In this document: piece by piece, positions 1 to 36,322 of the stretch
Numbering within the stretch: the first letter of the stretch is position 1
How the letters are laid out: every line of letters begins with the position of its first letter
Assembly (NCBI GenBank): GCA_043806975.1
Contig: JAZDGL010000050.1
Coordinates: 1-36,322, forward strand
Reading direction: 5' to 3'
DNA: 36,322 nt
Source: a bacterium
GTDB taxonomy: Bacteria; Patescibacteriota; Minisyncoccia; CAYZDR01
Notes under the pieces: generated by a model
Databases searched by the model: none
What the model was told of the DNA's origin: nothing
The model's input: the letters and a program-made list of their open reading frames with translations, nothing else
Position numbers and translations under genes: made by a program

Positions 1-1041
1 AAATCCGAAGAAGAGGGTCCGCCGATTTCTGCTTTTGGCGTGGTAATAACTTCTTTGAAGCAGGAGGATGCGGAAGCTATAAAAAAACAAATTCCTGAAA
101 TAGAAGCGGCATCAGGAGTAGTTCGGGCGATGGGTTCGGTAAAGTGGGACAGCCAGTCAACGGATACAACTTTTTTGGGAGTGGATTCTCCTGATTATTG
201 GAACGCTGAAAATTTAGAGGCGGAAAACGGAAGGGTTTTTTCCGAAGAAGAGAGCGTTGGCGCTTCTAGAGTAGTTGTGCTTGGGAGCGAAGTTAAGAAA
301 AATTTGTTTGGGCAGGAAAATCCGATAGGAAAAACGGTTAAGATTAAAAAAGAGAATTTTCTTGTCGTGGGGGTTTTGAAAGAGTATGGAACGGTAGGGT
401 TTCAAAACCGCGATAATCAGCTTTTCGTGCCGTTAAAAAGCGCTCAAACCCTGCTCTTGGGAATAAACTATTTAAACTTAATTGCAATTAAGTTTAAAGA
501 TGGGGCGGACATTGATAAAATAACAAAACAGGTTGAAATTGTTTTGCGCGACAGGCATAAAATAGAAAATCCGATAGATGATGATTTTACTGTTAGAAGC
601 TCTCAACAGGCGCTGGAAACCCTAACTTCGGTAACTGATGCTTTGAAATTTTTCTTGGCGGGGATTGCGGCGATTTCTTTGGTGGTAGGAGGAATTGGAA
701 TTATGAACATTATGTTGATTTCTGTAGTTGAAAGGACGAGAGAAATAGGATTAAGAAAGGCTGTCGGCGCGACAAATGGGAATATCTTATTGCAATTTTT
801 GGCGGAGACTATCATAATTTCGGTTTCGGGAGGAGTCGCGGGGTCTATTTTTGGGATAGGAGTTACATTTTTAATCGCGCTAGTCGCAAATTGGAAAGGG
901 TTTAATTGGGATTTTATAATTTCCCCGCTGTCTATAATTTTAGCGGTGTCGGTTTCACTGATTGTTGGACTAATTTTTGGATTATGGCCGGCATATCAAG
1001 CGGCAAAAAAAGATCCGATAGATGCTTTAAGGTATGAATAA
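1..1041 (+). CDS. ABC transporter permease, MacB/FtsX family (5'-truncated by window)
   Basis: Frame is open from base 1. MacB periplasmic domain, then GIAAISLVVGGIGIMNIMLISVVERTREIGLRKAVGA and C-terminal PAYQAAKKDPIDALRYE. Confidence 0.93.
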   Translation, partial: KSEEEGPPISAFGVVITSLKQEDAEAIKKQIPEIEAASGVVRAMGSVKWDSQSTDTTFLGVDSPDYWNAENLEAENGRVFSEEESVGASRVVVLGSEVKKNLFGQENPIGKTVKIKKENFLVVGVLKEYGTVGFQNRDNQLFVPLKSAQTLLLGINYLNLIAIKFKDGADIDKITKQVEIVLRDRHKIENPIDDDFTVRSSQQALETLTSVTDALKFFLAGIAAISLVVGGIGIMNIMLISVVERTREIGLRKAVGATNGNILLQFLAETIIISVSGGVAGSIFGIGVTFLIALVANWKGFNWDFIISPLSIILAVSVSLIVGLIFGLWPAYQAAKKDPIDALRYE

Positions 1042-1049
1042 TAGCAGCG

Positions 1050-1128
1050 AGTTTCAAGTTAAAAGTTGCAAGTTAAGGAAAATTATTAGAATTCTTTACT
1101 TGCAACTTGCAACTAGAAACTTTTAACT
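1050..1128. repeat. Inverted pair of heptamer tandem arrays (AAGTTNN)n / (NNAACTT)n
   Basis: agtttca agttaaa agttgca agttaag (1050-1077) faces tacttgc aacttgc aactaga aactttt aact (1097-1128). Confidence 0.7.
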
Positions 1129-1141
1129 ATTTTATTAGCTT

Positions 1142-2386
1142 ATGCTGAATTCCTTCTCTTTTGCTATAAAATCGTTGCGATCACATAAATTAAGAACGGC
1201 GCTTGCGATGCTGGCTGTTTCTATCGGCATTGCTGCTGTTATCACGGTGGTGTCTTCTGGCGAAGGTTTGAGGTTTTTAATAAACAGCCAAATTGAAACT
1301 TTTGGAACAAACCTTATCCAAATAGAAGTAAAAATCCCAGGAGCTAAAAAAAATTCTACTGAAAATGCGATGGAAATGGCGGCTGGGATAACAATCACGA
1401 CTTTAAAAGATGAAGATAGAGAGGCGATTTTAAAGGAGTTTCCGCAATATATTGAAGGCGCTTATTCGGGATTTATGGGTCAGGAGCAAATTGTAAGACA
1501 GGAAAAGCGAAAAAAAACAATGATTTTTGGCACATCGGCTGGCGTTATTGATGTTGATAATATGGAGATAGAGCAGGGGCGGATGTACACCGAGAATGAG
1601 GAAAGGAGTATGGCTAGGGTTGCTGTTTTAGGTTCGGATATAAAGGAAAAATTATTTGGGAAAGAAGATCCCATTGGGCAGTCTATAAAAATTAAAGGAA
1701 AACAGTTTAAAGTGGTAGGAACTTTAAAAAGCCGAGGCGGTATGGCTTTTTTTAATTTTGATGAGATGCTTTATATTCCTTTGAAGACTTTGCAAAAGCA
1801 GATTTCTGGGGTTGATTATGTTTCATTTATTTCCGTTAAGGCGAAAAGCGGAGTTGATTTAGATCGCGCGACAAGCGAAATTGCGGATATTTTAAGAATA
1901 AGGCACAGTATTGATGATCCGCAAAAAGATGATTTTTCGGTTACCACAATGGAGGAGGCGATGGAATCGGTGGGAACTATTTTGGATGCTGTGGAAATTT
2001 TGCTTTTAGGAATTGCCGCAATTTCTCTTTTGGTTGGAGGCGTTGGGATAATGAATGTTATGTATGTAAATGTGAAAGAAAGAACATTTGAAATAGGGCT
2101 GCGAAAAGCTTTGGGCGCAAGTCCAAGAAGCATTTTAGCTCAATTTTTATGGGAGGCTTTGCTAGTTTCTCTTTTGGGGGCTGTTTTAGGAATTGCCGGG
2201 GCGGCGGTTTTATCAGCTGGCATTGCCAAATTTGCCATATCTAAACATTTTTCTTGGAAATTTACAATTCCGATTATATCAATAATTTTGGCGGTAGGGT
2301 TTTCAATGGCGGTGGGTTTGCTATTCGGGTTTTTGCCTGCAAAAAGCGCGTCAAAAAAGGATGCGGTAGAAGCGTTAAGGGGGTAA
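1142..2386 (+). CDS. ABC transporter permease, MacB/FtsX family
   Basis: N-terminal KLRTALAMLAVSIGIAAV TM, then AISLLVGGVGIMNVMYVNVKERTFEIGLRKALGA. Paralog of the upstream gene. Confidence 0.93.
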   Translation: MLNSFSFAIKSLRSHKLRTALAMLAVSIGIAAVITVVSSGEGLRFLINSQIETFGTNLIQIEVKIPGAKKNSTENAMEMAAGITITTLKDEDREAILKEFPQYIEGAYSGFMGQEQIVRQEKRKKTMIFGTSAGVIDVDNMEIEQGRMYTENEERSMARVAVLGSDIKEKLFGKEDPIGQSIKIKGKQFKVVGTLKSRGGMAFFNFDEMLYIPLKTLQKQISGVDYVSFISVKAKSGVDLDRATSEIADILRIRHSIDDPQKDDFSVTTMEEAMESVGTILDAVEILLLGIAAISLLVGGVGIMNVMYVNVKERTFEIGLRKALGASPRSILAQFLWEALLVSLLGAVLGIAGAAVLSAGIAKFAISKHFSWKFTIPIISIILAVGFSMAVGLLFGFLPAKSASKKDAVEALRG

Positions 2387-2417
2387 AGGCGGCAGGTAAA
2401 CTAAAAATTTGAAAATT

Positions 2418-2535
2418 ATAGCTCTCGCAAAAAAATTCCGATATTTTCTCCCTTTGAAAAGGGAGATTGCCGTCCAAGACGGTCTGCCTTGGGCAGGAGA
2501 GGGATTTTAAAATAAATTTGTTTTGCGGGAGCTAT
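2418..2535 (-). mobile_element. TATAG-ended MITE copy with nested CCAAG-palindrome
   Basis: Terminal inverted repeats atagctctcgcaaaa / ttttgcgggagctat. Internal hairpin ctccctttgaaaagggag. Homologous to copies at 5055, 7584, 11863 and 22867. Confidence 0.8.
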
Positions 2536-2539
2536 GTAT

Positions 2540-2566
2540 TTAATCTTTCCTTAATCTTTTTATAAT
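2540..2566 (+). promoter_or_regulatory. Putative OmpR-type tandem box plus -10 element
   Basis: ttaatcttt repeated with 11-bp period (2540-2548, 2551-2559), followed by TATAAT (2561-2566), upstream of the response regulator. Confidence 0.45.
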
Positions 2567-2639
2567 AAACTTTTTATGGAGCTTTAGTGGGGGTGAAATA
2601 AAAGTTTAAAGAAAAACAAAGCGAAAGGAGACTAAAACA

Positions 2640-3365
2640 ATGACAATACTTCTTGTTGAAGATGAAGAAAAAATAACTAGGTTTATAAAGCGAGGGCTGG
2701 AATTAGAGCATTTTACGGTGGATGTTGCTTATGACGGGGAAGAGGCGTTAAAGCTGATAGAAATAAATGGGTATGATCTTGTGGTTTTAGATTTAATGTT
2801 GCCCAAAAAGGACGGAATTGAAGTTTGTAGGGAAATTCGCAAAAATGGCATTTCCACGCCAATTTTAATGCTAACTGCTAAAGATTTAGTGGATGATAAG
2901 ATTGCGGGGTTGGATAGTGGCGCAGATGATTATATGGTTAAGCCGTTTGCCTTTGGAGAGCTTTTAGCGAGGATTAGGGCGTTGCTGCGGAGAGAAAGAT
3001 CCGTAAAGCAGACAAAATTGCAAATTGATGATTTGGTTTTGGACCCCGCGACTCACGAAGTGCAAAGAGCAGGCAAAGAGATTGAACTCACAAGTAAAGA
3101 ATATAGGCTTTTAGATTATTTTATGCGCCATCCGAATCAAGTTTGCACTAGGACTATGATTGGAGAGCATGTTTGGGGATATAATTTTTCGCAAAATAGC
3201 AATGTGATTGATGTGTATATTAGTTATTTGCGAAAAAAAGTTGATTCTGGTTTTCAAAGCAAAATTTTTTCAACTGTTCGAGATGTGGGATATAGATTGA
3301 GGGGAAATGTTGTAAATGAGAAAATCCAAAAAGTTGGAGATGCTGTTGCAGAGAAGCAGCGGTGA
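2640..3365 (+). CDS. OmpR/PhoB-family DNA-binding response regulator
   Basis: ILLVEDE, LDLMLP (phospho-Asp), LTAK, GADDYMVKPF, winged helix NVIDVYISYLRKKV..TVRDVGY. Confidence 0.95.
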   Translation: MTILLVEDEEKITRFIKRGLELEHFTVDVAYDGEEALKLIEINGYDLVVLDLMLPKKDGIEVCREIRKNGISTPILMLTAKDLVDDKIAGLDSGADDYMVKPFAFGELLARIRALLRRERSVKQTKLQIDDLVLDPATHEVQRAGKEIELTSKEYRLLDYFMRHPNQVCTRTMIGEHVWGYNFSQNSNVIDVYISYLRKKVDSGFQSKIFSTVRDVGYRLRGNVVNEKIQKVGDAVAEKQR

Positions 3366-3378
3366 TTAAACGAAAATA

Positions 3379-5028
3379 ATGGCAGGGGAAGCAGAAAATT
3401 TAAAAGAAGTCAGCCGAATAAAGATATTTGAAGAGTTGGAGCAATGCGCCAATATTTTAAGTTTTATTCAGGAGATAATTTTTATTATTGATATTGAAGG
3501 AAAAATTATTGGATATAATAAAAATTTTATTGAATCAACCAGCGGGGACGAAAGTTTTTTGAAAAAGGATTTTAGGGGAATTTTGCGCCGCTATTGGGGG
3601 AATACTGATTTAGAAAAAAAATGCGAGGAGATGATTGGGGGGGTTTTAAATTTGGAGAGGAATGATTTTTTTAAGGATAAAGAAAAAGAAGAGTTTTTCT
3701 TGAAAATAAATACTCCGCTTGCCAAAGTTGCAAGAGGAGTTATAAATAAAAAAGAAGGTTTTTTTAGAGTAAGACCGTTTCCTTCTTTTGGGACAAATAA
3801 AGAATTGCGAAGGATTGTGTGCGTTATCAATAATATCACAGAGCTGAAAGCTATTGATGAAAATTTAAAAAAAGTTTCTAGCCTGTATGAGAAGGTTTTA
3901 AAAAATGTTCCCGTTGGGATCGTGACATTAGATAAAAACGGCGATGTTGTTTATAACAATCCATACACAGAGCAAACAGTGGGGGATAGGAAAGGCGAAA
4001 ATATTTTTTCAATGGATTTTATAAAAAAGTGCAAAATAACTGGAAATTTTAGGCAGTTATTTAAAATAGGCGAAGAATTTCATAAATCTGAGTGCAGGTA
4101 TTTTAATAAGAAAAAAAATAGAACATTTTATTTGGATATAAGAGCGGTGCCGTTAAAAGATAATTTTGAAGAGGTTTTGGGGGCGATAGCAATTTTTTAT
4201 GATGAAACTGAAAGTGTTGAAGCGAAAGGGCAGATTGAGGAGTTAAATAGAGGGCTGGAAAATAAAATTGCCGAGAGGACAAGACAGCTGAAAGATGCGA
4301 TTGATCTAAAAACTCGTTTTATCGCGGATGCTTCGCATGAACTGCGAACCCCGCTTACTATAATGAGGGGTAATTTAGATTTAATTGCGCAGAAAGAATT
4401 TTTAGATGATGAGTCAAAAGAAATGCTTGAATTGGTTGCGAGCCAAGTGGATTATATGGCGAAAATGCTTATTGATTTGACTATGCTTGCAAGCGGAAAT
4501 AAAGAATTTTCTGGGATGAAAATGAATAAATTTTCTCTTACAAAATTAGTAGATGAGGTTGCAAAGGTGTTTGCGGTGGTGGCATCAAATTATAGTATAA
4601 AAGTTTCTTTAAAGAAAAGTGGATCTTCCAAGGAGATAATAATAGTAGGAGATGAGGAAAAAATTGAAAGAATGATTGCAAACTTGGTTTCAAATGCAAT
4701 TAAATATGGGAAAGAAAATGGATGGATTAAAATTAGTCTGAATCGCGAAGAAAAATTTATTGTTATTGCGGTGGAAGATAACGGAATTGGAATATCAAAA
4801 AAAGATTTGCCGAATATTTTTGAAAGATTTTATAGGATTGATCAGTCAAGGACCAAAATCAACAGAATGAATGAAGAGGAAGGCGGGACTGGGTTAGGGC
4901 TTTCTATATGTAAGTGGATTGCGGAAATTCATGGAGGGTGGATTAGGGTAGAAAGCAAAGTTGGCAAGGGGAGCATTTTTAGAGTGTTCTTGCCGATACT
5001 TACAAGCTCTAAAAATTTAAAATCTTAA
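3379..5028 (+). CDS. PAS-domain sensor histidine kinase (no TM segment seen)
   Basis: H-box ASHELRTPL, N-box NLVSNAIKY, G1 DNGIGI, F-box IFERFYR, G2 GGTGLGLSI. Two PAS-like N-terminal segments. Confidence 0.93.
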   Translation: MAGEAENLKEVSRIKIFEELEQCANILSFIQEIIFIIDIEGKIIGYNKNFIESTSGDESFLKKDFRGILRRYWGNTDLEKKCEEMIGGVLNLERNDFFKDKEKEEFFLKINTPLAKVARGVINKKEGFFRVRPFPSFGTNKELRRIVCVINNITELKAIDENLKKVSSLYEKVLKNVPVGIVTLDKNGDVVYNNPYTEQTVGDRKGENIFSMDFIKKCKITGNFRQLFKIGEEFHKSECRYFNKKKNRTFYLDIRAVPLKDNFEEVLGAIAIFYDETESVEAKGQIEELNRGLENKIAERTRQLKDAIDLKTRFIADASHELRTPLTIMRGNLDLIAQKEFLDDESKEMLELVASQVDYMAKMLIDLTMLASGNKEFSGMKMNKFSLTKLVDEVAKVFAVVASNYSIKVSLKKSGSSKEIIIVGDEEKIERMIANLVSNAIKYGKENGWIKISLNREEKFIVIAVEDNGIGISKKDLPNIFERFYRIDQSRTKINRMNEEEGGTGLGLSICKWIAEIHGGWIRVESKVGKGSIFRVFLPILTSSKNLKS

Positions 5029-5054
5029 AGCATAAGCGGAGTAAAATTTTTATA

Positions 5055-5223
5055 TATATCTCCCATAAAACAAATTTATTTTAAAATCCCTCTTAATCTC
5101 CCTTTTCAAAGGGAGAAAATATCGGAATCCCTCTTAATCTTTCTTGCTGCGTTTCGCCGAAGCCCTTGGGGCGAAGGGGGATCAAAGGGGGGAAACATCG
5201 GAATTTGTTTTGTGGGAGATATA
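5055..5223 (+). mobile_element. TATAG-type MITE copy with duplicated core and nested palindrome
   Basis: TIRs tatatctcccataaaacaaatt / aatttgttttgtgggagatata. Core atccctcttaatct...atcggaat occurs twice. The second hairpin loop holds ttcgccgaagcccttggggcgaa. Confidence 0.8.
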
Positions 5224-5282
5224 TTTTAAGATTTTATTTTTGTTTTTTGAAAATTAAGCGAAAAAATAAGGGGGGTGATGGA

Positions 5283-6278
5283 GTGGACAGGTTTTATTTA
5301 GTGGATGCCATATGGAAGGGGATGGATTTCATTTTTTCCCAAATGAGAGAAGACGGAATCTTTCCGATTAGGGTTGGGAAAAATCAGTCGCTTTTGAATG
5401 CGGCTGAATTTATGATTGAGAATTATTCTTCTGTTGTTGTGTTGGGGTGCCTCAGCAGGTGCTTTACGAAGCACGGGTTTTTCTTTGACAGAGAGAAGAA
5501 AGAAAAATTCGCGTATTTAAAAAATGAATGCGCGGAATTATTTGAAAGAAAAACAACAGTTTGTTTTTTTTCTGATTTTGAATTCCCCGATGATATTGAT
5601 ATAACTTCTTTGGCGTCCTCCAATTTGATTGATTTGGGAGAGCCGAAGGAGAGGTTTAAAGAAACTTTGGAAAAAGTTTCTTTAAATTATTGCGCTGATA
5701 AAAATTCTTTTTTTGTTTATTTTTTTGATTCGCGAGAGCTTGAGGAAGGGGAGGTAAAGGAGGAAACGAGGAAATTGAGGATTGGCGATATTATTACGGA
5801 TGTAAATGCGGAAGCGTTTATCCGTAAAATGGAAAAAAGAATCCCCGCAATTGAGCAGGAAATTTTTAATTTTTTGAGGTTAAAAAAGTATGAAAAGAGC
5901 GGGTATAGTATTTATTATATCACTCCTATGTCTTACATCTATTTTGCCGCTAGATTGGCGGCAGAGGTAAGAAATAACAAAAGATGGAGATTGCTTTTGA
6001 TCGTAAGGGCTTGGGAGATTTTATTCTCTTCTATCCAAAAAGAATTTTCCCCATTGAATATCTCAATGGGGATATCATCATTGATTTTAATGGGAGAGGA
6101 AGATGTAGATGAGATTTTTGTAAATTTTATTCTTTCCTTTCAAGATGCTCAAACTGGCGCTTGGCCGGCCGAAGCGCTTTTCCATTATGGAAGGCGTATC
6201 GGGTTTTTTGGGAGCAGAGTTCTTTCAACTGCCTTTGCCATAGAGGCATTGTGCAGTTGTTTAAAAAAAGCTGGATAG
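5283..6278 (+). CDS. Prenyltransferase/squalene-cyclase-fold protein, putative class II terpene cyclase beta domain
   Basis: GTG start after GGGGGTGA (track start 5166 lies inside the MITE). Motifs AIWKGMDFIFSQMREDG, FPDDIDITSLA, YYITPMSYIYFAARL, QDAQTGAW, GSRVLSTAFAIEAL. Confidence 0.6.
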   Translation: MDRFYLVDAIWKGMDFIFSQMREDGIFPIRVGKNQSLLNAAEFMIENYSSVVVLGCLSRCFTKHGFFFDREKKEKFAYLKNECAELFERKTTVCFFSDFEFPDDIDITSLASSNLIDLGEPKERFKETLEKVSLNYCADKNSFFVYFFDSRELEEGEVKEETRKLRIGDIITDVNAEAFIRKMEKRIPAIEQEIFNFLRLKKYEKSGYSIYYITPMSYIYFAARLAAEVRNNKRWRLLLIVRAWEILFSSIQKEFSPLNISMGISSLILMGEEDVDEIFVNFILSFQDAQTGAWPAEALFHYGRRIGFFGSRVLSTAFAIEALCSCLKKAG

Positions 6279-6298
6279 TTTTGTCTTCCAGCTTTTTT
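6264..6298. terminator. Bidirectional intrinsic terminator
   Basis: aaaaaagctgga-tagttttgtct-tccagctttttt between convergent genes. Confidence 0.7.
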
Positions 6299-7544
6299 AT
6301 TCGTGCGGAAAATCTGATTTTGAGCGGTAGTAGCTGTAAAAAGTATCTTTGCGAATTAGTTTTTTCAGATTTTTGTCGTAAATTTCTTGGTATAAAACCG
6401 TTTTCATTGATCCGTTTTCGTTTTTATAAACAATGGATGGACATTTAATCTTTACTTCTCTGTCGTTTGCGGCTCCAAAGATATCAAAAAAAAGTTGCAA
6501 ATTTTCAATTCTCGCTTGGATTAAAATAGGGGAATCTGTGTCATTTTTGAATTTAAAATCTAAATTCGGACTTGCAATAGCGGCATCAGTTCCTTGCGGA
6601 GAATAATACCCGACTGGATAAGCGTGATTTTTTCTTTCAAGTATTTTCATTCCAGAATTTAATGCTGCGCGGAAAAGCGTGGTGGAAACTTGGCATAATC
6701 CTCCGCCAAGCGCCATAACTGTTTTTCCATCGCGGATGTTTGCTTCTAGTTGGTATCCTTTTTCGGAGTTTACTTCTCCGATTGTTTTTAAAACAGAGAA
6801 ATCTTCTTGCGGCTGGACAAATTTTCCGTTAATCTCACCCGACCCGATTTTGATATTAGTAATTCTATTTTTGCTTGATCCTGCAAAGCTGGTTTTCCCT
6901 GTTCCCAAAAGTGAATTTATGCCAAGATTATTAAGTTTTTCTAAAGTGATTTCTGCTAAAACTGGTGTTGTTTCTATCGCGCATATTTTTTTATATCCAA
7001 TTGCGGCGCTTTTTATTTTTTGGATAGTTTCTTTAATATCTAGCTCAATTCCTGGTTGGGATGGTGTTTCTTTTAGCTGGTTTTCTTCCCAATATATTTT
7101 GGAGTTAGGTGGCGTGATGTCTATTTCAGGTTTTATTTTAAGTAAAAAATCTTCAATTAGTTTTTCTTCAAAAGAAATTCTAAAAGAAGAACATCCGCTA
7201 TTTTGAGAAATTAAAGTTTGCGGGCAAGATAATTCTAGCGAAGAAATTTCTACCCAATTTTCAAGGTCTTCTTCGCTAATTTCCCAAGATTTTTCATTAA
7301 ATTGCAATTCAAGTCCATTAGAGATTATTTCTTTTTTTATTTTTTTGGCGATAAAATATGTTTCAGGAAATTCTATACCGTTTTTAACTTCTGCTATTTT
7401 TTTATAAGCGCAGGGAAGAGCAGCTAAATTAATTGTATTTTTTTTATTTAATTTTAAAAATAATCCTAGCGCAAATATTTGCGAAAAAAATAAAATTCCT
7501 AAAATTAAAATAGGAAAAAATTTAATTATTTTTTTGAATTTCAT
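6297..7544 (-). CDS. VanW-family protein with N-terminal membrane anchor and putative peptidoglycan-binding region
   Basis: NRITNI, GGGLCQVSTTLFRAALNSG, ERKNHAYPVGYY, GTDAAI, DFKFKNDT. Confidence 0.88.
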   Translation of the reverse strand: MKFKKIIKFFPILILGILFFSQIFALGLFLKLNKKNTINLAALPCAYKKIAEVKNGIEFPETYFIAKKIKKEIISNGLELQFNEKSWEISEEDLENWVEISSLELSCPQTLISQNSGCSSFRISFEEKLIEDFLLKIKPEIDITPPNSKIYWEENQLKETPSQPGIELDIKETIQKIKSAAIGYKKICAIETTPVLAEITLEKLNNLGINSLLGTGKTSFAGSSKNRITNIKIGSGEINGKFVQPQEDFSVLKTIGEVNSEKGYQLEANIRDGKTVMALGGGLCQVSTTLFRAALNSGMKILERKNHAYPVGYYSPQGTDAAIASPNLDFKFKNDTDSPILIQARIENLQLFFDIFGAANDREVKIKCPSIVYKNENGSMKTVLYQEIYDKNLKKLIRKDTFYSYYRSKSDFPHE

Positions 7545-7583
7545 TTATTTAAAAATAAAACCAGAAATCAAAAATTAAAAATT

Positions 7584-7678
7584 TATAGCTCCCGCAAAAT
7601 AAATTTATTTACAAAACCCCCTTCAATCCCCCCTTATTAAGGGGGGAAAATATCGGAATTTATTTTGCAAAAGCTATA
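7584..7678 (+). mobile_element. TATAG-ended MITE, minimal 95-bp copy
   Basis: TIRs tatagctcccgcaaaataaatt / aatttattttgcaaaagctata. Core aaaacccccttcaatccccccttattaagggggg. Confidence 0.82.
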
Positions 7679-7744
7679 GAAAAATTAGGTATTTTTGGTT
7701 TCTGGTTGCAGGCTTTTTCGCGGATAACGATATAACTAATAAAA

Positions 7745-8245
7745 CTATGATCCAACCACTCGTATTTTTTTCGTTTTAACCTTTTCTGCTTTTGGAAGGC
7801 GGATTGTGAGTATGCCTTGTTTATTTAAGGATGCTTGGGCGTTTTCCGCTTCTACATCAACGGGTAAAATTATTGATCTTGAAAAAGCGCCCCAATAACA
7901 TTCTTGGTAATAATAATCTTTTTCTTCTTTTTCTTCGCAATCCTCCCGCTTTCCCTTAATTGTTACCATATCATTGGTGATATTTACATCCAAATCGCTT
8001 GCGTCAACTCCTGCAATCGTTGATTTAATCACTATTTCAGAAGAAGTTTGATATACATCAATAGTAAGCTGCCCCTCGGATTCATCTTGCCATACGGGGG
8101 AAGTAGGCTTTTCTTCTATTTCTCCGTCATTTTCGTTCGTTATCTCTAATTGTCTTTCTTCTAGCGATTCCTCATTTATTTCTTCGCTTGGCCCTGCGGA
8201 TGAGCCCGTTATTTTATCTAAAAAAGATTTTTTTTGTTTAACCAT
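7745..8245 (-). CDS. Hsp20/alpha-crystallin small heat-shock protein
   Basis: LTIDVYQT, IAGV, ECYWGAFSRSIILP, GILTIRLPK. Acidic N-terminal extension. Confidence 0.92.
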   Translation of the reverse strand: MVKQKKSFLDKITGSSAGPSEEINEESLEERQLEITNENDGEIEEKPTSPVWQDESEGQLTIDVYQTSSEIVIKSTIAGVDASDLDVNITNDMVTIKGKREDCEEKEEKDYYYQECYWGAFSRSIILPVDVEAENAQASLNKQGILTIRLPKAEKVKTKKIRVVGS

Positions 8246-8343
8246 ATTTTTTTCCTTTATAACTTTATAAATTATTTAATTTTTTAATTTAATTTTGCAG
8301 CTTTATTTTTTGCCTACATTTTCATTATATTAAAAAAAAATTT

Positions 8344-9120
8344 TTAATGCAAATAACAAGTTGTTTTTAACTTTTCAAAACCGAGAGAAACCAGCAGCGC
8401 GATGATGATTATCAGGGCAAGCGCGAGCATCATTAGATTATTGTCAAAACTGATTAAAAAGTTGTATGAACCATGAAGCAGAATTGCCAAAATAATTCCT
8501 AGCGAGATATTTTTTAAAGTTTTTTTTGACGATCTTACTCCCGGCAGGAATTGGTTTTGCTTCATTTCCCAAATTTTTACTAGTCCGATGAAATAACCGA
8601 TAATCGCGCCCGTTAAGGCGTGGATTAGCACTGCCGTAAAAAATCTTTCTATGGAAGTGCGCGCTGGATTGGCGTATTTAAAAACATATAAGATATTTTC
8701 TGCCGATGCAAACCCTAGCGAAGCAACGATTGAATATACCATCGCATCCACTGGTTCATCAAATTCTTTGGTTTTTAGAACTTCTGATTTTATAATTGTA
8801 AATTTAAAAATTTCTTCAATACAGGCGATTACTAAAAAAATAAAGATGAATTTTTCTAGGAATGGGTTGGCGAGAAGCTTGTTGGAATATAAAACCCTAT
8901 CTCCGTAAAAAGCGCAAGAGTATCCTAATGCGCAACTGGCTGAAATTTCTGCGGCTACCGTTGGCACGGTGATTAGCATTCCCAGTAAAAAAATTTGGAT
9001 TATTTTTCCTTTTGGCTCGGGGTTTTTGCTGTCTTCTGAAAGATAGTATGAAGCCCAAATTATTCCAGGCAGCGTCCCGATAATTATATAAAGAATAATT
9101 AAATTAAATGGAATTTTCAT
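8344..9120 (-). CDS. prsW: PrsW-family intramembrane protease
   Basis: IEEIFK, LGFASAENILY, VLIHALTG, LLHGSYN motifs and multiple TM segments. Confidence 0.88.
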   Translation of the reverse strand: MKIPFNLIILYIIIGTLPGIIWASYYLSEDSKNPEPKGKIIQIFLLGMLITVPTVAAEISASCALGYSCAFYGDRVLYSNKLLANPFLEKFIFIFLVIACIEEIFKFTIIKSEVLKTKEFDEPVDAMVYSIVASLGFASAENILYVFKYANPARTSIERFFTAVLIHALTGAIIGYFIGLVKIWEMKQNQFLPGVRSSKKTLKNISLGIILAILLHGSYNFLISFDNNLMMLALALIIIIALLVSLGFEKLKTTCYLH

Positions 9121-9132
9121 TTTTTGTTTTTG

Positions 9133-11784
9133 TTATCTTAAAATCTCTAATTCTTTTTTGATCTTTTTGATTTTTTCTTTTGTTGTTTCCAGCTGTTCTG
9201 ATTTTTGATTTTTGATTTTTTCGGGAGCATTATTTAAGAAATTTTTATTCGCTAATTCTTTTTGGAGAGATTTTTCGAAATTTTCTAGATGGGATAGCTC
9301 ATTGGAAAGCTTTTCTGCTTCTTTTTTTATATCAATGATATTTTCTAGCGGAATAAAAATTTGGATATTTGCATCAATAATAATAGATGCCGAATGTTTT
9401 GGGCGAACGGCGGTTTTAGAAAATTCCAATTTTTCCAATCTAGCAAGGGTTTTTATAATTTCACCTTGGCAGATTATTGATTTTTCTGATGCGGATATTA
9501 AAGCGGATATTTTTTTAGCAGGTTCAATTTTGTATTCGGCGCGGACATTGCGGATAGATGCGACTATTTTTTGCAATGTTTCAAAAATTTCTATGTCTTT
9601 CTTTTTGATGTTTATTTTTGATTTTTTCGGCCATTGCGAAACCATTAAAATTTGTTCTCCGCGATATTGCTCGGGAATTTTTTTCCATATTTCCTCGGTT
9701 ATAAAAGGCGTAAATGGGTGGAGGAGCTTTGTAAGATTTGAAAGAATATAAAGCAAAATTTCTGTTTTGCCCTTTTCTATTTTAGAAATTTCCAAATACC
9801 AGTCGGCGAGTTTATCCCGCGAAAAGCTGAAAAGCGCTTCGCCTGCTTGGGAAAGCTGGTAGCTGTCCATATTTTCATTTACCGATTGAATGAGTTCGTT
9901 GAATTCGTATAAAATCCATTTGTCTGAAAGAGTTAGATTTTTTTCTTGCGCGGGCGTTAAATTGAAAGGCGCGCTTTTTGCAGATAATTTTTCGGAAGAA
10001 TCGGCGGCGTCTTTTAAAATGAATCTTGCGATATTCCAAAATTTATTAACAAAATTTCTGTATCCAGCGATTTTTTCTTCATAAAGGCGAAAATCGTTTC
10101 CCGCTGTGGCGCCGATTATCATACTTAGTCGCAAGGCGTCCGCTCCGAATTTATTGATCATATCAATTGGGTCAATTCCATTCCCTAGCGATTTGCTCAT
10201 TTTCCTTCCGAGCTTGTCGCGGACTAATCCGTGCAGATATACGGTTTCAAAAGGGATTTCTTGCAGCGCGTATTGGGACATTAAAATCATCCGTCCGATC
10301 CAAAAAAATAAAATGTCGTATCCTGTTTCCATTAAAGATGTTGGATGAAATTTTTTGAGATCGCTGGTTTTTTCTGGCCATCCAAGGGTTGAGAAAGTCC
10401 AAAGCCCAGAAGAGAACCAAGTGTCTAGCGTGTCTGGGTCTTGTTTGAATTCGTCGTTGCCGCATTTCCAGCAATGGACTGGCGGAGTTAGACTCACAAC
10501 AATTTGCCCGCATTCGCAATAATAAGCAGGGATTCTGTGCCCGAACCAAATTTGGCGGGAAATGCACCAGTCTTCCAAATTTTCCATCCAGTTAAAATAA
10601 ATTTTTTCAAATCTTTTCGGGACTATTTTTATTTTTTCGCTGCGGACAGCTTCAACGGACAATTCTTTTAGCGATTTTTTTCTTCCGGGAATTTCTTTGT
10701 TGACATTAATGAACCATTGCAGAGAAACTAACGGCTCTACGACTGCCTCGCATCTATAACAATGTCCAACAGAGTGGAGGTAGTCTTCTATTTTATCGAT
10801 TAACCCGAGTTTTTCTAAATCGGCGGCAATTTTCTCTCGCGTTTCTAGCAGGGTAAGTCCTTCGTATTTTCCACCGTTTCCGTTTATTGTGCCGTTATTG
10901 TTAAATATGTTGATAACTTCAAGCCCGTGCCGTTTTCCAACCTCAAAATCGTCCTTGTCGTGTCCTGGCGTGATTTTAAGCGCTCCTGTTGCGAATTCCA
11001 TATCCACATGGGCATCGGCGATGATTGGAATTTGGCGGTCAGACAAAGGAAGGCGCGCCATTTTCCCGATAAAACTTTGGTAGCGTTTATCTCCGGGGTT
11101 CACGGCAATTGCCGTGTCTCCTAGCATAGTTTCGGGGCGGGTAGTGGCAATTGTAATAAATTGATCTTCAACGGGATATTTTACAAAATAAAGCTTTCCT
11201 TGTTCTTCTTTAAATTCTACTTCGTCGTCAGATAAGGTTGACTCGCATCTTGGGCACCAATTGACAATGCGATTTCCCCTGTAAATTAGTCCGTCGTTAT
11301 ACATTCTGATAAAAATTTCTTGCACGGACTTTGATAGTCCGCTATCCAAAGTATATCGCTCTCTTGACCAATCGCAGCTGGAACCCATTTGCCTAATTTG
11401 GCTGCGGATTGTGCTTTGTGATTCGGCGACAAATTTTTCAACTTTTTCCAAAAATTTTTCTCTTCCTAAACTATGCCGATTCAACCCTTCTTTTGCGATG
11501 ATTTTTTCTACTTTTGTTTGAGTCGCTATGGAAGCGTGATCAGTCCCTGGAACCCAAAGAGCGCTATATCCTTGCATTCTTTTTTGCCGCAGGATTATAT
11601 CTTGAATTGCCAGCATTGTAGCATGACCCAAATGCAAAATTCCTGTTGCGTTTGGGGGCGGCATTGCGATTGAAAACTTTTTTGTTCTTTTTCCGGGAAG
11701 ATTGTCGGGATTAAAAAATCCTGATTTTTCCCATTCTTTGTAAATTTTTTGTTCGTGTTGTTTTGGATCGTAAGATTTATCCAT
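9133..11784 (-). CDS. valS: Valine--tRNA ligase
   Basis: PPPNATGILHLGHA (HIGH), DWCISRQIWFGHRIP, KMSKS, C-terminal coiled coil. Confidence 0.98.
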   Translation of the reverse strand: MDKSYDPKQHEQKIYKEWEKSGFFNPDNLPGKRTKKFSIAMPPPNATGILHLGHATMLAIQDIILRQKRMQGYSALWVPGTDHASIATQTKVEKIIAKEGLNRHSLGREKFLEKVEKFVAESQSTIRSQIRQMGSSCDWSRERYTLDSGLSKSVQEIFIRMYNDGLIYRGNRIVNWCPRCESTLSDDEVEFKEEQGKLYFVKYPVEDQFITIATTRPETMLGDTAIAVNPGDKRYQSFIGKMARLPLSDRQIPIIADAHVDMEFATGALKITPGHDKDDFEVGKRHGLEVINIFNNNGTINGNGGKYEGLTLLETREKIAADLEKLGLIDKIEDYLHSVGHCYRCEAVVEPLVSLQWFINVNKEIPGRKKSLKELSVEAVRSEKIKIVPKRFEKIYFNWMENLEDWCISRQIWFGHRIPAYYCECGQIVVSLTPPVHCWKCGNDEFKQDPDTLDTWFSSGLWTFSTLGWPEKTSDLKKFHPTSLMETGYDILFFWIGRMILMSQYALQEIPFETVYLHGLVRDKLGRKMSKSLGNGIDPIDMINKFGADALRLSMIIGATAGNDFRLYEEKIAGYRNFVNKFWNIARFILKDAADSSEKLSAKSAPFNLTPAQEKNLTLSDKWILYEFNELIQSVNENMDSYQLSQAGEALFSFSRDKLADWYLEISKIEKGKTEILLYILSNLTKLLHPFTPFITEEIWKKIPEQYRGEQILMVSQWPKKSKINIKKKDIEIFETLQKIVASIRNVRAEYKIEPAKKISALISASEKSIICQGEIIKTLARLEKLEFSKTAVRPKHSASIIIDANIQIFIPLENIIDIKKEAEKLSNELSHLENFEKSLQKELANKNFLNNAPEKIKNQKSEQLETTKEKIKKIKKELEILR

Positions 11785-11862
11785 AATAAAATTTTAAATC
11801 TATCCATACTTGCTTGGAATATTTTTTTGTTGAGAGCGGACGGAGGTTTTAAAATTAAATTC

Positions 11863-11985
11863 TATAGCTTTCACAAAACAAATCATCGCATTTTCTCCCT
11901 TTTTACCTCCCAAGGCGGTCTGCCCATTAGGCAGAAAGGGAGGCTGGGAGGGATTTTAAAATAAATTTGTTTTGCGGAGGCTATA
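11863..11985 (-). mobile_element. TATAG-ended MITE copy with nested palindromes in the hairpin loop
   Basis: TIRs tatagctttcacaaaacaaat / atttgttttgcggaggctata. Insert cctcccaaggcggtctgcccattaggcaga. Confidence 0.8.
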
Positions 11986-12054
11986 TTAGTATATTACCGA
12001 ATTTATTCTTTATTGGCAACAGCAGTGGAAGTAGGAGGAAAGATAGCCCTTATA

Positions 12055-12108
12055 TGTCATCCCGACCGAGCTTCGCCTGTATTCAGGCGGAGGCGAGTGG
12101 AGGGATCC
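12055..12108 (+). repeat. TGTCATCCCGAC..GGAGGGATCC palindromic repeat (half element)
   Basis: Near-identical to 33517-33570. Confidence 0.85.
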
Positions 12109-12109
12109 T

Positions 12110-12185
12110 AATATTTTCTCCCTTTAAACCTCCCAAGGCGGTCTGCCTTGGGTAGAAGAGGGATTTTATAATAATTTATTTTGCG
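12110..12185 (-). repeat. Partial MITE copy with CCCAAGGC-GGTCT-GCCTTGGG palindrome
   Basis: atattttctcccttt..cctcccaaggcggtctgccttgggtagaagagggatttt..ttttgcg. Matches parts of the 2418 and 22665 copies. Confidence 0.75.
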
Positions 12186-12209
12186 CATATTTTTTATTCT
12201 TGATATAAT
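12181..12209 (+). promoter_or_regulatory. Putative sigma70 promoter of the R-M operon
   Basis: TTGCGC-17 bp-TATAAT with an extended -10 TG. Confidence 0.55.
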
Positions 12210-12245
12210 AATGCTATGGTTTCTGAAAAATAAATTCCAAGAATT

Positions 12246-13844
12246 ATGGGGATAGCGATTGCCAGACAATTATTAACATTGAAAGAAGCGTGCGACTGGG
12301 CAAGCTTTTTTTCGGGCAAAAATATCAGTGAATCAAATATTTCATATCTTATACAATACGGCAAAGTCAAAAAATATGGTGAAAATGGCTCTACCCAAAT
12401 AAATATTGAGGATTTAAAATTATATTATCAATCATTTAATAATGGCATAAGGGAAATTGAGTGGAAAAAGAAACTTGGCAATGATTTAAATTGGAATTTG
12501 TCTTTTGATAACTTGCGCGAAAAAGATACCACAAAGCATGTCCATCGGCTGCATCCATATAAAGGAAAGTTTATCCCGCAATTAGTTGAATATTTTATTG
12601 ATAGCCACACTGACGATTTCAAGCAAAAATCTTTTTTTAAAAAAGGTGATATTATTTTAGATCCTTTTTCAGGATCAGGGACAACATTAGTGCAGGCGAA
12701 TGAGCTTGGCATTCACTCAATAGGAATTGATATATCGCGATTTAACTGTATGATAACCGATACAAAGCTTTTAGATTATGATTTAGATTCTCTGACCAAG
12801 GAAGTCAGGGATATAAATTTAGCAATCACCAAATTTGAAACGGATAAGAAAATTGAAGATTTTGAGAAGGATCTTTGTCTTGAATTGGCAAAATTTAACA
12901 ACAAAAATTTTCCTTCACCAGACTTTAAGAGAAAAATTTACAAACGAGAAATTAACGAAAATAAATACTCAGTTGAAAAAGAGAAAGAATTTTTTTCTAT
13001 ATATAACAAGCTAGTTGCTAAATATAAAATAGAACTCAAACAAGATAAAAACGAATCCTTTCTTGATAAATGGTATATAAAAAACATAAGAAAAGAAATT
13101 GATTTTGCTTTTGAGCAAATTAAAAAAGTAAAGGATGAAAAAAATAAAAGAGCTTTGGCGGTTATTTTAAGCAGGACAATTCGCTCTTGCCGCGCTACGA
13201 CACATTCTGACCTCGCAACATTAAAAGAGCCTCAAGTAGCTACTTACTATTGTTGGAAACATAAAAAAATATGCAAACCTCTTTTTTCAATAAAATATTG
13301 GTTCGGTCGTTATGCGAATGATGCTATTGTTAGGATAAAAGAATTTCAAAGATTAAGAAATGGATCTCACTGGGTATCAATTACAGGAGATTCAAGAACC
13401 GTTGACATAGCGAATGAAATAAAATCAAGAAATAAAGAATTTCATAAAATTCTTGAGAAACAAAAAATTCAGGGAATTTTTTCTTCCCCTCCATATGTGG
13501 GACAAATAGATTATCATGAGCAACATGCTTATGCATACGATCTTTTTGGTTTTGAGAGAAAAGATGGATTAGAAATCGGGCCGTTATATAAAGGGCAAGG
13601 GATGGAGGCCAAAAAATCTTATATTGAGGGCATATCGCAAGTTTTGCTAAATTCAAAAAAATATCTTGTGAACAATTTTGATGTATTTTTGGTAGCCAAT
13701 GATAAATGGAATTTATACCCTCAAATTGCAGAAAACGCAGGTATGCGAATAGCTAACCAATATAAGCGCCCCGTGCTTAATCGCACTGAACGCGATAAAA
13801 ATCCTTATTCAGAAATAATTTTTCATTTACAAAATAATTCATAA
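12246..13844 (+). CDS. Type II DNA methyltransferase, probably N4-cytosine, with N-terminal HTH-like segment
   Basis: HRLHPYKGKFIPQL, motif I DPFSGSGTT preceding motif IV SPPY. Confidence 0.9.
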   Translation: MGIAIARQLLTLKEACDWASFFSGKNISESNISYLIQYGKVKKYGENGSTQINIEDLKLYYQSFNNGIREIEWKKKLGNDLNWNLSFDNLREKDTTKHVHRLHPYKGKFIPQLVEYFIDSHTDDFKQKSFFKKGDIILDPFSGSGTTLVQANELGIHSIGIDISRFNCMITDTKLLDYDLDSLTKEVRDINLAITKFETDKKIEDFEKDLCLELAKFNNKNFPSPDFKRKIYKREINENKYSVEKEKEFFSIYNKLVAKYKIELKQDKNESFLDKWYIKNIRKEIDFAFEQIKKVKDEKNKRALAVILSRTIRSCRATTHSDLATLKEPQVATYYCWKHKKICKPLFSIKYWFGRYANDAIVRIKEFQRLRNGSHWVSITGDSRTVDIANEIKSRNKEFHKILEKQKIQGIFSSPPYVGQIDYHEQHAYAYDLFGFERKDGLEIGPLYKGQGMEAKKSYIEGISQVLLNSKKYLVNNFDVFLVANDKWNLYPQIAENAGMRIANQYKRPVLNRTERDKNPYSEIIFHLQNNS

Positions 13845-13846
13845 AT

Positions 13847-14638
13847 ATGGCATTATCAAACAAATTGCAGTTTAAAATTCATAATTTTCTTAAAGAAAAA
13901 TTGCTGAAAAAAATTGATGAATATAGTCTTAACGACGATGATTCATCAAAACCATTTCAATACGCTCTTTTTACAAAAAAGGGCTATCTGACAAAAGGTT
14001 TTATACATGGATGTGAAACGGCATTAGGCAATTGGCATGAATCAATAGCAAAAATTATTGCAGCGGAAAATTTTAAAGTAGCAGAAAAACTTCAAGGCAA
14101 AAATAAATTAAAGGGGCAGGTAACCAATGAGGCGCAGAAAATATTTGAAAATATTTTAAGCGATCTTGATAGCGCTCTCAGGGAGCCTAACTATGAAAAG
14201 GAGGCTAATGAAATTTTTAGCGCTAGCCAAGAAAGTAATAAAATTTTAGATCGTATTCAAACGGTTGATTTATTTCTTGAAAAGGAAGGCGGTGAAGAAA
14301 TTTATTTTGAAATAAAAGGACCAAAACCAAATAAAAATGAGATGAGAGCTGCGAAAAGAGATCTTCTTGAAATTTTTGCGATGAGGACGCGCGAAGGTAA
14401 AAAAGTAAGAATTTATCTCGGGATGTATTATAATCCATATTATCCAAAAGACTATCAAAGATGGACTTGCCTCAAATTTTTTAGCAAAGGACAAGATTTT
14501 TTGATAGGCAAAGATTTTTGGGATTTTTTGGGAGGAGCTGGCGCCTACGAAAATCTAATTAAGATATACGAAGATGTCGGTGAAGAAATAAGGCCTGCGC
14601 TTGATAAAAAATTTAAAGATTTATTCAATGAATCATAA
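13847..14638 (+). CDS. Type II restriction endonuclease, TdeIII family
   Basis: PD-(D/E)xK core VDLFL..YFEIKGPKPN, YNPY, FWDFLGGAGAYE..VGEEIRP. Starts 2 nt after the MTase. Confidence 0.8.
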   Translation: MALSNKLQFKIHNFLKEKLLKKIDEYSLNDDDSSKPFQYALFTKKGYLTKGFIHGCETALGNWHESIAKIIAAENFKVAEKLQGKNKLKGQVTNEAQKIFENILSDLDSALREPNYEKEANEIFSASQESNKILDRIQTVDLFLEKEGGEEIYFEIKGPKPNKNEMRAAKRDLLEIFAMRTREGKKVRIYLGMYYNPYYPKDYQRWTCLKFFSKGQDFLIGKDFWDFLGGAGAYENLIKIYEDVGEEIRPALDKKFKDLFNES

Positions 14639-14705
14639 ATTATGGGAATAAGGAGTTTCTAGCCTCGGTCATTCCTCCTCATTGTTTTAAGCGCTGCATT
14701 GGCAG

Positions 14706-15953
14706 CTATAATAGCGGGCAAACATTGATATTGGCGTCTGTTTCCACTTCCCACGGTTTGCGGGTCGCTTCTTGGCGGTGAAAATATCCAGCGACTGCGA
14801 TCATCGCGGCGTTGTCTGTGCAAAATTGCAATGGGGGAACGGAGAATTTTATTTCGGGGAAAGTATTTTTTATTTTTGCGGCAAGTTGAAATCGCAGCTG
14901 GGAATTTGCGGCGACCCCGCCTGCTAAAATGATTGTTTTTGGAGAAAATTTATGCGCCGCCTTAATTGTTTTGGATATCAGCACTTCAACAACAGCTTGC
15001 TGAAATTCTGCGGCGATATTATTGGCTTGTGATGGCTGTAATTCTGCGCCGTTTGCGGTTTTTGCGTCTAATTCTCTTACCGCTGTTTTTATCCCGCTAA
15101 AACTGAAATCAAAATTTTTGCTTGAAATCATAGGGCGAGGAAGGCTGTAAATTCCGGGTGTTCCATTTTCTGCCGCTTTGGAAATTGCGGGACCTCCCGG
15201 GTAGCCTAAATTTAAAAGTCGCGCGGCTTTATCAAAGGCTTCTCCTACGGCGTCGTCGCGGGTCGCTCCAACAGAAATAAACTTTTTATGGTCTTTCATT
15301 AAAACCAATTCAGTATGACCTCCTGACACAACTAAGGCTAGAACTGGGAAGATTATTTCCTTTATTTCTTCTTTTTCGCGTCCTCCGAAGTCTGCTGACG
15401 CAGGAGAGGTAGAATGGCCGGGTATATTTTTAAAATCCCCCTTAGTCCCCCTTCTAAAAGGGGGAAAAATTAAGGATATTCCCTTTAAAAAGAGGGTAGA
15501 TATATTTCTAGGCTCTTCCTTTATTTCCCCCTTTGTAAAGGGGGTAGGGGGATTTTCTATCCAATTTGCGTAAATATGTCCTTCAATATGGTTAACTCCG
15601 ACAATTGGTTTCTCCCAAACATAAGAAAGTGTTTTTGCTGCGCTTGTTCCAACCAAAAGCGCAGGGATCAACCCCGGTCCGCGCGTAACCGTAATTAAAT
15701 CTATATCTTTTATTTTTATTGCAGATTTTTGCAAAGCTTCTTCCAAAACCGAAGTTATGTTTTTTGTATGTTCGCGAGCTGCTAAATTGGGGATTATCCC
15801 TCCAAATTGAGAGTGCAAGCCTACTTGACTAGAAACGATATTTGATAAAATTTCAAAATTAACCGATTCCTCGGGTTCTGTTGTTGTCGTTTCTGCTTTT
15901 AAAACTGCTGCTGCGGTTTCATCGCAAGATGTTTCAATCGCTAGAATTATCAT
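14706..15953 (-). CDS. tsaD: tRNA threonylcarbamoyltransferase TsaD, with a repeat-derived in-frame insertion
   Basis: ILAIETSCDET, HIEGH, VSGGHT, DDAVGEAFDK, FSFSGIKTA, CTDNAAMIA. Confidence 0.97.
   Translation of the reverse strand: MIILAIETSCDETAAAVLKAETTTTEPEESVNFEILSNIVSSQVGLHSQFGGIIPNLAAREHTKNITSVLEEALQKSAIKIKDIDLITVTRGPGLIPALLVGTSAAKTLSYVWEKPIVGVNHIEGHIYANWIENPPTPFTKGEIKEEPRNISTLFLKGISLIFPPFRRGTKGDFKNIPGHSTSPASADFGGREKEEIKEIIFPVLALVVSGGHTELVLMKDHKKFISVGATRDDAVGEAFDKAARLLNLGYPGGPAISKAAENGTPGIYSLPRPMISSKNFDFSFSGIKTAVRELDAKTANGAELQPSQANNIAAEFQQAVVEVLISKTIKAAHKFSPKTIILAGGVAANSQLRFQLAAKIKNTFPEIKFSVPPLQFCTDNAAMIAVAGYFHRQEATRKPWEVETDANINVCPLL
15432..15556. mobile_element. Intragenic palindromic doublet inside tsaD
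   Basis: Perfect 11-bp terminal IR aaaatccccct / agggggatttt. Same end pair as the intergenic 27566-27856 element. Confidence 0.85.
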
Positions 15954-15958
15954 ATTTT

Positions 15959-17215
15959 CTAAAATAAGCTAATATCTGCTCCCAAATTTTTCAGCCGTTC
16001 TACGGTATTTGAATGTCCCCGTTCAATTTGGTAAATGTTGTCTATAATGGTTTCGCCTTCTGCGGCAAGCCCGGCTAAAACATAAGCCATTCCTGCGCGA
16101 AGATCGGGCGCGGAAACAGAGGCTCCGCGCAGTTTATCAACGCCCTCAACCGTTGCCACATTTCCTTGTGCGGTTATTTTTGCCCCAAAAGAGTTTAGCC
16201 CGTCTGCCTGGCTAAATCTGCTTTCATAAACATTCTCACGCAAATAACTGGTTCCATCTGCCAAGGCTGAAAATGCCATCATAGCAGGAAGTAAATCTGT
16301 TGCAAAGCCTGGATATGGCCATGTTACGATGTTTATCGGGCGAGGTCTTTGTTTTAATCCTTTAACCCTTATGGTTTTTCCGTTATTTTCTACTGTTGCT
16401 CCCATTTGCTCCAATTTTATTTTTAAAATTTTCATACAATCAAGATCCGCCCCAATAAGAGTGATGTCTCCTTGCGTCATAGCGGCGCCAATCATAAAAG
16501 TCCCCGCATCCAGCCGATCTGGCAAAACCCGATATTCTACTGGATTTAATTCTGCAACTCCCTCAACTGTAATGGTTTGGGTTCCTGCGCCGTAAATTTT
16601 AGCTCCCATTTGGATTAGCATATTTGCAAAATCTACAATTTCTGGCTCTGACGCGGCATTTTCAATTGTAGTTTTTCCTTTTGCAAGGCTCGCAGCCATA
16701 ATAAGGTTTTCAGTCCCGGTCCAGCTGGGGATATCGGAATAAACCACATTCCCCACCAATTTTTTTGCTGTAATTTTTAATTTATCGTCGCTCTTTATGT
16801 CAACTTTTGCGCCAAGCCGCTTGAATCCATTATAATGAAAATCCAGCTTGCGTCCAAGCGAACATCCTCCCGCTCCATTTATTTCAACTTTTCCGAGCCG
16901 ATGAAGAATGACGGGTAAAAAAAGGATAGAGGCGCGGAGTTTGTTTGAAAGTTCGCTGTCTAAAACGGAATTATTTATTCCTTCTGCATCAATAACTAAA
17001 ATTCTTTTGTCCTCAAAATAAGTCAATTTAGCTCCGATTGATTCAGCTATTTGTATTAAAACTTTGATGTCGTTAAGCGGCGGAACATTTTTTAAAACGG
17101 TTTGTCCTTTTTTCGGCAAAAGAGCCGCCGCAATCATCGGCAGCGCCGCATTTTTAGACCCTTGCACAAATAAAGTCCCTTTTAAGGGCTTCCCTCCGGT
17201 GATTTTGTATCTCAT
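15959..17215 (-). CDS. murA: UDP-N-acetylglucosamine 1-carboxyvinyltransferase
   Basis: [48 protein letters not shown]. Confidence 0.95.
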
Positions 17216-17273
17216 TTTGATTTATGATTAATTATTGCTTAAATTACATTATAGCATAGGTTGAGGAAAAAGC

Positions 17274-17301
17274 AAAAACCCTGACAAACTTTTGTCAGGG
17301 T
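17274..17301 (-). terminator. Intrinsic terminator (minus strand)
   Basis: accctgacaaa..ttgtcagggt hairpin followed by a T-run on the minus strand. Confidence 0.6.
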
Positions 17302-17319
17302 CTAATTTTTATTAGATCA

Positions 17320-17592
17320 TTAGTCGTGTAAGTCGCGCAAACCACATTCTATCATTTCTGCTTCTTCCTCTCTTTCGCATTGCTCTATGCAACTTTCACA
17401 TAGACCGCCTTCGACATTTTTTTTAATTTTTTAGAAATTTCTTTCCAAAGGGGACTACTAGCAATCACGGGAATTTGTTTTTTTGCTTGAACGATTTCTT
17501 CGACTTCCAATGTTGTTACAAACTCATTTTCTGTTAAAAGCTTTCTGCACTTCTTACAATGCGCATTTTTTGGGGATGACTCAACGCTTTTT
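17320..17592 (-). pseudogene. Possible frameshifted small CxxC..CxxC protein
   Basis: HCKKCRKLL... in one frame and GGLCESCIEQC... in another, joined at an A8 run. Terminator downstream. No clear start codon. Confidence 0.3.
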
Positions 17593-17623
17593 TAAAATCA
17601 AGGTTCTTCTTGTAAATTATGTT

Positions 17624-17739
17624 TTAAGGGCGTGTCGCCGAATGCAATTTTTTCAAAATTCTGAAATTTTTTAGGCTTTAATAAACCAAAAAATTTTTCG
17701 AAAATTGCAAAATTTACTATTCGGCGACAGCCCCTTTAA
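17624..17739. mobile_element. MITE-like inverted-repeat element
   Basis: ttaagggcgtgtcgccgaat ... attcggcgacagcccctttaa, plus an internal IR gcaatttt / aaaattgc. Confidence 0.65.
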
Positions 17740-18647
17740 TTTAGATTCTCCATAAAATCAAGGATTTCTTTTTGCACTTTTAGCATTGGAAATTTTTTCC
17801 AAGGGAAAATAGATTTTGAGACAGACATAATTGCGCAAATATAGTGAGCAGAGTTGCTTTTAGCCGAGAAGACATCATTGTGCCAGCGAATTACAGCCCA
17901 GTGTTTTTTAAAAATACTTTTAATGGCAGATTTAAAAGAGTATTTCCAAAGGTTTGTTTCTAGCCATCCTCCTTTCCCGAAAATTTTTTCAAATTGTTGC
18001 TTGTAAAATTTTTCTTCGCATTTTTCAGGTTTTTCCCCGAGCTTTGAAAGCTTTTCGGATACCCAAGGAGAAACCATTTGATTTTTCTCCACTAAGTAGA
18101 AGAACTCTGCCAAATGTTTTGCGCAAGACATAGTTATGTCTGAAAAACGGAATTTTGGATTTTCCTTGTCTCTATTAAGGAATTTTCTCGTTACCTCACT
18201 TCCTTGCCATCCGTATTTATGAATAATATTTTCAGTGATCGCTTCCCTGGAAACTAAATCAATTAGGCAATTTGACGCGGTATTATCCGAACGGGTAAGC
18301 ATAAGGTTTAATAGATATTCAACTGAAACTTTGTCGCCAGTTTTTAAAAGCGGTCTTGAATCATTCGGGAAAATTCGGGAGTCTCTATCAACATCATTCG
18401 GGGATTTAACTGTAATTATGGTAATTAGCGAGAAAGTTTTTTGTTCTATTTGCCTTAATACTTCTGCTCCAATGAAAATTTTATAACAACTTGCTGGATA
18501 AATAAATTTATTTATCTGATAGCCAAAAATCTCGTGTTCTGAAGATGCAAGGTTAATAATGCAAATTGAAAAATCGAATTTTTTCCGATATTTTTTTGCT
18601 ATTTTTTCCATTAACTTTTTTTCTGTGTTTGAATTATATTGAAGCAT
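17736..18647 (-). CDS. Serine hydrolase, class A beta-lactamase-like
   Basis: SxxK (ASCYK), SDN (RSDNTAS), and KGG in place of KTG. No signal peptide. Start may be 18611. Confidence 0.8.
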   Translation of the reverse strand: MLQYNSNTEKKLMEKIAKKYRKKFDFSICIINLASSEHEIFGYQINKFIYPASCYKIFIGAEVLRQIEQKTFSLITIITVKSPNDVDRDSRIFPNDSRPLLKTGDKVSVEYLLNLMLTRSDNTASNCLIDLVSREAITENIIHKYGWQGSEVTRKFLNRDKENPKFRFSDITMSCAKHLAEFFYLVEKNQMVSPWVSEKLSKLGEKPEKCEEKFYKQQFEKIFGKGGWLETNLWKYSFKSAIKSIFKKHWAVIRWHNDVFSAKSNSAHYICAIMSVSKSIFPWKKFPMLKVQKEILDFMENLN

Positions 18648-18793
18648 TAGATTCTCCCCTTGATCTCAAATGAAAAATAAAATTTTGAAATTTATTTTCT
18701 AGAAAGGTTATGGTAATTTGGTAATTAATAATATGCGGCTCGCGGGTTAATAAAAATCCCTGAAACTGCGTTAATAAAAGTTTCAGGGATAAA

Positions 18794-19450
18794 TTACATC
18801 GGTCCGTAAAAAGCCGATGTATGTTTCCCATAAGCTGCCCAAAGGCGGTCTCCATAGGAATAATGCCACCATTCGGCGGGATAGTTTTGAAATCCCGCTT
18901 TGACCATGGCGTTTAAAAGAATATCCCTAAATTCGCATTCCTTTTTTGAAATTGTCCTTGCAAACATTGGAGTTTTTTCCGAAAACTCCTGAACTTTAGT
19001 TCCCAAGAATAGCTCATTTCCGTTTTTATCTCCAAGCGTGACATCAATGGCTCCGCCTGTTTGATGCCCGCCGCCCAGTCCGACAGGTTTTGCGGCGAAT
19101 AGCCTGGCTATTCTTTCTACCTCTTCTTGACCTGCGTCAGGCTCCATTTCTTTGGCCTTTAAAAGCGCTCTATTCCAAAGCTCTTGCTGTCTTTCTCTGC
19201 TTCGAAAACCTTCCACAAAAATTAAAGTGAATTCCGCGGGAAGATTGTTTGAAACTTCTTTGAGCATTCCATAAACCTTTTCACGGCACCGATAATCCTT
19301 TGTAGCGTATCGTGCGATTCTCAGTTTTTCCGTTTCCACAATTTCAACTAATGTTTCGCCGTTATCTTGGATGGGTATCGCATTTATCTTATTGCGCGGC
19401 AATACACCTCGCAATTCCAAAAACCTGACACATTTTTCTTTAACTTGCAT
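18794..19450 (-). CDS. D-alanyl-D-alanine dipeptidase, M15 (VanX/DdpX-like)
   Basis: EGFRSRERQ, HQTGGAIDVTL, EWWHYSYGD. Confidence 0.88.
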   Translation of the reverse strand: MQVKEKCVRFLELRGVLPRNKINAIPIQDNGETLVEIVETEKLRIARYATKDYRCREKVYGMLKEVSNNLPAEFTLIFVEGFRSRERQQELWNRALLKAKEMEPDAGQEEVERIARLFAAKPVGLGGGHQTGGAIDVTLGDKNGNELFLGTKVQEFSEKTPMFARTISKKECEFRDILLNAMVKAGFQNYPAEWWHYSYGDRLWAAYGKHTSAFYGPM

Positions 19451-19479
19451 AAGAAATTTAATATTAAAAGAGTTAATTG

Positions 19480-20043
19480 TTATTCGCCTCCTTTCATAAT
19501 ACTACCATTGCTTCGATACATGTCAATTGTGTATTCCATCTGGATTTCATCAACTCGATTACCAAGCTCAAATCGCGATTTCTTAAATCTTCCGCATTCG
19601 CGGAATCCTAATTTTTGGTACAACTTTATCGCCTTTTTATTCGCCTCCGAAACGGACAAATGAATGGCAAATAAATCGCACTCTTCAAAAGCCCAAGAAA
19701 TCATAAGTTTTGAAGCCAGGAAAGCATGACCGGCTCTTTGAAATTGAGGCTCTGCCACGGCAATCCGAAAAATTCCGATCCTATGTCTTTTACGGATAAA
19801 TAAACCCGTGTAGCCGATTGGTTCCCACGAATCTTTTTCTTTCGCAACAACTATCCAGCTATCCTTTTTATGGCTTTCCGCGTAAGAGACAGAATCCGAC
19901 TGAGTAAATGGAAACGGATCGATGTCTCCCATAAAAAGGTAGATTTGTTCGTTGTTCATCCATTTAAAAATAAGCTGGTTTGTATCACTTGCAAATGGCG
20001 CGAGTCCAGTGTTCTTGAAGATTAATCTAGGGGTATACAGCAT
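19480..20043 (-). CDS. GNAT N-acetyltransferase, RimJ/RimL/SpeG-like
   Basis: ATG at 20043 after AAGGAG. FQRAGHA, NKKAIKLYQKLGF. Confidence 0.82.
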   Translation of the reverse strand: MLYTPRLIFKNTGLAPFASDTNQLIFKWMNNEQIYLFMGDIDPFPFTQSDSVSYAESHKKDSWIVVAKEKDSWEPIGYTGLFIRKRHRIGIFRIAVAEPQFQRAGHAFLASKLMISWAFEECDLFAIHLSVSEANKKAIKLYQKLGFRECGRFKKSRFELGNRVDEIQMEYTIDMYRSNGSIMKGGE

Positions 20044-20196
20044 TTTTTTCTCCTTCTTGTGATTATTAAAGCAACAAAACAAAATTACCTCCTAAGTAAT
20101 TTAAAAATAGCATATTTTTCTATTTTGTCAACCAAAAACGTCTTGTTAAGTATTGGAATCGTTTATTCCTGAGTGAACTTGTCTCAATTTTTCAAC

Positions 20197-20224
20197 ATAA
20201 AACTTATTTTAAAATAAGTTTTAT
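20197..20224. promoter_or_regulatory. Perfect 28-bp AT-rich palindrome in a divergent intergenic region
   Basis: ataaaacttattttaaaataagttttat equals its own reverse complement. Confidence 0.4.
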
Positions 20225-20395
20225 TAGGTTTGCGTGGGGGATTTGTCAGAAAAATGTCTAAAATAATACATTTTTGGGTGAATTCAAGGTATTTACTCAA
20301 ATAATAATTTATGTTAAGATGAGTTGATATTTTTTAAGCAAAAAGGAGGGGTTAGCGATTTAAGGGAGGATGGGAGGCTAGAATTTTTTGTTTTT

Positions 20396-21814
20396 ATGAT
20401 AAAAAAGCAGACGAAGATTATTGCGACGATTTCAGATTTAAAATGCGAACTAGAATTTTTAAAAGAGTTATACGAAAACGGGATGGATGCGGTGCGGCTT
20501 AATACGGCGCATCAAACACCCGAGGATACTTTAAAAATAATTGAAAATGTGCGAAAGGTTTCTGATCGGATTGCGATTATCGTTGATATTAAGGGTCCGG
20601 AAATTAGGACGACAAAATTGGAAGAGCCGCTATTTTTGCAAAAAGGCGATTTGATTAAAATTTCAGGAGGAACTCGGGATAGCGTTTCTTCTAGGGATAC
20701 GGTCTATGTAAATTATTCGGATTTTGTTAAAGATGTCGCGCAGGGGGCGAGAATTTTGATTGACGATGGAAAATTGGAGTTAGAAGCGATTGAAAAAAAT
20801 GATGAGTATTTGCTTTGCCGAGCGCTTGGAAACGGAGAAATCAAGGGGCGCAAGGGCGTGAATACTCCGGGAACGCATATTAATTTGCCATCTTTAAGCG
20901 AAAAAGACAAAGAATATGTTTTGTTTTCAATTGAACATAATGTTGATTTTATCGCGCATTCTTTCGTTAGAAATAAAAAAGATGTGATGGCGGTGCAGGA
21001 AATTTTAGATGGGCATAAGAGCCCGATAAAAATAATCGCTAAAATAGAAAATCAGGAGGGCGTGGAAAACATTGATGAGATTTTGGATTCGGCGTATGCG
21101 ATTATGGTAGCGCGCGGCGATATGGCAGTTGAGATTTCTGCTGAAAAGGTGCCTTTGATTCAGAAAAAACTGATCAAAAAGTGTCTTGCGCGAAATAAAA
21201 CGGTTATTACGGCGACGCAAATACTACAAAGTATGGTGAAGAATTGCTGGCCGACAAGAGCGGAAATTAGCGATATTGCCAATGCTGTTTTGGATGGGAC
21301 TGACGCTTTGATGCTTTCGGATGAAACAACGCAGGGAGAATATCCTGTGGATGCGGTGAGGATTATGGCAAAAGTTGCGCGGTATGCGGAGGGAGAAAAG
21401 GTGCTTTGCGAACATTCTACGGATGATTCGGATGGAGGAGATAATAAAATAGCGGATTGTCTTGCTGGGTCGGCAGCGCTGGCGGCGAAGGAATTGGGAG
21501 CGAAGGGGATTATTGTCAGCACAAAAAGCGGCTATTCTGCGGAGTTGATTTCTTCTTTTCGCGGCAATGTCCCGATTATTTTAAAATGTTTTGATAAGAA
21601 AAAAGTTCGCGAGTTTGCTTTGGTTTCCGGCGTGAATGCGCAATATATTGATCCCGAGGCGAAAATAGATAATTTGGTCGGGTATGTATTGGCGGATCTT
21701 GTTAAAGAAGGTGTTTTTTTCAAGGAAGATCTTGTAATTTTCCTTTCCAGCGACTTAAAAGAACCTGTCACTACAAATATTTTGGAGGTTTGCAGAGTAG
21801 GGAGGTATGTGTAG
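20396..21814 (+). CDS. pyk: Pyruvate kinase
   Basis: TKIIATI, RLNTAH, DIKGPEIRT, IIAKIEN, MVARGD, TRAEISDIANAVLDG. ATG 20396 preferred over the track start. Confidence 0.96.
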   Translation: MIKKQTKIIATISDLKCELEFLKELYENGMDAVRLNTAHQTPEDTLKIIENVRKVSDRIAIIVDIKGPEIRTTKLEEPLFLQKGDLIKISGGTRDSVSSRDTVYVNYSDFVKDVAQGARILIDDGKLELEAIEKNDEYLLCRALGNGEIKGRKGVNTPGTHINLPSLSEKDKEYVLFSIEHNVDFIAHSFVRNKKDVMAVQEILDGHKSPIKIIAKIENQEGVENIDEILDSAYAIMVARGDMAVEISAEKVPLIQKKLIKKCLARNKTVITATQILQSMVKNCWPTRAEISDIANAVLDGTDALMLSDETTQGEYPVDAVRIMAKVARYAEGEKVLCEHSTDDSDGGDNKIADCLAGSAALAAKELGAKGIIVSTKSGYSAELISSFRGNVPIILKCFDKKKVREFALVSGVNAQYIDPEAKIDNLVGYVLADLVKEGVFFKEDLVIFLSSDLKEPVTTNILEVCRVGRYV

Positions 21815-21836
21815 AAGTTCGCGCAAGGATTTTTTA

Positions 21837-21865
21837 TTGACCAATTGGATATTTTTGTGTATTAT
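21837..21865 (+). promoter_or_regulatory. Putative sigma70 promoter for the tRNA cluster
   Basis: TTGACC-17 bp-TATTAT (overlapping TATAAT), about 48 bp upstream of tRNA-Lys. Confidence 0.55.
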
Positions 21866-21912
21866 AATTTTGTTAGTAAAACTAGCATTGTTTCGTTGTT
21901 TGTCAGTGTATT

Positions 21913-21985
21913 GCGCGCATAGCTCAGTCGGCAGAGCAACAGCCTTTTAAGCTGATGGTCGAGGGTTCAATTCCCCCTGCGCGCA
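21913..21985 (+). tRNA. tRNA-Lys(UUU)
   Basis: Acceptor gcgcgca/tgcgcgc, D-arm agctcagtcggcagagc, anticodon loop cTTTtaa read as ct-TTT-aa, T-loop ttcaatt. CCA not encoded. Confidence 0.92.
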
Positions 21986-21999
21986 CAATTTTTGTCAAA

Positions 22000-22132
22000 G
22001 AGCGAAGCGATTTGCAACAAAAATTAGTGCCCCGTCTCGCTAGATGATGGGGCAGAGGGAAGCATTTTTTTGGCTAATTGGAAACTTTACAATTTATTGA
22101 TAAAATGCGTTGAGCGAAGCGATTTGCAACAA
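22000..22132 (+). repeat. 21-bp direct repeat gagcgaagcgatttgcaacaa
   Basis: Exact copies at 22000-22020 and 22112-22132. Confidence 0.8.
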
Positions 22133-22156
22133 TTGAAGCGATGTTTAGGAAATCAC

Positions 22157-22188
22157 ACCTCCCCTTACCCCTCCTCCGAAAGGAGGGG
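22157..22188 (+). repeat. C-tail + hairpin unit
   Basis: acctccccttacccctcctccgaaaggagggg. Confidence 0.7.
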
Positions 22189-22211
22189 CGCAAAGACTTT
22201 AAAATAATTTT

Positions 22212-22286
22212 GGCCCCATCGTCTAGTGGTTAGGACATCAGGTTTTCATCCTGGAAACCGGGGTTCAATTCCCCGTGGGGCTACCA
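22212..22286 (+). tRNA. tRNA-Glu(UUC)
   Basis: ggccccatcgtctagtggttaggac, anticodon loop tt-TTC-at, ggttcaattcc, encoded CCA. Confidence 0.95.
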
Positions 22287-22292
22287 ATAATT

Positions 22293-22325
22293 TCCCCCTT
22301 TAAAAAGGGGGATTAAGGGGGTTTT
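22293..22325 (-). repeat. C-tail + hairpin unit (reverse orientation)
   Basis: tccccctttaaaaagggggattaagggggtttt. Confidence 0.8.
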
Positions 22326-22349
22326 TAAATAAGTTAATAGGAAAAATTT

Positions 22350-22661
22350 ATGAAAAAATCAGGGTTAATTTTAAAAAGTTTTTTGTGTTCAATAGGATTG
22401 GTTGGTTATATTATGTTGGTGTCAGCAATTTTGAATAATGCTGAAAAATGGTTTGGTTCGGTTAATAAATTTTGGGGTCCTGTCGCGATGCTATTGTTAT
22501 TCGTTTTTTCTGCGCTAATTTCAGGGATGCTGGTGCTTGGTTATCCGATATGGTTATATTTGGAACAAAAGAAAAAAGAGGCTATCTCAATGCTTGGTTA
22601 TAATGTAGGGTGGATTTTTGTTATTTTGGTTGTTGCTTTCGTAGTATTGGGAATTTTCTAA
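22350..22661 (+). CDS. Small membrane protein (about 3 TM), unknown function
   Basis: Hydrophobic 103-aa ORF with host-like codon usage. Confidence 0.75.
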   Translation: MKKSGLILKSFLCSIGLVGYIMLVSAILNNAEKWFGSVNKFWGPVAMLLLFVFSALISGMLVLGYPIWLYLEQKKKEAISMLGYNVGWIFVILVVAFVVLGIF

Positions 22662-22664
22662 TCA

Positions 22665-22716
22665 CTTCTCCTTTTTACCTCCCAAGGCGGTCTGCCTTGG
22701 GTAGAAGATGGATTTT
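22665..22716 (-). repeat. Partial MITE core with CCCAAGGC palindrome
   Basis: cctcccaaggcggtctgccttgggtagaaga, identical to the copy at 12129-12159. Confidence 0.8.
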
Positions 22717-22760
22717 TTATAGTTGTTCATTCGATCATTGAAAATTGATCATTGAATTAC

Positions 22761-22833
22761 GCGCTCATAGCTCAATCGGCAGAGCAGGGGCCTCTTAAGC
22801 CCAAGGTTGGGGGTTCAATTCCCTCTGGGCGCA
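22761..22833 (+). tRNA. tRNA-Lys(CUU)
   Basis: gcgctcatagctcaatcggcagagc, anticodon loop ct-CTT-aa, ggttcaattcc. CCA not encoded. Confidence 0.92.
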
Positions 22834-22866
22834 CAGACTAGTTTTAATGTTATGAAGCAAATAAAA

Positions 22867-22925
22867 ATAGCTGCCGCAAAACAAATTTATTTTAAAATCC
22901 CCCAGCCCCCTTTTTAAAGGGGGAA
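22867..22925 (+). repeat. One-ended TATAG MITE copy
   Basis: atagctgccgcaaaacaaatttattttaaaatcccccagccccctttttaaaggggg. Second TIR absent. Confidence 0.78.
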
Positions 22926-22967
22926 GTAAAAATATTTTATTCTTGTTTTATTCGGGATGGAAAATTA

Positions 22968-24602
22968 TCAATCGCATTTCCAAACCCAAACCATCTCGCT
23001 TATTTTTTCCAAACATTCTTTCGGTAAAGCGGGAAGCGGGATATTTTCTCCTGTAAAAATATACAGCGGTTCGCGGTTATAAAGGGCTATCAGCTCTTTT
23101 TTTCTTTCAAACCATATCGGATTATTTTCATCCCAAAAACTTTTCCAAACATCATATGGCCATAAGTTTTCAAAAAGTCCTGGCGCGATTATTCTGTGGG
23201 GCGTCCATCCGTATATCCACGAAGAATTAGTTGATGACATTGCGAGGGCGGTTCCTTCGGGAAGCTGCGCGAGATTTTGCATTTCTTTTAACTCTTGAGC
23301 GGATATTTCAGGCTTAATAGACAGTGCAGTTTTAAATCCGATAAAAGCGCTAGAAAAAATTAGGATAAAGACAAAAAATGATTTATATAATTTTGGAAGT
23401 GAATTGTGGTTTAAGATTTTGGCGATTGGCGGCATTGCTAAAAAAATCACTGCTAAATCTAAAAAAATAATAATTCTTTTGTAAAATATGAGCTGGAATA
23501 GAATCCAAATTAAGCAAACAGTTGAAAAAGCGAAAAATATATCTAGCTCTTTTTCTCGGATTTTCTCTAAATATCCAAATAGCGCCAAGGGAATAATTGA
23601 GGCGGAAAGAAGCAGGTAGTCTTTTGGGGCAAGGAAGATGCCTTCTTTAACCGCGAAAGGATCAAAATCCTTGAAATTGCTTAAGATTTCTTTTAGAAGT
23701 ATTTTAACGGCAGGAAAATTAACCCAAATCCCAATAGCAAAAAATATCAGCGCTAGAAGCAGATAAAAAGATCTTTTTTTGATTTTTTGCGTATTAAAAT
23801 TTTGGAAAAAGCAGATTAAGGCGAAAAAAATAAGAACGGCGGAGGCGATAAAAGTAGTTGTTCTGTGGGCGAGTAAAATCAGCGATAGTGCGCCTAAACA
23901 GGTTATTTGCAATTTTAAGATGGTTTTTTTGTTTGGGTTTGCGCGGCTTGTCTGTTTTAGAAATTTAATGAAAGCAAGAAAGAAAAAAATAAGTAAAGAT
24001 ATTGCAATGATGTTTTTTATAAAAAGATACTGAAATGTTAGAAATTGGATAGGGGATGCGGCAAATAAAAATGCGCCGATAATCCCAGCGGAGTCAGAAT
24101 GTATTTCTTTGCCAATTAAATAAATTCCGAATATGGAAATTAGCGTAAACGCAGCGGGGATAAGGAAGATTGAAATGTTGGCGGGAATTTTGGCGATGCG
24201 GAATAAATCAAAAATTTTCCTTACAAGCCATGAATTTTCCATAATATGAAAAGGTGTTCCGGGCGGGCGGTGATTTTTGAAAACTAGATAATTTCTGTAA
24301 TATCCCGTGTCAAAACCTGTGTAAATTTGCTGGTGCTTTATTAGCGGAATAATTTGGATGGAAATTGCTGTAAAAAAAATGAAAAAAAACAGGAGCAATT
24401 TAAGTGGAAAAGATTTGATATTGGCGGGCAGAGCAGCAGCAGTTTTGTTGGTTTTTGCTTGCGCGGATTTTAATAGAAAGAAGCAGAAAACTGCCCAAGT
24501 TATAAACAAAATTTGCCAAATTTTTAGCATCGGCAAAGAAAAAAACGCGATTGCAATTAAATATATTCCCAAGATGGATTCTTGCATAATTTTGTTATCC
24601 AC
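22968..24602 (-). CDS. Polytopic membrane protein, putative GT-C fold glycosyltransferase
   Basis: More than 10 TM segments, GFDTGYY in the first large loop, AGIIGAFLFAASP, soluble C-terminal domain. Confidence 0.6.
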   Translation of the reverse strand: MDNKIMQESILGIYLIAIAFFSLPMLKIWQILFITWAVFCFFLLKSAQAKTNKTAAALPANIKSFPLKLLLFFFIFFTAISIQIIPLIKHQQIYTGFDTGYYRNYLVFKNHRPPGTPFHIMENSWLVRKIFDLFRIAKIPANISIFLIPAAFTLISIFGIYLIGKEIHSDSAGIIGAFLFAASPIQFLTFQYLFIKNIIAISLLIFFFLAFIKFLKQTSRANPNKKTILKLQITCLGALSLILLAHRTTTFIASAVLIFFALICFFQNFNTQKIKKRSFYLLLALIFFAIGIWVNFPAVKILLKEILSNFKDFDPFAVKEGIFLAPKDYLLLSASIIPLALFGYLEKIREKELDIFFAFSTVCLIWILFQLIFYKRIIIFLDLAVIFLAMPPIAKILNHNSLPKLYKSFFVFILIFSSAFIGFKTALSIKPEISAQELKEMQNLAQLPEGTALAMSSTNSSWIYGWTPHRIIAPGLFENLWPYDVWKSFWDENNPIWFERKKELIALYNREPLYIFTGENIPLPALPKECLEKISEMVWVWKCD

Positions 24603-24661
24603 TTTTATTATAATCTAAATTCAGCTATAATGAAATTATAATAAAATAATTATTAAATTTT

Positions 24662-25732
24662 ATGTCTTTAACGCAAACAAAAACGCAAACTAGCGTAAAA
24701 ACAAAAGTTGCCGTCGGGATGATAACGGCAGGGATTGCGGTGGTCGCAGCCGCTTTGGTTTTTGGAGGAGCCAGCGCAAAAGTTTCTATGCAGCTTATTC
24801 CAATAAGCGCAAATGAAGTTGTTGATAATTCTTTCGGAACGACGATTGCCTCTATCGTATTAAAAGCAGGGCAAAAAGATATTTTAGTTACAAAAATTCC
24901 TATAGAAATATCTCTTTCTTCTTCTGCGTCGGGGGAAATAGGCGATTTGGTAAAAAATTTAAACTTGGAAACCACAGGGTATGTTTGTTATCAAGAACAT
25001 TATTCAGGCAGCGGATATGGATATTCAGGCGGTTCTTATGGTTATAACAATGGAAATCAAAGCAAAGGGGGGAAATATTTTTGCGAAACTGTTTTGAGTT
25101 ATGGCTACCCGCGAATGGAGCAGATCGGATTTGCGGGGAGAGTGTCGCAGAAGCTCCCTACTCAGGCAGGTGATGTGATTTCGTTGTCGCACAAGCTTAT
25201 AATTCCCGCGGGGCAGGCGCGAACCATAAATATCAAAGTTGACCTAGGGAATTTTAAGGGGAAGGAAAACAAAATTAAGGTTTATTTCGGTTCTAGCTCT
25301 AAATTTGGAATAGAATATACCGACGGGTCTAAGGCGCAGGCAAGCATTACTGCTCAGCATAAATGGATAAAGATAAAGCCAAGCAGCCAGTCTAAATTAT
25401 TGCCAGATTTGATCATTGAAAGAGCAGTTGTAAGCAGAATAACCAATAACAGCGCTAGAGCGATTATTTCTATCAAAAATACGGGGGAAGCTGATGCGAA
25501 TTTTAAAAAAATCCCGCTTTCTTTTGCAATATCAAATAATGGGGTAGTATTTAGTCCAATTGTCTTTAATGAGCTGAATTTAAATCTCAAAAAGAATCAA
25601 GGGAAGGTTTTAACTTTTACTTTTAAATCTGTTTCTGGGGCAAATCAGTTAAAATTTACAGTTGATGGGCAAAATGCGATGGAAGAATCAAACGAGAACA
25701 ATAATTCGTATTCTAAAATAGCAGATTTTTAA
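24662..25732 (+). CDS. Secreted/surface protein with C-terminal CARDB-like Ig domain
   Basis: N-terminal hydrophobic signal/anchor. LPDLII..IKNTG..VDGQNAMEESNENNN. Confidence 0.72.
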   Translation: MSLTQTKTQTSVKTKVAVGMITAGIAVVAAALVFGGASAKVSMQLIPISANEVVDNSFGTTIASIVLKAGQKDILVTKIPIEISLSSSASGEIGDLVKNLNLETTGYVCYQEHYSGSGYGYSGGSYGYNNGNQSKGGKYFCETVLSYGYPRMEQIGFAGRVSQKLPTQAGDVISLSHKLIIPAGQARTINIKVDLGNFKGKENKIKVYFGSSSKFGIEYTDGSKAQASITAQHKWIKIKPSSQSKLLPDLIIERAVVSRITNNSARAIISIKNTGEADANFKKIPLSFAISNNGVVFSPIVFNELNLNLKKNQGKVLTFTFKSVSGANQLKFTVDGQNAMEESNENNNSYSKIADF

Positions 25733-25756
25733 AAAAAGTTTGCGCAAGGGCGGAGG

Positions 25757-26719
25757 ATGAATTTAAATGTTTTCACAATCGGTTTGTGTTTGATAATCGC
25801 GGGAATCTTTATTTATTTTCAAAGATATTTTTTGAATATCGGCAATAAAATTGGCAATAAAAAAATAAATTTTTTGGGTCAGTTTTCCAAAGATCTTACC
25901 GAAATGGCAAAGTTGGGGAAAATAGATCCTGTAATTGGAAGAGAGCTGGAGATAGAAAGAGTAATACAAATTCTTTCAAGGAGGACTAAAAATAATCCGA
26001 TTTTGATAGGAGAGCCCGGCGTGGGGAAAACTGCTGTTGCCGAAGGTTTGGCGCTCGCCATATCAAAGGGCGAGGTTCCGAAATCTTTGAAAGATAAAAC
26101 AGTTCTTTGTCTTGATCTTGCCGCGATTGTTGCAGGGACTAAATATAGAGGGGAGTTTGAAAAAAGGATAAAAGACTTAATTGACGAGATAGTTTCCGCA
26201 AAACGATCCATCATTTTGTTTATAGACGAAATTCATATGATTGCTATGGATCCGAAAGGGAATTCTGATTCCTCAACTAATATCGCGAACATTCTCAAGC
26301 CCGCGCTGGCGAGAGGGGACTTGCAAACAGTCGGAGCAACCACAACCAAAGAATATATCCAATTTTTCTCGCAGGACGAAACGCTTGCGAGAAGGTTTCA
26401 ATCTGTTATAATAGAGCAGCCTACCGTTGAGCAAACGATTAAGATATTAAACGGGATAAAAGATAAATATGAAGCTCATCACGAAGTAAGAATTTCAGGT
26501 GAAATTGTAGAGCTTATCGCTAATCTTGCTAATACAATTCCTGGGCGGGCGCTTCCAGATAAAGCGATTGATCTTTTAGATGAATCAGCGGCGAATGTGC
26601 GGTTAAATAATGTTGATGCAAAGGATTTTATTGATGTTTCCAAGGAAGATGTGCTAGATGTGTATAATGAATGGAAAAATAACGAAGTTTTTCCAGAAAA
26701 AGATTTGGAGATTTTGTAG
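25757..26719 (+). CDS. Clp/Hsp100-type AAA+ ATPase, NBD1 only, with N-terminal TM helix
   Basis: DPVIGR, RRTKNNPILIGEPGVGKT, AGTKYRGEFE, LFIDEIH, LARRF, LPDKAIDLLDE. Confidence 0.88.
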   Translation: MNLNVFTIGLCLIIAGIFIYFQRYFLNIGNKIGNKKINFLGQFSKDLTEMAKLGKIDPVIGRELEIERVIQILSRRTKNNPILIGEPGVGKTAVAEGLALAISKGEVPKSLKDKTVLCLDLAAIVAGTKYRGEFEKRIKDLIDEIVSAKRSIILFIDEIHMIAMDPKGNSDSSTNIANILKPALARGDLQTVGATTTKEYIQFFSQDETLARRFQSVIIEQPTVEQTIKILNGIKDKYEAHHEVRISGEIVELIANLANTIPGRALPDKAIDLLDESAANVRLNNVDAKDFIDVSKEDVLDVYNEWKNNEVFPEKDLEIL

Positions 26720-26730
26720 CTAAAATTATT

Positions 26731-27564
26731 ATGGAAATTAAATGCATTCTTCTTTCTTCTGGGGGGCTGGATAGCTTGTTGGCGGAAGAAATAATTAAGC
26801 GGCAGGGTATTCAAGTGAAAATTGTGGAGTTTAAGACTCCTTTTTTTGGCAGTTCGGAGGGCGGGGTTGATATATCGGATAGTTTTTTTGATATTTTGAA
26901 AAATCCTAAATTTGGATATGGAAAAAATTTAAATCCTTGCATTGACTGTAAAATTTTGATGTTGAAAAAAGCGAAAGAATTGATGATGGAAAAGGGAGCG
27001 GATTTTATGGCGACAGGAGAAGTTGTTGGACAGCGTCCGATGTCGCAAGGAAAAGATAAAATTTTGAAAATAGAAAAAGAAGCGGGGGCAGAGGGGCTGG
27101 TTTTGCGACCTTTGTCAGCGCATATTTTGCCGGAAACTTTTCCCGAGAAAAATGGCTGGGTGAAGCAGAAAGAATTGTTTGCGATTGAGGGGCGCTCCAG
27201 AAAAGAGCAGATGGATTTAGCGGAAAAATTCGGCATTGAAAATTATCCGGAGCCTTCTGGCGGGTGCCTTTTGACGGATGCTGGATTTTCTTTAAGAATG
27301 AAGGATTTAATGCGAATTAACCTCGATTTTACCCAAAATGATATAGAATTGATAAAAAGCGGCAGATTTTTTCCAATTGGAAGCGGATTTTTAGTTATCG
27401 GCCGCGATAAAAACCAAAATGCGCGTTTGATGGAGTTGGAAAAAAACGGCGATATTGTTTTTGACTATACGAGTTCTCCCGGCCCCTTTGCGATTCTCCG
27501 CGGCGATAATTCCATTAAAACGCGAGTAGAAGCGGAAGAAATTGTAAAAAGATATTTAGGGTAA
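26731..27564 (+). CDS. PP-loop tRNA thiolation enzyme (short ThiI-like family)
   Basis: SGGLDS, NPCIDCK, GEVVGQRPMSQ, PSGGCLLTD. Confidence 0.78.
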   Translation: MEIKCILLSSGGLDSLLAEEIIKRQGIQVKIVEFKTPFFGSSEGGVDISDSFFDILKNPKFGYGKNLNPCIDCKILMLKKAKELMMEKGADFMATGEVVGQRPMSQGKDKILKIEKEAGAEGLVLRPLSAHILPETFPEKNGWVKQKELFAIEGRSRKEQMDLAEKFGIENYPEPSGGCLLTDAGFSLRMKDLMRINLDFTQNDIELIKSGRFFPIGSGFLVIGRDKNQNARLMELEKNGDIVFDYTSSPGPFAILRGDNSIKTRVEAEEIVKRYLG

Positions 27565-27565
27565 A

Positions 27566-27856
27566 AAAATCCCCCTACCCCCTTTAAGAAAGGGGGAAAA
27601 ATAATTTCCTGTTTAAGAATTTTTCCTTTAAGAGGGGGGGAATGCTGTTAAGATATTTTTTCTATAAAGTCGAATTTCTTCCCTTTCCTTAGGAAGGGGA
27701 AAATAAAAAAAGAAATTTCTTCCCCCTTTTTATAATAAGAATTAAAGTATTCTTTCCCCCCCCTTGCAAATAAAGGTATTCTTCCCACTTTTTGTAAATA
27801 AGAATTAAAGCATCCTTTCTTTTCCCCCTTTTTAAAGGGGGATTAAGGGGGATTTT
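27566..27856. repeat. Expanded palindromic doublet/array of CCCCCTT..AAGGGGG units
   Basis: Terminal IR aaaatccccct / agggggatttt. Several degenerate internal units and a repeated aataagaattaaag. Confidence 0.82.
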
Positions 27857-27876
27857 ATTTTACAAAGGATTTCAAT

Positions 27877-27906
27877 AAAAAAACTCCCCCGATTTTTTGC
27901 GGGGGA
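27877..27906 (-). terminator. Intrinsic terminator for the minus-strand ORF
   Basis: tcccccg..cggggga hairpin, with a T-run 3' on the minus strand. Confidence 0.55.
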
Positions 27907-27913
27907 AGGATTA

Positions 27914-28615
27914 TTAGAGGCGTTTACTAGCCTTGTCAGGATCAATTAAAGTACTCCTTTCCCAATCTATAAAGATTAGTGCATCTTTTACAACTTTTTT
28001 TGTATAACTAGTATCCAATACTTGCATAAGATGATTGCAATCGTGCATTCCAATGCCGAACTCTTTTAAATCGCCATGCTTCCAGTCTTCTGGGCGACGC
28101 ATGAAAAGGATACGGATACCACTCTGCTGGCATGCGAGGATCAAGTTATTTTTAAACTCTTTTCCCATAGCTTCTTTAAGATTTTCATATTCTTTTCCTG
28201 ATAGTTTTTCAGGATTTCCATGAAAGCAGCAAGCGCAAACTACCGAAAATTGACAGGAAGGAACTCCATTAATATTTAAACTTATTTTATAGCGAGTGCT
28301 ACTAATGTTAGAATCTTTAAACGCCCAAACGGGAAAAGCAAATTCGCGTATATATTGAGAACGAAGAAGCAGGATTCTATTATTTGCCCTATTCCAAACA
28401 GGTATGATTTCTGGACGGTTATTTTTTGGTATTAAGGGAACGAAATCTTCTAAGGGGATTGGGAAGATACCCTTTATTTTTTGACATTCATGCAGTTTAT
28501 AAAAGTTTGCTTTTCTGCGATTTTTTTCTTTCTCTAAGCGGCTTATTTGATTTTCAGTATCTTGAATTTTGTTTTGTATGTTTTTTAATCCTTGAATAAA
28601 TCCATTCGCATTCAT
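27914..28615 (-). CDS. Hypothetical protein
   Basis: Long ORF with ATG at 28615 after AAGGAG. N-terminal coiled coil and a CACC cysteine cluster. No family recognised. Confidence 0.65.
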   Translation of the reverse strand: MNANGFIQGLKNIQNKIQDTENQISRLEKEKNRRKANFYKLHECQKIKGIFPIPLEDFVPLIPKNNRPEIIPVWNRANNRILLLRSQYIREFAFPVWAFKDSNISSTRYKISLNINGVPSCQFSVVCACCFHGNPEKLSGKEYENLKEAMGKEFKNNLILACQQSGIRILFMRRPEDWKHGDLKEFGIGMHDCNHLMQVLDTSYTKKVVKDALIFIDWERSTLIDPDKASKRL

Positions 28616-28805
28616 TGTATTTTCTCCTTTTCTGCCATATTGAATTGACAAATAGCTTAACTTAAACAGACTTTACAACATTTCAATAATATAGTAAAAT
28701 AAGAATAACAGTTTAAGAGAAATTTAATAAAATTGCTGATATTAAAGCTAAAATTGGCAATTAAACTGTTGTAATCTTATTACTACTAAAATTAAGATTT
28801 TAACA

Positions 28806-28832
28806 CAGGTTGGGAGATTTTCCACCCCTACA
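28806..28832 (-). repeat. Degenerate GTAG-type REP
   Basis: Minus strand reads tgtaggggtggaaaatctcccaacctg. Confidence 0.5.
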
Positions 28833-28843
28833 AGGGTAAATTT

Positions 28844-29635
28844 ATGAATCCATCTATAAAACTTAAACCGATTTTAACTCAACTGGGGTTGAATGATATT
28901 GAAATCCGAGCGTATTTGGCGGCTTTGGAGTTTGGACCGGCGCCGGCGAGCGAATTGGCAAGACAGGCAGGATTGAATAGGATCACTGTTTATGAGGCAT
29001 TGAAGCGGCTTTCTCAGAAAGGCATAGTAAAGATTCGCGCAAAAAAGGGAAATGAGGTAAAATATTTTACAGCTGAGGATGTCGGCATTTTGAAAGAGAA
29101 GGCAAGACAGAAAAAAGCGGATTTGGATGGATTAATTGAAAAAATCACGGTTTTGGAGCCGCAATTGCGCGCACTAGCTTCTTTTAGCGAGAAAAAGCCG
29201 GAAGTATATTTTTATGAGGGCAAAGAGGGAATTAGAAATGTGTTGTTGGACACAATCAAACAAAATCCAAAAGAATCATTAGGCTTTGCTTCAGCGGATT
29301 TTTTGGAAGTCGGTTTTGATAAAAAGTTTTTAGAAGATTATTGGAAAAAGCGTGTTGTAATGAAGATTCCGGCGCGGGGAATTATGCCGAAAACTAAAGC
29401 TGCGCTGGCGCTTTTTACTCCGGAAAGAAATCAATCGGAAATTAGACAGGTAAAATTTATTCCGGCAGAAAATTATCCTTTTGAAGATGAAATTGAAATT
29501 TACGGCGATAATATCGGGATTATTTCAATGAAAAAGGGGAATGAGCACGGGGTGATTATCAGAAGCAAAAGTATTGCGGATAGTTTCAGAGCGATTTTTG
29601 AATTGGTTTGGAATCAATATAATTTGGTAGTGTAG
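28844..29635 (+). CDS. TrmB-family transcriptional regulator
   Basis: LGLNDIEIRAYLAALE..ASELARQAGLNRITVYEALKRL HTH, VYFYEGKEGI, IADSFRAIFELVW. Confidence 0.9.
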   Translation: MNPSIKLKPILTQLGLNDIEIRAYLAALEFGPAPASELARQAGLNRITVYEALKRLSQKGIVKIRAKKGNEVKYFTAEDVGILKEKARQKKADLDGLIEKITVLEPQLRALASFSEKKPEVYFYEGKEGIRNVLLDTIKQNPKESLGFASADFLEVGFDKKFLEDYWKKRVVMKIPARGIMPKTKAALALFTPERNQSEIRQVKFIPAENYPFEDEIEIYGDNIGIISMKKGNEHGVIIRSKSIADSFRAIFELVWNQYNLVV

Positions 29636-29778
29636 GGGCGGACATGAGTGTCCGCCCAGGTCGGGGCGTTAATTATTTTTTGAAGATGTAATTTTGAGCG
29701 TAGAGAAGAATGTTCAAAATATATCTTAATTTCGGTTTATCTCTACACTTAGGGCAGACACATAGGTCTGCCCCTACA
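29631..29778. repeat. Inverted GTAG REP doublet (REPIN-like)
   Basis: tGTAGgggcggacatgagtgtccgccc ... gggcagacacataggtctgcccCTACa. Confidence 0.82.
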
Positions 29779-29797
29779 AGACAATGAATGGCAACAT

Positions 29798-31804
29798 ATG
29801 TTTAAACTGAAATCACAATTTGCGCCGAGCGGCGATCAGCCGAAGGCGATTGAAGAGCTGGTAAAGGGGCTGGAATCCGGGATGGATTTTCAGACGCTTT
29901 TAGGCGTGACGGGATCAGGGAAAACATTTACGATGGCGAATGTGATTCAGCGGGTTCAAAAGCCGACCTTGATTATCGCGCACAATAAAACGCTTGCGGC
30001 ACAGCTAGCAAGCGAGTTTAGGCAGTTTTTCCCGGAAAATGCGGTGGAGTATTTTGTGTCTTACTATGATTATTATCAGCCAGAAGCGTATTTGCCGTCA
30101 TCCGATACCTATATAGAAAAGGAATCTCAAATAAACGAAGAGATTGATCGTTTGCGGCACGCGGCGACTGCGGCAGTGATGAGCAGGCGCGATGTTATTA
30201 TCGTTGCGTCGGTTTCGTGTATTTACGGCTTGGGCTCGCCTGAATTTTATAAAGATATAACTTTGCAGATTGAAAAAGGCGAAAAAGTTAATCGTGAACA
30301 AATTGCGCGCCAGCTTACAAAAATGCATTATACGCGAAGTGAAGTTTTGGAGCGTGCGCGATTTCGCATTCACGGGCCGATTTTAGAAATTGTCCCGCCG
30401 GATAAAGAAATCGTGTGGCGAGTTGAATTAGGAGAAGGGGATGTTGTTGAGGAGATCTCGCAGAGAGATTTATTCGCAACCCCCTCCGACTCCCCCTTGC
30501 CAAAGGGGAGAGAAAGAGGGGATGCGCAGGGCAGGAGCGATTTGGATAAAATTATTATCTATCCCGCCAAGCATTTTATTGTTCCAGAGCCTGTAATGGG
30601 CGGAGCGATTAAGGAAATAAAAAAGGAATTGGCGCAAAGACTAAAACAATTTGAAAAAGAGGGGAAGCTTTTGGAGGTGGAACGGTTGGAACGGAGGACG
30701 AATTATGATACTGAAATGATGAAAGAAATCGGCTATTGCAATGGGATTGAAAATTATTCCCGATATTTAACTAACCGCAAGCCGGGCGAACCGCCTTTCA
30801 CTTTGCTGGACTATTTTCCAAAAGATTTTTTGACGATAATTGACGAATCGCATGTTACAGTTTCGCAAGTCGGGGCGATGTTTGAAGGAGATAAATCTCG
30901 TAAAAAAGCCTTAATTGAACACGGGTTCCGTCTGCCGTCCGCAGCAGATAACCGCCCGCTTAAATTTAATGAATTTGAAGAGCGGATCGGGCAGGTGATT
31001 TTTACTTCTGCGACTCCGGCTAAATATGAGCGCGAAAATTCCCGCCAAACGGTGGAACAAATTATTCGTCCGACAGGTTTGGTTGATCCTGAGGTTATTT
31101 TGAAACCGCTTAAAAATCAAGTTTCCGATGTGATTGAAGAAATAAAAAAGCGCGCGGATAAAGATGAGCGCGTGCTAGTGACGACTTTGACTAAAAAAAT
31201 GGCGGAACAGTTAAGCGAATATCTTGTGGAGGCGGGAGTGAAATCTAAATATCTGCATAGCGAAGTGGATACGCTAGATAGGATCCGTATTTTAAAAGAG
31301 TTGCGGCAGGGCAAATTTGATTGTCTTGTTGGGGTGAATTTACTCCGCGAAGGGTTAGATTTGCCGGAAGTTTCTTTGGTGGCAATTTTGGATGCGGATA
31401 AAGAAGGATTTTTGAGGAGTGAAACTTCTTTGATCCAAACAATTGGTCGCGCGGCGCGAAATATAAGCGGAAAAGTGATTTTGTATGCGGATAATATCAC
31501 GGGATCAATGCGCAGGGCGTTAGATGAAACTGATCGCCGTCGTGAAATTCAGATCGAGCATAATAAAAAGCATAACATTACGCCGCAGTCTATTAAAAAA
31601 TCTATAGAATCTATTATTGATTATGAAATTAGTCAGGAAAAACCGTTAGCGGAATTTGTAAAGCTGGAAAGCATTGAGGATTTGCCGAAATATATTAAAC
31701 AGCGGGAGCGCGAAATGAAACTGCTTGCCAAAGCGCTGGATTTTGAAGGTGCGGCATTGATTAGAGACGAGATAAATCAACTGAGAAAAATAAAAAGCGG
31801 CTAA
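29798..31804 (+). CDS. uvrB: Excinuclease ABC subunit B
   Basis: GVTGSGKT, YYDYYQPEAY, IDESH, NLLREGLDLPEV, QTIGRAARN. Confidence 0.98.
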   Translation: MFKLKSQFAPSGDQPKAIEELVKGLESGMDFQTLLGVTGSGKTFTMANVIQRVQKPTLIIAHNKTLAAQLASEFRQFFPENAVEYFVSYYDYYQPEAYLPSSDTYIEKESQINEEIDRLRHAATAAVMSRRDVIIVASVSCIYGLGSPEFYKDITLQIEKGEKVNREQIARQLTKMHYTRSEVLERARFRIHGPILEIVPPDKEIVWRVELGEGDVVEEISQRDLFATPSDSPLPKGRERGDAQGRSDLDKIIIYPAKHFIVPEPVMGGAIKEIKKELAQRLKQFEKEGKLLEVERLERRTNYDTEMMKEIGYCNGIENYSRYLTNRKPGEPPFTLLDYFPKDFLTIIDESHVTVSQVGAMFEGDKSRKKALIEHGFRLPSAADNRPLKFNEFEERIGQVIFTSATPAKYERENSRQTVEQIIRPTGLVDPEVILKPLKNQVSDVIEEIKKRADKDERVLVTTLTKKMAEQLSEYLVEAGVKSKYLHSEVDTLDRIRILKELRQGKFDCLVGVNLLREGLDLPEVSLVAILDADKEGFLRSETSLIQTIGRAARNISGKVILYADNITGSMRRALDETDRRREIQIEHNKKHNITPQSIKKSIESIIDYEISQEKPLAEFVKLESIEDLPKYIKQREREMKLLAKALDFEGAALIRDEINQLRKIKSG

Positions 31805-31822
31805 TTATGAGCCGCTTTTTTT
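31793..31822 (+). terminator. Intrinsic terminator, probably bidirectional
   Basis: aaaagcggct-aattatg-agccgcttttttt. Confidence 0.75.
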
Positions 31823-31857
31823 GTGGGCCTGTAAGTCCACAAATTATTTAATCCAAT

Positions 31858-32049
31858 CTACTCCTCCTTTTCTTCGACAGTTTTCCAAATTTTGGAATTA
31901 GAGAAGAGCCAAAAACTGAGCGTCAAGTGGAAAAAAATTGAAAAAATATTTTTTTCCATTCCCAGCGCGCGAATGAAAAAAGCCATACTTAAAAAAAATA
32001 GTATGGAGTGAACGCAGAAAAAAACAGCTTTATCAAAAATTTTTTTCAT
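31858..32049 (-). CDS. Small 2-TM membrane protein
   Basis: AAGGAGG Shine-Dalgarno before the ATG, two hydrophobic stretches. Confidence 0.65.
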   Translation of the reverse strand: MKKIFDKAVFFCVHSILFFLSMAFFIRALGMEKNIFSIFFHLTLSFWLFSNSKIWKTVEEKEE

Positions 32050-32085
32050 TCTGTCCTCCTTATTCCACTATATTACCTGGACATA

Positions 32086-32268
32086 TTATTTCCTAACTAA
32101 TCTCAAAACCATCGCTAGAATAAGAGAAAAAAGTGTGAAAAAAATTACCCAGTAGAAACAGAGCAGAAAAAAGTTATCGTTTGATAAATAAAAACTAAAA
32201 ACACTCGCGATCAAACCGAATGTTACTCCTGATATTATTCCTGTTGTGAAATCGCCCAAAAAGCGCAT
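32086..32268 (-). CDS. Small 2-TM membrane protein
   Basis: GGAGGG SD, start 1 nt after the upstream stop, hydrophobic. Confidence 0.65.
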   Translation of the reverse strand: MRFLGDFTTGIISGVTFGLIASVFSFYLSNDNFFLLCFYWVIFFTLFSLILAMVLRLVRK

Positions 32269-32269
32269 T

Positions 32270-32470
32270 TTATTCCCCTCCCAAAACCTTTAAAAGATGC
32301 ATTATCACGAAACTAATCGTGATAATGCATAATAAAATAGTATGGACAAGGTTATTTACATTGATGTTAAGCAAGATTATTGACATCAATGCGAAGGAAG
32401 AAACTCCAATGGAAAAAATTAAAAAAAATGTTAAATTTTCTTTGATATTTCGTCTATTTCGTTCTTTCAT
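32270..32470 (-). CDS. Small 2-TM membrane protein
   Basis: ATG at 32470 after AGGAGG, basic N-terminus, two hydrophobic stretches. Confidence 0.65.
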   Translation of the reverse strand: MKERNRRNIKENLTFFLIFSIGVSSFALMSIILLNINVNNLVHTILLCIITISFVIMHLLKVLGGE

Positions 32471-32544
32471 TTTTTTCCCCTCCTGTGAATTTTTAAATAA
32501 CATCAGCATTAAATCAGTATCAATAAGACTGCAATAGCATATTT

Positions 32545-33408
32545 TTAGCAAAGAGGAGCGATTGACTTTAATCCTTCTAGCACCCCTTCTATCTCTTTGC
32601 CTTGGGCAAAGTATATACTATTTAAATTCATTTGTCTAGCCTTTGTCTTTATTTCTTCTCTTGCGTTTCCGACTAAAATTGAAGGAATCCCGCTCGCAAA
32701 AACATCTAAGTCGTTGCCTTCATCGCCAGCAAAAACGACAGAAATTTCTTCCATCTTTTGGGAAGAAGGGTTGGGGGAGGAGTCGCTCTTTCTCTCCCCC
32801 TTTATAAGGGGGAGTTGGAGGGGGTGTTCCAGCAGATATTCAATCCCTGCCAATTTAGAGATATTGTCCGCTAATATCTCTAAAATCCCCGTTTTCCCTT
32901 TTAAATCTTGGCTGTAAATTATTTTAATTTCTTTGATGCCGTTTTTTTCTAATAATTTTCGCGCTTCTTTTGTAATTTTTCCAGAATCTATTTTTAAATC
33001 CACATAAAACCCGGCTTTAAATTGGTGTTGTTTTGAATCTTCTTGAATTTTTAAATCTTTTGATTGAGATAAAATACTAATAATTTTTTCTTTATTAAAA
33101 TCTGAATTGCTGGCGGATATTTTTTGACGGTATTTTTTGTCTTCTTCCCATTTTTTGCCATTGCGGCGATAAAGTGCCGCGCCATTAAAGGGGATTAAAA
33201 AATCAGGCATCGGCAAAAGGTATTTTTCAATCGCTTCACAAGCCATTTGAAAAGTCCTGCCGGTAGGGTAGCATAAAATAAATTGCGGATTTTCTTCCAG
33301 CAATTTTCCGAATTTTTTAATGCCGTCAAAATTTGGTGTTTCAGTGGAATTTGGGATAAGCGTGCCGTCTATATCAATGGCGAGGAGAATTTTATTTTTT
33401 GTTTTCAT
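32545..33408 (-). CDS. HAD-IIB hydrolase (sucrose-phosphatase/Cof-like), with repeat insertion
   Basis: DIDGTL, TGR, SK, FAGDEGND, VGNA. The track's longer start runs through a repeat. Confidence 0.88.
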   Translation of the reverse strand: MKTKNKILLAIDIDGTLIPNSTETPNFDGIKKFGKLLEENPQFILCYPTGRTFQMACEAIEKYLLPMPDFLIPFNGAALYRRNGKKWEEDKKYRQKISASNSDFNKEKIISILSQSKDLKIQEDSKQHQFKAGFYVDLKIDSGKITKEARKLLEKNGIKEIKIIYSQDLKGKTGILEILADNISKLAGIEYLLEHPLQLPLIKGERKSDSSPNPSSQKMEEISVVFAGDEGNDLDVFASGIPSILVGNAREEIKTKARQMNLNSIYFAQGKEIEGVLEGLKSIAPLC

Positions 33409-33516
33409 TAAAAATATAATAGCAGTAAAAAAACATTGAAGCAAGAAATGAGAGACTATAAAGAAGATTAATGTGTGCAATGTCTGCGCAAAAGATTGTA
33501 ATTGCTCATTGTTTTT

Positions 33517-33678
33517 TGTCATCCCGACCGAGCTCCGCCTGTATTCAGGTGGAGGCGAGCGGAGGGATCCCTTAAATAATATGTACAAGATTTTAATTTT
33601 TTAGCAAAAATCATTAAAGAGACTCCTCCGCTCGTAATTTCTGCTTTGCTAACAGAAATTACTTCGGTCGGAGTGACA
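33517..33678. repeat. TGTCA..TGACA long inverted-repeat element
   Basis: tgtcatcccgaccgag..cgagcggaggga pairs with ctcctccgctcg..ttcggtcggagtgaca. Confidence 0.85.
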
Positions 33679-33799
33679 ATAAAAAAAGGTAGTGAGCAGT
33701 TACAAAAGCCTTAAATTCTATTCCAAAGCTTAAGTTGCGCATTGCGCCATTTTATTGTATATTTACTAAATAAATCCGAAGGAATATCGCGGCAAAATT

Positions 33800-36322
33800 A
33801 TGGAGAAATTAGATAAAAAAATCGTTGTTCATGGAGCGCGGGAGCATAATCTCAAAAATGTTCATTTGGAAATTCCAAAGGACAAATTTATTGTGTTCAC
33901 GGGAGTTTCGGGCAGCGGGAAATCTTCCCTCGCTTTTGATACTATTTTTGCAGAAGGGCAGCGGCGCTATCTTGAAAGTTTATCGGCTTATGCGCGGCAA
34001 TTTTTAACGCAGATGGAAAAGCCCGATGTTGATTATATTGAAGGGCTTTCTCCAGCTATCTCAATAGACCAAAAATCGGCATCGCGAAATCCGCGATCAA
34101 CAGTGGGAACCGTAACGGAGGTTCACGATTATTTGCGGTTGCTTTTTGCCCGCGTTGGAACGCCATATTGTCCGCAGTGCGGCGAAGAAATTAAAAAAAT
34201 CACAATAGATGAGATTATTGATAAAATTTTAACTGATTTTGAAGGGAAGAAAATTGAAATTTTTGCTCCGATTGTGCGGGGAAGAAAAGGGGAATATCTA
34301 GCGCTTTTAAATGATATGTATAAAAGGGGATTTAGCCGGGCAATTGTGGACGGGGAAGAAGTTGACTTGCGAAGCGCGGGAACACACCCCCTCTTAACCT
34401 CCCCCTCCGGAAGGGAGAGGCAAGGAGAGAGTATTCCCTCTGGCAGGGGGAGAGATAAAACCCCTCCCGATCTCTCCTTAAAAGGGGAGAAGGCAGACGA
34501 TAAATATAAAAAGCACGATATAGACATTTTTATTGATTCTGTTGAAGTGAATGCGGATAATATTGGGCGGGCGAATGAATCAATAGAATTGGCGCTTAAA
34601 ATAGCCGATGGTTTAGTAAAAATAAAATGCGGAAAAGCGGATAAAGGCAAAGGCAAAAAAAGCGAGAATAAAAGCGAAGAGCTGATTTTTAATCAGAAAC
34701 TCACTTGTCCGCGGTGCGGAATTGCTTTTGAAGAAATAGAACCGCGGCTTTTTTCTTTCAATAGTCCGTTTGGAGCATGCCCCGATTGCAACGGGCTTGG
34801 GAGCAAGAAAAACATTGATTTAAATTTGGTGATGCCCGATAAAAATAAAACCATTCAAGAAGGCGGTTTTTTGCCTTGGACATATAAAATTAATAATTAT
34901 TATGGAAATTTAATCAAGCAAGTTTCGCAACAATACAGAATTCCGCTTAATACGAGGATAAAAGACATCCCGAAAGAAAAAATTGATATTTTGCTTTATG
35001 GATCGCCTGATGGAGAAGAGCTGTTAAAAGTGAAATATATTGTTCAGGGCAAGACATTTTATCATAATATCAAGTTTGACGGGCTTATTCCTCATTTAGA
35101 GGAGCGCTATCGTAAAACTGATTCTGATGCTGTTCGCAAGGAAATTGAAAAATATATTTCAGATAGTCCGTGTCCTGCTTGCGAAGGGGCAAGGCTTAAA
35201 AAAGAAGCCTTGCTGGTGCGGGTTGGCGGTAAAAATATCGGAGAGGTGAACCGAATGTCTGTGAATCGGGCGCGGGATTTTTTTCTTAAATTAAATTTAA
35301 CTGAACGGCAGAAGTTGATTTCGCGCAGAATTTTTAAGGAAATTGAAAATAGGCTTAAATTTTTGGAGGATGTGGGGTTAGGATATTTAACGCTTGAAAG
35401 GGCGGCGATGACTTTGGCGGGAGGAGAGGCGCAGAGAATTCGCTTGGCATCACAGCTGGGTTCGTCTTTGACGGGAGTTCTATATATTTTAGACGAGCCA
35501 TCTATCGGGCTTCATCAAAGAGACAACGGGAGGCTTTTGGACACTTTGGAGAAATTAAGGGATTTGGGGAATACAGTGATTGCGGTTGAACACGATGAGG
35601 AAACAATGCGGCGAGCCGATTGGGTGGTGGATATAGGTCCTGGCGCAGGAAAACACGGAGGGAAAATTGTCGCGTCAGGTTCGGTCAAGGAGGTGATTGA
35701 AACAGAGGGATCTTTAACGGGGCAATATCTTTCTGGAAAAGAAAAAATTGAAATTCCTGAAAGGCGCCGTCCATTGCGAAATAAAATGATTGTTGTGAAG
35801 GGAGCGCGGGAACATAATTTGAAAAATATTACAGCGGGTTTTCCAGTCGGGCTTTTTACTTGCGTTACGGGTGTTTCTGGAAGTGGAAAATCATCTTTGG
35901 TGAATGATATTTTGTATAAAGCGCTGGCGCGCCAAGTTGGGCATTCTTTGGAAAAGCCGGGGCAATTTTCAAGCATTAGCGGGTTTGAGAATTTGGACAA
36001 GGCGATTATAGTGGATCAGTCTCCAATCGGGCGCACTCCCCGCAGTAATCCAGCGACATATACGGGATTTTTTACGGACATTAGGGAAATTTTTGCAATG
36101 GTTCCTGAGGCGAAAGCGAAAGGATATTTGCCGGGGCGATTTAGTTTTAATGTTGCTGGCGGAAGGTGCGAGAATTGCAATGGCGATGGATTTTTGCAGG
36201 TGGAGATGCAATTTTTGCCCGATGTTTATATTCCATGCGATGTGTGCAGCGGAAAGCGGTATAATGCCGAAACTCTTAAAATTTGCTATAAAGGTAAAAA
36301 CATCGCTGACATCTTGAATATG
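33800..36322 (+). CDS. uvrA: Excinuclease ABC subunit A (3'-truncated, absent from the ORF track)
   Basis: GAREHNLKN, GVSGSGKSSLAFDTIFAEGQRRY, Zn fingers, LAGGEAQRIRLA, LDEPSIGLH, second Walker A. Frame is consistent to the window end. Confidence 0.98.
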   Translation, partial: MEKLDKKIVVHGAREHNLKNVHLEIPKDKFIVFTGVSGSGKSSLAFDTIFAEGQRRYLESLSAYARQFLTQMEKPDVDYIEGLSPAISIDQKSASRNPRSTVGTVTEVHDYLRLLFARVGTPYCPQCGEEIKKITIDEIIDKILTDFEGKKIEIFAPIVRGRKGEYLALLNDMYKRGFSRAIVDGEEVDLRSAGTHPLLTSPSGRERQGESIPSGRGRDKTPPDLSLKGEKADDKYKKHDIDIFIDSVEVNADNIGRANESIELALKIADGLVKIKCGKADKGKGKKSENKSEELIFNQKLTCPRCGIAFEEIEPRLFSFNSPFGACPDCNGLGSKKNIDLNLVMPDKNKTIQEGGFLPWTYKINNYYGNLIKQVSQQYRIPLNTRIKDIPKEKIDILLYGSPDGEELLKVKYIVQGKTFYHNIKFDGLIPHLEERYRKTDSDAVRKEIEKYISDSPCPACEGARLKKEALLVRVGGKNIGEVNRMSVNRARDFFLKLNLTERQKLISRRIFKEIENRLKFLEDVGLGYLTLERAAMTLAGGEAQRIRLASQLGSSLTGVLYILDEPSIGLHQRDNGRLLDTLEKLRDLGNTVIAVEHDEETMRRADWVVDIGPGAGKHGGKIVASGSVKEVIETEGSLTGQYLSGKEKIEIPERRRPLRNKMIVVKGAREHNLKNITAGFPVGLFTCVTGVSGSGKSSLVNDILYKALARQVGHSLEKPGQFSSISGFENLDKAIIVDQSPIGRTPRSNPATYTGFFTDIREIFAMVPEAKAKGYLPGRFSFNVAGGRCENCNGDGFLQVEMQFLPDVYIPCDVCSGKRYNAETLKICYKGKNIADILNM

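Follow-up and report, generated by a model that had tools for sequence, protein, structure and literature searches.

Hairpin-forming repeats, probably of the REP/REPIN/RPE kind, between and inside housekeeping genes of a CPR-like bacterium

Results and Discussion

The window, a stretch of 36,322 nt, carries tsaD, uvrB, a HAD hydrolase gene and uvrA, all four of which contain short hairpin-forming repeat units that also lie between the genes. The hairpin core CCCCCTT-N(1-20)-AAGGGGG is matched 10 times in the window, partly in nested form and thus at 8 distinct sites, compared to a mean of 0.01 expected from 100 dinucleotide shuffles, none of which reached 10. Using a 43-nt nhmmer profile, trained on 95 oriented copies from the genome and applied with a cut-off of ≥15 bits (best match in the reversed genome 13.3 bits), we identified ten units, which are listed below together with their host genes and two weaker units in uvrA. 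For the latter, and where indicated, a subfamily profile was used, whose reversed-genome maximum was 11.4 bits.

5083-5121, + strand: intergenic unit, variant with a CTCCC stem, 17.6 bits
7613-7651, + strand: intergenic unit, 42.8 bits
14706-15953, - strand: tsaD, host gene, 415 aa; PF00814 with E 9.5e-87 and matches to solved structures
15354-15560, - strand: composite insert in tsaD of ~198 nt (66 aa), made of two inverted units, spacer and tail
15431-15470, + strand: tsaD unit, antisense to the gene, translated IFPPFRRGTKGDFK, 30.6 bits
15521-15557, - strand: tsaD unit in gene sense, peptide ENPPTPFTKGEIK, 29.7 bits
22212-22283: tRNA gene, neighbour of the following unit
22288-22327, - strand: intergenic unit 5 nt past the tRNA gene end, 42.3 bits
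22895-22929, + strand: intergenic unit, 28.4 bits
27564-27601, + strand: unit beginning on the final base of ORF 26731-27564, 23.1 bits
27819-27856, - strand: intergenic unit, 38.3 bits
29798-31804, + strand: uvrB, host gene, 668 aa; matches a solved UvrB structure with E 4e-253
30478-30515, + strand: uvrB unit, peptide ATPSDSPLPKGRER, 23.4 bits (general) and 32.0 bits (subfamily profile)
32545-33588, - strand: HAD/S6PP hydrolase, host gene; PF05116 with E 6.8e-39 over residues 66-341, real start probably downstream of the listed TTG
32790-32828, - strand: HAD unit, peptide EHPLQLPLIKGERK, 36.7 bits (general) and 48.8 bits (subfamily)
33800-36322, + strand: uvrA, host gene, continuing past the window end; homologues are named UvrA
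34385-34418, + strand: degenerate uvrA unit, HPLLTSPSGRE, 18.5 bits (subfamily profile)
34459-34490, + strand: marginal uvrA unit, TPPDLSLKGE, 11.6 bits, E 0.13, about the control maximum

A first-pass annotation of this DNA had described one palindromic family that sits inside these four genes without breaking them and at six intergenic positions. As a whole this observation is confirmed and even understated, as the four ORFs are indeed unbroken and the peptides translate as described. Five of the six intergenic positions carry a unit, and the sixth, at 22157, is a separate hairpin with a CCCCTCC/GGAGGGG stem that scores below 9 bits with the profile. From the six intragenic peptides four fall on clear units (two in TsaD, one each in UvrB and HAD), while the UvrA pair is weaker, its first member being recognised by the subfamily profile and its second remaining marginal. 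The idea of a single family is too simple, as at least three subfamilies of the unit plus a composite form can be distinguished.

The host genome (670 kb in 75 contigs, 37% GC, 87% complete) is CPR-like, as had been suspected, its nearest named homologues being those of Moranbacteria/Parcubacteria. It contains 103 copies of the core motif, compared to none in each of three genomes of the same family and 0-4 copies in each of 37 other genomes of the class. The genome-wide profile scan that had been proposed yielded, at ≥15 bits, 147 non-overlapping units from 241 raw hits, compared to none in the reversed genome. From these units 102 are intergenic, 38 lie in ORF calls and 7 at ORF edges, and as ORF calls cover 86% of the genome, such a depletion inside them is what purifying selection would give. 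In a single unit of ~36-43 nt, a C-rich box is joined by a short linker to a stem-loop with a 7-bp C5TT/AAG5 stem. Two inverted units and a spacer form the composite of ~135-200 nt, and such inverted doublets are present in TsaD, KsgA, GT4 and RecG. The composite is predicted to fold into one long hairpin of -31.5 kcal/mol, compared to -19.9 ± 2.7 kcal/mol for shuffled sequences (z = -4.26, 0/200 as stable).

Inside genes, 29 units were found within 18 ORFs of at least 250 aa, all of them encoding housekeeping proteins with Pfam-confirmed identity: TrmD, GH1, FtsJ, a MiaB-like protein, CTP synthase, TGT, GT4, BacA, RecG, PriA, KsgA, TsaD, UvrB, HAD, HsdM, a radical SAM protein, AlaRS and PrmC. 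With UvrA and QueC as further hosts, the density exceeds the four genes originally claimed. These intragenic units match the repeat profile at 15-39 bits, compared to at most 13.3 bits in the reversed genome, and they are oriented to their host gene in both ways (16 sense, 13 antisense).

The intergenic units behave like REPs in their placement, occupying 15/41 of the spacers between convergent genes, 57/417 of the tandem and 8/41 of the divergent ones, and their orientation in tandem spacers is skewed 55:17. This bias and the enrichment in convergent over tandem spacers, the unit right behind the tRNA gene and a ~30-nt design that is multi-copy across distant phyla would also suit a functional RNA or DNA signal (a terminator-like or stabilising hairpin or a protein site) that was spread by selection and whose genic copies are by-products. 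We regard such an origin as unlikely, since the three same-family genomes without any copy have the same gene set, so that the signal function would be dispensable, and since essential genes hold both orientations and the composites and nested copies look like insertions. A simple terminator scan of positions 14500-34400 flagged just 3 unit sites in 20 kb, and the T run is usually found behind the second G box, not directly behind the stem. Moreover, REPs show the same placement biases and are held to be mobile (PMC3733652), and a role as signal does not exclude mobility.

All 29 intragenic units in the long ORFs keep the frame and are free of stops, which partly follows from the way they were collected, as the tally covers only units that lie within ORFs. 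For the 102 intergenic copies, 55% of the unit-by-frame combinations are without a stop. Furthermore, a manual count on the peptides showed that in 14 of the 16 sense copies the right arm is read in one common phase, as expected if the peptide matters. Both observations speak against an excision of the intragenic copies from the mRNA or their skipping by the ribosome, of the kind known from the 'byp' elements, short hairpins in yeast mitochondria, and from the gap of T4 gene 60. Strong GC hairpins in an AT-rich genome would fit such a process, but a length of 36-200 nt is below that of group I or II introns and the units have no match in Rfam, and we regard it as very improbable. The intragenic copies are presumably translated.

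In order to see whether the units are additions to the proteins, ten host genes were compared to their closest available relatives, and in 10/10 cases the unit segment is missing or a shorter unrelated loop is found instead; loops of the same length, the counter-case named in the first-pass annotation, were not among them. The segments are missing in relatives of HAD, KsgA, AlaRS, RecG, CTP synthase and TrmD, whereas relatives of TGT and UvrA have shorter, unrelated loops at the unit site. An 80%-identical UvrB ortholog lacks exactly 13 residues at the unit, three HAD relatives lack segments of 12 aa and 9 aa, and UvrA exceeds the nearest UvrAs by ~25-35 aa in its unit region. In three TsaDs of the same family (63-66% identical) the flanks are joined directly and the TsaD of the host genome has 66 additional residues. 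Similarly, its matches to solved structures fall into two stretches (query 2-136 and 203-411) that are contiguous in the chain of the structure. In the AlphaFold model 320 of 415 TsaD residues reach a pLDDT ≥90, and residues 135-197, between helix 122-131 and strand 204-209, stay below 50 with no secondary structure, so that in the model the insert forms a disordered loop and the fold itself is intact.

At the DNA level the TsaD composite is 86% identical to the copy in GT4 over 136 nt, 82% to that in RecG over 118 nt and 77% to that in KsgA over 132 nt. The RecG copy also contains a nested 28-nt hairpin from another family. Together with the empty or shorter unrelated sites, this likeness supports the insertion of new loops into conserved proteins. 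Other CPR lineages do carry loops of their own at these positions in TsaD and TGT, as if the loops were old lineage-specific features or low-complexity drift with coincidental DNA likeness. This explanation was not supported when tested and is hardly credible, given 77-86% identity among four unrelated genes, one profile that also matches 102 intergenic copies, and sister genomes having neither loops nor motif. An equally negligible probability is given to repeats collapsed or mis-joined by the metagenome assembler, as, although the assembly has 75 contigs and 11 of the 147 units lie no more than 300 nt from a contig end, both halves of one conserved gene flank each insert in frame, which a mis-join would not give.

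We therefore consider the units to be, with good probability, a lineage-amplified, short, non-coding, hairpin-forming repeat family of the REP/REPIN/RPE kind. Copies would have been inserted across the small CPR genome, mostly between genes, presumably by a transposition-like process on single-stranded hairpin DNA, and two inverted units with a spacer would give the composite with its single long hairpin. Genic copies would survive only if their length keeps the frame, the frame read is free of stops and the site is a tolerant loop, and they would then be translated into Pro/Gly/Lys-rich, probably disordered loops of otherwise intact housekeeping proteins. Such copies are likely near-neutral. 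The 'selfish' nature of the element and its mobilisation by an enzyme encoded elsewhere, both suggested in the first-pass annotation, are inferences. No target-site duplication was seen at three sites inspected by eye, and no presence/absence polymorphism or transposition event was observed, the contigs of three public runs aligned to the window being too fragmentary to decide on this.

In-frame insertion of hairpins is not new as such, but it is seen here in a new lineage and its density is unusually high. According to PMC10969869, Rickettsia palindromic elements (Ogata et al. 2000, 2002) are ~100-150 bp long and, in a reduced genome, lie in frame within numerous housekeeping genes unrelated to each other, and their encoded peptide is conserved and held to be fold-compatible. 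Our family resembles them as an in-frame palindromic repeat in conserved ORFs that is missing from orthologs (10/10 genes), with a composite of ~135-200 nt in TsaD, RecG, GT4 and KsgA and a modelled disordered surface loop in TsaD. It differs in its phylum, in the insertion also of lone 36-43-nt units, in its higher density (at least 18 host genes per 0.67 Mb) and in the absence of the CGTC with which RPE-4 and RPE-6 end (PMC3733652), as CGTC/GACG was found at the hairpin foot in 0/114 units; RPEs were compared by description only.

REPs are described (PMC3733652; see also PMC3337134 and PMC3116915) as high-copy palindromes of 20-40 nt that form larger hairpins as inverted dimers. PMC3733652 places them mostly between convergent and unidirectional ORFs and reports some REPs/RPEs in frame within uvrA, uvrB, tRNA synthetase and other genes, where they encode 20-82 aa. 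The units described here share the short high-copy palindrome with a 7-bp stem and the mostly extragenic location (102/147), and like REPINs their inverted doublets in TsaD, KsgA, GT4 and RecG fold into one long hairpin. In contrast to REPs they carry an extra C-rich box 5' of the hairpin, lack the GTAG/CGTC tag (GTAG 2/114, CTAC 7/114, CGTC 0/114 of the units with a recognisable hairpin), have no unit-flanked RAYT gene and share their consensus across phyla. In-frame fusions are also described for several bacterial MITEs (PMC10969869), which the units resemble in being small and non-autonomous. A long intergenic subfamily has ~22-nt ends resembling terminal inverted repeats, with an 11-nt end motif occurring 102 times compared to 8 in the control, and intragenic copies are without these ends. 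Unlike MITEs, the units show neither a target-site duplication at the three sites mentioned nor a cognate transposase. In the literature searched, neither this family nor in-frame repeats in CPR were found described, which is no proof of absence.

Nuclease or transposase genes flanked by copies of the unit were looked for, as had been proposed in the first-pass annotation. The host genome has three Y1 HUH (RAYT-like) genes, whose best NCBIfam match is REP_Tyr_transpos with 50-53 bits at a cut-off of 80, but 0/3 are directly flanked by units and no REPtron was found; the nearest unit is ~500 nt away with another gene in between. Within the class, 21 of 41 genomes carry Y1 genes irrespective of the motif count, and among the 12 Y1 loci of three motif-rich genomes from other phyla, one has a unit at a distance of up to 1.5 kb. 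Neither an IS630-type DDE nor a TnpB gene (DDE_3 and OrfB_IS605 profiles; genome 87% complete) nor a multi-copy transposase-like ORF was detected in the host genome. That one of the three RAYT-like proteins mobilises the units is a speculative possibility.

The motif is also multi-copy in Nostoc, Iodobacter, Geomesophilobacter, Methylobacter, Omnitrophota and scattered Patescibacteria families, with a ~30-nt design common to cyanobacteria, proteobacteria, Geomesophilobacter, Omnitrophota and several Patescibacteria families, a distribution for which a selfish burst confined to one lineage does not account. We tentatively propose that an untagged, cross-phylum REP-like superfamily (C-box plus C5TT/AAG5 hairpin) might exist, whose ~30-nt consensus could reflect a conserved trans-acting enzyme, perhaps of a Y1 HUH clade, and whose bursts in ultra-small CPR genomes might be a major origin of the new loops that core proteins acquire.

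Conclusion

CPR/Patescibacteria proteins are known for odd insertions, the source of which has rarely been shown. Here a concrete source becomes visible at the DNA level, with empty sites in sister genomes. About 20 core proteins from tRNA modification, DNA repair, replication restart and translation are decorated in a genome of less than 1 Mb, which represents a clean natural experiment on the amount of added loop that essential enzymes can bear and is also a warning for those who annotate CPR proteins or predict their structures. With the motif present in distant phyla, the question arises which enzyme recognises it, and if the superfamily does exist, its bursts would decorate core proteins with loops, here in ~3% of the genes.

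Results and Discussion

The genome to which the window belongs as contig C50 (G000) comprises 670,500 bp in 75 contigs with 37% G+C and is 87% complete as judged by marker genes. The nearest named homologues of the UvrA and UvrB encoded in the window come from Moranbacteria/Parcubacteria, in agreement with the first-pass annotation, which had spoken of a probably CPR genome. A palindromic repeat that this annotation had described both between and within ORFs could be confirmed, as the core stem-loop C5TT-loop-AAG5 has 10 matches in the window versus 0.01 expected from dinucleotide shuffles; across G000 there are 103 core copies. Because nearly every copy has an extra C-run on one side (1–8 nt 5' of the stem, or an extra G-run downstream on the other strand), the unit is asymmetric and can be oriented, and an orientation was assignable for 95 of the 103 copies. 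These 95 copies were used to make an nhmmer profile of 43 nt, and the profile scan of the genome that had been proposed gave 241 raw matches at the cut-off of 15 bits, corresponding to 147 non-overlapping units with a total of 5,515 nt, while the reversed genome gave no match at or above 15 bits (top score 13.3). Rfam at the gathering score returned three tRNAs only, and the units match no family.

A simple ORF-based gene call, with 622 ORFs that take up 86% of the bases, places 102 of the 147 units between ORFs, 38 within ORF calls and 7 at ORF edges. Some of the 38 sit in ORFs of 80–99 aa that are likely not genes, and the intragenic set was defined as units at least 20 codons from both ends of ORFs of at least 250 aa. 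This set contains 29 units across 18 ORFs, and a Pfam identity was obtained for all 18.

Host ORFs of the intragenic units, identified by Pfam
ORFs 1–9: TrmD, GH1 glycosidase, FtsJ-type methyltransferase, MiaB-like radical SAM enzyme, CTP synthase, TGT, GT4 glycosyltransferase, BacA/UppP, RecG
ORFs 10–18: PriA, KsgA, TsaD, UvrB, HAD/S6PP hydrolase, HsdM, radical SAM protein, AlaRS, PrmC

The lone unit match in the BacA/UppP ORF, at 15.1 bits, is doubtful. QueC has a unit 2 codons from the gene end, and UvrA carries a degenerate unit (18.5 bits) and a marginal second one (11.6 bits) with a subfamily profile whose control maximum is 11.4. Thus the intragenic copies reported for four genes in 36 kb are real, but the figure understates their spread, which genome-wide reaches about 20 genes or roughly 3% of the ORF calls. 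A different repeat of 59 nt with its own hairpin occurs at 12050–12108 and 33512–33570 of the window (92% identity), and as the latter copy falls within the extension at the 5' end of the called HAD ORF, the true start of this ORF is probably further downstream.

The main interpretation of the first reading, that conserved proteins have gained loops from repeat DNA, is supported by the suggested search for empty sites in orthologs: the segment is absent, or shorter and unrelated, in the relatives of all ten genes compared (TsaD, UvrB, UvrA, HAD, KsgA, AlaRS, TGT, RecG, CTP synthase and TrmD). The TsaD ORFs of three same-family genomes (63–66% identical) have 343–352 aa with contiguous flanks, and the 66 extra residues of G000 TsaD sit exactly at the junction of these flanks; in solved TsaD structures query residues 2–136 and 203–411 align to adjacent chain positions. 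Since the three same-family genomes gave no UvrB match with the query used, an ortholog from the protein database served as reference for this protein. Here 13 residues (PSDSPLPKGRERG) are missing from eleven orthologs, one of them 80% identical, and solved UvrB structures show a gap identical to that of the orthologs without them. In UvrA the unit region exceeds that of the nearest homologues by ~25–35 residues, their sequence there being shorter and unrelated; the homologue P0124 (1251 aa), a duplicated or fused form, was excluded as reference. The HAD relatives are without one 12-aa and one 9-aa segment, those of KsgA without ~50 aa and those of AlaRS without ~62 aa, and the TGT relatives have an unrelated loop that is ~11 aa shorter. 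As judged from adjacent match coordinates, RecG relatives lack ~53–68 aa, CTP synthase relatives ~27 aa, and TrmD relatives ~31 aa where the unit lies and another ~51 aa at a different site. The core has zero copies in the three sister genomes and 0–4 copies in each of 37 other genomes of the class. The contigs of three public DNA runs that aligned to 14700–34600 of the window at 80% likeness consisted solely of short pieces at low depth and of joints between repeats.

Extra loops of other kinds were also seen. Three UvrBs from other Moranbacteria (P0010, P0012 and P0029) have inserts peculiar to their lineages at different sites, an example being a 42-column insert following the YE(x)xxS motif, which suggests that the phenomenon recurs with other repeats. 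In further CPR lineages, TsaD and TGT loci of other class genomes (L048, L008, L016, L025, L018, L014 and L010) show in-frame loops made of about four copies of a 7-nt unit at several loop sites, encoding peptides such as FQFPISNFQ and SKFKIQNSK; these heptanucleotide tandem repeats are a separate, microsatellite-like way of gaining loops.

Three subfamilies of the unit could be distinguished by eye on the copy alignment, a division that is supported by further sequence comparisons.

Subfamilies of the unit
Subfamily I: long intergenic form; unit framed by inverted ends of ~22 nt
Subfamily II: longer GA-extended right arm; in HAD, UvrB and several other genes, degenerate in UvrA
Subfamily III: composite of two inverted units, a spacer of ~55 nt and a tail; ~135–200 nt overall

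The TsaD insert is such a composite and shares 86% DNA identity with the GT4 gene over 136 nt, 82% with the RecG gene over 118 nt and 77% with the KsgA gene over 132 nt, its tail matching RecG with 75% over 84 nt. The four composites can be aligned column by column. Folded as single-stranded DNA, the composite forms a single long hairpin of -31.5 kcal/mol versus -19.9 ± 2.7 for shuffles, none of 200 shuffles being as stable. The RecG composite has, between its stem and second G box, a nested 28-nt hairpin belonging to the CCCAAGG family; because the same arrangement occurs elsewhere in G000, it may represent a sub-variant and not an event of its own. This family (35 copies) and one with a CTCCC stem (37 copies) are two further hairpin families with the same upstream box, their both-strand counts being 70 and 74, respectively. 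The box common to the CCCAAGG...CCTTGGG, CTCCCTT...AAGGGAG and G5 hairpins is A4-T-C3, and the first two are often chained with G5 units within one spacer; sites of these families, which also occur genome-wide, include 2462–2511, 12121–12170 and 22670–22719 of the window. A reading of the long intergenic ends as promoters was dropped, as by eye their spacing is unlike a sigma-70 site and both orientations are found on both spacer sides; a promoter scan showed no enrichment (58 matches versus 50.7 ± 7.5).

With respect to the host gene, 16 units lie in sense and 13 in antisense orientation. Most sense copies read N-P-P-x-x-P-F-x-K-G-E or H-P-L-Q-L-P-L-x-K-G-E, with the right arm in the same phase for 14 of the 16 (manual count on the peptides), and antisense copies read F-P-P-F-x-x-G-x-K-G-D-F. 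The reading frame of the composite is forced, because the remaining two frames of the same strand, as read from the sequence, are closed by stops; for intergenic copies 55% of the unit-by-frame combinations are stop-free. Profile scores are lower for intragenic than for intergenic copies (medians 27.1 versus 37.6 bits, Mann–Whitney p = 3e-4), and the intragenic copies are therefore older, differently selected, or members of other subfamilies. An AlphaFold model of TsaD from 30 aligned sequences has a mean pLDDT of 85.3, with ≥90 for 320 of 415 residues, and predicts residues 135–197 (pLDDT <50) to be without secondary structure between helix 122–131 and strand 204–209. The model fits an insert that would be a tolerated surface excursion, and does not prove a function.

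A unit is present in 15 of the 41 spacers between convergent genes, in 57 of the 417 between tandem genes and in 8 of the 41 between divergent genes, a placement confounded by spacer length (median 227 nt with a unit versus 81 nt overall). In tandem spacers the G-rich strand is the coding strand for 55 of 72 units, and only 3 unit sites in 20 kb were flagged by a simple terminator scan. Such a placement is described for REPs in PMC3733652. Placement and orientation bias leave room for an RNA-level role of the intergenic units. In the window, units stand directly after or between the tRNA genes at 21913–21985, 22212–22283 and 22761–22833, two of which are 83% alike.

G000 has three diverged genes of 176–193 aa matching Y1_Tnp (PF01797), located at C37:18557–19138, C7:3593–4123 and C67:1261–1833, whose products on inspection all show an H-x-H motif followed by a later tyrosine and whose top NCBIfam match is the REP-associated tyrosine transposase (50–53 bits, below the 80-bit cut-off). 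The suggested look for HUH genes flanked by repeat copies gave no such case, all three lacking units as direct neighbours. Y1 genes occur in 21 of 41 class genomes, two of them sister genomes from which the motif is absent, and in all five motif-rich Patescibacteria genomes examined, at whose Y1 loci no flanking units were found. A Nostoc record (L288) has one unit 390 nt upstream of its sole Y1 gene, and in two other motif-rich genomes none of 11 Y1 loci has a unit within 1.5 kb. In L288 a tandem-repeat array of ~24 nt lies between this unit and the gene, whose 3' end adjoins an inverted C-box copy. A tblastn search with the three G000 proteins found no relative in 118 listed motif-bearing stretches of other genomes nor in 80 metagenome UvrB loci, the latter a control set only. 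With no flanking units, and with Y1 genes also in motif-free sisters, the Y1 proteins are only candidates for mobilising the units. Neither DDE_3 nor OrfB_IS605 gave a match in G000, and no ORF resembling a transposase was found in multiple copies. The near-identical ORF pairs of G000 were rejected as transposases, being a hydrolase, a deformylase, a weak sub-threshold PriA_C match, an ORF without Pfam match and a small GIY-YIG protein; the last pair (contig C68, 9599–9898 and 19008–19307) has 99 aa each and 77% identity.

Beyond G000, the exact three-part pattern (C5T, 1–7 nt, C5TT, loop, AAG5) was found in at least 118 stretches of a species-genome collection. Among the matches listed are many filamentous cyanobacteria as well as Desulfobacterota, Nitrospirota, Omnitrophota, proteobacteria, Bacteroidota and Patescibacteria, and the listed cross-phylum matches often share the A/T-rich lead-in and the linker. 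The Nostoc record (8.4 Mb) has 132 copies, many as inverted doublets ~52 nt apart, Iodobacter (4.7 Mb) 78, Geomesophilobacter (6.0 Mb) 77 and two further whole genomes 21 and 15, with the reversed pattern giving 0 in all of them. In a sample of 400 genomes from the phylum, the pattern was present in 29, with 14–32 matches in five; G000 with 74 matches (~110 per Mb) is by far the densest.

The defining trait of Rickettsia RPEs is that palindromic repeats lie in frame within housekeeping genes (PMC10969869). PMC3733652 describes GTAG- and CGTC-tagged REPs within uvrA, uvrB, recB, dnaE, a tRNA synthetase and other genes, where they occur as singles, dimers or clusters and encode 20–82 aa. The G000 repeat works alike. 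It does not belong to the tagged REP families (of 114 units, 2 have GTAG, 7 have CTAC and none has CGTC), and unlike REP–RAYT systems G000 has no REPtron, i.e. a RAYT gene flanked by its repeats. We found no literature on in-frame repeats of such kind in this phylum, and the supplements of PMC3733652 may name further hosts.

Conclusion

In summary, the type of event is already known from RPE- and REP-like elements, and G000 adds a variant to it, not a category. The repeat stands out by its density, its CPR setting and a consensus shared across phyla, and is of moderate interest. The hairpin design is widespread and patchy across bacteria, and G000 represents a burst of the repeat and not its invention.

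Follow-up and report, generated by a model that had tools for sequence, protein, structure and literature searches.

In-frame composite of BoxC/triplex-type palindromic repeats in the interdomain linker of TsaD in a Patescibacteriota genome

REPIN/RAYT systems consist of a small nuclease gene tied to a hairpin repeat that is dispersed in the genome. Palindromes that lie in frame in housekeeping genes are also an already published phenomenon, exemplified by the Rickettsia RPEs and by intragenic REP dimers. In the accessible parts of the respective papers, the Rickettsia RPEs are described as palindromic repeats of about 150 bp that are found in frame in unrelated housekeeping genes (Ogata 2000, 2002; in PMC10969869, PMC3184786). 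Intragenic dimers and clusters of GTAG/CGTC REPs encode 20–82 amino acids, and the hosts mentioned in the same excerpt include uvrA, uvrB, UvrD/Rep helicases, tRNA synthetases and tRNA-modifying enzymes (Di Nocera 2013, PMC3733652). A different architecture is reported for the BoxC/PIT/TMECO repeats, in which a C-stem is followed by a loop, a G-stem, a short loop and a mirror G-stem; according to the part of that study used here, all TMECO copies of E. coli MG1655 lie between genes, with no mobility gene found beside them (Holder 2015, PMC4666352). The Ssn/NTS pair, as its source outlines it in the available text, combines a small nuclease gene with a hairpin repeat scattered through the genome (PMC11893778). 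On coding palindromes in Patescibacteria/CPR, nothing relevant was found in the partially accessible literature outside subscription journals.

The window analysed here is the whole of a 36,322-nt stretch, contig C50 of assembly G000. This assembly comprises 670 kb in 75 contigs and is 87% complete; it could therefore lack a second tsaD or full-length cassettes located between genes. Named homologues belong to Parcubacteria/Patescibacteria, which points to this group as the host lineage. The gene of interest and its unusual loop are located as follows:

14706..15953, minus strand: tsaD, an open frame of 415 aa and the sole copy found in the assembly
15351..15560, minus strand: interdomain loop of 70 aa (residues 132–201), about 63 of them inserted, defined by orthologue comparison and a structure model

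The identity of the 415-aa protein as TsaD is supported by a TIGR03723 score of 390 bits, compared with a curated cut-off of 296. Pfam detects only TsaD-type families in the insert-bearing protein, and the top Foldseek matches of the modelled protein are TsaD structures (target TM 0.91). The metal ligands D11, E12, H122, H126 and D380 are intact and match the E. coli set, given as D11, E12, H111, H115 and D300 in the accessible part of PMC4330362. A PF00814 search of the 87% complete assembly returned a single locus, and with its ligands intact this one tsaD does not look like a decaying copy beside a second intact gene, the case that the sequence-only reading had asked to be checked. Genes for TsaC and TsaE are present in the genome; a separate tsaB was not detected by the PF00814 search, which covers the 87% of the genome that was assembled and which a diverged TsaB could escape. 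Between tsaD and its same-family orthologues, pN is 0.23–0.25 and pS is 0.70–0.72, the latter near saturation; these values bear on long-term rather than current selection. The exact TsaD protein is on record from a single contig. Directly past the 3' end of tsaD lies a gene pair for a DNA methylase and a TdeIII-type restriction endonuclease (12246–14638). On the other side, upstream of tsaD and a MurA/EPSP-synthase-family gene, a cluster at 17736–20082 encodes a beta-lactamase-fold protein, a D-Ala-D-Ala dipeptidase (VanX/VanY-like) and an acetyltransferase-like ORF, the last of which was labelled by eye.

Seventy residues (132–201, corresponding exactly to 15351–15560) separate the segment ending in HIEGHIYANW from FPVLALVVSGGHT, as had been read from the sequence. 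The stretch between the HxxxH helix and FPVLALVVSGGH spans 70 residues here versus 7 in three same-family genomes. The linker is indeed short in the same family, with a distance from HxxxH to SGGH of 20 aa in 3/3 same-family genomes versus 83 aa here, which amounts to a net gain of about 63 aa or 189 bp. Since the flanking DNA is collinear with the three genomes on both sides, it is this lineage that acquired the approximately 189 bp. With regard to a possible target requirement, the opening 5 nt of the element occur in tsaD orthologues and do not clearly occur in those of prmC and alaS. Solved TsaD structures align with the protein in two blocks, skipping approximately residues 137–202. AlphaFold run on the TsaD sequence alone gave a pLDDT of 32, and an AlphaFold2 model based on a 90-sequence alignment was used instead (mean pLDDT 87, with at least 90 at 333 residues). 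In this model the core is confident and the loop is predicted to be disordered, with pLDDT below 50 at residues 136–194. The suggestion that the loop lies next to the metal-binding HxxxH motif holds along the chain, where it begins 6 residues past H126, and is not sustained beyond the sequence.

Four of the six reading frames of the insert contain 3–8 stops, and a 63-codon open frame is retained in tsaD. An intron, an intein or a known structured RNA can be dismissed, as the frame is open without splicing, Pfam reports TsaD-type families only and Rfam gives chance-level matches to the insert, none near the gathering score. No target-site duplication was identified at the insert junctions. A MITE was likewise rejected, because the long shared ends of the intergenic copies are absent around the tsaD insert and there is no junction duplication. 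Intergenic elements with long shared inverted ends and hairpin units inside are found at 5040–5240, 7580–7690, 11860–12170 and 22862–22935.

In reading direction, the insert consists of a first unit, a decayed copy of it, an inverted partner and a tail of about 80 bp; a related intergenic element lies elsewhere in the window:

15517..15556, minus strand: first repeat unit, a hairpin (15526–15544) with a mirror G block; class II triplex pattern on the plus strand, 8 triplets without mismatch
15481..15510, minus strand: tandem copy of the first unit in decayed form, 48 bp further along the reading direction, recognised by sequence and alignment
15432..15469, minus strand: inverted partner unit, a hairpin (15446–15465) with a mirror G block; class II triplex pattern on the minus strand, 9 triplets with 1 mismatch
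15351..15431, minus strand: tail with a weak palindrome (15382–15406), related to the tail of the recG sibling; 3' boundary uncertain by a few codons
27566..27856, plus strand: intergenic sister element sharing both end types, with a different interior and stops in all six frames

The first unit is made up of a C block, a short spacer, a C-stem hairpin and a purine tail, and the third, decayed unit (15481–15510), which the sequence-only reading had overlooked, has the same orientation. The doublet formed by the outer units (15432–15556, 125 bp) folds well, with z-scores of −4.1 and −4.4 that are equalled by 0/200 shuffles. The second palindrome claimed at 15382–15406 fares worse, with a z-score of −0.49 and 59/200 shuffles folding equally well. 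A pattern written to admit this copy has 7 matches in the genome versus 0–1 in 5 controls, and the segment may, by its sequence, belong to a small repeat family as a diverged copy. Both ends of the doublet indeed match those of the element at 27566–27856 in opposite orientation (32/34 and 34/37 nt); as the interiors share only short repeat-family matches, the two are sister elements rather than copies. A TTA second loop (type A-like) is present in the 27566 element. The class II purine triplex rule of Holder, as implemented here, specifies three stems of 6–15 nt, loops of 1–6 nt and at most one mismatch. Both ends of the tsaD doublet conform to this sequence pattern for an intrastrand triplex, and their third blocks point outward. 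The genome contains 191 class II G-rich motifs, whereas three Markov controls yield 1, 0 and 0. A strict search for the TMECO consensus finds nothing in the genome. Judged by these sequence patterns, the tsaD repeat units are BoxC-like and are not TMECO members, the TMECO consensus being absent.

A 27-bp GC-rich palindrome is found at 2470–2496, 12129–12155 and 22678–22704, and in 45 copies genome-wide. It is nearly always located in or beside the second loop of triplex-type units, and one copy resides in recG (G000:C37:24675). In 42/45 copies the palindrome has the same base on either side (A..A or G..G), pointing to a target duplication of 1 bp; many of the copies may descend from one carrier element. 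Another palindromic repeat family is represented by two 59-bp copies, 92% identical, at 12050–12108 and 33512–33570.

The repeat pattern yields 285 overlapping matches in this genome versus 0, 0 and 1 in the three same-family genomes; the repeat expansion is thus lineage-specific. Among 57 other genomes, 8 contain 1–21 matches. A strict definition gives 117 distinct units in the genome, 28 of which are deep inside 19 ORFs of at least 150 aa, while a looser pattern touches 25 ORFs. The density of strict units is 0.53 per 10 kb in ORFs versus 6.1 elsewhere, i.e. 11-fold lower inside ORFs, as expected from purging, to which a target preference could contribute. Three further genes of the window carry the repeat family in frame, as determined by repeat pattern and NCBIfam:

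30480..30521, plus strand: repeat in uvrB
32786..32825, minus strand: repeat in a gene for a HAD-family hydrolase
34388..34493, plus strand: repeat in uvrA

NCBIfam named 20/21 of the repeat-bearing host proteins submitted, several of them below the cut-off. The hosts include TrmD, Tgt, a MiaB-family enzyme, TlyA, PrmC, LeuS and PyrG, and also PriA, RecJ, PcrA, TatD, UvrA, UvrB and UppP; the labels recG, ksgA, alaS and glycosyltransferase stem from reading the sequences by eye. Sister-genus orthologues lack this repeat at the site in 3/3 cases each for alaS, prmC and ksgA and in both of the recG orthologues found. Like an RPE, the repeat is therefore both intergenic and in frame in several unrelated genes and absent from their orthologues. 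Different repeats occupy the same loops as the cassette in sister-genus orthologues of ksgA (L116, G002) and recG (L114, L113); in the ksgA orthologue of G002, what looked like a frameshift is a scaffold gap, which leaves the analysis without an example of a gene disrupted by the repeat. When 300 genomes of the phylum were searched for the cassette, with two candidates per genome scored, 12 had matches, all to short parts.

The linker of TsaD is variable beyond this genome. For 29 class-wide TsaD proteins (30 loci, of which L011 was dropped as a wrong ORF), the distance from HxxxH to SGGH is 19–23 aa in 14, 25–49 aa in 13, 72 aa in one and 83 aa in the protein described here. Of 120 database matches, 119 were measured, with linkers of more than 25 aa in 87 and more than 60 aa in 10, the query favouring long linkers. 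On the evidence of these sequences, the TsaD linker is a permissive hotspot, and about half of the class-wide proteins examined have it expanded by unrelated repeats; the insertion site is therefore less surprising than the sequence-only reading had implied. One of these database matches, P0038, has in its linker a peptide of this repeat type that seems to have arisen independently, and in G021 the same repeat type is found in a different TsaD loop. In L005, L014, L017, L018, L026 and L033, up to three separate TsaD loops contain low-complexity peptides rich in K/S/Q/I/N/F, which look like translated short tandem repeats when their sequences are inspected.

As to a possible artefact, contigs from run X1, a related strain, bridge both insert junctions by more than 31 nt, which bears on the read support for the assembly that had been called for. 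One contig corresponds to 15514–15653 with 9 differences (94% identical, no gaps) and the other to 15293–15434 with 16 differences (89% identical, no gaps); each is 151 nt long at a depth of 2–3, and positions 15473–15513 are uncovered. Over the insert, runs X2–X5 yielded nothing beyond short pieces of repeats or conserved genes. A repeat-induced chimera or a decaying gene copy would be in keeping with the fragmented metagenome assembly, the single contig from which the exact protein is known and the middle of the insert, which is covered by no run. These points are set against the bridging of both junctions in a diverged strain, a 63-codon open frame kept although 4/6 frames hold stops, intact ligands with no other tsaD found and the recurrence of the same pattern in 18 other genes. 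An artefact or a decaying copy is scarcely credible on this balance, and the insert is real. The same X1 contigs bear on whether the loop has been domesticated for TsaD, by contributing to tRNA binding, replacing a missing TsaB or regulating the gene via mRNA structure. Its retention in the related strain, the lack of a separate tsaB in the PF00814 search and the strong folding of the doublet are compatible with such a role. However, among the 19 of 25 X1 differences listed, 9/11 changes in insert codons are non-synonymous, without any stop, whereas 4/5 changes in host codons are synonymous; several of the listed differences fall in the weak palindrome at 15382–15406. In addition, the loop is predicted to be disordered, relatives lack it or carry unrelated sequences in its place, and unrelated enzymes contain the same peptide, two of the siblings having frame shifts inside it. 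Domestication is accordingly rated as highly improbable.

The siblings of the insert are also informative about its assembly. Its best matches are in a glycosyltransferase gene (C21, 86% over 136 nt), recG (C37) and ksgA (C49), with body identities to tsaD of 116/142, 117/141 and 101/142, respectively (71–83%), and the recG tail matches the tsaD tail at 35/57 positions. The same three-unit, 140-column body with the same spacers is found in these three unrelated genes. The four full-length body copies measure 124, 124, 124 and 151 nt and share orientation and frame, each of them residing in an ORF. A profile built from the four copies revealed no fifth full-length copy in the assembly, whose gaps may hide others (best 45 of 143 matches), and its best two intergenic matches are limited to the initial 75 of 142 positions; weaker matches score below 45 bits versus 135–147 for the four copies, which score high by construction. 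The recG copy contains a nested 28-bp insertion that is compensated by a 1-bp deletion, and in the recG and ksgA siblings the reading frame is shifted over the right hairpin. Thus, length modulo 3 is conserved and the peptide is not. As the body length is 1 modulo 3, body and tail keep the frame only jointly. The proposal that insertions were filtered for frame in a working gene is supported by the single tsaD with intact ligands, the stops in 4/6 frames, the 11-fold lower repeat density in ORFs and the constancy of the siblings modulo 3. The accompanying claim of successive insertions at this site finds no support for the doublet, because its whole body is present in three unrelated genes and the tail resembles that of recG. 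It is simpler to assume that a composite already built elsewhere was inserted once. Going by these sequence comparisons, the 124-bp body probably did not take shape within tsaD. A stepwise origin within tsaD, by several insertions and tandem duplications that were each frame-filtered, would account for the 48-bp internal decayed duplicate and for a tail palindrome that resembles another family, and nested insertions are real in this genome, where the 27-bp palindrome occurs 45 times, nearly always in repeat units, including the recG sibling. It would not explain why three other genes carry the same three-unit body with the same spacers and recG part of the same tail, nor how a body of 1 modulo 3 kept the frame without the tail; we consider it improbable.

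The preferred reading, to which a probability of roughly 0.8 is assigned, is that the BoxC/triplex-type composite in the TsaD linker likely represents one pre-built cassette that was kept in frame as a predicted disordered and near-neutral loop of a working enzyme. The cassette likely entered tsaD in one step during the lineage-specific repeat expansion and likely survived because the frame was kept and the loop is tolerant, with selection presumably acting on the frame rather than on the peptide. It is predicted to be translated as a near-neutral loop on the surface of a TsaD that would remain active, and is likely a tolerated selfish-DNA insertion. By itself, the tsaD locus is ordinary for a group in which a tolerant TsaD linker gathers repeats. 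The genome as a whole constitutes a dense natural experiment, with about 20–25 housekeeping genes that carry the repeat in frame and empty sites in sister genomes, which together map permissive loops in conserved enzymes.

A possible partner of the repeats is DUF559, which we take to be a nuclease of the PD-(D/E)XK Vsr-like fold class. The genome holds two DUF559 genes, each with class II motifs on both flanks, which are of other subfamilies than the tsaD unit. These genes, at G000:C40:1256–1615 and C16:20325–20852, are bracketed by triplex-type repeats within C40:1000–1760 and C16:20300–21000, and a 31-bp stretch of the C40 gene that includes its stop codon is repeated exactly upstream of it. 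Among 17/20 DUF559 matches examined from 61 relatives, 9/11 strong ones have a hairpin on at least one flank, the remaining 2/11 have long-loop versions recognised by eye, and 0/6 weak Vsr-like matches have a flanking hairpin. At 29 further DUF559 loci of the phylum, a hairpin is present in 37/58 near flanks versus 1/54 distant windows. DUF559 occurs in 7/12 genomes with cassette matches versus 53/300 overall, the genomes being kin and hence not independent. G001 and G002, which belong to the same family as the genome studied here, possess DUF559 genes and show no repeat expansion. The literature searched, partially accessible and outside subscription journals, yielded no link between DUF559 and such repeats. 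A RAYT was rejected as the mobiliser, since the two Y1 transposase genes have no hairpin of the family within 800 bp. These two RAYT-like genes (G000:C37:18557–19138 and C7:3593–4123) contain a GTAG-type palindrome inside their own frame, which also occurs twice in frame in prmC (C70) and in tatD (C37). By analogy with the service of RAYT to REPINs, the DUF559 nuclease might cut and move the repeats that flank its genes, a possibility given somewhat less than an even chance. If this were so, DUF559 would be the partner enzyme for which the BoxC/TM literature has looked in vain. A more doubtful extension is that triplex-ended repeats and DUF559 might form a transposase-free mobile system, in which the lineage of the 124-bp doublet would have turned gene-dwelling. 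The gene-dwelling part draws on the location of all four full-length copies in ORFs and of none between genes, and on the compensating indels that keep length modulo 3. If correct, coding loops would shelter the element from deletion and give rise to new protein loops.

Compared with the systems described above, as far as the accessible parts of their sources describe them, the tsaD insert combines familiar features in a different way. It resembles the Rickettsia RPEs in that in-frame repeats with related peptides reside in unrelated housekeeping genes of a small-genome bacterium. It differs in its triplex-pattern units, its modular composite structure, its host group and its sequence family, the last being set apart by description. 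The GTAG/CGTC REPs share much the same list of target genes, yet the units studied here lack the GTAG/CGTC tag at their ends and possess a third mirror block, and the enzyme beside the repeats is DUF559 and not RAYT. Membership in the GTAG/CGTC REPs with RAYT was rejected, because the tags are absent and the two Y1_Tnp genes are not flanked by the family. The likeness to BoxC/TMECO extends to the same order of stems and loops, inverted pairs that combine two loop types and a copy number that swings sharply between relatives, whereas here 28/117 units are coding, DUF559 genes are flanked and the third blocks point outward in the doublet. REPIN/RAYT and Ssn/NTS likewise associate a small nuclease gene with a genome-scattered hairpin repeat, although here the nuclease is DUF559 rather than HUH or GIY-YIG and its action on the repeat is putative. 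Thus, the tsaD insert works like RPEs and intragenic REP dimers and, as far as tested, stands outside their sequence families.

What the first reader, a model, noticed from the sequence alone, without database searches (positions are those of the whole stretch)
30479..32825. The same 40-bp insert in uvrB and the HAD gene is translated in different frames
Seen: uvrB 30479-30518 (accccctccgactcccccttgccaaaggggagagaaagag) and HAD minus-strand 32825-32786 (accccctccaactcccccttataaagggggagagaaagag) match at 35/40 positions ungapped, with differences mostly in the hairpin loop. They encode TPSDSPLPKGRER and HPLQLPLIKGERK respectively. This is direct evidence that the conserved entity is nucleic acid, not peptide.
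Basis: seen in the sequence. Interest (0 to 1): 0.7.

Follow-up and report, generated by a model that had tools for sequence, protein, structure and literature searches.

The report
Selfish DNA hairpin translated inside genes
A 40-base GC-rich DNA repeat that litters this tiny bacterium's genome also sits inside intact genes such as uvrB, where it is read in whichever frame it landed and adds a floppy loop: a known kind of selfish-DNA behaviour, here shown by a different kind of repeat.

Summary
Confirmed. Window 30479-30518(+) and 32786-32825(-) match at 35/40 positions; the best of 100 codon-shuffles was 26/40. Both lie in frame, in uvrB and in a HAD-IIB phosphatase gene. They are offset by one base relative to the codons and give TPSDSPLPKGRER and HPLQLPLIKGERK.

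The closest homologues lack these segments: 13-15 aa in UvrB, about 21 aa in HAD.

The core belongs to a genome-wide family of three-block GC-rich repeats (a C-block followed by a hairpin). There are 40 strong copies. Twenty lie in 17 ORFs with Pfam domains, on both strands and in at least two frames per strand. Counting looser relatives, 24 genes are affected.

The architecture matches BoxC/PIT/TMECO 'intrastrand triplex motifs'. The behaviour matches Rickettsia palindromic elements. The homopyrimidine/homopurine blocks leave most frames free of stops, which explains why several frames are tolerated.

The family is greatly expanded here: 114 pattern matches against 0-6 in each of 60 relatives. 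Both DUF559 nuclease genes of the genome are bracketed by copies.

This scan reported the same phenomenon before, in this genome (pyrG, alaS) and in other CPR genomes. Translation across the insert, triplex formation and the mobilising enzyme are inferred, not shown.

The parts
29798..31804 (+). uvrB, 668 aa, host gene of copy 1
   Evidence: ORF. Pfam UvrB, UvrB_inter, Helicase_C, UVR. PDB UvrB chains at E down to 4e-253.
30479..30522 (+). Three-block repeat in uvrB. Block 1 is CCCCCTCC, followed by the hairpin CTCCCCCTT/AAGGGGAG and the purine tail. Here a fourth block, GAGGGGA at 30516-30522, pairs with block 1. Encodes TPSDSPLPKGRERG.
   Evidence: RNA fold is a nested hairpin, -30.6 kcal/mol, z -4.9. 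The segment is absent from the two 80%-identical homologues (13 and 15 aa gaps), from 14 of 14 relatives' UvrB and from PDB UvrBs.
32545..33408 (-). HAD-IIB / sucrose-phosphatase-like hydrolase gene, 287 aa as called in the protein database. The mechanical ORF runs to 33588. Host gene of copy 2.
   Evidence: Pfam S6PP and Hydrolase_3. NCBIfam HAD-SF-IIB above its cut-off. The model matches PDB 1s2o.
32755..32825 (-). Inserted segment in HAD, about 21-23 aa. The 40-nt core is at 32786-32825 and encodes HPLQLPLIKGERK. It is followed by about 25 nt of C-rich sequence of unclear origin.
   Evidence: Alignments with homologues and with 1s2o, where query 196-218 faces chain 174-175. In the AlphaFold model residues 199-221 are coil and 202-217 have pLDDT below 50, while the rest is confident, mean 89.4.
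33800..36322 (+). uvrA (runs off the window), a third host gene
   Evidence: Pfam UvrA_DNA-bind and UvrA_inter. PDB 2r6f at E 0.
34367..34480 (+). Insert of about 37 aa in uvrA made of repeat modules: a strong copy at 34386-34425 and a weaker one at 34453-34493. It splits the UvrA_inter domain.
   Evidence: family D1; query 190-227 unmatched between chain residues 205 and 207.
14706..15953 (-). tsaD, 415 aa, carrying two AT-flanked copies of the same superfamily in frame at 15428-15468 and 15524-15560
   Evidence: Pfam TsaD in two stretches.
5079..5119 (+). Intergenic copy of the superfamily. Others in the window: 7609-7649, 22291-22327, 22894-22933, 27566-27605, 27805-27857.
   Evidence: the repeat finder families D1-D3. 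Genome census.

Best explanation
The 40-nt core is one unit of a dispersed, non-coding DNA repeat family. Each unit has a C-rich block (CCCCCTCC), a 3-nt spacer, a GC-rich hairpin (CTCCCCCT-loop-AGGGGGAG) and a purine tail (AGAGAAAG). This is the block layout published for bacterial 'intrastrand triplex motifs' (BoxC / PIT / TMECO).

The family has multiplied in this one lineage and copies have landed everywhere. Inside genes, the only copies that persist are those that add a multiple of three bases, carry no stop in the host frame, and sit in a tolerant loop. There they are simply transcribed and translated as a short disordered Pro/Leu/Ser/Gly/Lys/Glu/Arg loop.

The blocks are homopyrimidine or homopurine, so stops can arise only in the spacer and the loop. 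The same DNA can therefore survive in several frames and on either strand. That is why uvrB and the HAD gene read it differently.

What is shown: the family exists, it is a DNA-level family, the segments are absent from homologues, copies occupy several frames and both strands, and the HAD insert is modelled as a loop.

What is inferred: that the segments arose by insertion, that they are translated, and that they are near-neutral.

More tentative (about 0.4): the copies are spread by, or together with, the small DUF559 (PD-(D/E)XK, Vsr-like) nuclease genes that they bracket.
For: Family and expansion:
- The regex census finds 36 copies and nhmmer finds 40 at E<=4e-7.
- A looser three-block pattern gives 114 matches in this genome against 0-6 in each of 60 relatives and 0 in the three same-family genomes. 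The reversed control gives 0.
- The strict pattern gives 23 matches here and 1 match in 1 of 60 relatives.

Host genes are real:
- 17 of 17 ORFs have Pfam families, and 7 of 7 further ORFs carrying looser copies do too.

The segments are extra sequence:
- UvrB. HAD. UvrA.
- TrmD and AlaRS against same-family orthologues.

Frames and strands.

Freedom from stops:
- A mean of 4.62 of 6 frames are open per copy, and 11 of 40 copies are open in all six. Random 40-mers of the genome average 3.29, and 2% are open in all six.

Loop character:
- In the HAD model the insert is coil with pLDDT below 50 inside a fold of mean pLDDT 89.4 that still matches sucrose phosphatase 1s2o.
- The UvrB site aligns to B. 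caldotenax residues 229/230. This lies within the segment V227-D239 that a B. subtilis UvrB paper describes as remodelled between crystal forms (passages read).

DNA identity with intergenic copies.

No frame-breaking copies:
- The ORFs flanking 4 of the 20 copies outside genes were examined. In none of the 4 did they look like halves of one gene: one pair belongs to different families, and in the other three only one flank had any Pfam match, so a split is unsupported rather than excluded there.

The same motif sits inside conserved genes in other phyla:
- 7 of 29 long ORFs have Pfam domains on both sides of it.

DUF559:
- Both DUF559 genes of the genome are bracketed by strong copies. The copy upstream of one gene is preceded by a duplicate of that gene's last 13 nt.
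- In relatives, a detector that does not depend on the family's exact sequence finds 11 elements within 200 bp of DUF559 (3,600 bp searched). It finds 0 in 21,399 bp farther out and 0 in 101,724 bp of control loci.
Against: - No empty-site allele, target duplication or near-identical insert-free orthologue was found. Insertion is inferred from homologues no more than 80% identical.
- The HAD loop carries a different insert in 4 of 9 homologues. The site may be a pre-existing variable loop that was overwritten.
- Translation through the insert is inferred from intact frames only.
- Frame use is uneven. None of the 11 same-strand hairpins starts at codon position 2, and 7 of 9 opposite-strand copies share one frame. 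Pure neutrality does not predict this.
- The triplex reading is architectural only. Exact direct copies of the hairpin arm upstream are nearly as common as mirror copies (113 vs 157, 53 vs 69 and 6 vs 7 for arms of 6, 7 and 8 nt), because the blocks are nearly self-symmetric.
- The UvrB model is poor (mean pLDDT 54.9) and cannot bear weight.
- DUF559 loci in G001, G002, G018 and G022 (5 of 11 loci) have no such elements nearby. Bracketing could also mean that the gene targets the repeats rather than moves them.
Confidence: 0.8

Rival explanations
1. The element has a function as nucleic acid inside genes. Examples would be a DNA structure (hairpin, cruciform or triplex) that paces replication or transcription or promotes recombination, or an mRNA hairpin that pauses ribosomes. 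On this view it is kept for that reason and not merely tolerated.
For: Strong predicted hairpin in uvrB, z -4.9. Intragenic copies are as well conserved as intergenic ones. The block layout equals that of motifs shown to form triplexes in vitro and linked to local genome instability (PMC4666352, sections 15, 16 and 18 read). Many host genes act on DNA or RNA.
Against: Host genes, sites, strands and frames are heterogeneous. The closest orthologues do without the insert. The HAD and uvrA copies fold no better than shuffles, z -1.4 and -1.2. Earlier work cited in PMC4666352 found no promoter or terminator activity for PIT elements (passage). Good conservation is equally explained by a recent burst.
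Confidence: 0.12
2. The encoded peptides are adaptive protein modules, for example new interaction loops on UvrA and UvrB, and selection acts on the protein.
For: The UvrB insert lies in the UvrA-binding domain 2 and the UvrA insert lies in the UvrB-binding domain. Frame use is skewed towards LPL..GE and SP..GR readings.
Against: The same DNA gives unrelated peptides in different genes. Identical DNA occurs between genes. The insert is modelled as disordered. The closest relatives lack it.
Confidence: 0.04
3. The element is removed or skipped before the protein is made (intron-like excision or translational bypass), so the frame in which it lies is irrelevant.
For: GC-rich hairpin elements that ribosomes bypass are known in yeast mitochondria and phage T4 gene 60 (recalled, not checked here).
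Against: All 20 intragenic strong copies keep the host frame open and in register on both sides. That would be unnecessary if they were removed. None of the 4 checked copies outside genes looks like a frame-breaking insert, although only one of the four flanking pairs had Pfam matches on both sides. No Rfam family reaches its threshold on the region; the best is Pab91 at 26.7 bits against a gathering score of 71.
Confidence: 0.02
4. Assembly artefact: repeat copies were spliced into the genes by the metagenome assembler.
For: The genome is a 75-contig draft rich in repeats.
Against: The inserts are in frame, flanked on both sides by homologous coding sequence in one contig, and differ from one another in loop and tail. 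The same pattern is seen in 17-24 genes and in independent assemblies of other phyla.
Confidence: 0.02

Closest known systems
BoxC / PIT elements / TMECO intrastrand triplex motifs (Holder et al. 2015, PMC4666352; abstract, sections 15, 16, 18 and passages read)
   Same: On the G-rich strand the layout is the same. It reads C-stem, loop of 3-6 nt, G-stem, 3-nt loop (TTG here; TTA or CCG in TMECO), second G-block. Both are G/C-rich, have many near-identical copies, show a patchy distribution among close relatives, and have no associated transposase.
   Different: The stem sequence differs (CTCCCCCT against CCCTCNCCC). TMECO is stated to be always intergenic in E. coli K-12, whereas half of the strong copies here lie inside genes. 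Triplex formation is untested for this sequence.
Rickettsia palindromic elements, RPE (Ogata et al. 2000, as described in PMC3184786 and PMC10969869; passages read)
   Same: Palindromic repeats found both between genes and in frame inside many unrelated housekeeping genes of a small genome, thought to be tolerated as surface segments.
   Different: RPEs are about 105-150 bp and each is said to encode a conserved peptide. Here the unit is about 40 nt, is read in several frames and on both strands, and has a three-block layout. Sequence relatedness was not tested.
REP elements and RAYT (REP-associated tyrosine transposases); GTAG-/CGTC-tagged palindromes (PMC3733652, search listing and abstract only)
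   Same: Short GC-rich hairpin repeats in high copy number. This genome has two Y1_Tnp genes, and one best matches the RAYT model.
   Different: The element of the finding has no GTAG or CGTC tag. A second, separate family in this genome does (GTAGGGGCGGAC..GTCCGCCC) and is the likelier RAYT partner.
MITEs such as RUP / IS630 derivatives
   Same: Non-autonomous and abundant. A sister subfamily of the unit (CCCCCTTCAAT-TCCCCCTT..AAGGGGGA-AAATATCGGAATTT) sits inside longer intergenic repeats with inverted ends.
   Different: The intragenic units show no terminal inverted repeats or target duplications. No DDE_3 transposase was found in the 87%-complete assembly. The MITE-borne subfamily is never in genes, 0 of 56.

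Membership tests
Intrastrand triplex motif (ITxF criteria of Holder 2015: three consecutive blocks, stems 6-15 nt, loops 1-6 nt) | Three consecutive blocks: a hairpin plus a third block repeating one arm | tested here: met
   124 copies fit C-run/spacer/C-run/loop/G-run. The bases flanking the runs co-vary as (C,C,G) in 30 copies and (T,T,A) in 26. A detector with exact 6-nt arms finds 157 in the genome.
Intrastrand triplex motif | The third block is the mirror image of the arm (the Hoogsteen rule), not a direct copy | tested here: inconclusive
   Mirror against direct upstream copies: 157 vs 113, 69 vs 53, 7 vs 6 for arms of 6, 7 and 8 nt. The blocks are nearly self-symmetric. In the uvrB and HAD copies, mirror fits 7/7 and direct 6/7 (read).
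Intrastrand triplex motif | Loop lengths within 1-6 nt | tested here: met
   The spacer between the blocks is 3 nt once the paired flanks are counted (CAA or TAA), and hairpin loops are 3-6 nt.
Intrastrand triplex motif | Forms a triple helix (CD, NMR, footprinting) | not testable with these tools
   No tool computes triplex stability.
TMECO / BoxC proper | Consensus CCCTCNCCC N3-6 GGGNGAGGG N3 GGGNGAGGG | tested here: not met
   The stem here is CTCCCCCT/AGGGGGAG. The published pattern was read.
TMECO / BoxC proper | Intergenic location | tested here: not met
   20 of 40 strong copies lie in long ORFs. E. coli TMECO is 'always located intergenically'.
Rickettsia palindromic elements | Palindromic repeat inserted in frame in many unrelated genes | tested here: met
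Rickettsia palindromic elements | Unit of about 105-150 bp encoding one conserved peptide | tested here: not met
   The core is about 40 nt and the inserts are 39-114 nt. There are at least four peptide readings.
Rickettsia palindromic elements | Sequence homology to RPE families | not tested
REP / RAYT system | GTAG or CGTC tag at one end of the palindrome | tested here: not met
   The core begins (C/T)A-CCCCC. The tag is present in a different family of the genome.
MITE | Terminal inverted repeats and target-site duplication | tested here: inconclusive
   None is evident in aligned flanks of 36 copies. The exact ends are unknown because no empty site is available.

The most novel reading that the evidence does not exclude
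The three-block repeats and the small DUF559 nuclease gene together form a so far undescribed kind of mobile unit. The gene, flanked by the repeats, would be the autonomous form. The solo repeats would be its non-autonomous offspring, copied into new sites through nuclease-induced repair. Because they are nearly free of stops in all frames, they can colonise essential genes across bacterial phyla. This would give BoxC/PIT elements, unexplained since the 1990s, a mechanism. It would also make them a general source of new protein loops.
Probability: 0.3. Interest if true: 0.75.

Novelty: new variant of a known kind. Interest (0 to 1): 0.45.

Why it matters
- It shows directly, within one 2.3-kb stretch, that a housekeeping protein can carry a piece of repeat DNA whose protein sequence does not matter. 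The same bases are read as two different peptides.
- For annotation, extra loops in proteins of ultra-small bacteria (24 genes in this genome) should not be read as adaptive domains.
- For repeat biology, BoxC/triplex-type repeats are described in print as intergenic, but here they behave like Rickettsia palindromic elements.
- The tight bracketing of DUF559 nuclease genes gives a bench-testable candidate for how these repeats spread.
- In-frame inserts in UvrA, UvrB, UvrD, RecG and PriA also offer natural permissive-site maps of these enzymes.

Tried and rejected
- **Read support and expression.** The look-up of sequencing runs listed only two DNA contig sets, each with 0.06 of the sampled words, and no RNA holder. 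When laid, no contig bridges either insert. X1 has two perfect 151-nt pieces elsewhere in uvrB. Nothing follows about assembly or expression.
- **UvrB structure model.** The result is poor (mean pLDDT 54.9, pTM 0.34). The insert is coil between strands 216-224 and 247-249, but low confidence is not specific to it.
- **Rfam.** Only sub-threshold chance matches on the region.
- **Mirror against direct control.** It does not separate a triplex rule from simple reiteration of the block.
- **IS630-type transposase (DDE_3).** Not found in the assembly, which is 87% complete.
- **Fourth block.** A block that would make the unit a full palindrome is present in only 8 of 40 copies by a loose test, including uvrB. 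It is not part of the canonical unit.
- **Split-gene check.** The neighbours of 4 of the 20 copies outside genes were checked and none looks like a split gene. Only one pair had Pfam matches on both sides. The other 16 were not checked.
- **First frame anchors.** Two scripts failed. The anchor used was unreliable and was replaced by alignment to the HAD copy.
- **Not used.** The metagenome-contig scan, complex prediction, the protein-representatives search and the third homologue search.
Full report
**1. The observation**

They are listed as inverted pair I7, 40 nt and 88% complementary. They match at 35 of 40 positions without gaps. Four of the five differences lie in or beside the hairpin loop. 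In 100 codon-shuffles of both genes, the best 40-mer identity never exceeded 26. A 23-nt hairpin pattern has 4 matches in the window against 0.00 expected in 100 shuffles.

The uvrB ORF is 29798-31804(+). The HAD ORF is 32545-33588(-) when read mechanically, but the gene call in the protein database is 287 aa, so it probably starts at 33408. The first base of the element is codon position 1 in uvrB and codon position 2 in HAD.

**2. Both segments are extra sequence in real genes**

uvrB:
- It has the full set of UvrB Pfam domains and aligns end to end with solved UvrBs.
- The two closest database homologues are 80% identical overall and lack 13 and 15 residues exactly here.
- None of 14 relatives' UvrB genes has the segment.
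- The site falls after B. caldotenax Leu229, in domain 2. It lies within the stretch V227-D239 that a B. subtilis UvrB paper reports as remodelled between crystal forms (PMC3458569, passages).

HAD:
- The protein is a HAD-IIB, sucrose-phosphatase-like hydrolase.
- Against Synechocystis sucrose phosphatase 1s2o, residues 196-218 face two residues of the chain.
- Of nine homologues aligned, four have no insert, one has about four residues, and four carry a different insert in the same loop.
- An AlphaFold model is confident overall (mean pLDDT 89.4). Residues 199-221 are coil between helix 185-194 and strand 222-228, and 202-217 have pLDDT below 50.
- The model's best structural match is still 1s2o (E 2.8e-20).

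The UvrB model was too poor to use.

**3. What the core is**

The contig is the whole of contig 50 of a 670.5-kb, 75-contig, 36.9% G+C genome. Names on homologues point to Patescibacteria (CPR), among Moranbacteria and Parcubacteria-like relatives.

The core recurs throughout the genome as (C/T)A-CCCCCTCC-AAC-TCCCCCT-loop-AGGGGGAG-AGAAAG:
- 36 copies by regex.
- 40 copies by an nhmmer profile at E<=4e-7.
- It is one subfamily of a larger set of 124 three-block units.

A sister subfamily, CCCCCTTCAAT-TCCCCCTT..AAGGGGGA-AAATATCGG, lies in longer intergenic repeats with inverted ends. It is never found in long ORFs, 0 of 56.

The bases flanking the C- and G-runs change together between subfamilies: (C,C,G) in 30 copies and (T,T,A) in 26.

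I read the paper (PMC4666352: abstract, sections 15, 16 and 18, and passages). The published pattern is C-stem, N3-6, G-stem, N3, G-stem. That is the same layout as the G-rich strand here, with a different stem sequence.

My control shows the mirror rule cannot be told apart from direct reiteration, because the blocks are nearly self-symmetric. The triplex itself therefore remains a resemblance in layout, not a result.

In uvrB, a fourth block pairs with the first and gives a nested hairpin (-30.6 kcal/mol, z -4.9). The HAD and uvrA copies do not fold better than shuffles.

**4.

Of the 40 strong copies, 20 lie in 17 ORFs of at least 200 aa with at least 15 codons on each side. All 17 ORFs have Pfam families: a PMT-type glycosyltransferase, TrmD, a GH1 glycosidase, DUF559, a MiaB-like radical-SAM enzyme, PyrG, LeuRS, TatD, RecG, PriA, UvrD, a DHH phosphoesterase, another radical-SAM protein, AlaRS, UvrB, the HAD protein and UvrA.

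The DUF559 case is doubtful, because the copy probably lies upstream of the true start.

Strand and frame:
- Eleven copies have the C-rich strand as sense. The hairpin arm starts at codon position 1 in six, position 3 in five and position 2 in none.
- Nine copies are on the other strand, split 7/1/1.

Counting looser members adds seven more Pfam-validated genes: an FtsJ/TlyA-type methyltransferase, TGT, a GT4 glycosyltransferase, KsgA, an N6 DNA methylase, PrmC and TsaD. The total is then 24.

Within this window, four genes are affected: tsaD, uvrB, HAD and uvrA. The uvrA insert is about 37 aa and is built from several modules.

**5. Why several frames are tolerated**

A homopyrimidine or homopurine block cannot contain a stop codon in any frame. 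Only the spacer and the loop can.
- The strong copies have a mean of 4.62 of 6 frames open, and 11 of 40 are open in all six.
- Random 40-mers of the genome average 3.29, and 2% are open in all six.

**6. Age and spread**

- The strict pattern has 23 matches here and one in 1 of 60 relatives.
- The loose pattern has 114 matches here, 0-6 in each relative and none in the three same-family genomes.
- Same-family orthologues of TrmD and AlaRS lack the inserts.
- The HAD copy shares exact stretches of 36 and 39 nt with intergenic copies.
- Copies in genes score like copies outside genes.

All of this fits a recent burst in this lineage.

These include Bacteroidales, Gallionellaceae, Gemmatales, Nitrospirae, Vibrio and several CPR groups.
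- In the 80 loci fetched, 59 of 81 matches are complete three-block units.
- Of 29 long ORFs that span a match, 19 have Pfam families. In 7 of these a domain, or two domains of one enzyme, lie on both sides of the unit: CbiD, EPSP synthase, poly(A) polymerase, MnmA, a HisA/F-type barrel, peptidase M3 and LigA.

**7. A candidate partner**

Earlier notes of this scan on other genomes propose that such repeats bracket DUF559 nuclease genes. I tested this here.

In this genome:
- There are two DUF559 genes, and strong copies lie on both sides of each.
- On contig 40, the copy downstream of the gene starts 3 nt after the stop codon. The upstream copy is preceded by a duplicate of the gene's last 13 nt.

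In 60 relatives:
- DUF559 occurs in 7. Three of these are among the five relatives with any loose-pattern match. By my own arithmetic this is a hypergeometric P of about 0.009, and related genomes are not independent.
- A detector that ignores the family's exact sequence finds 11 elements within 200 bp of DUF559 (3,600 bp). It finds none in 21,399 bp farther out in the same loci and none in 101,724 bp of control loci.
- Six of 11 DUF559 loci are bracketed on both sides and five have none.

Elsewhere:
- Two of the 80 cross-phylum loci also hold a DUF559 homologue, and one of them is bracketed.
- The protein matches PDB 3hrl, an 'endonuclease-like protein'.
- No paper in the library holds both 'DUF559' and 'triplex'.

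Bracketing fits a nuclease that spreads the repeats. It fits equally a gene that homes into them.

**8. Comparison with what is known, and verdict**

In-frame palindromic repeats in housekeeping genes are known from Rickettsia (RPE) and a few other repeats (PMC3184786 and PMC10969869, passages).

Triplex-type repeats are known, but TMECO is described as intergenic in E. coli. The main text of PMC4666352 never uses 'intragenic', 'in-frame' or 'open reading'. A search for Patescibacteria with repeat, in-frame, insertion and palindromic listed no paper that mentions Patescibacteria among its top 12.

This is therefore a known behaviour shown by a known architectural class that has not, to my searches, been reported to behave this way. 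The scan itself has already reported it for pyrG and alaS of this genome and for at least eight other genomes.

The added value is the full frame and strand table, the explanation from freedom from stops, the loop mapping, and an independent test of the DUF559 lead.

Noticed in passing
window 29636-29657 and 29752-29773; G000 contigs 15, 27, 35, 37: A second, unrelated hairpin repeat family is present: GTAG-tagged, REP-like, GTAGGGGCGGAC..GTCCGCCC. It has 16 copies, and 5 lie in ORFs of at least 200 aa (two in trmD, one in tatD). It is read as GGHAGPPL or VGADLC(I/V)R depending on strand. One more copy lies inside the RAYT-like gene itself. Two copies sit just upstream of uvrB.
   Followed up: partly
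G000 C37:18653-18988 (L163:1405-1986, minus strand) and C7:3641-3802: Two Y1_Tnp genes. The first best matches NCBIfam 'REP-associated tyrosine transposase' (53 bits, below its cut-off of 80). It lies next to tatD.
   Followed up: partly
window 30479-30522 and 34367-34480: The UvrB insert lies in the UvrA-binding domain 2, and the UvrA insert splits the UvrB-binding domain (UvrA_inter). Whether the two loops come near each other in the UvrA2B2 complex was not examined.
   Followed up: no
L007 (G000 C37:11137-14097): The leucyl-tRNA synthetase carries a NUDIX domain (Pfam PF00293, residues 414-533, E 5e-13) between its editing domain and the second half of the catalytic domain. This is an unusual fusion.
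   Followed up: no
window 33512-33570 and 12050-12108: A 59-nt repeat, 92% identical between the two places, lies in the region upstream of the probable HAD start codon. It is a third repeat family (D11).
   Followed up: no
homologues P0122, P0123, P0126, P0127 of the HAD protein: Four of nine homologues carry a different shared insert (RGASI...IATRQSRDIQ.SP) in the very loop that holds the repeat here. This suggests a hot spot or repeated invasion.
   Followed up: no
homologues P0007, P0009, P0026 of UvrB: Other CPR UvrB proteins carry Pro/Gly/Ser/Arg-rich inserts of 17-42 aa at two other sites (for example CPPLPAGEGLGVRE...). These look like repeat-derived loops of other families.
   Followed up: no
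genome-wide, 20 intragenic strong copies: One of the three frames of the hairpin, the one that would read Pro-Pro...Gly-Gly, is used by 0 of 11 same-strand copies. In other phyla PPPTPP readings do occur, in 6 of 30. The cause is unknown: selection against polyproline, or an insertion bias.
   Followed up: partly
window 32719-32845 in run X2: In a groundwater metagenome, contigs at 85% likeness or more cover the bin holding the HAD repeat (summed depth 12.3). They do not cover the bins on either side (0). This suggests the repeat occurs in other organisms of that sample.
   Followed up: no
window 21913-21987 and 22761-22835: Two 75-nt tRNA-like sequences, 83% identical and 848 bp apart, each near repeat copies (D7). 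Not run through the tRNA finder.
   Followed up: no
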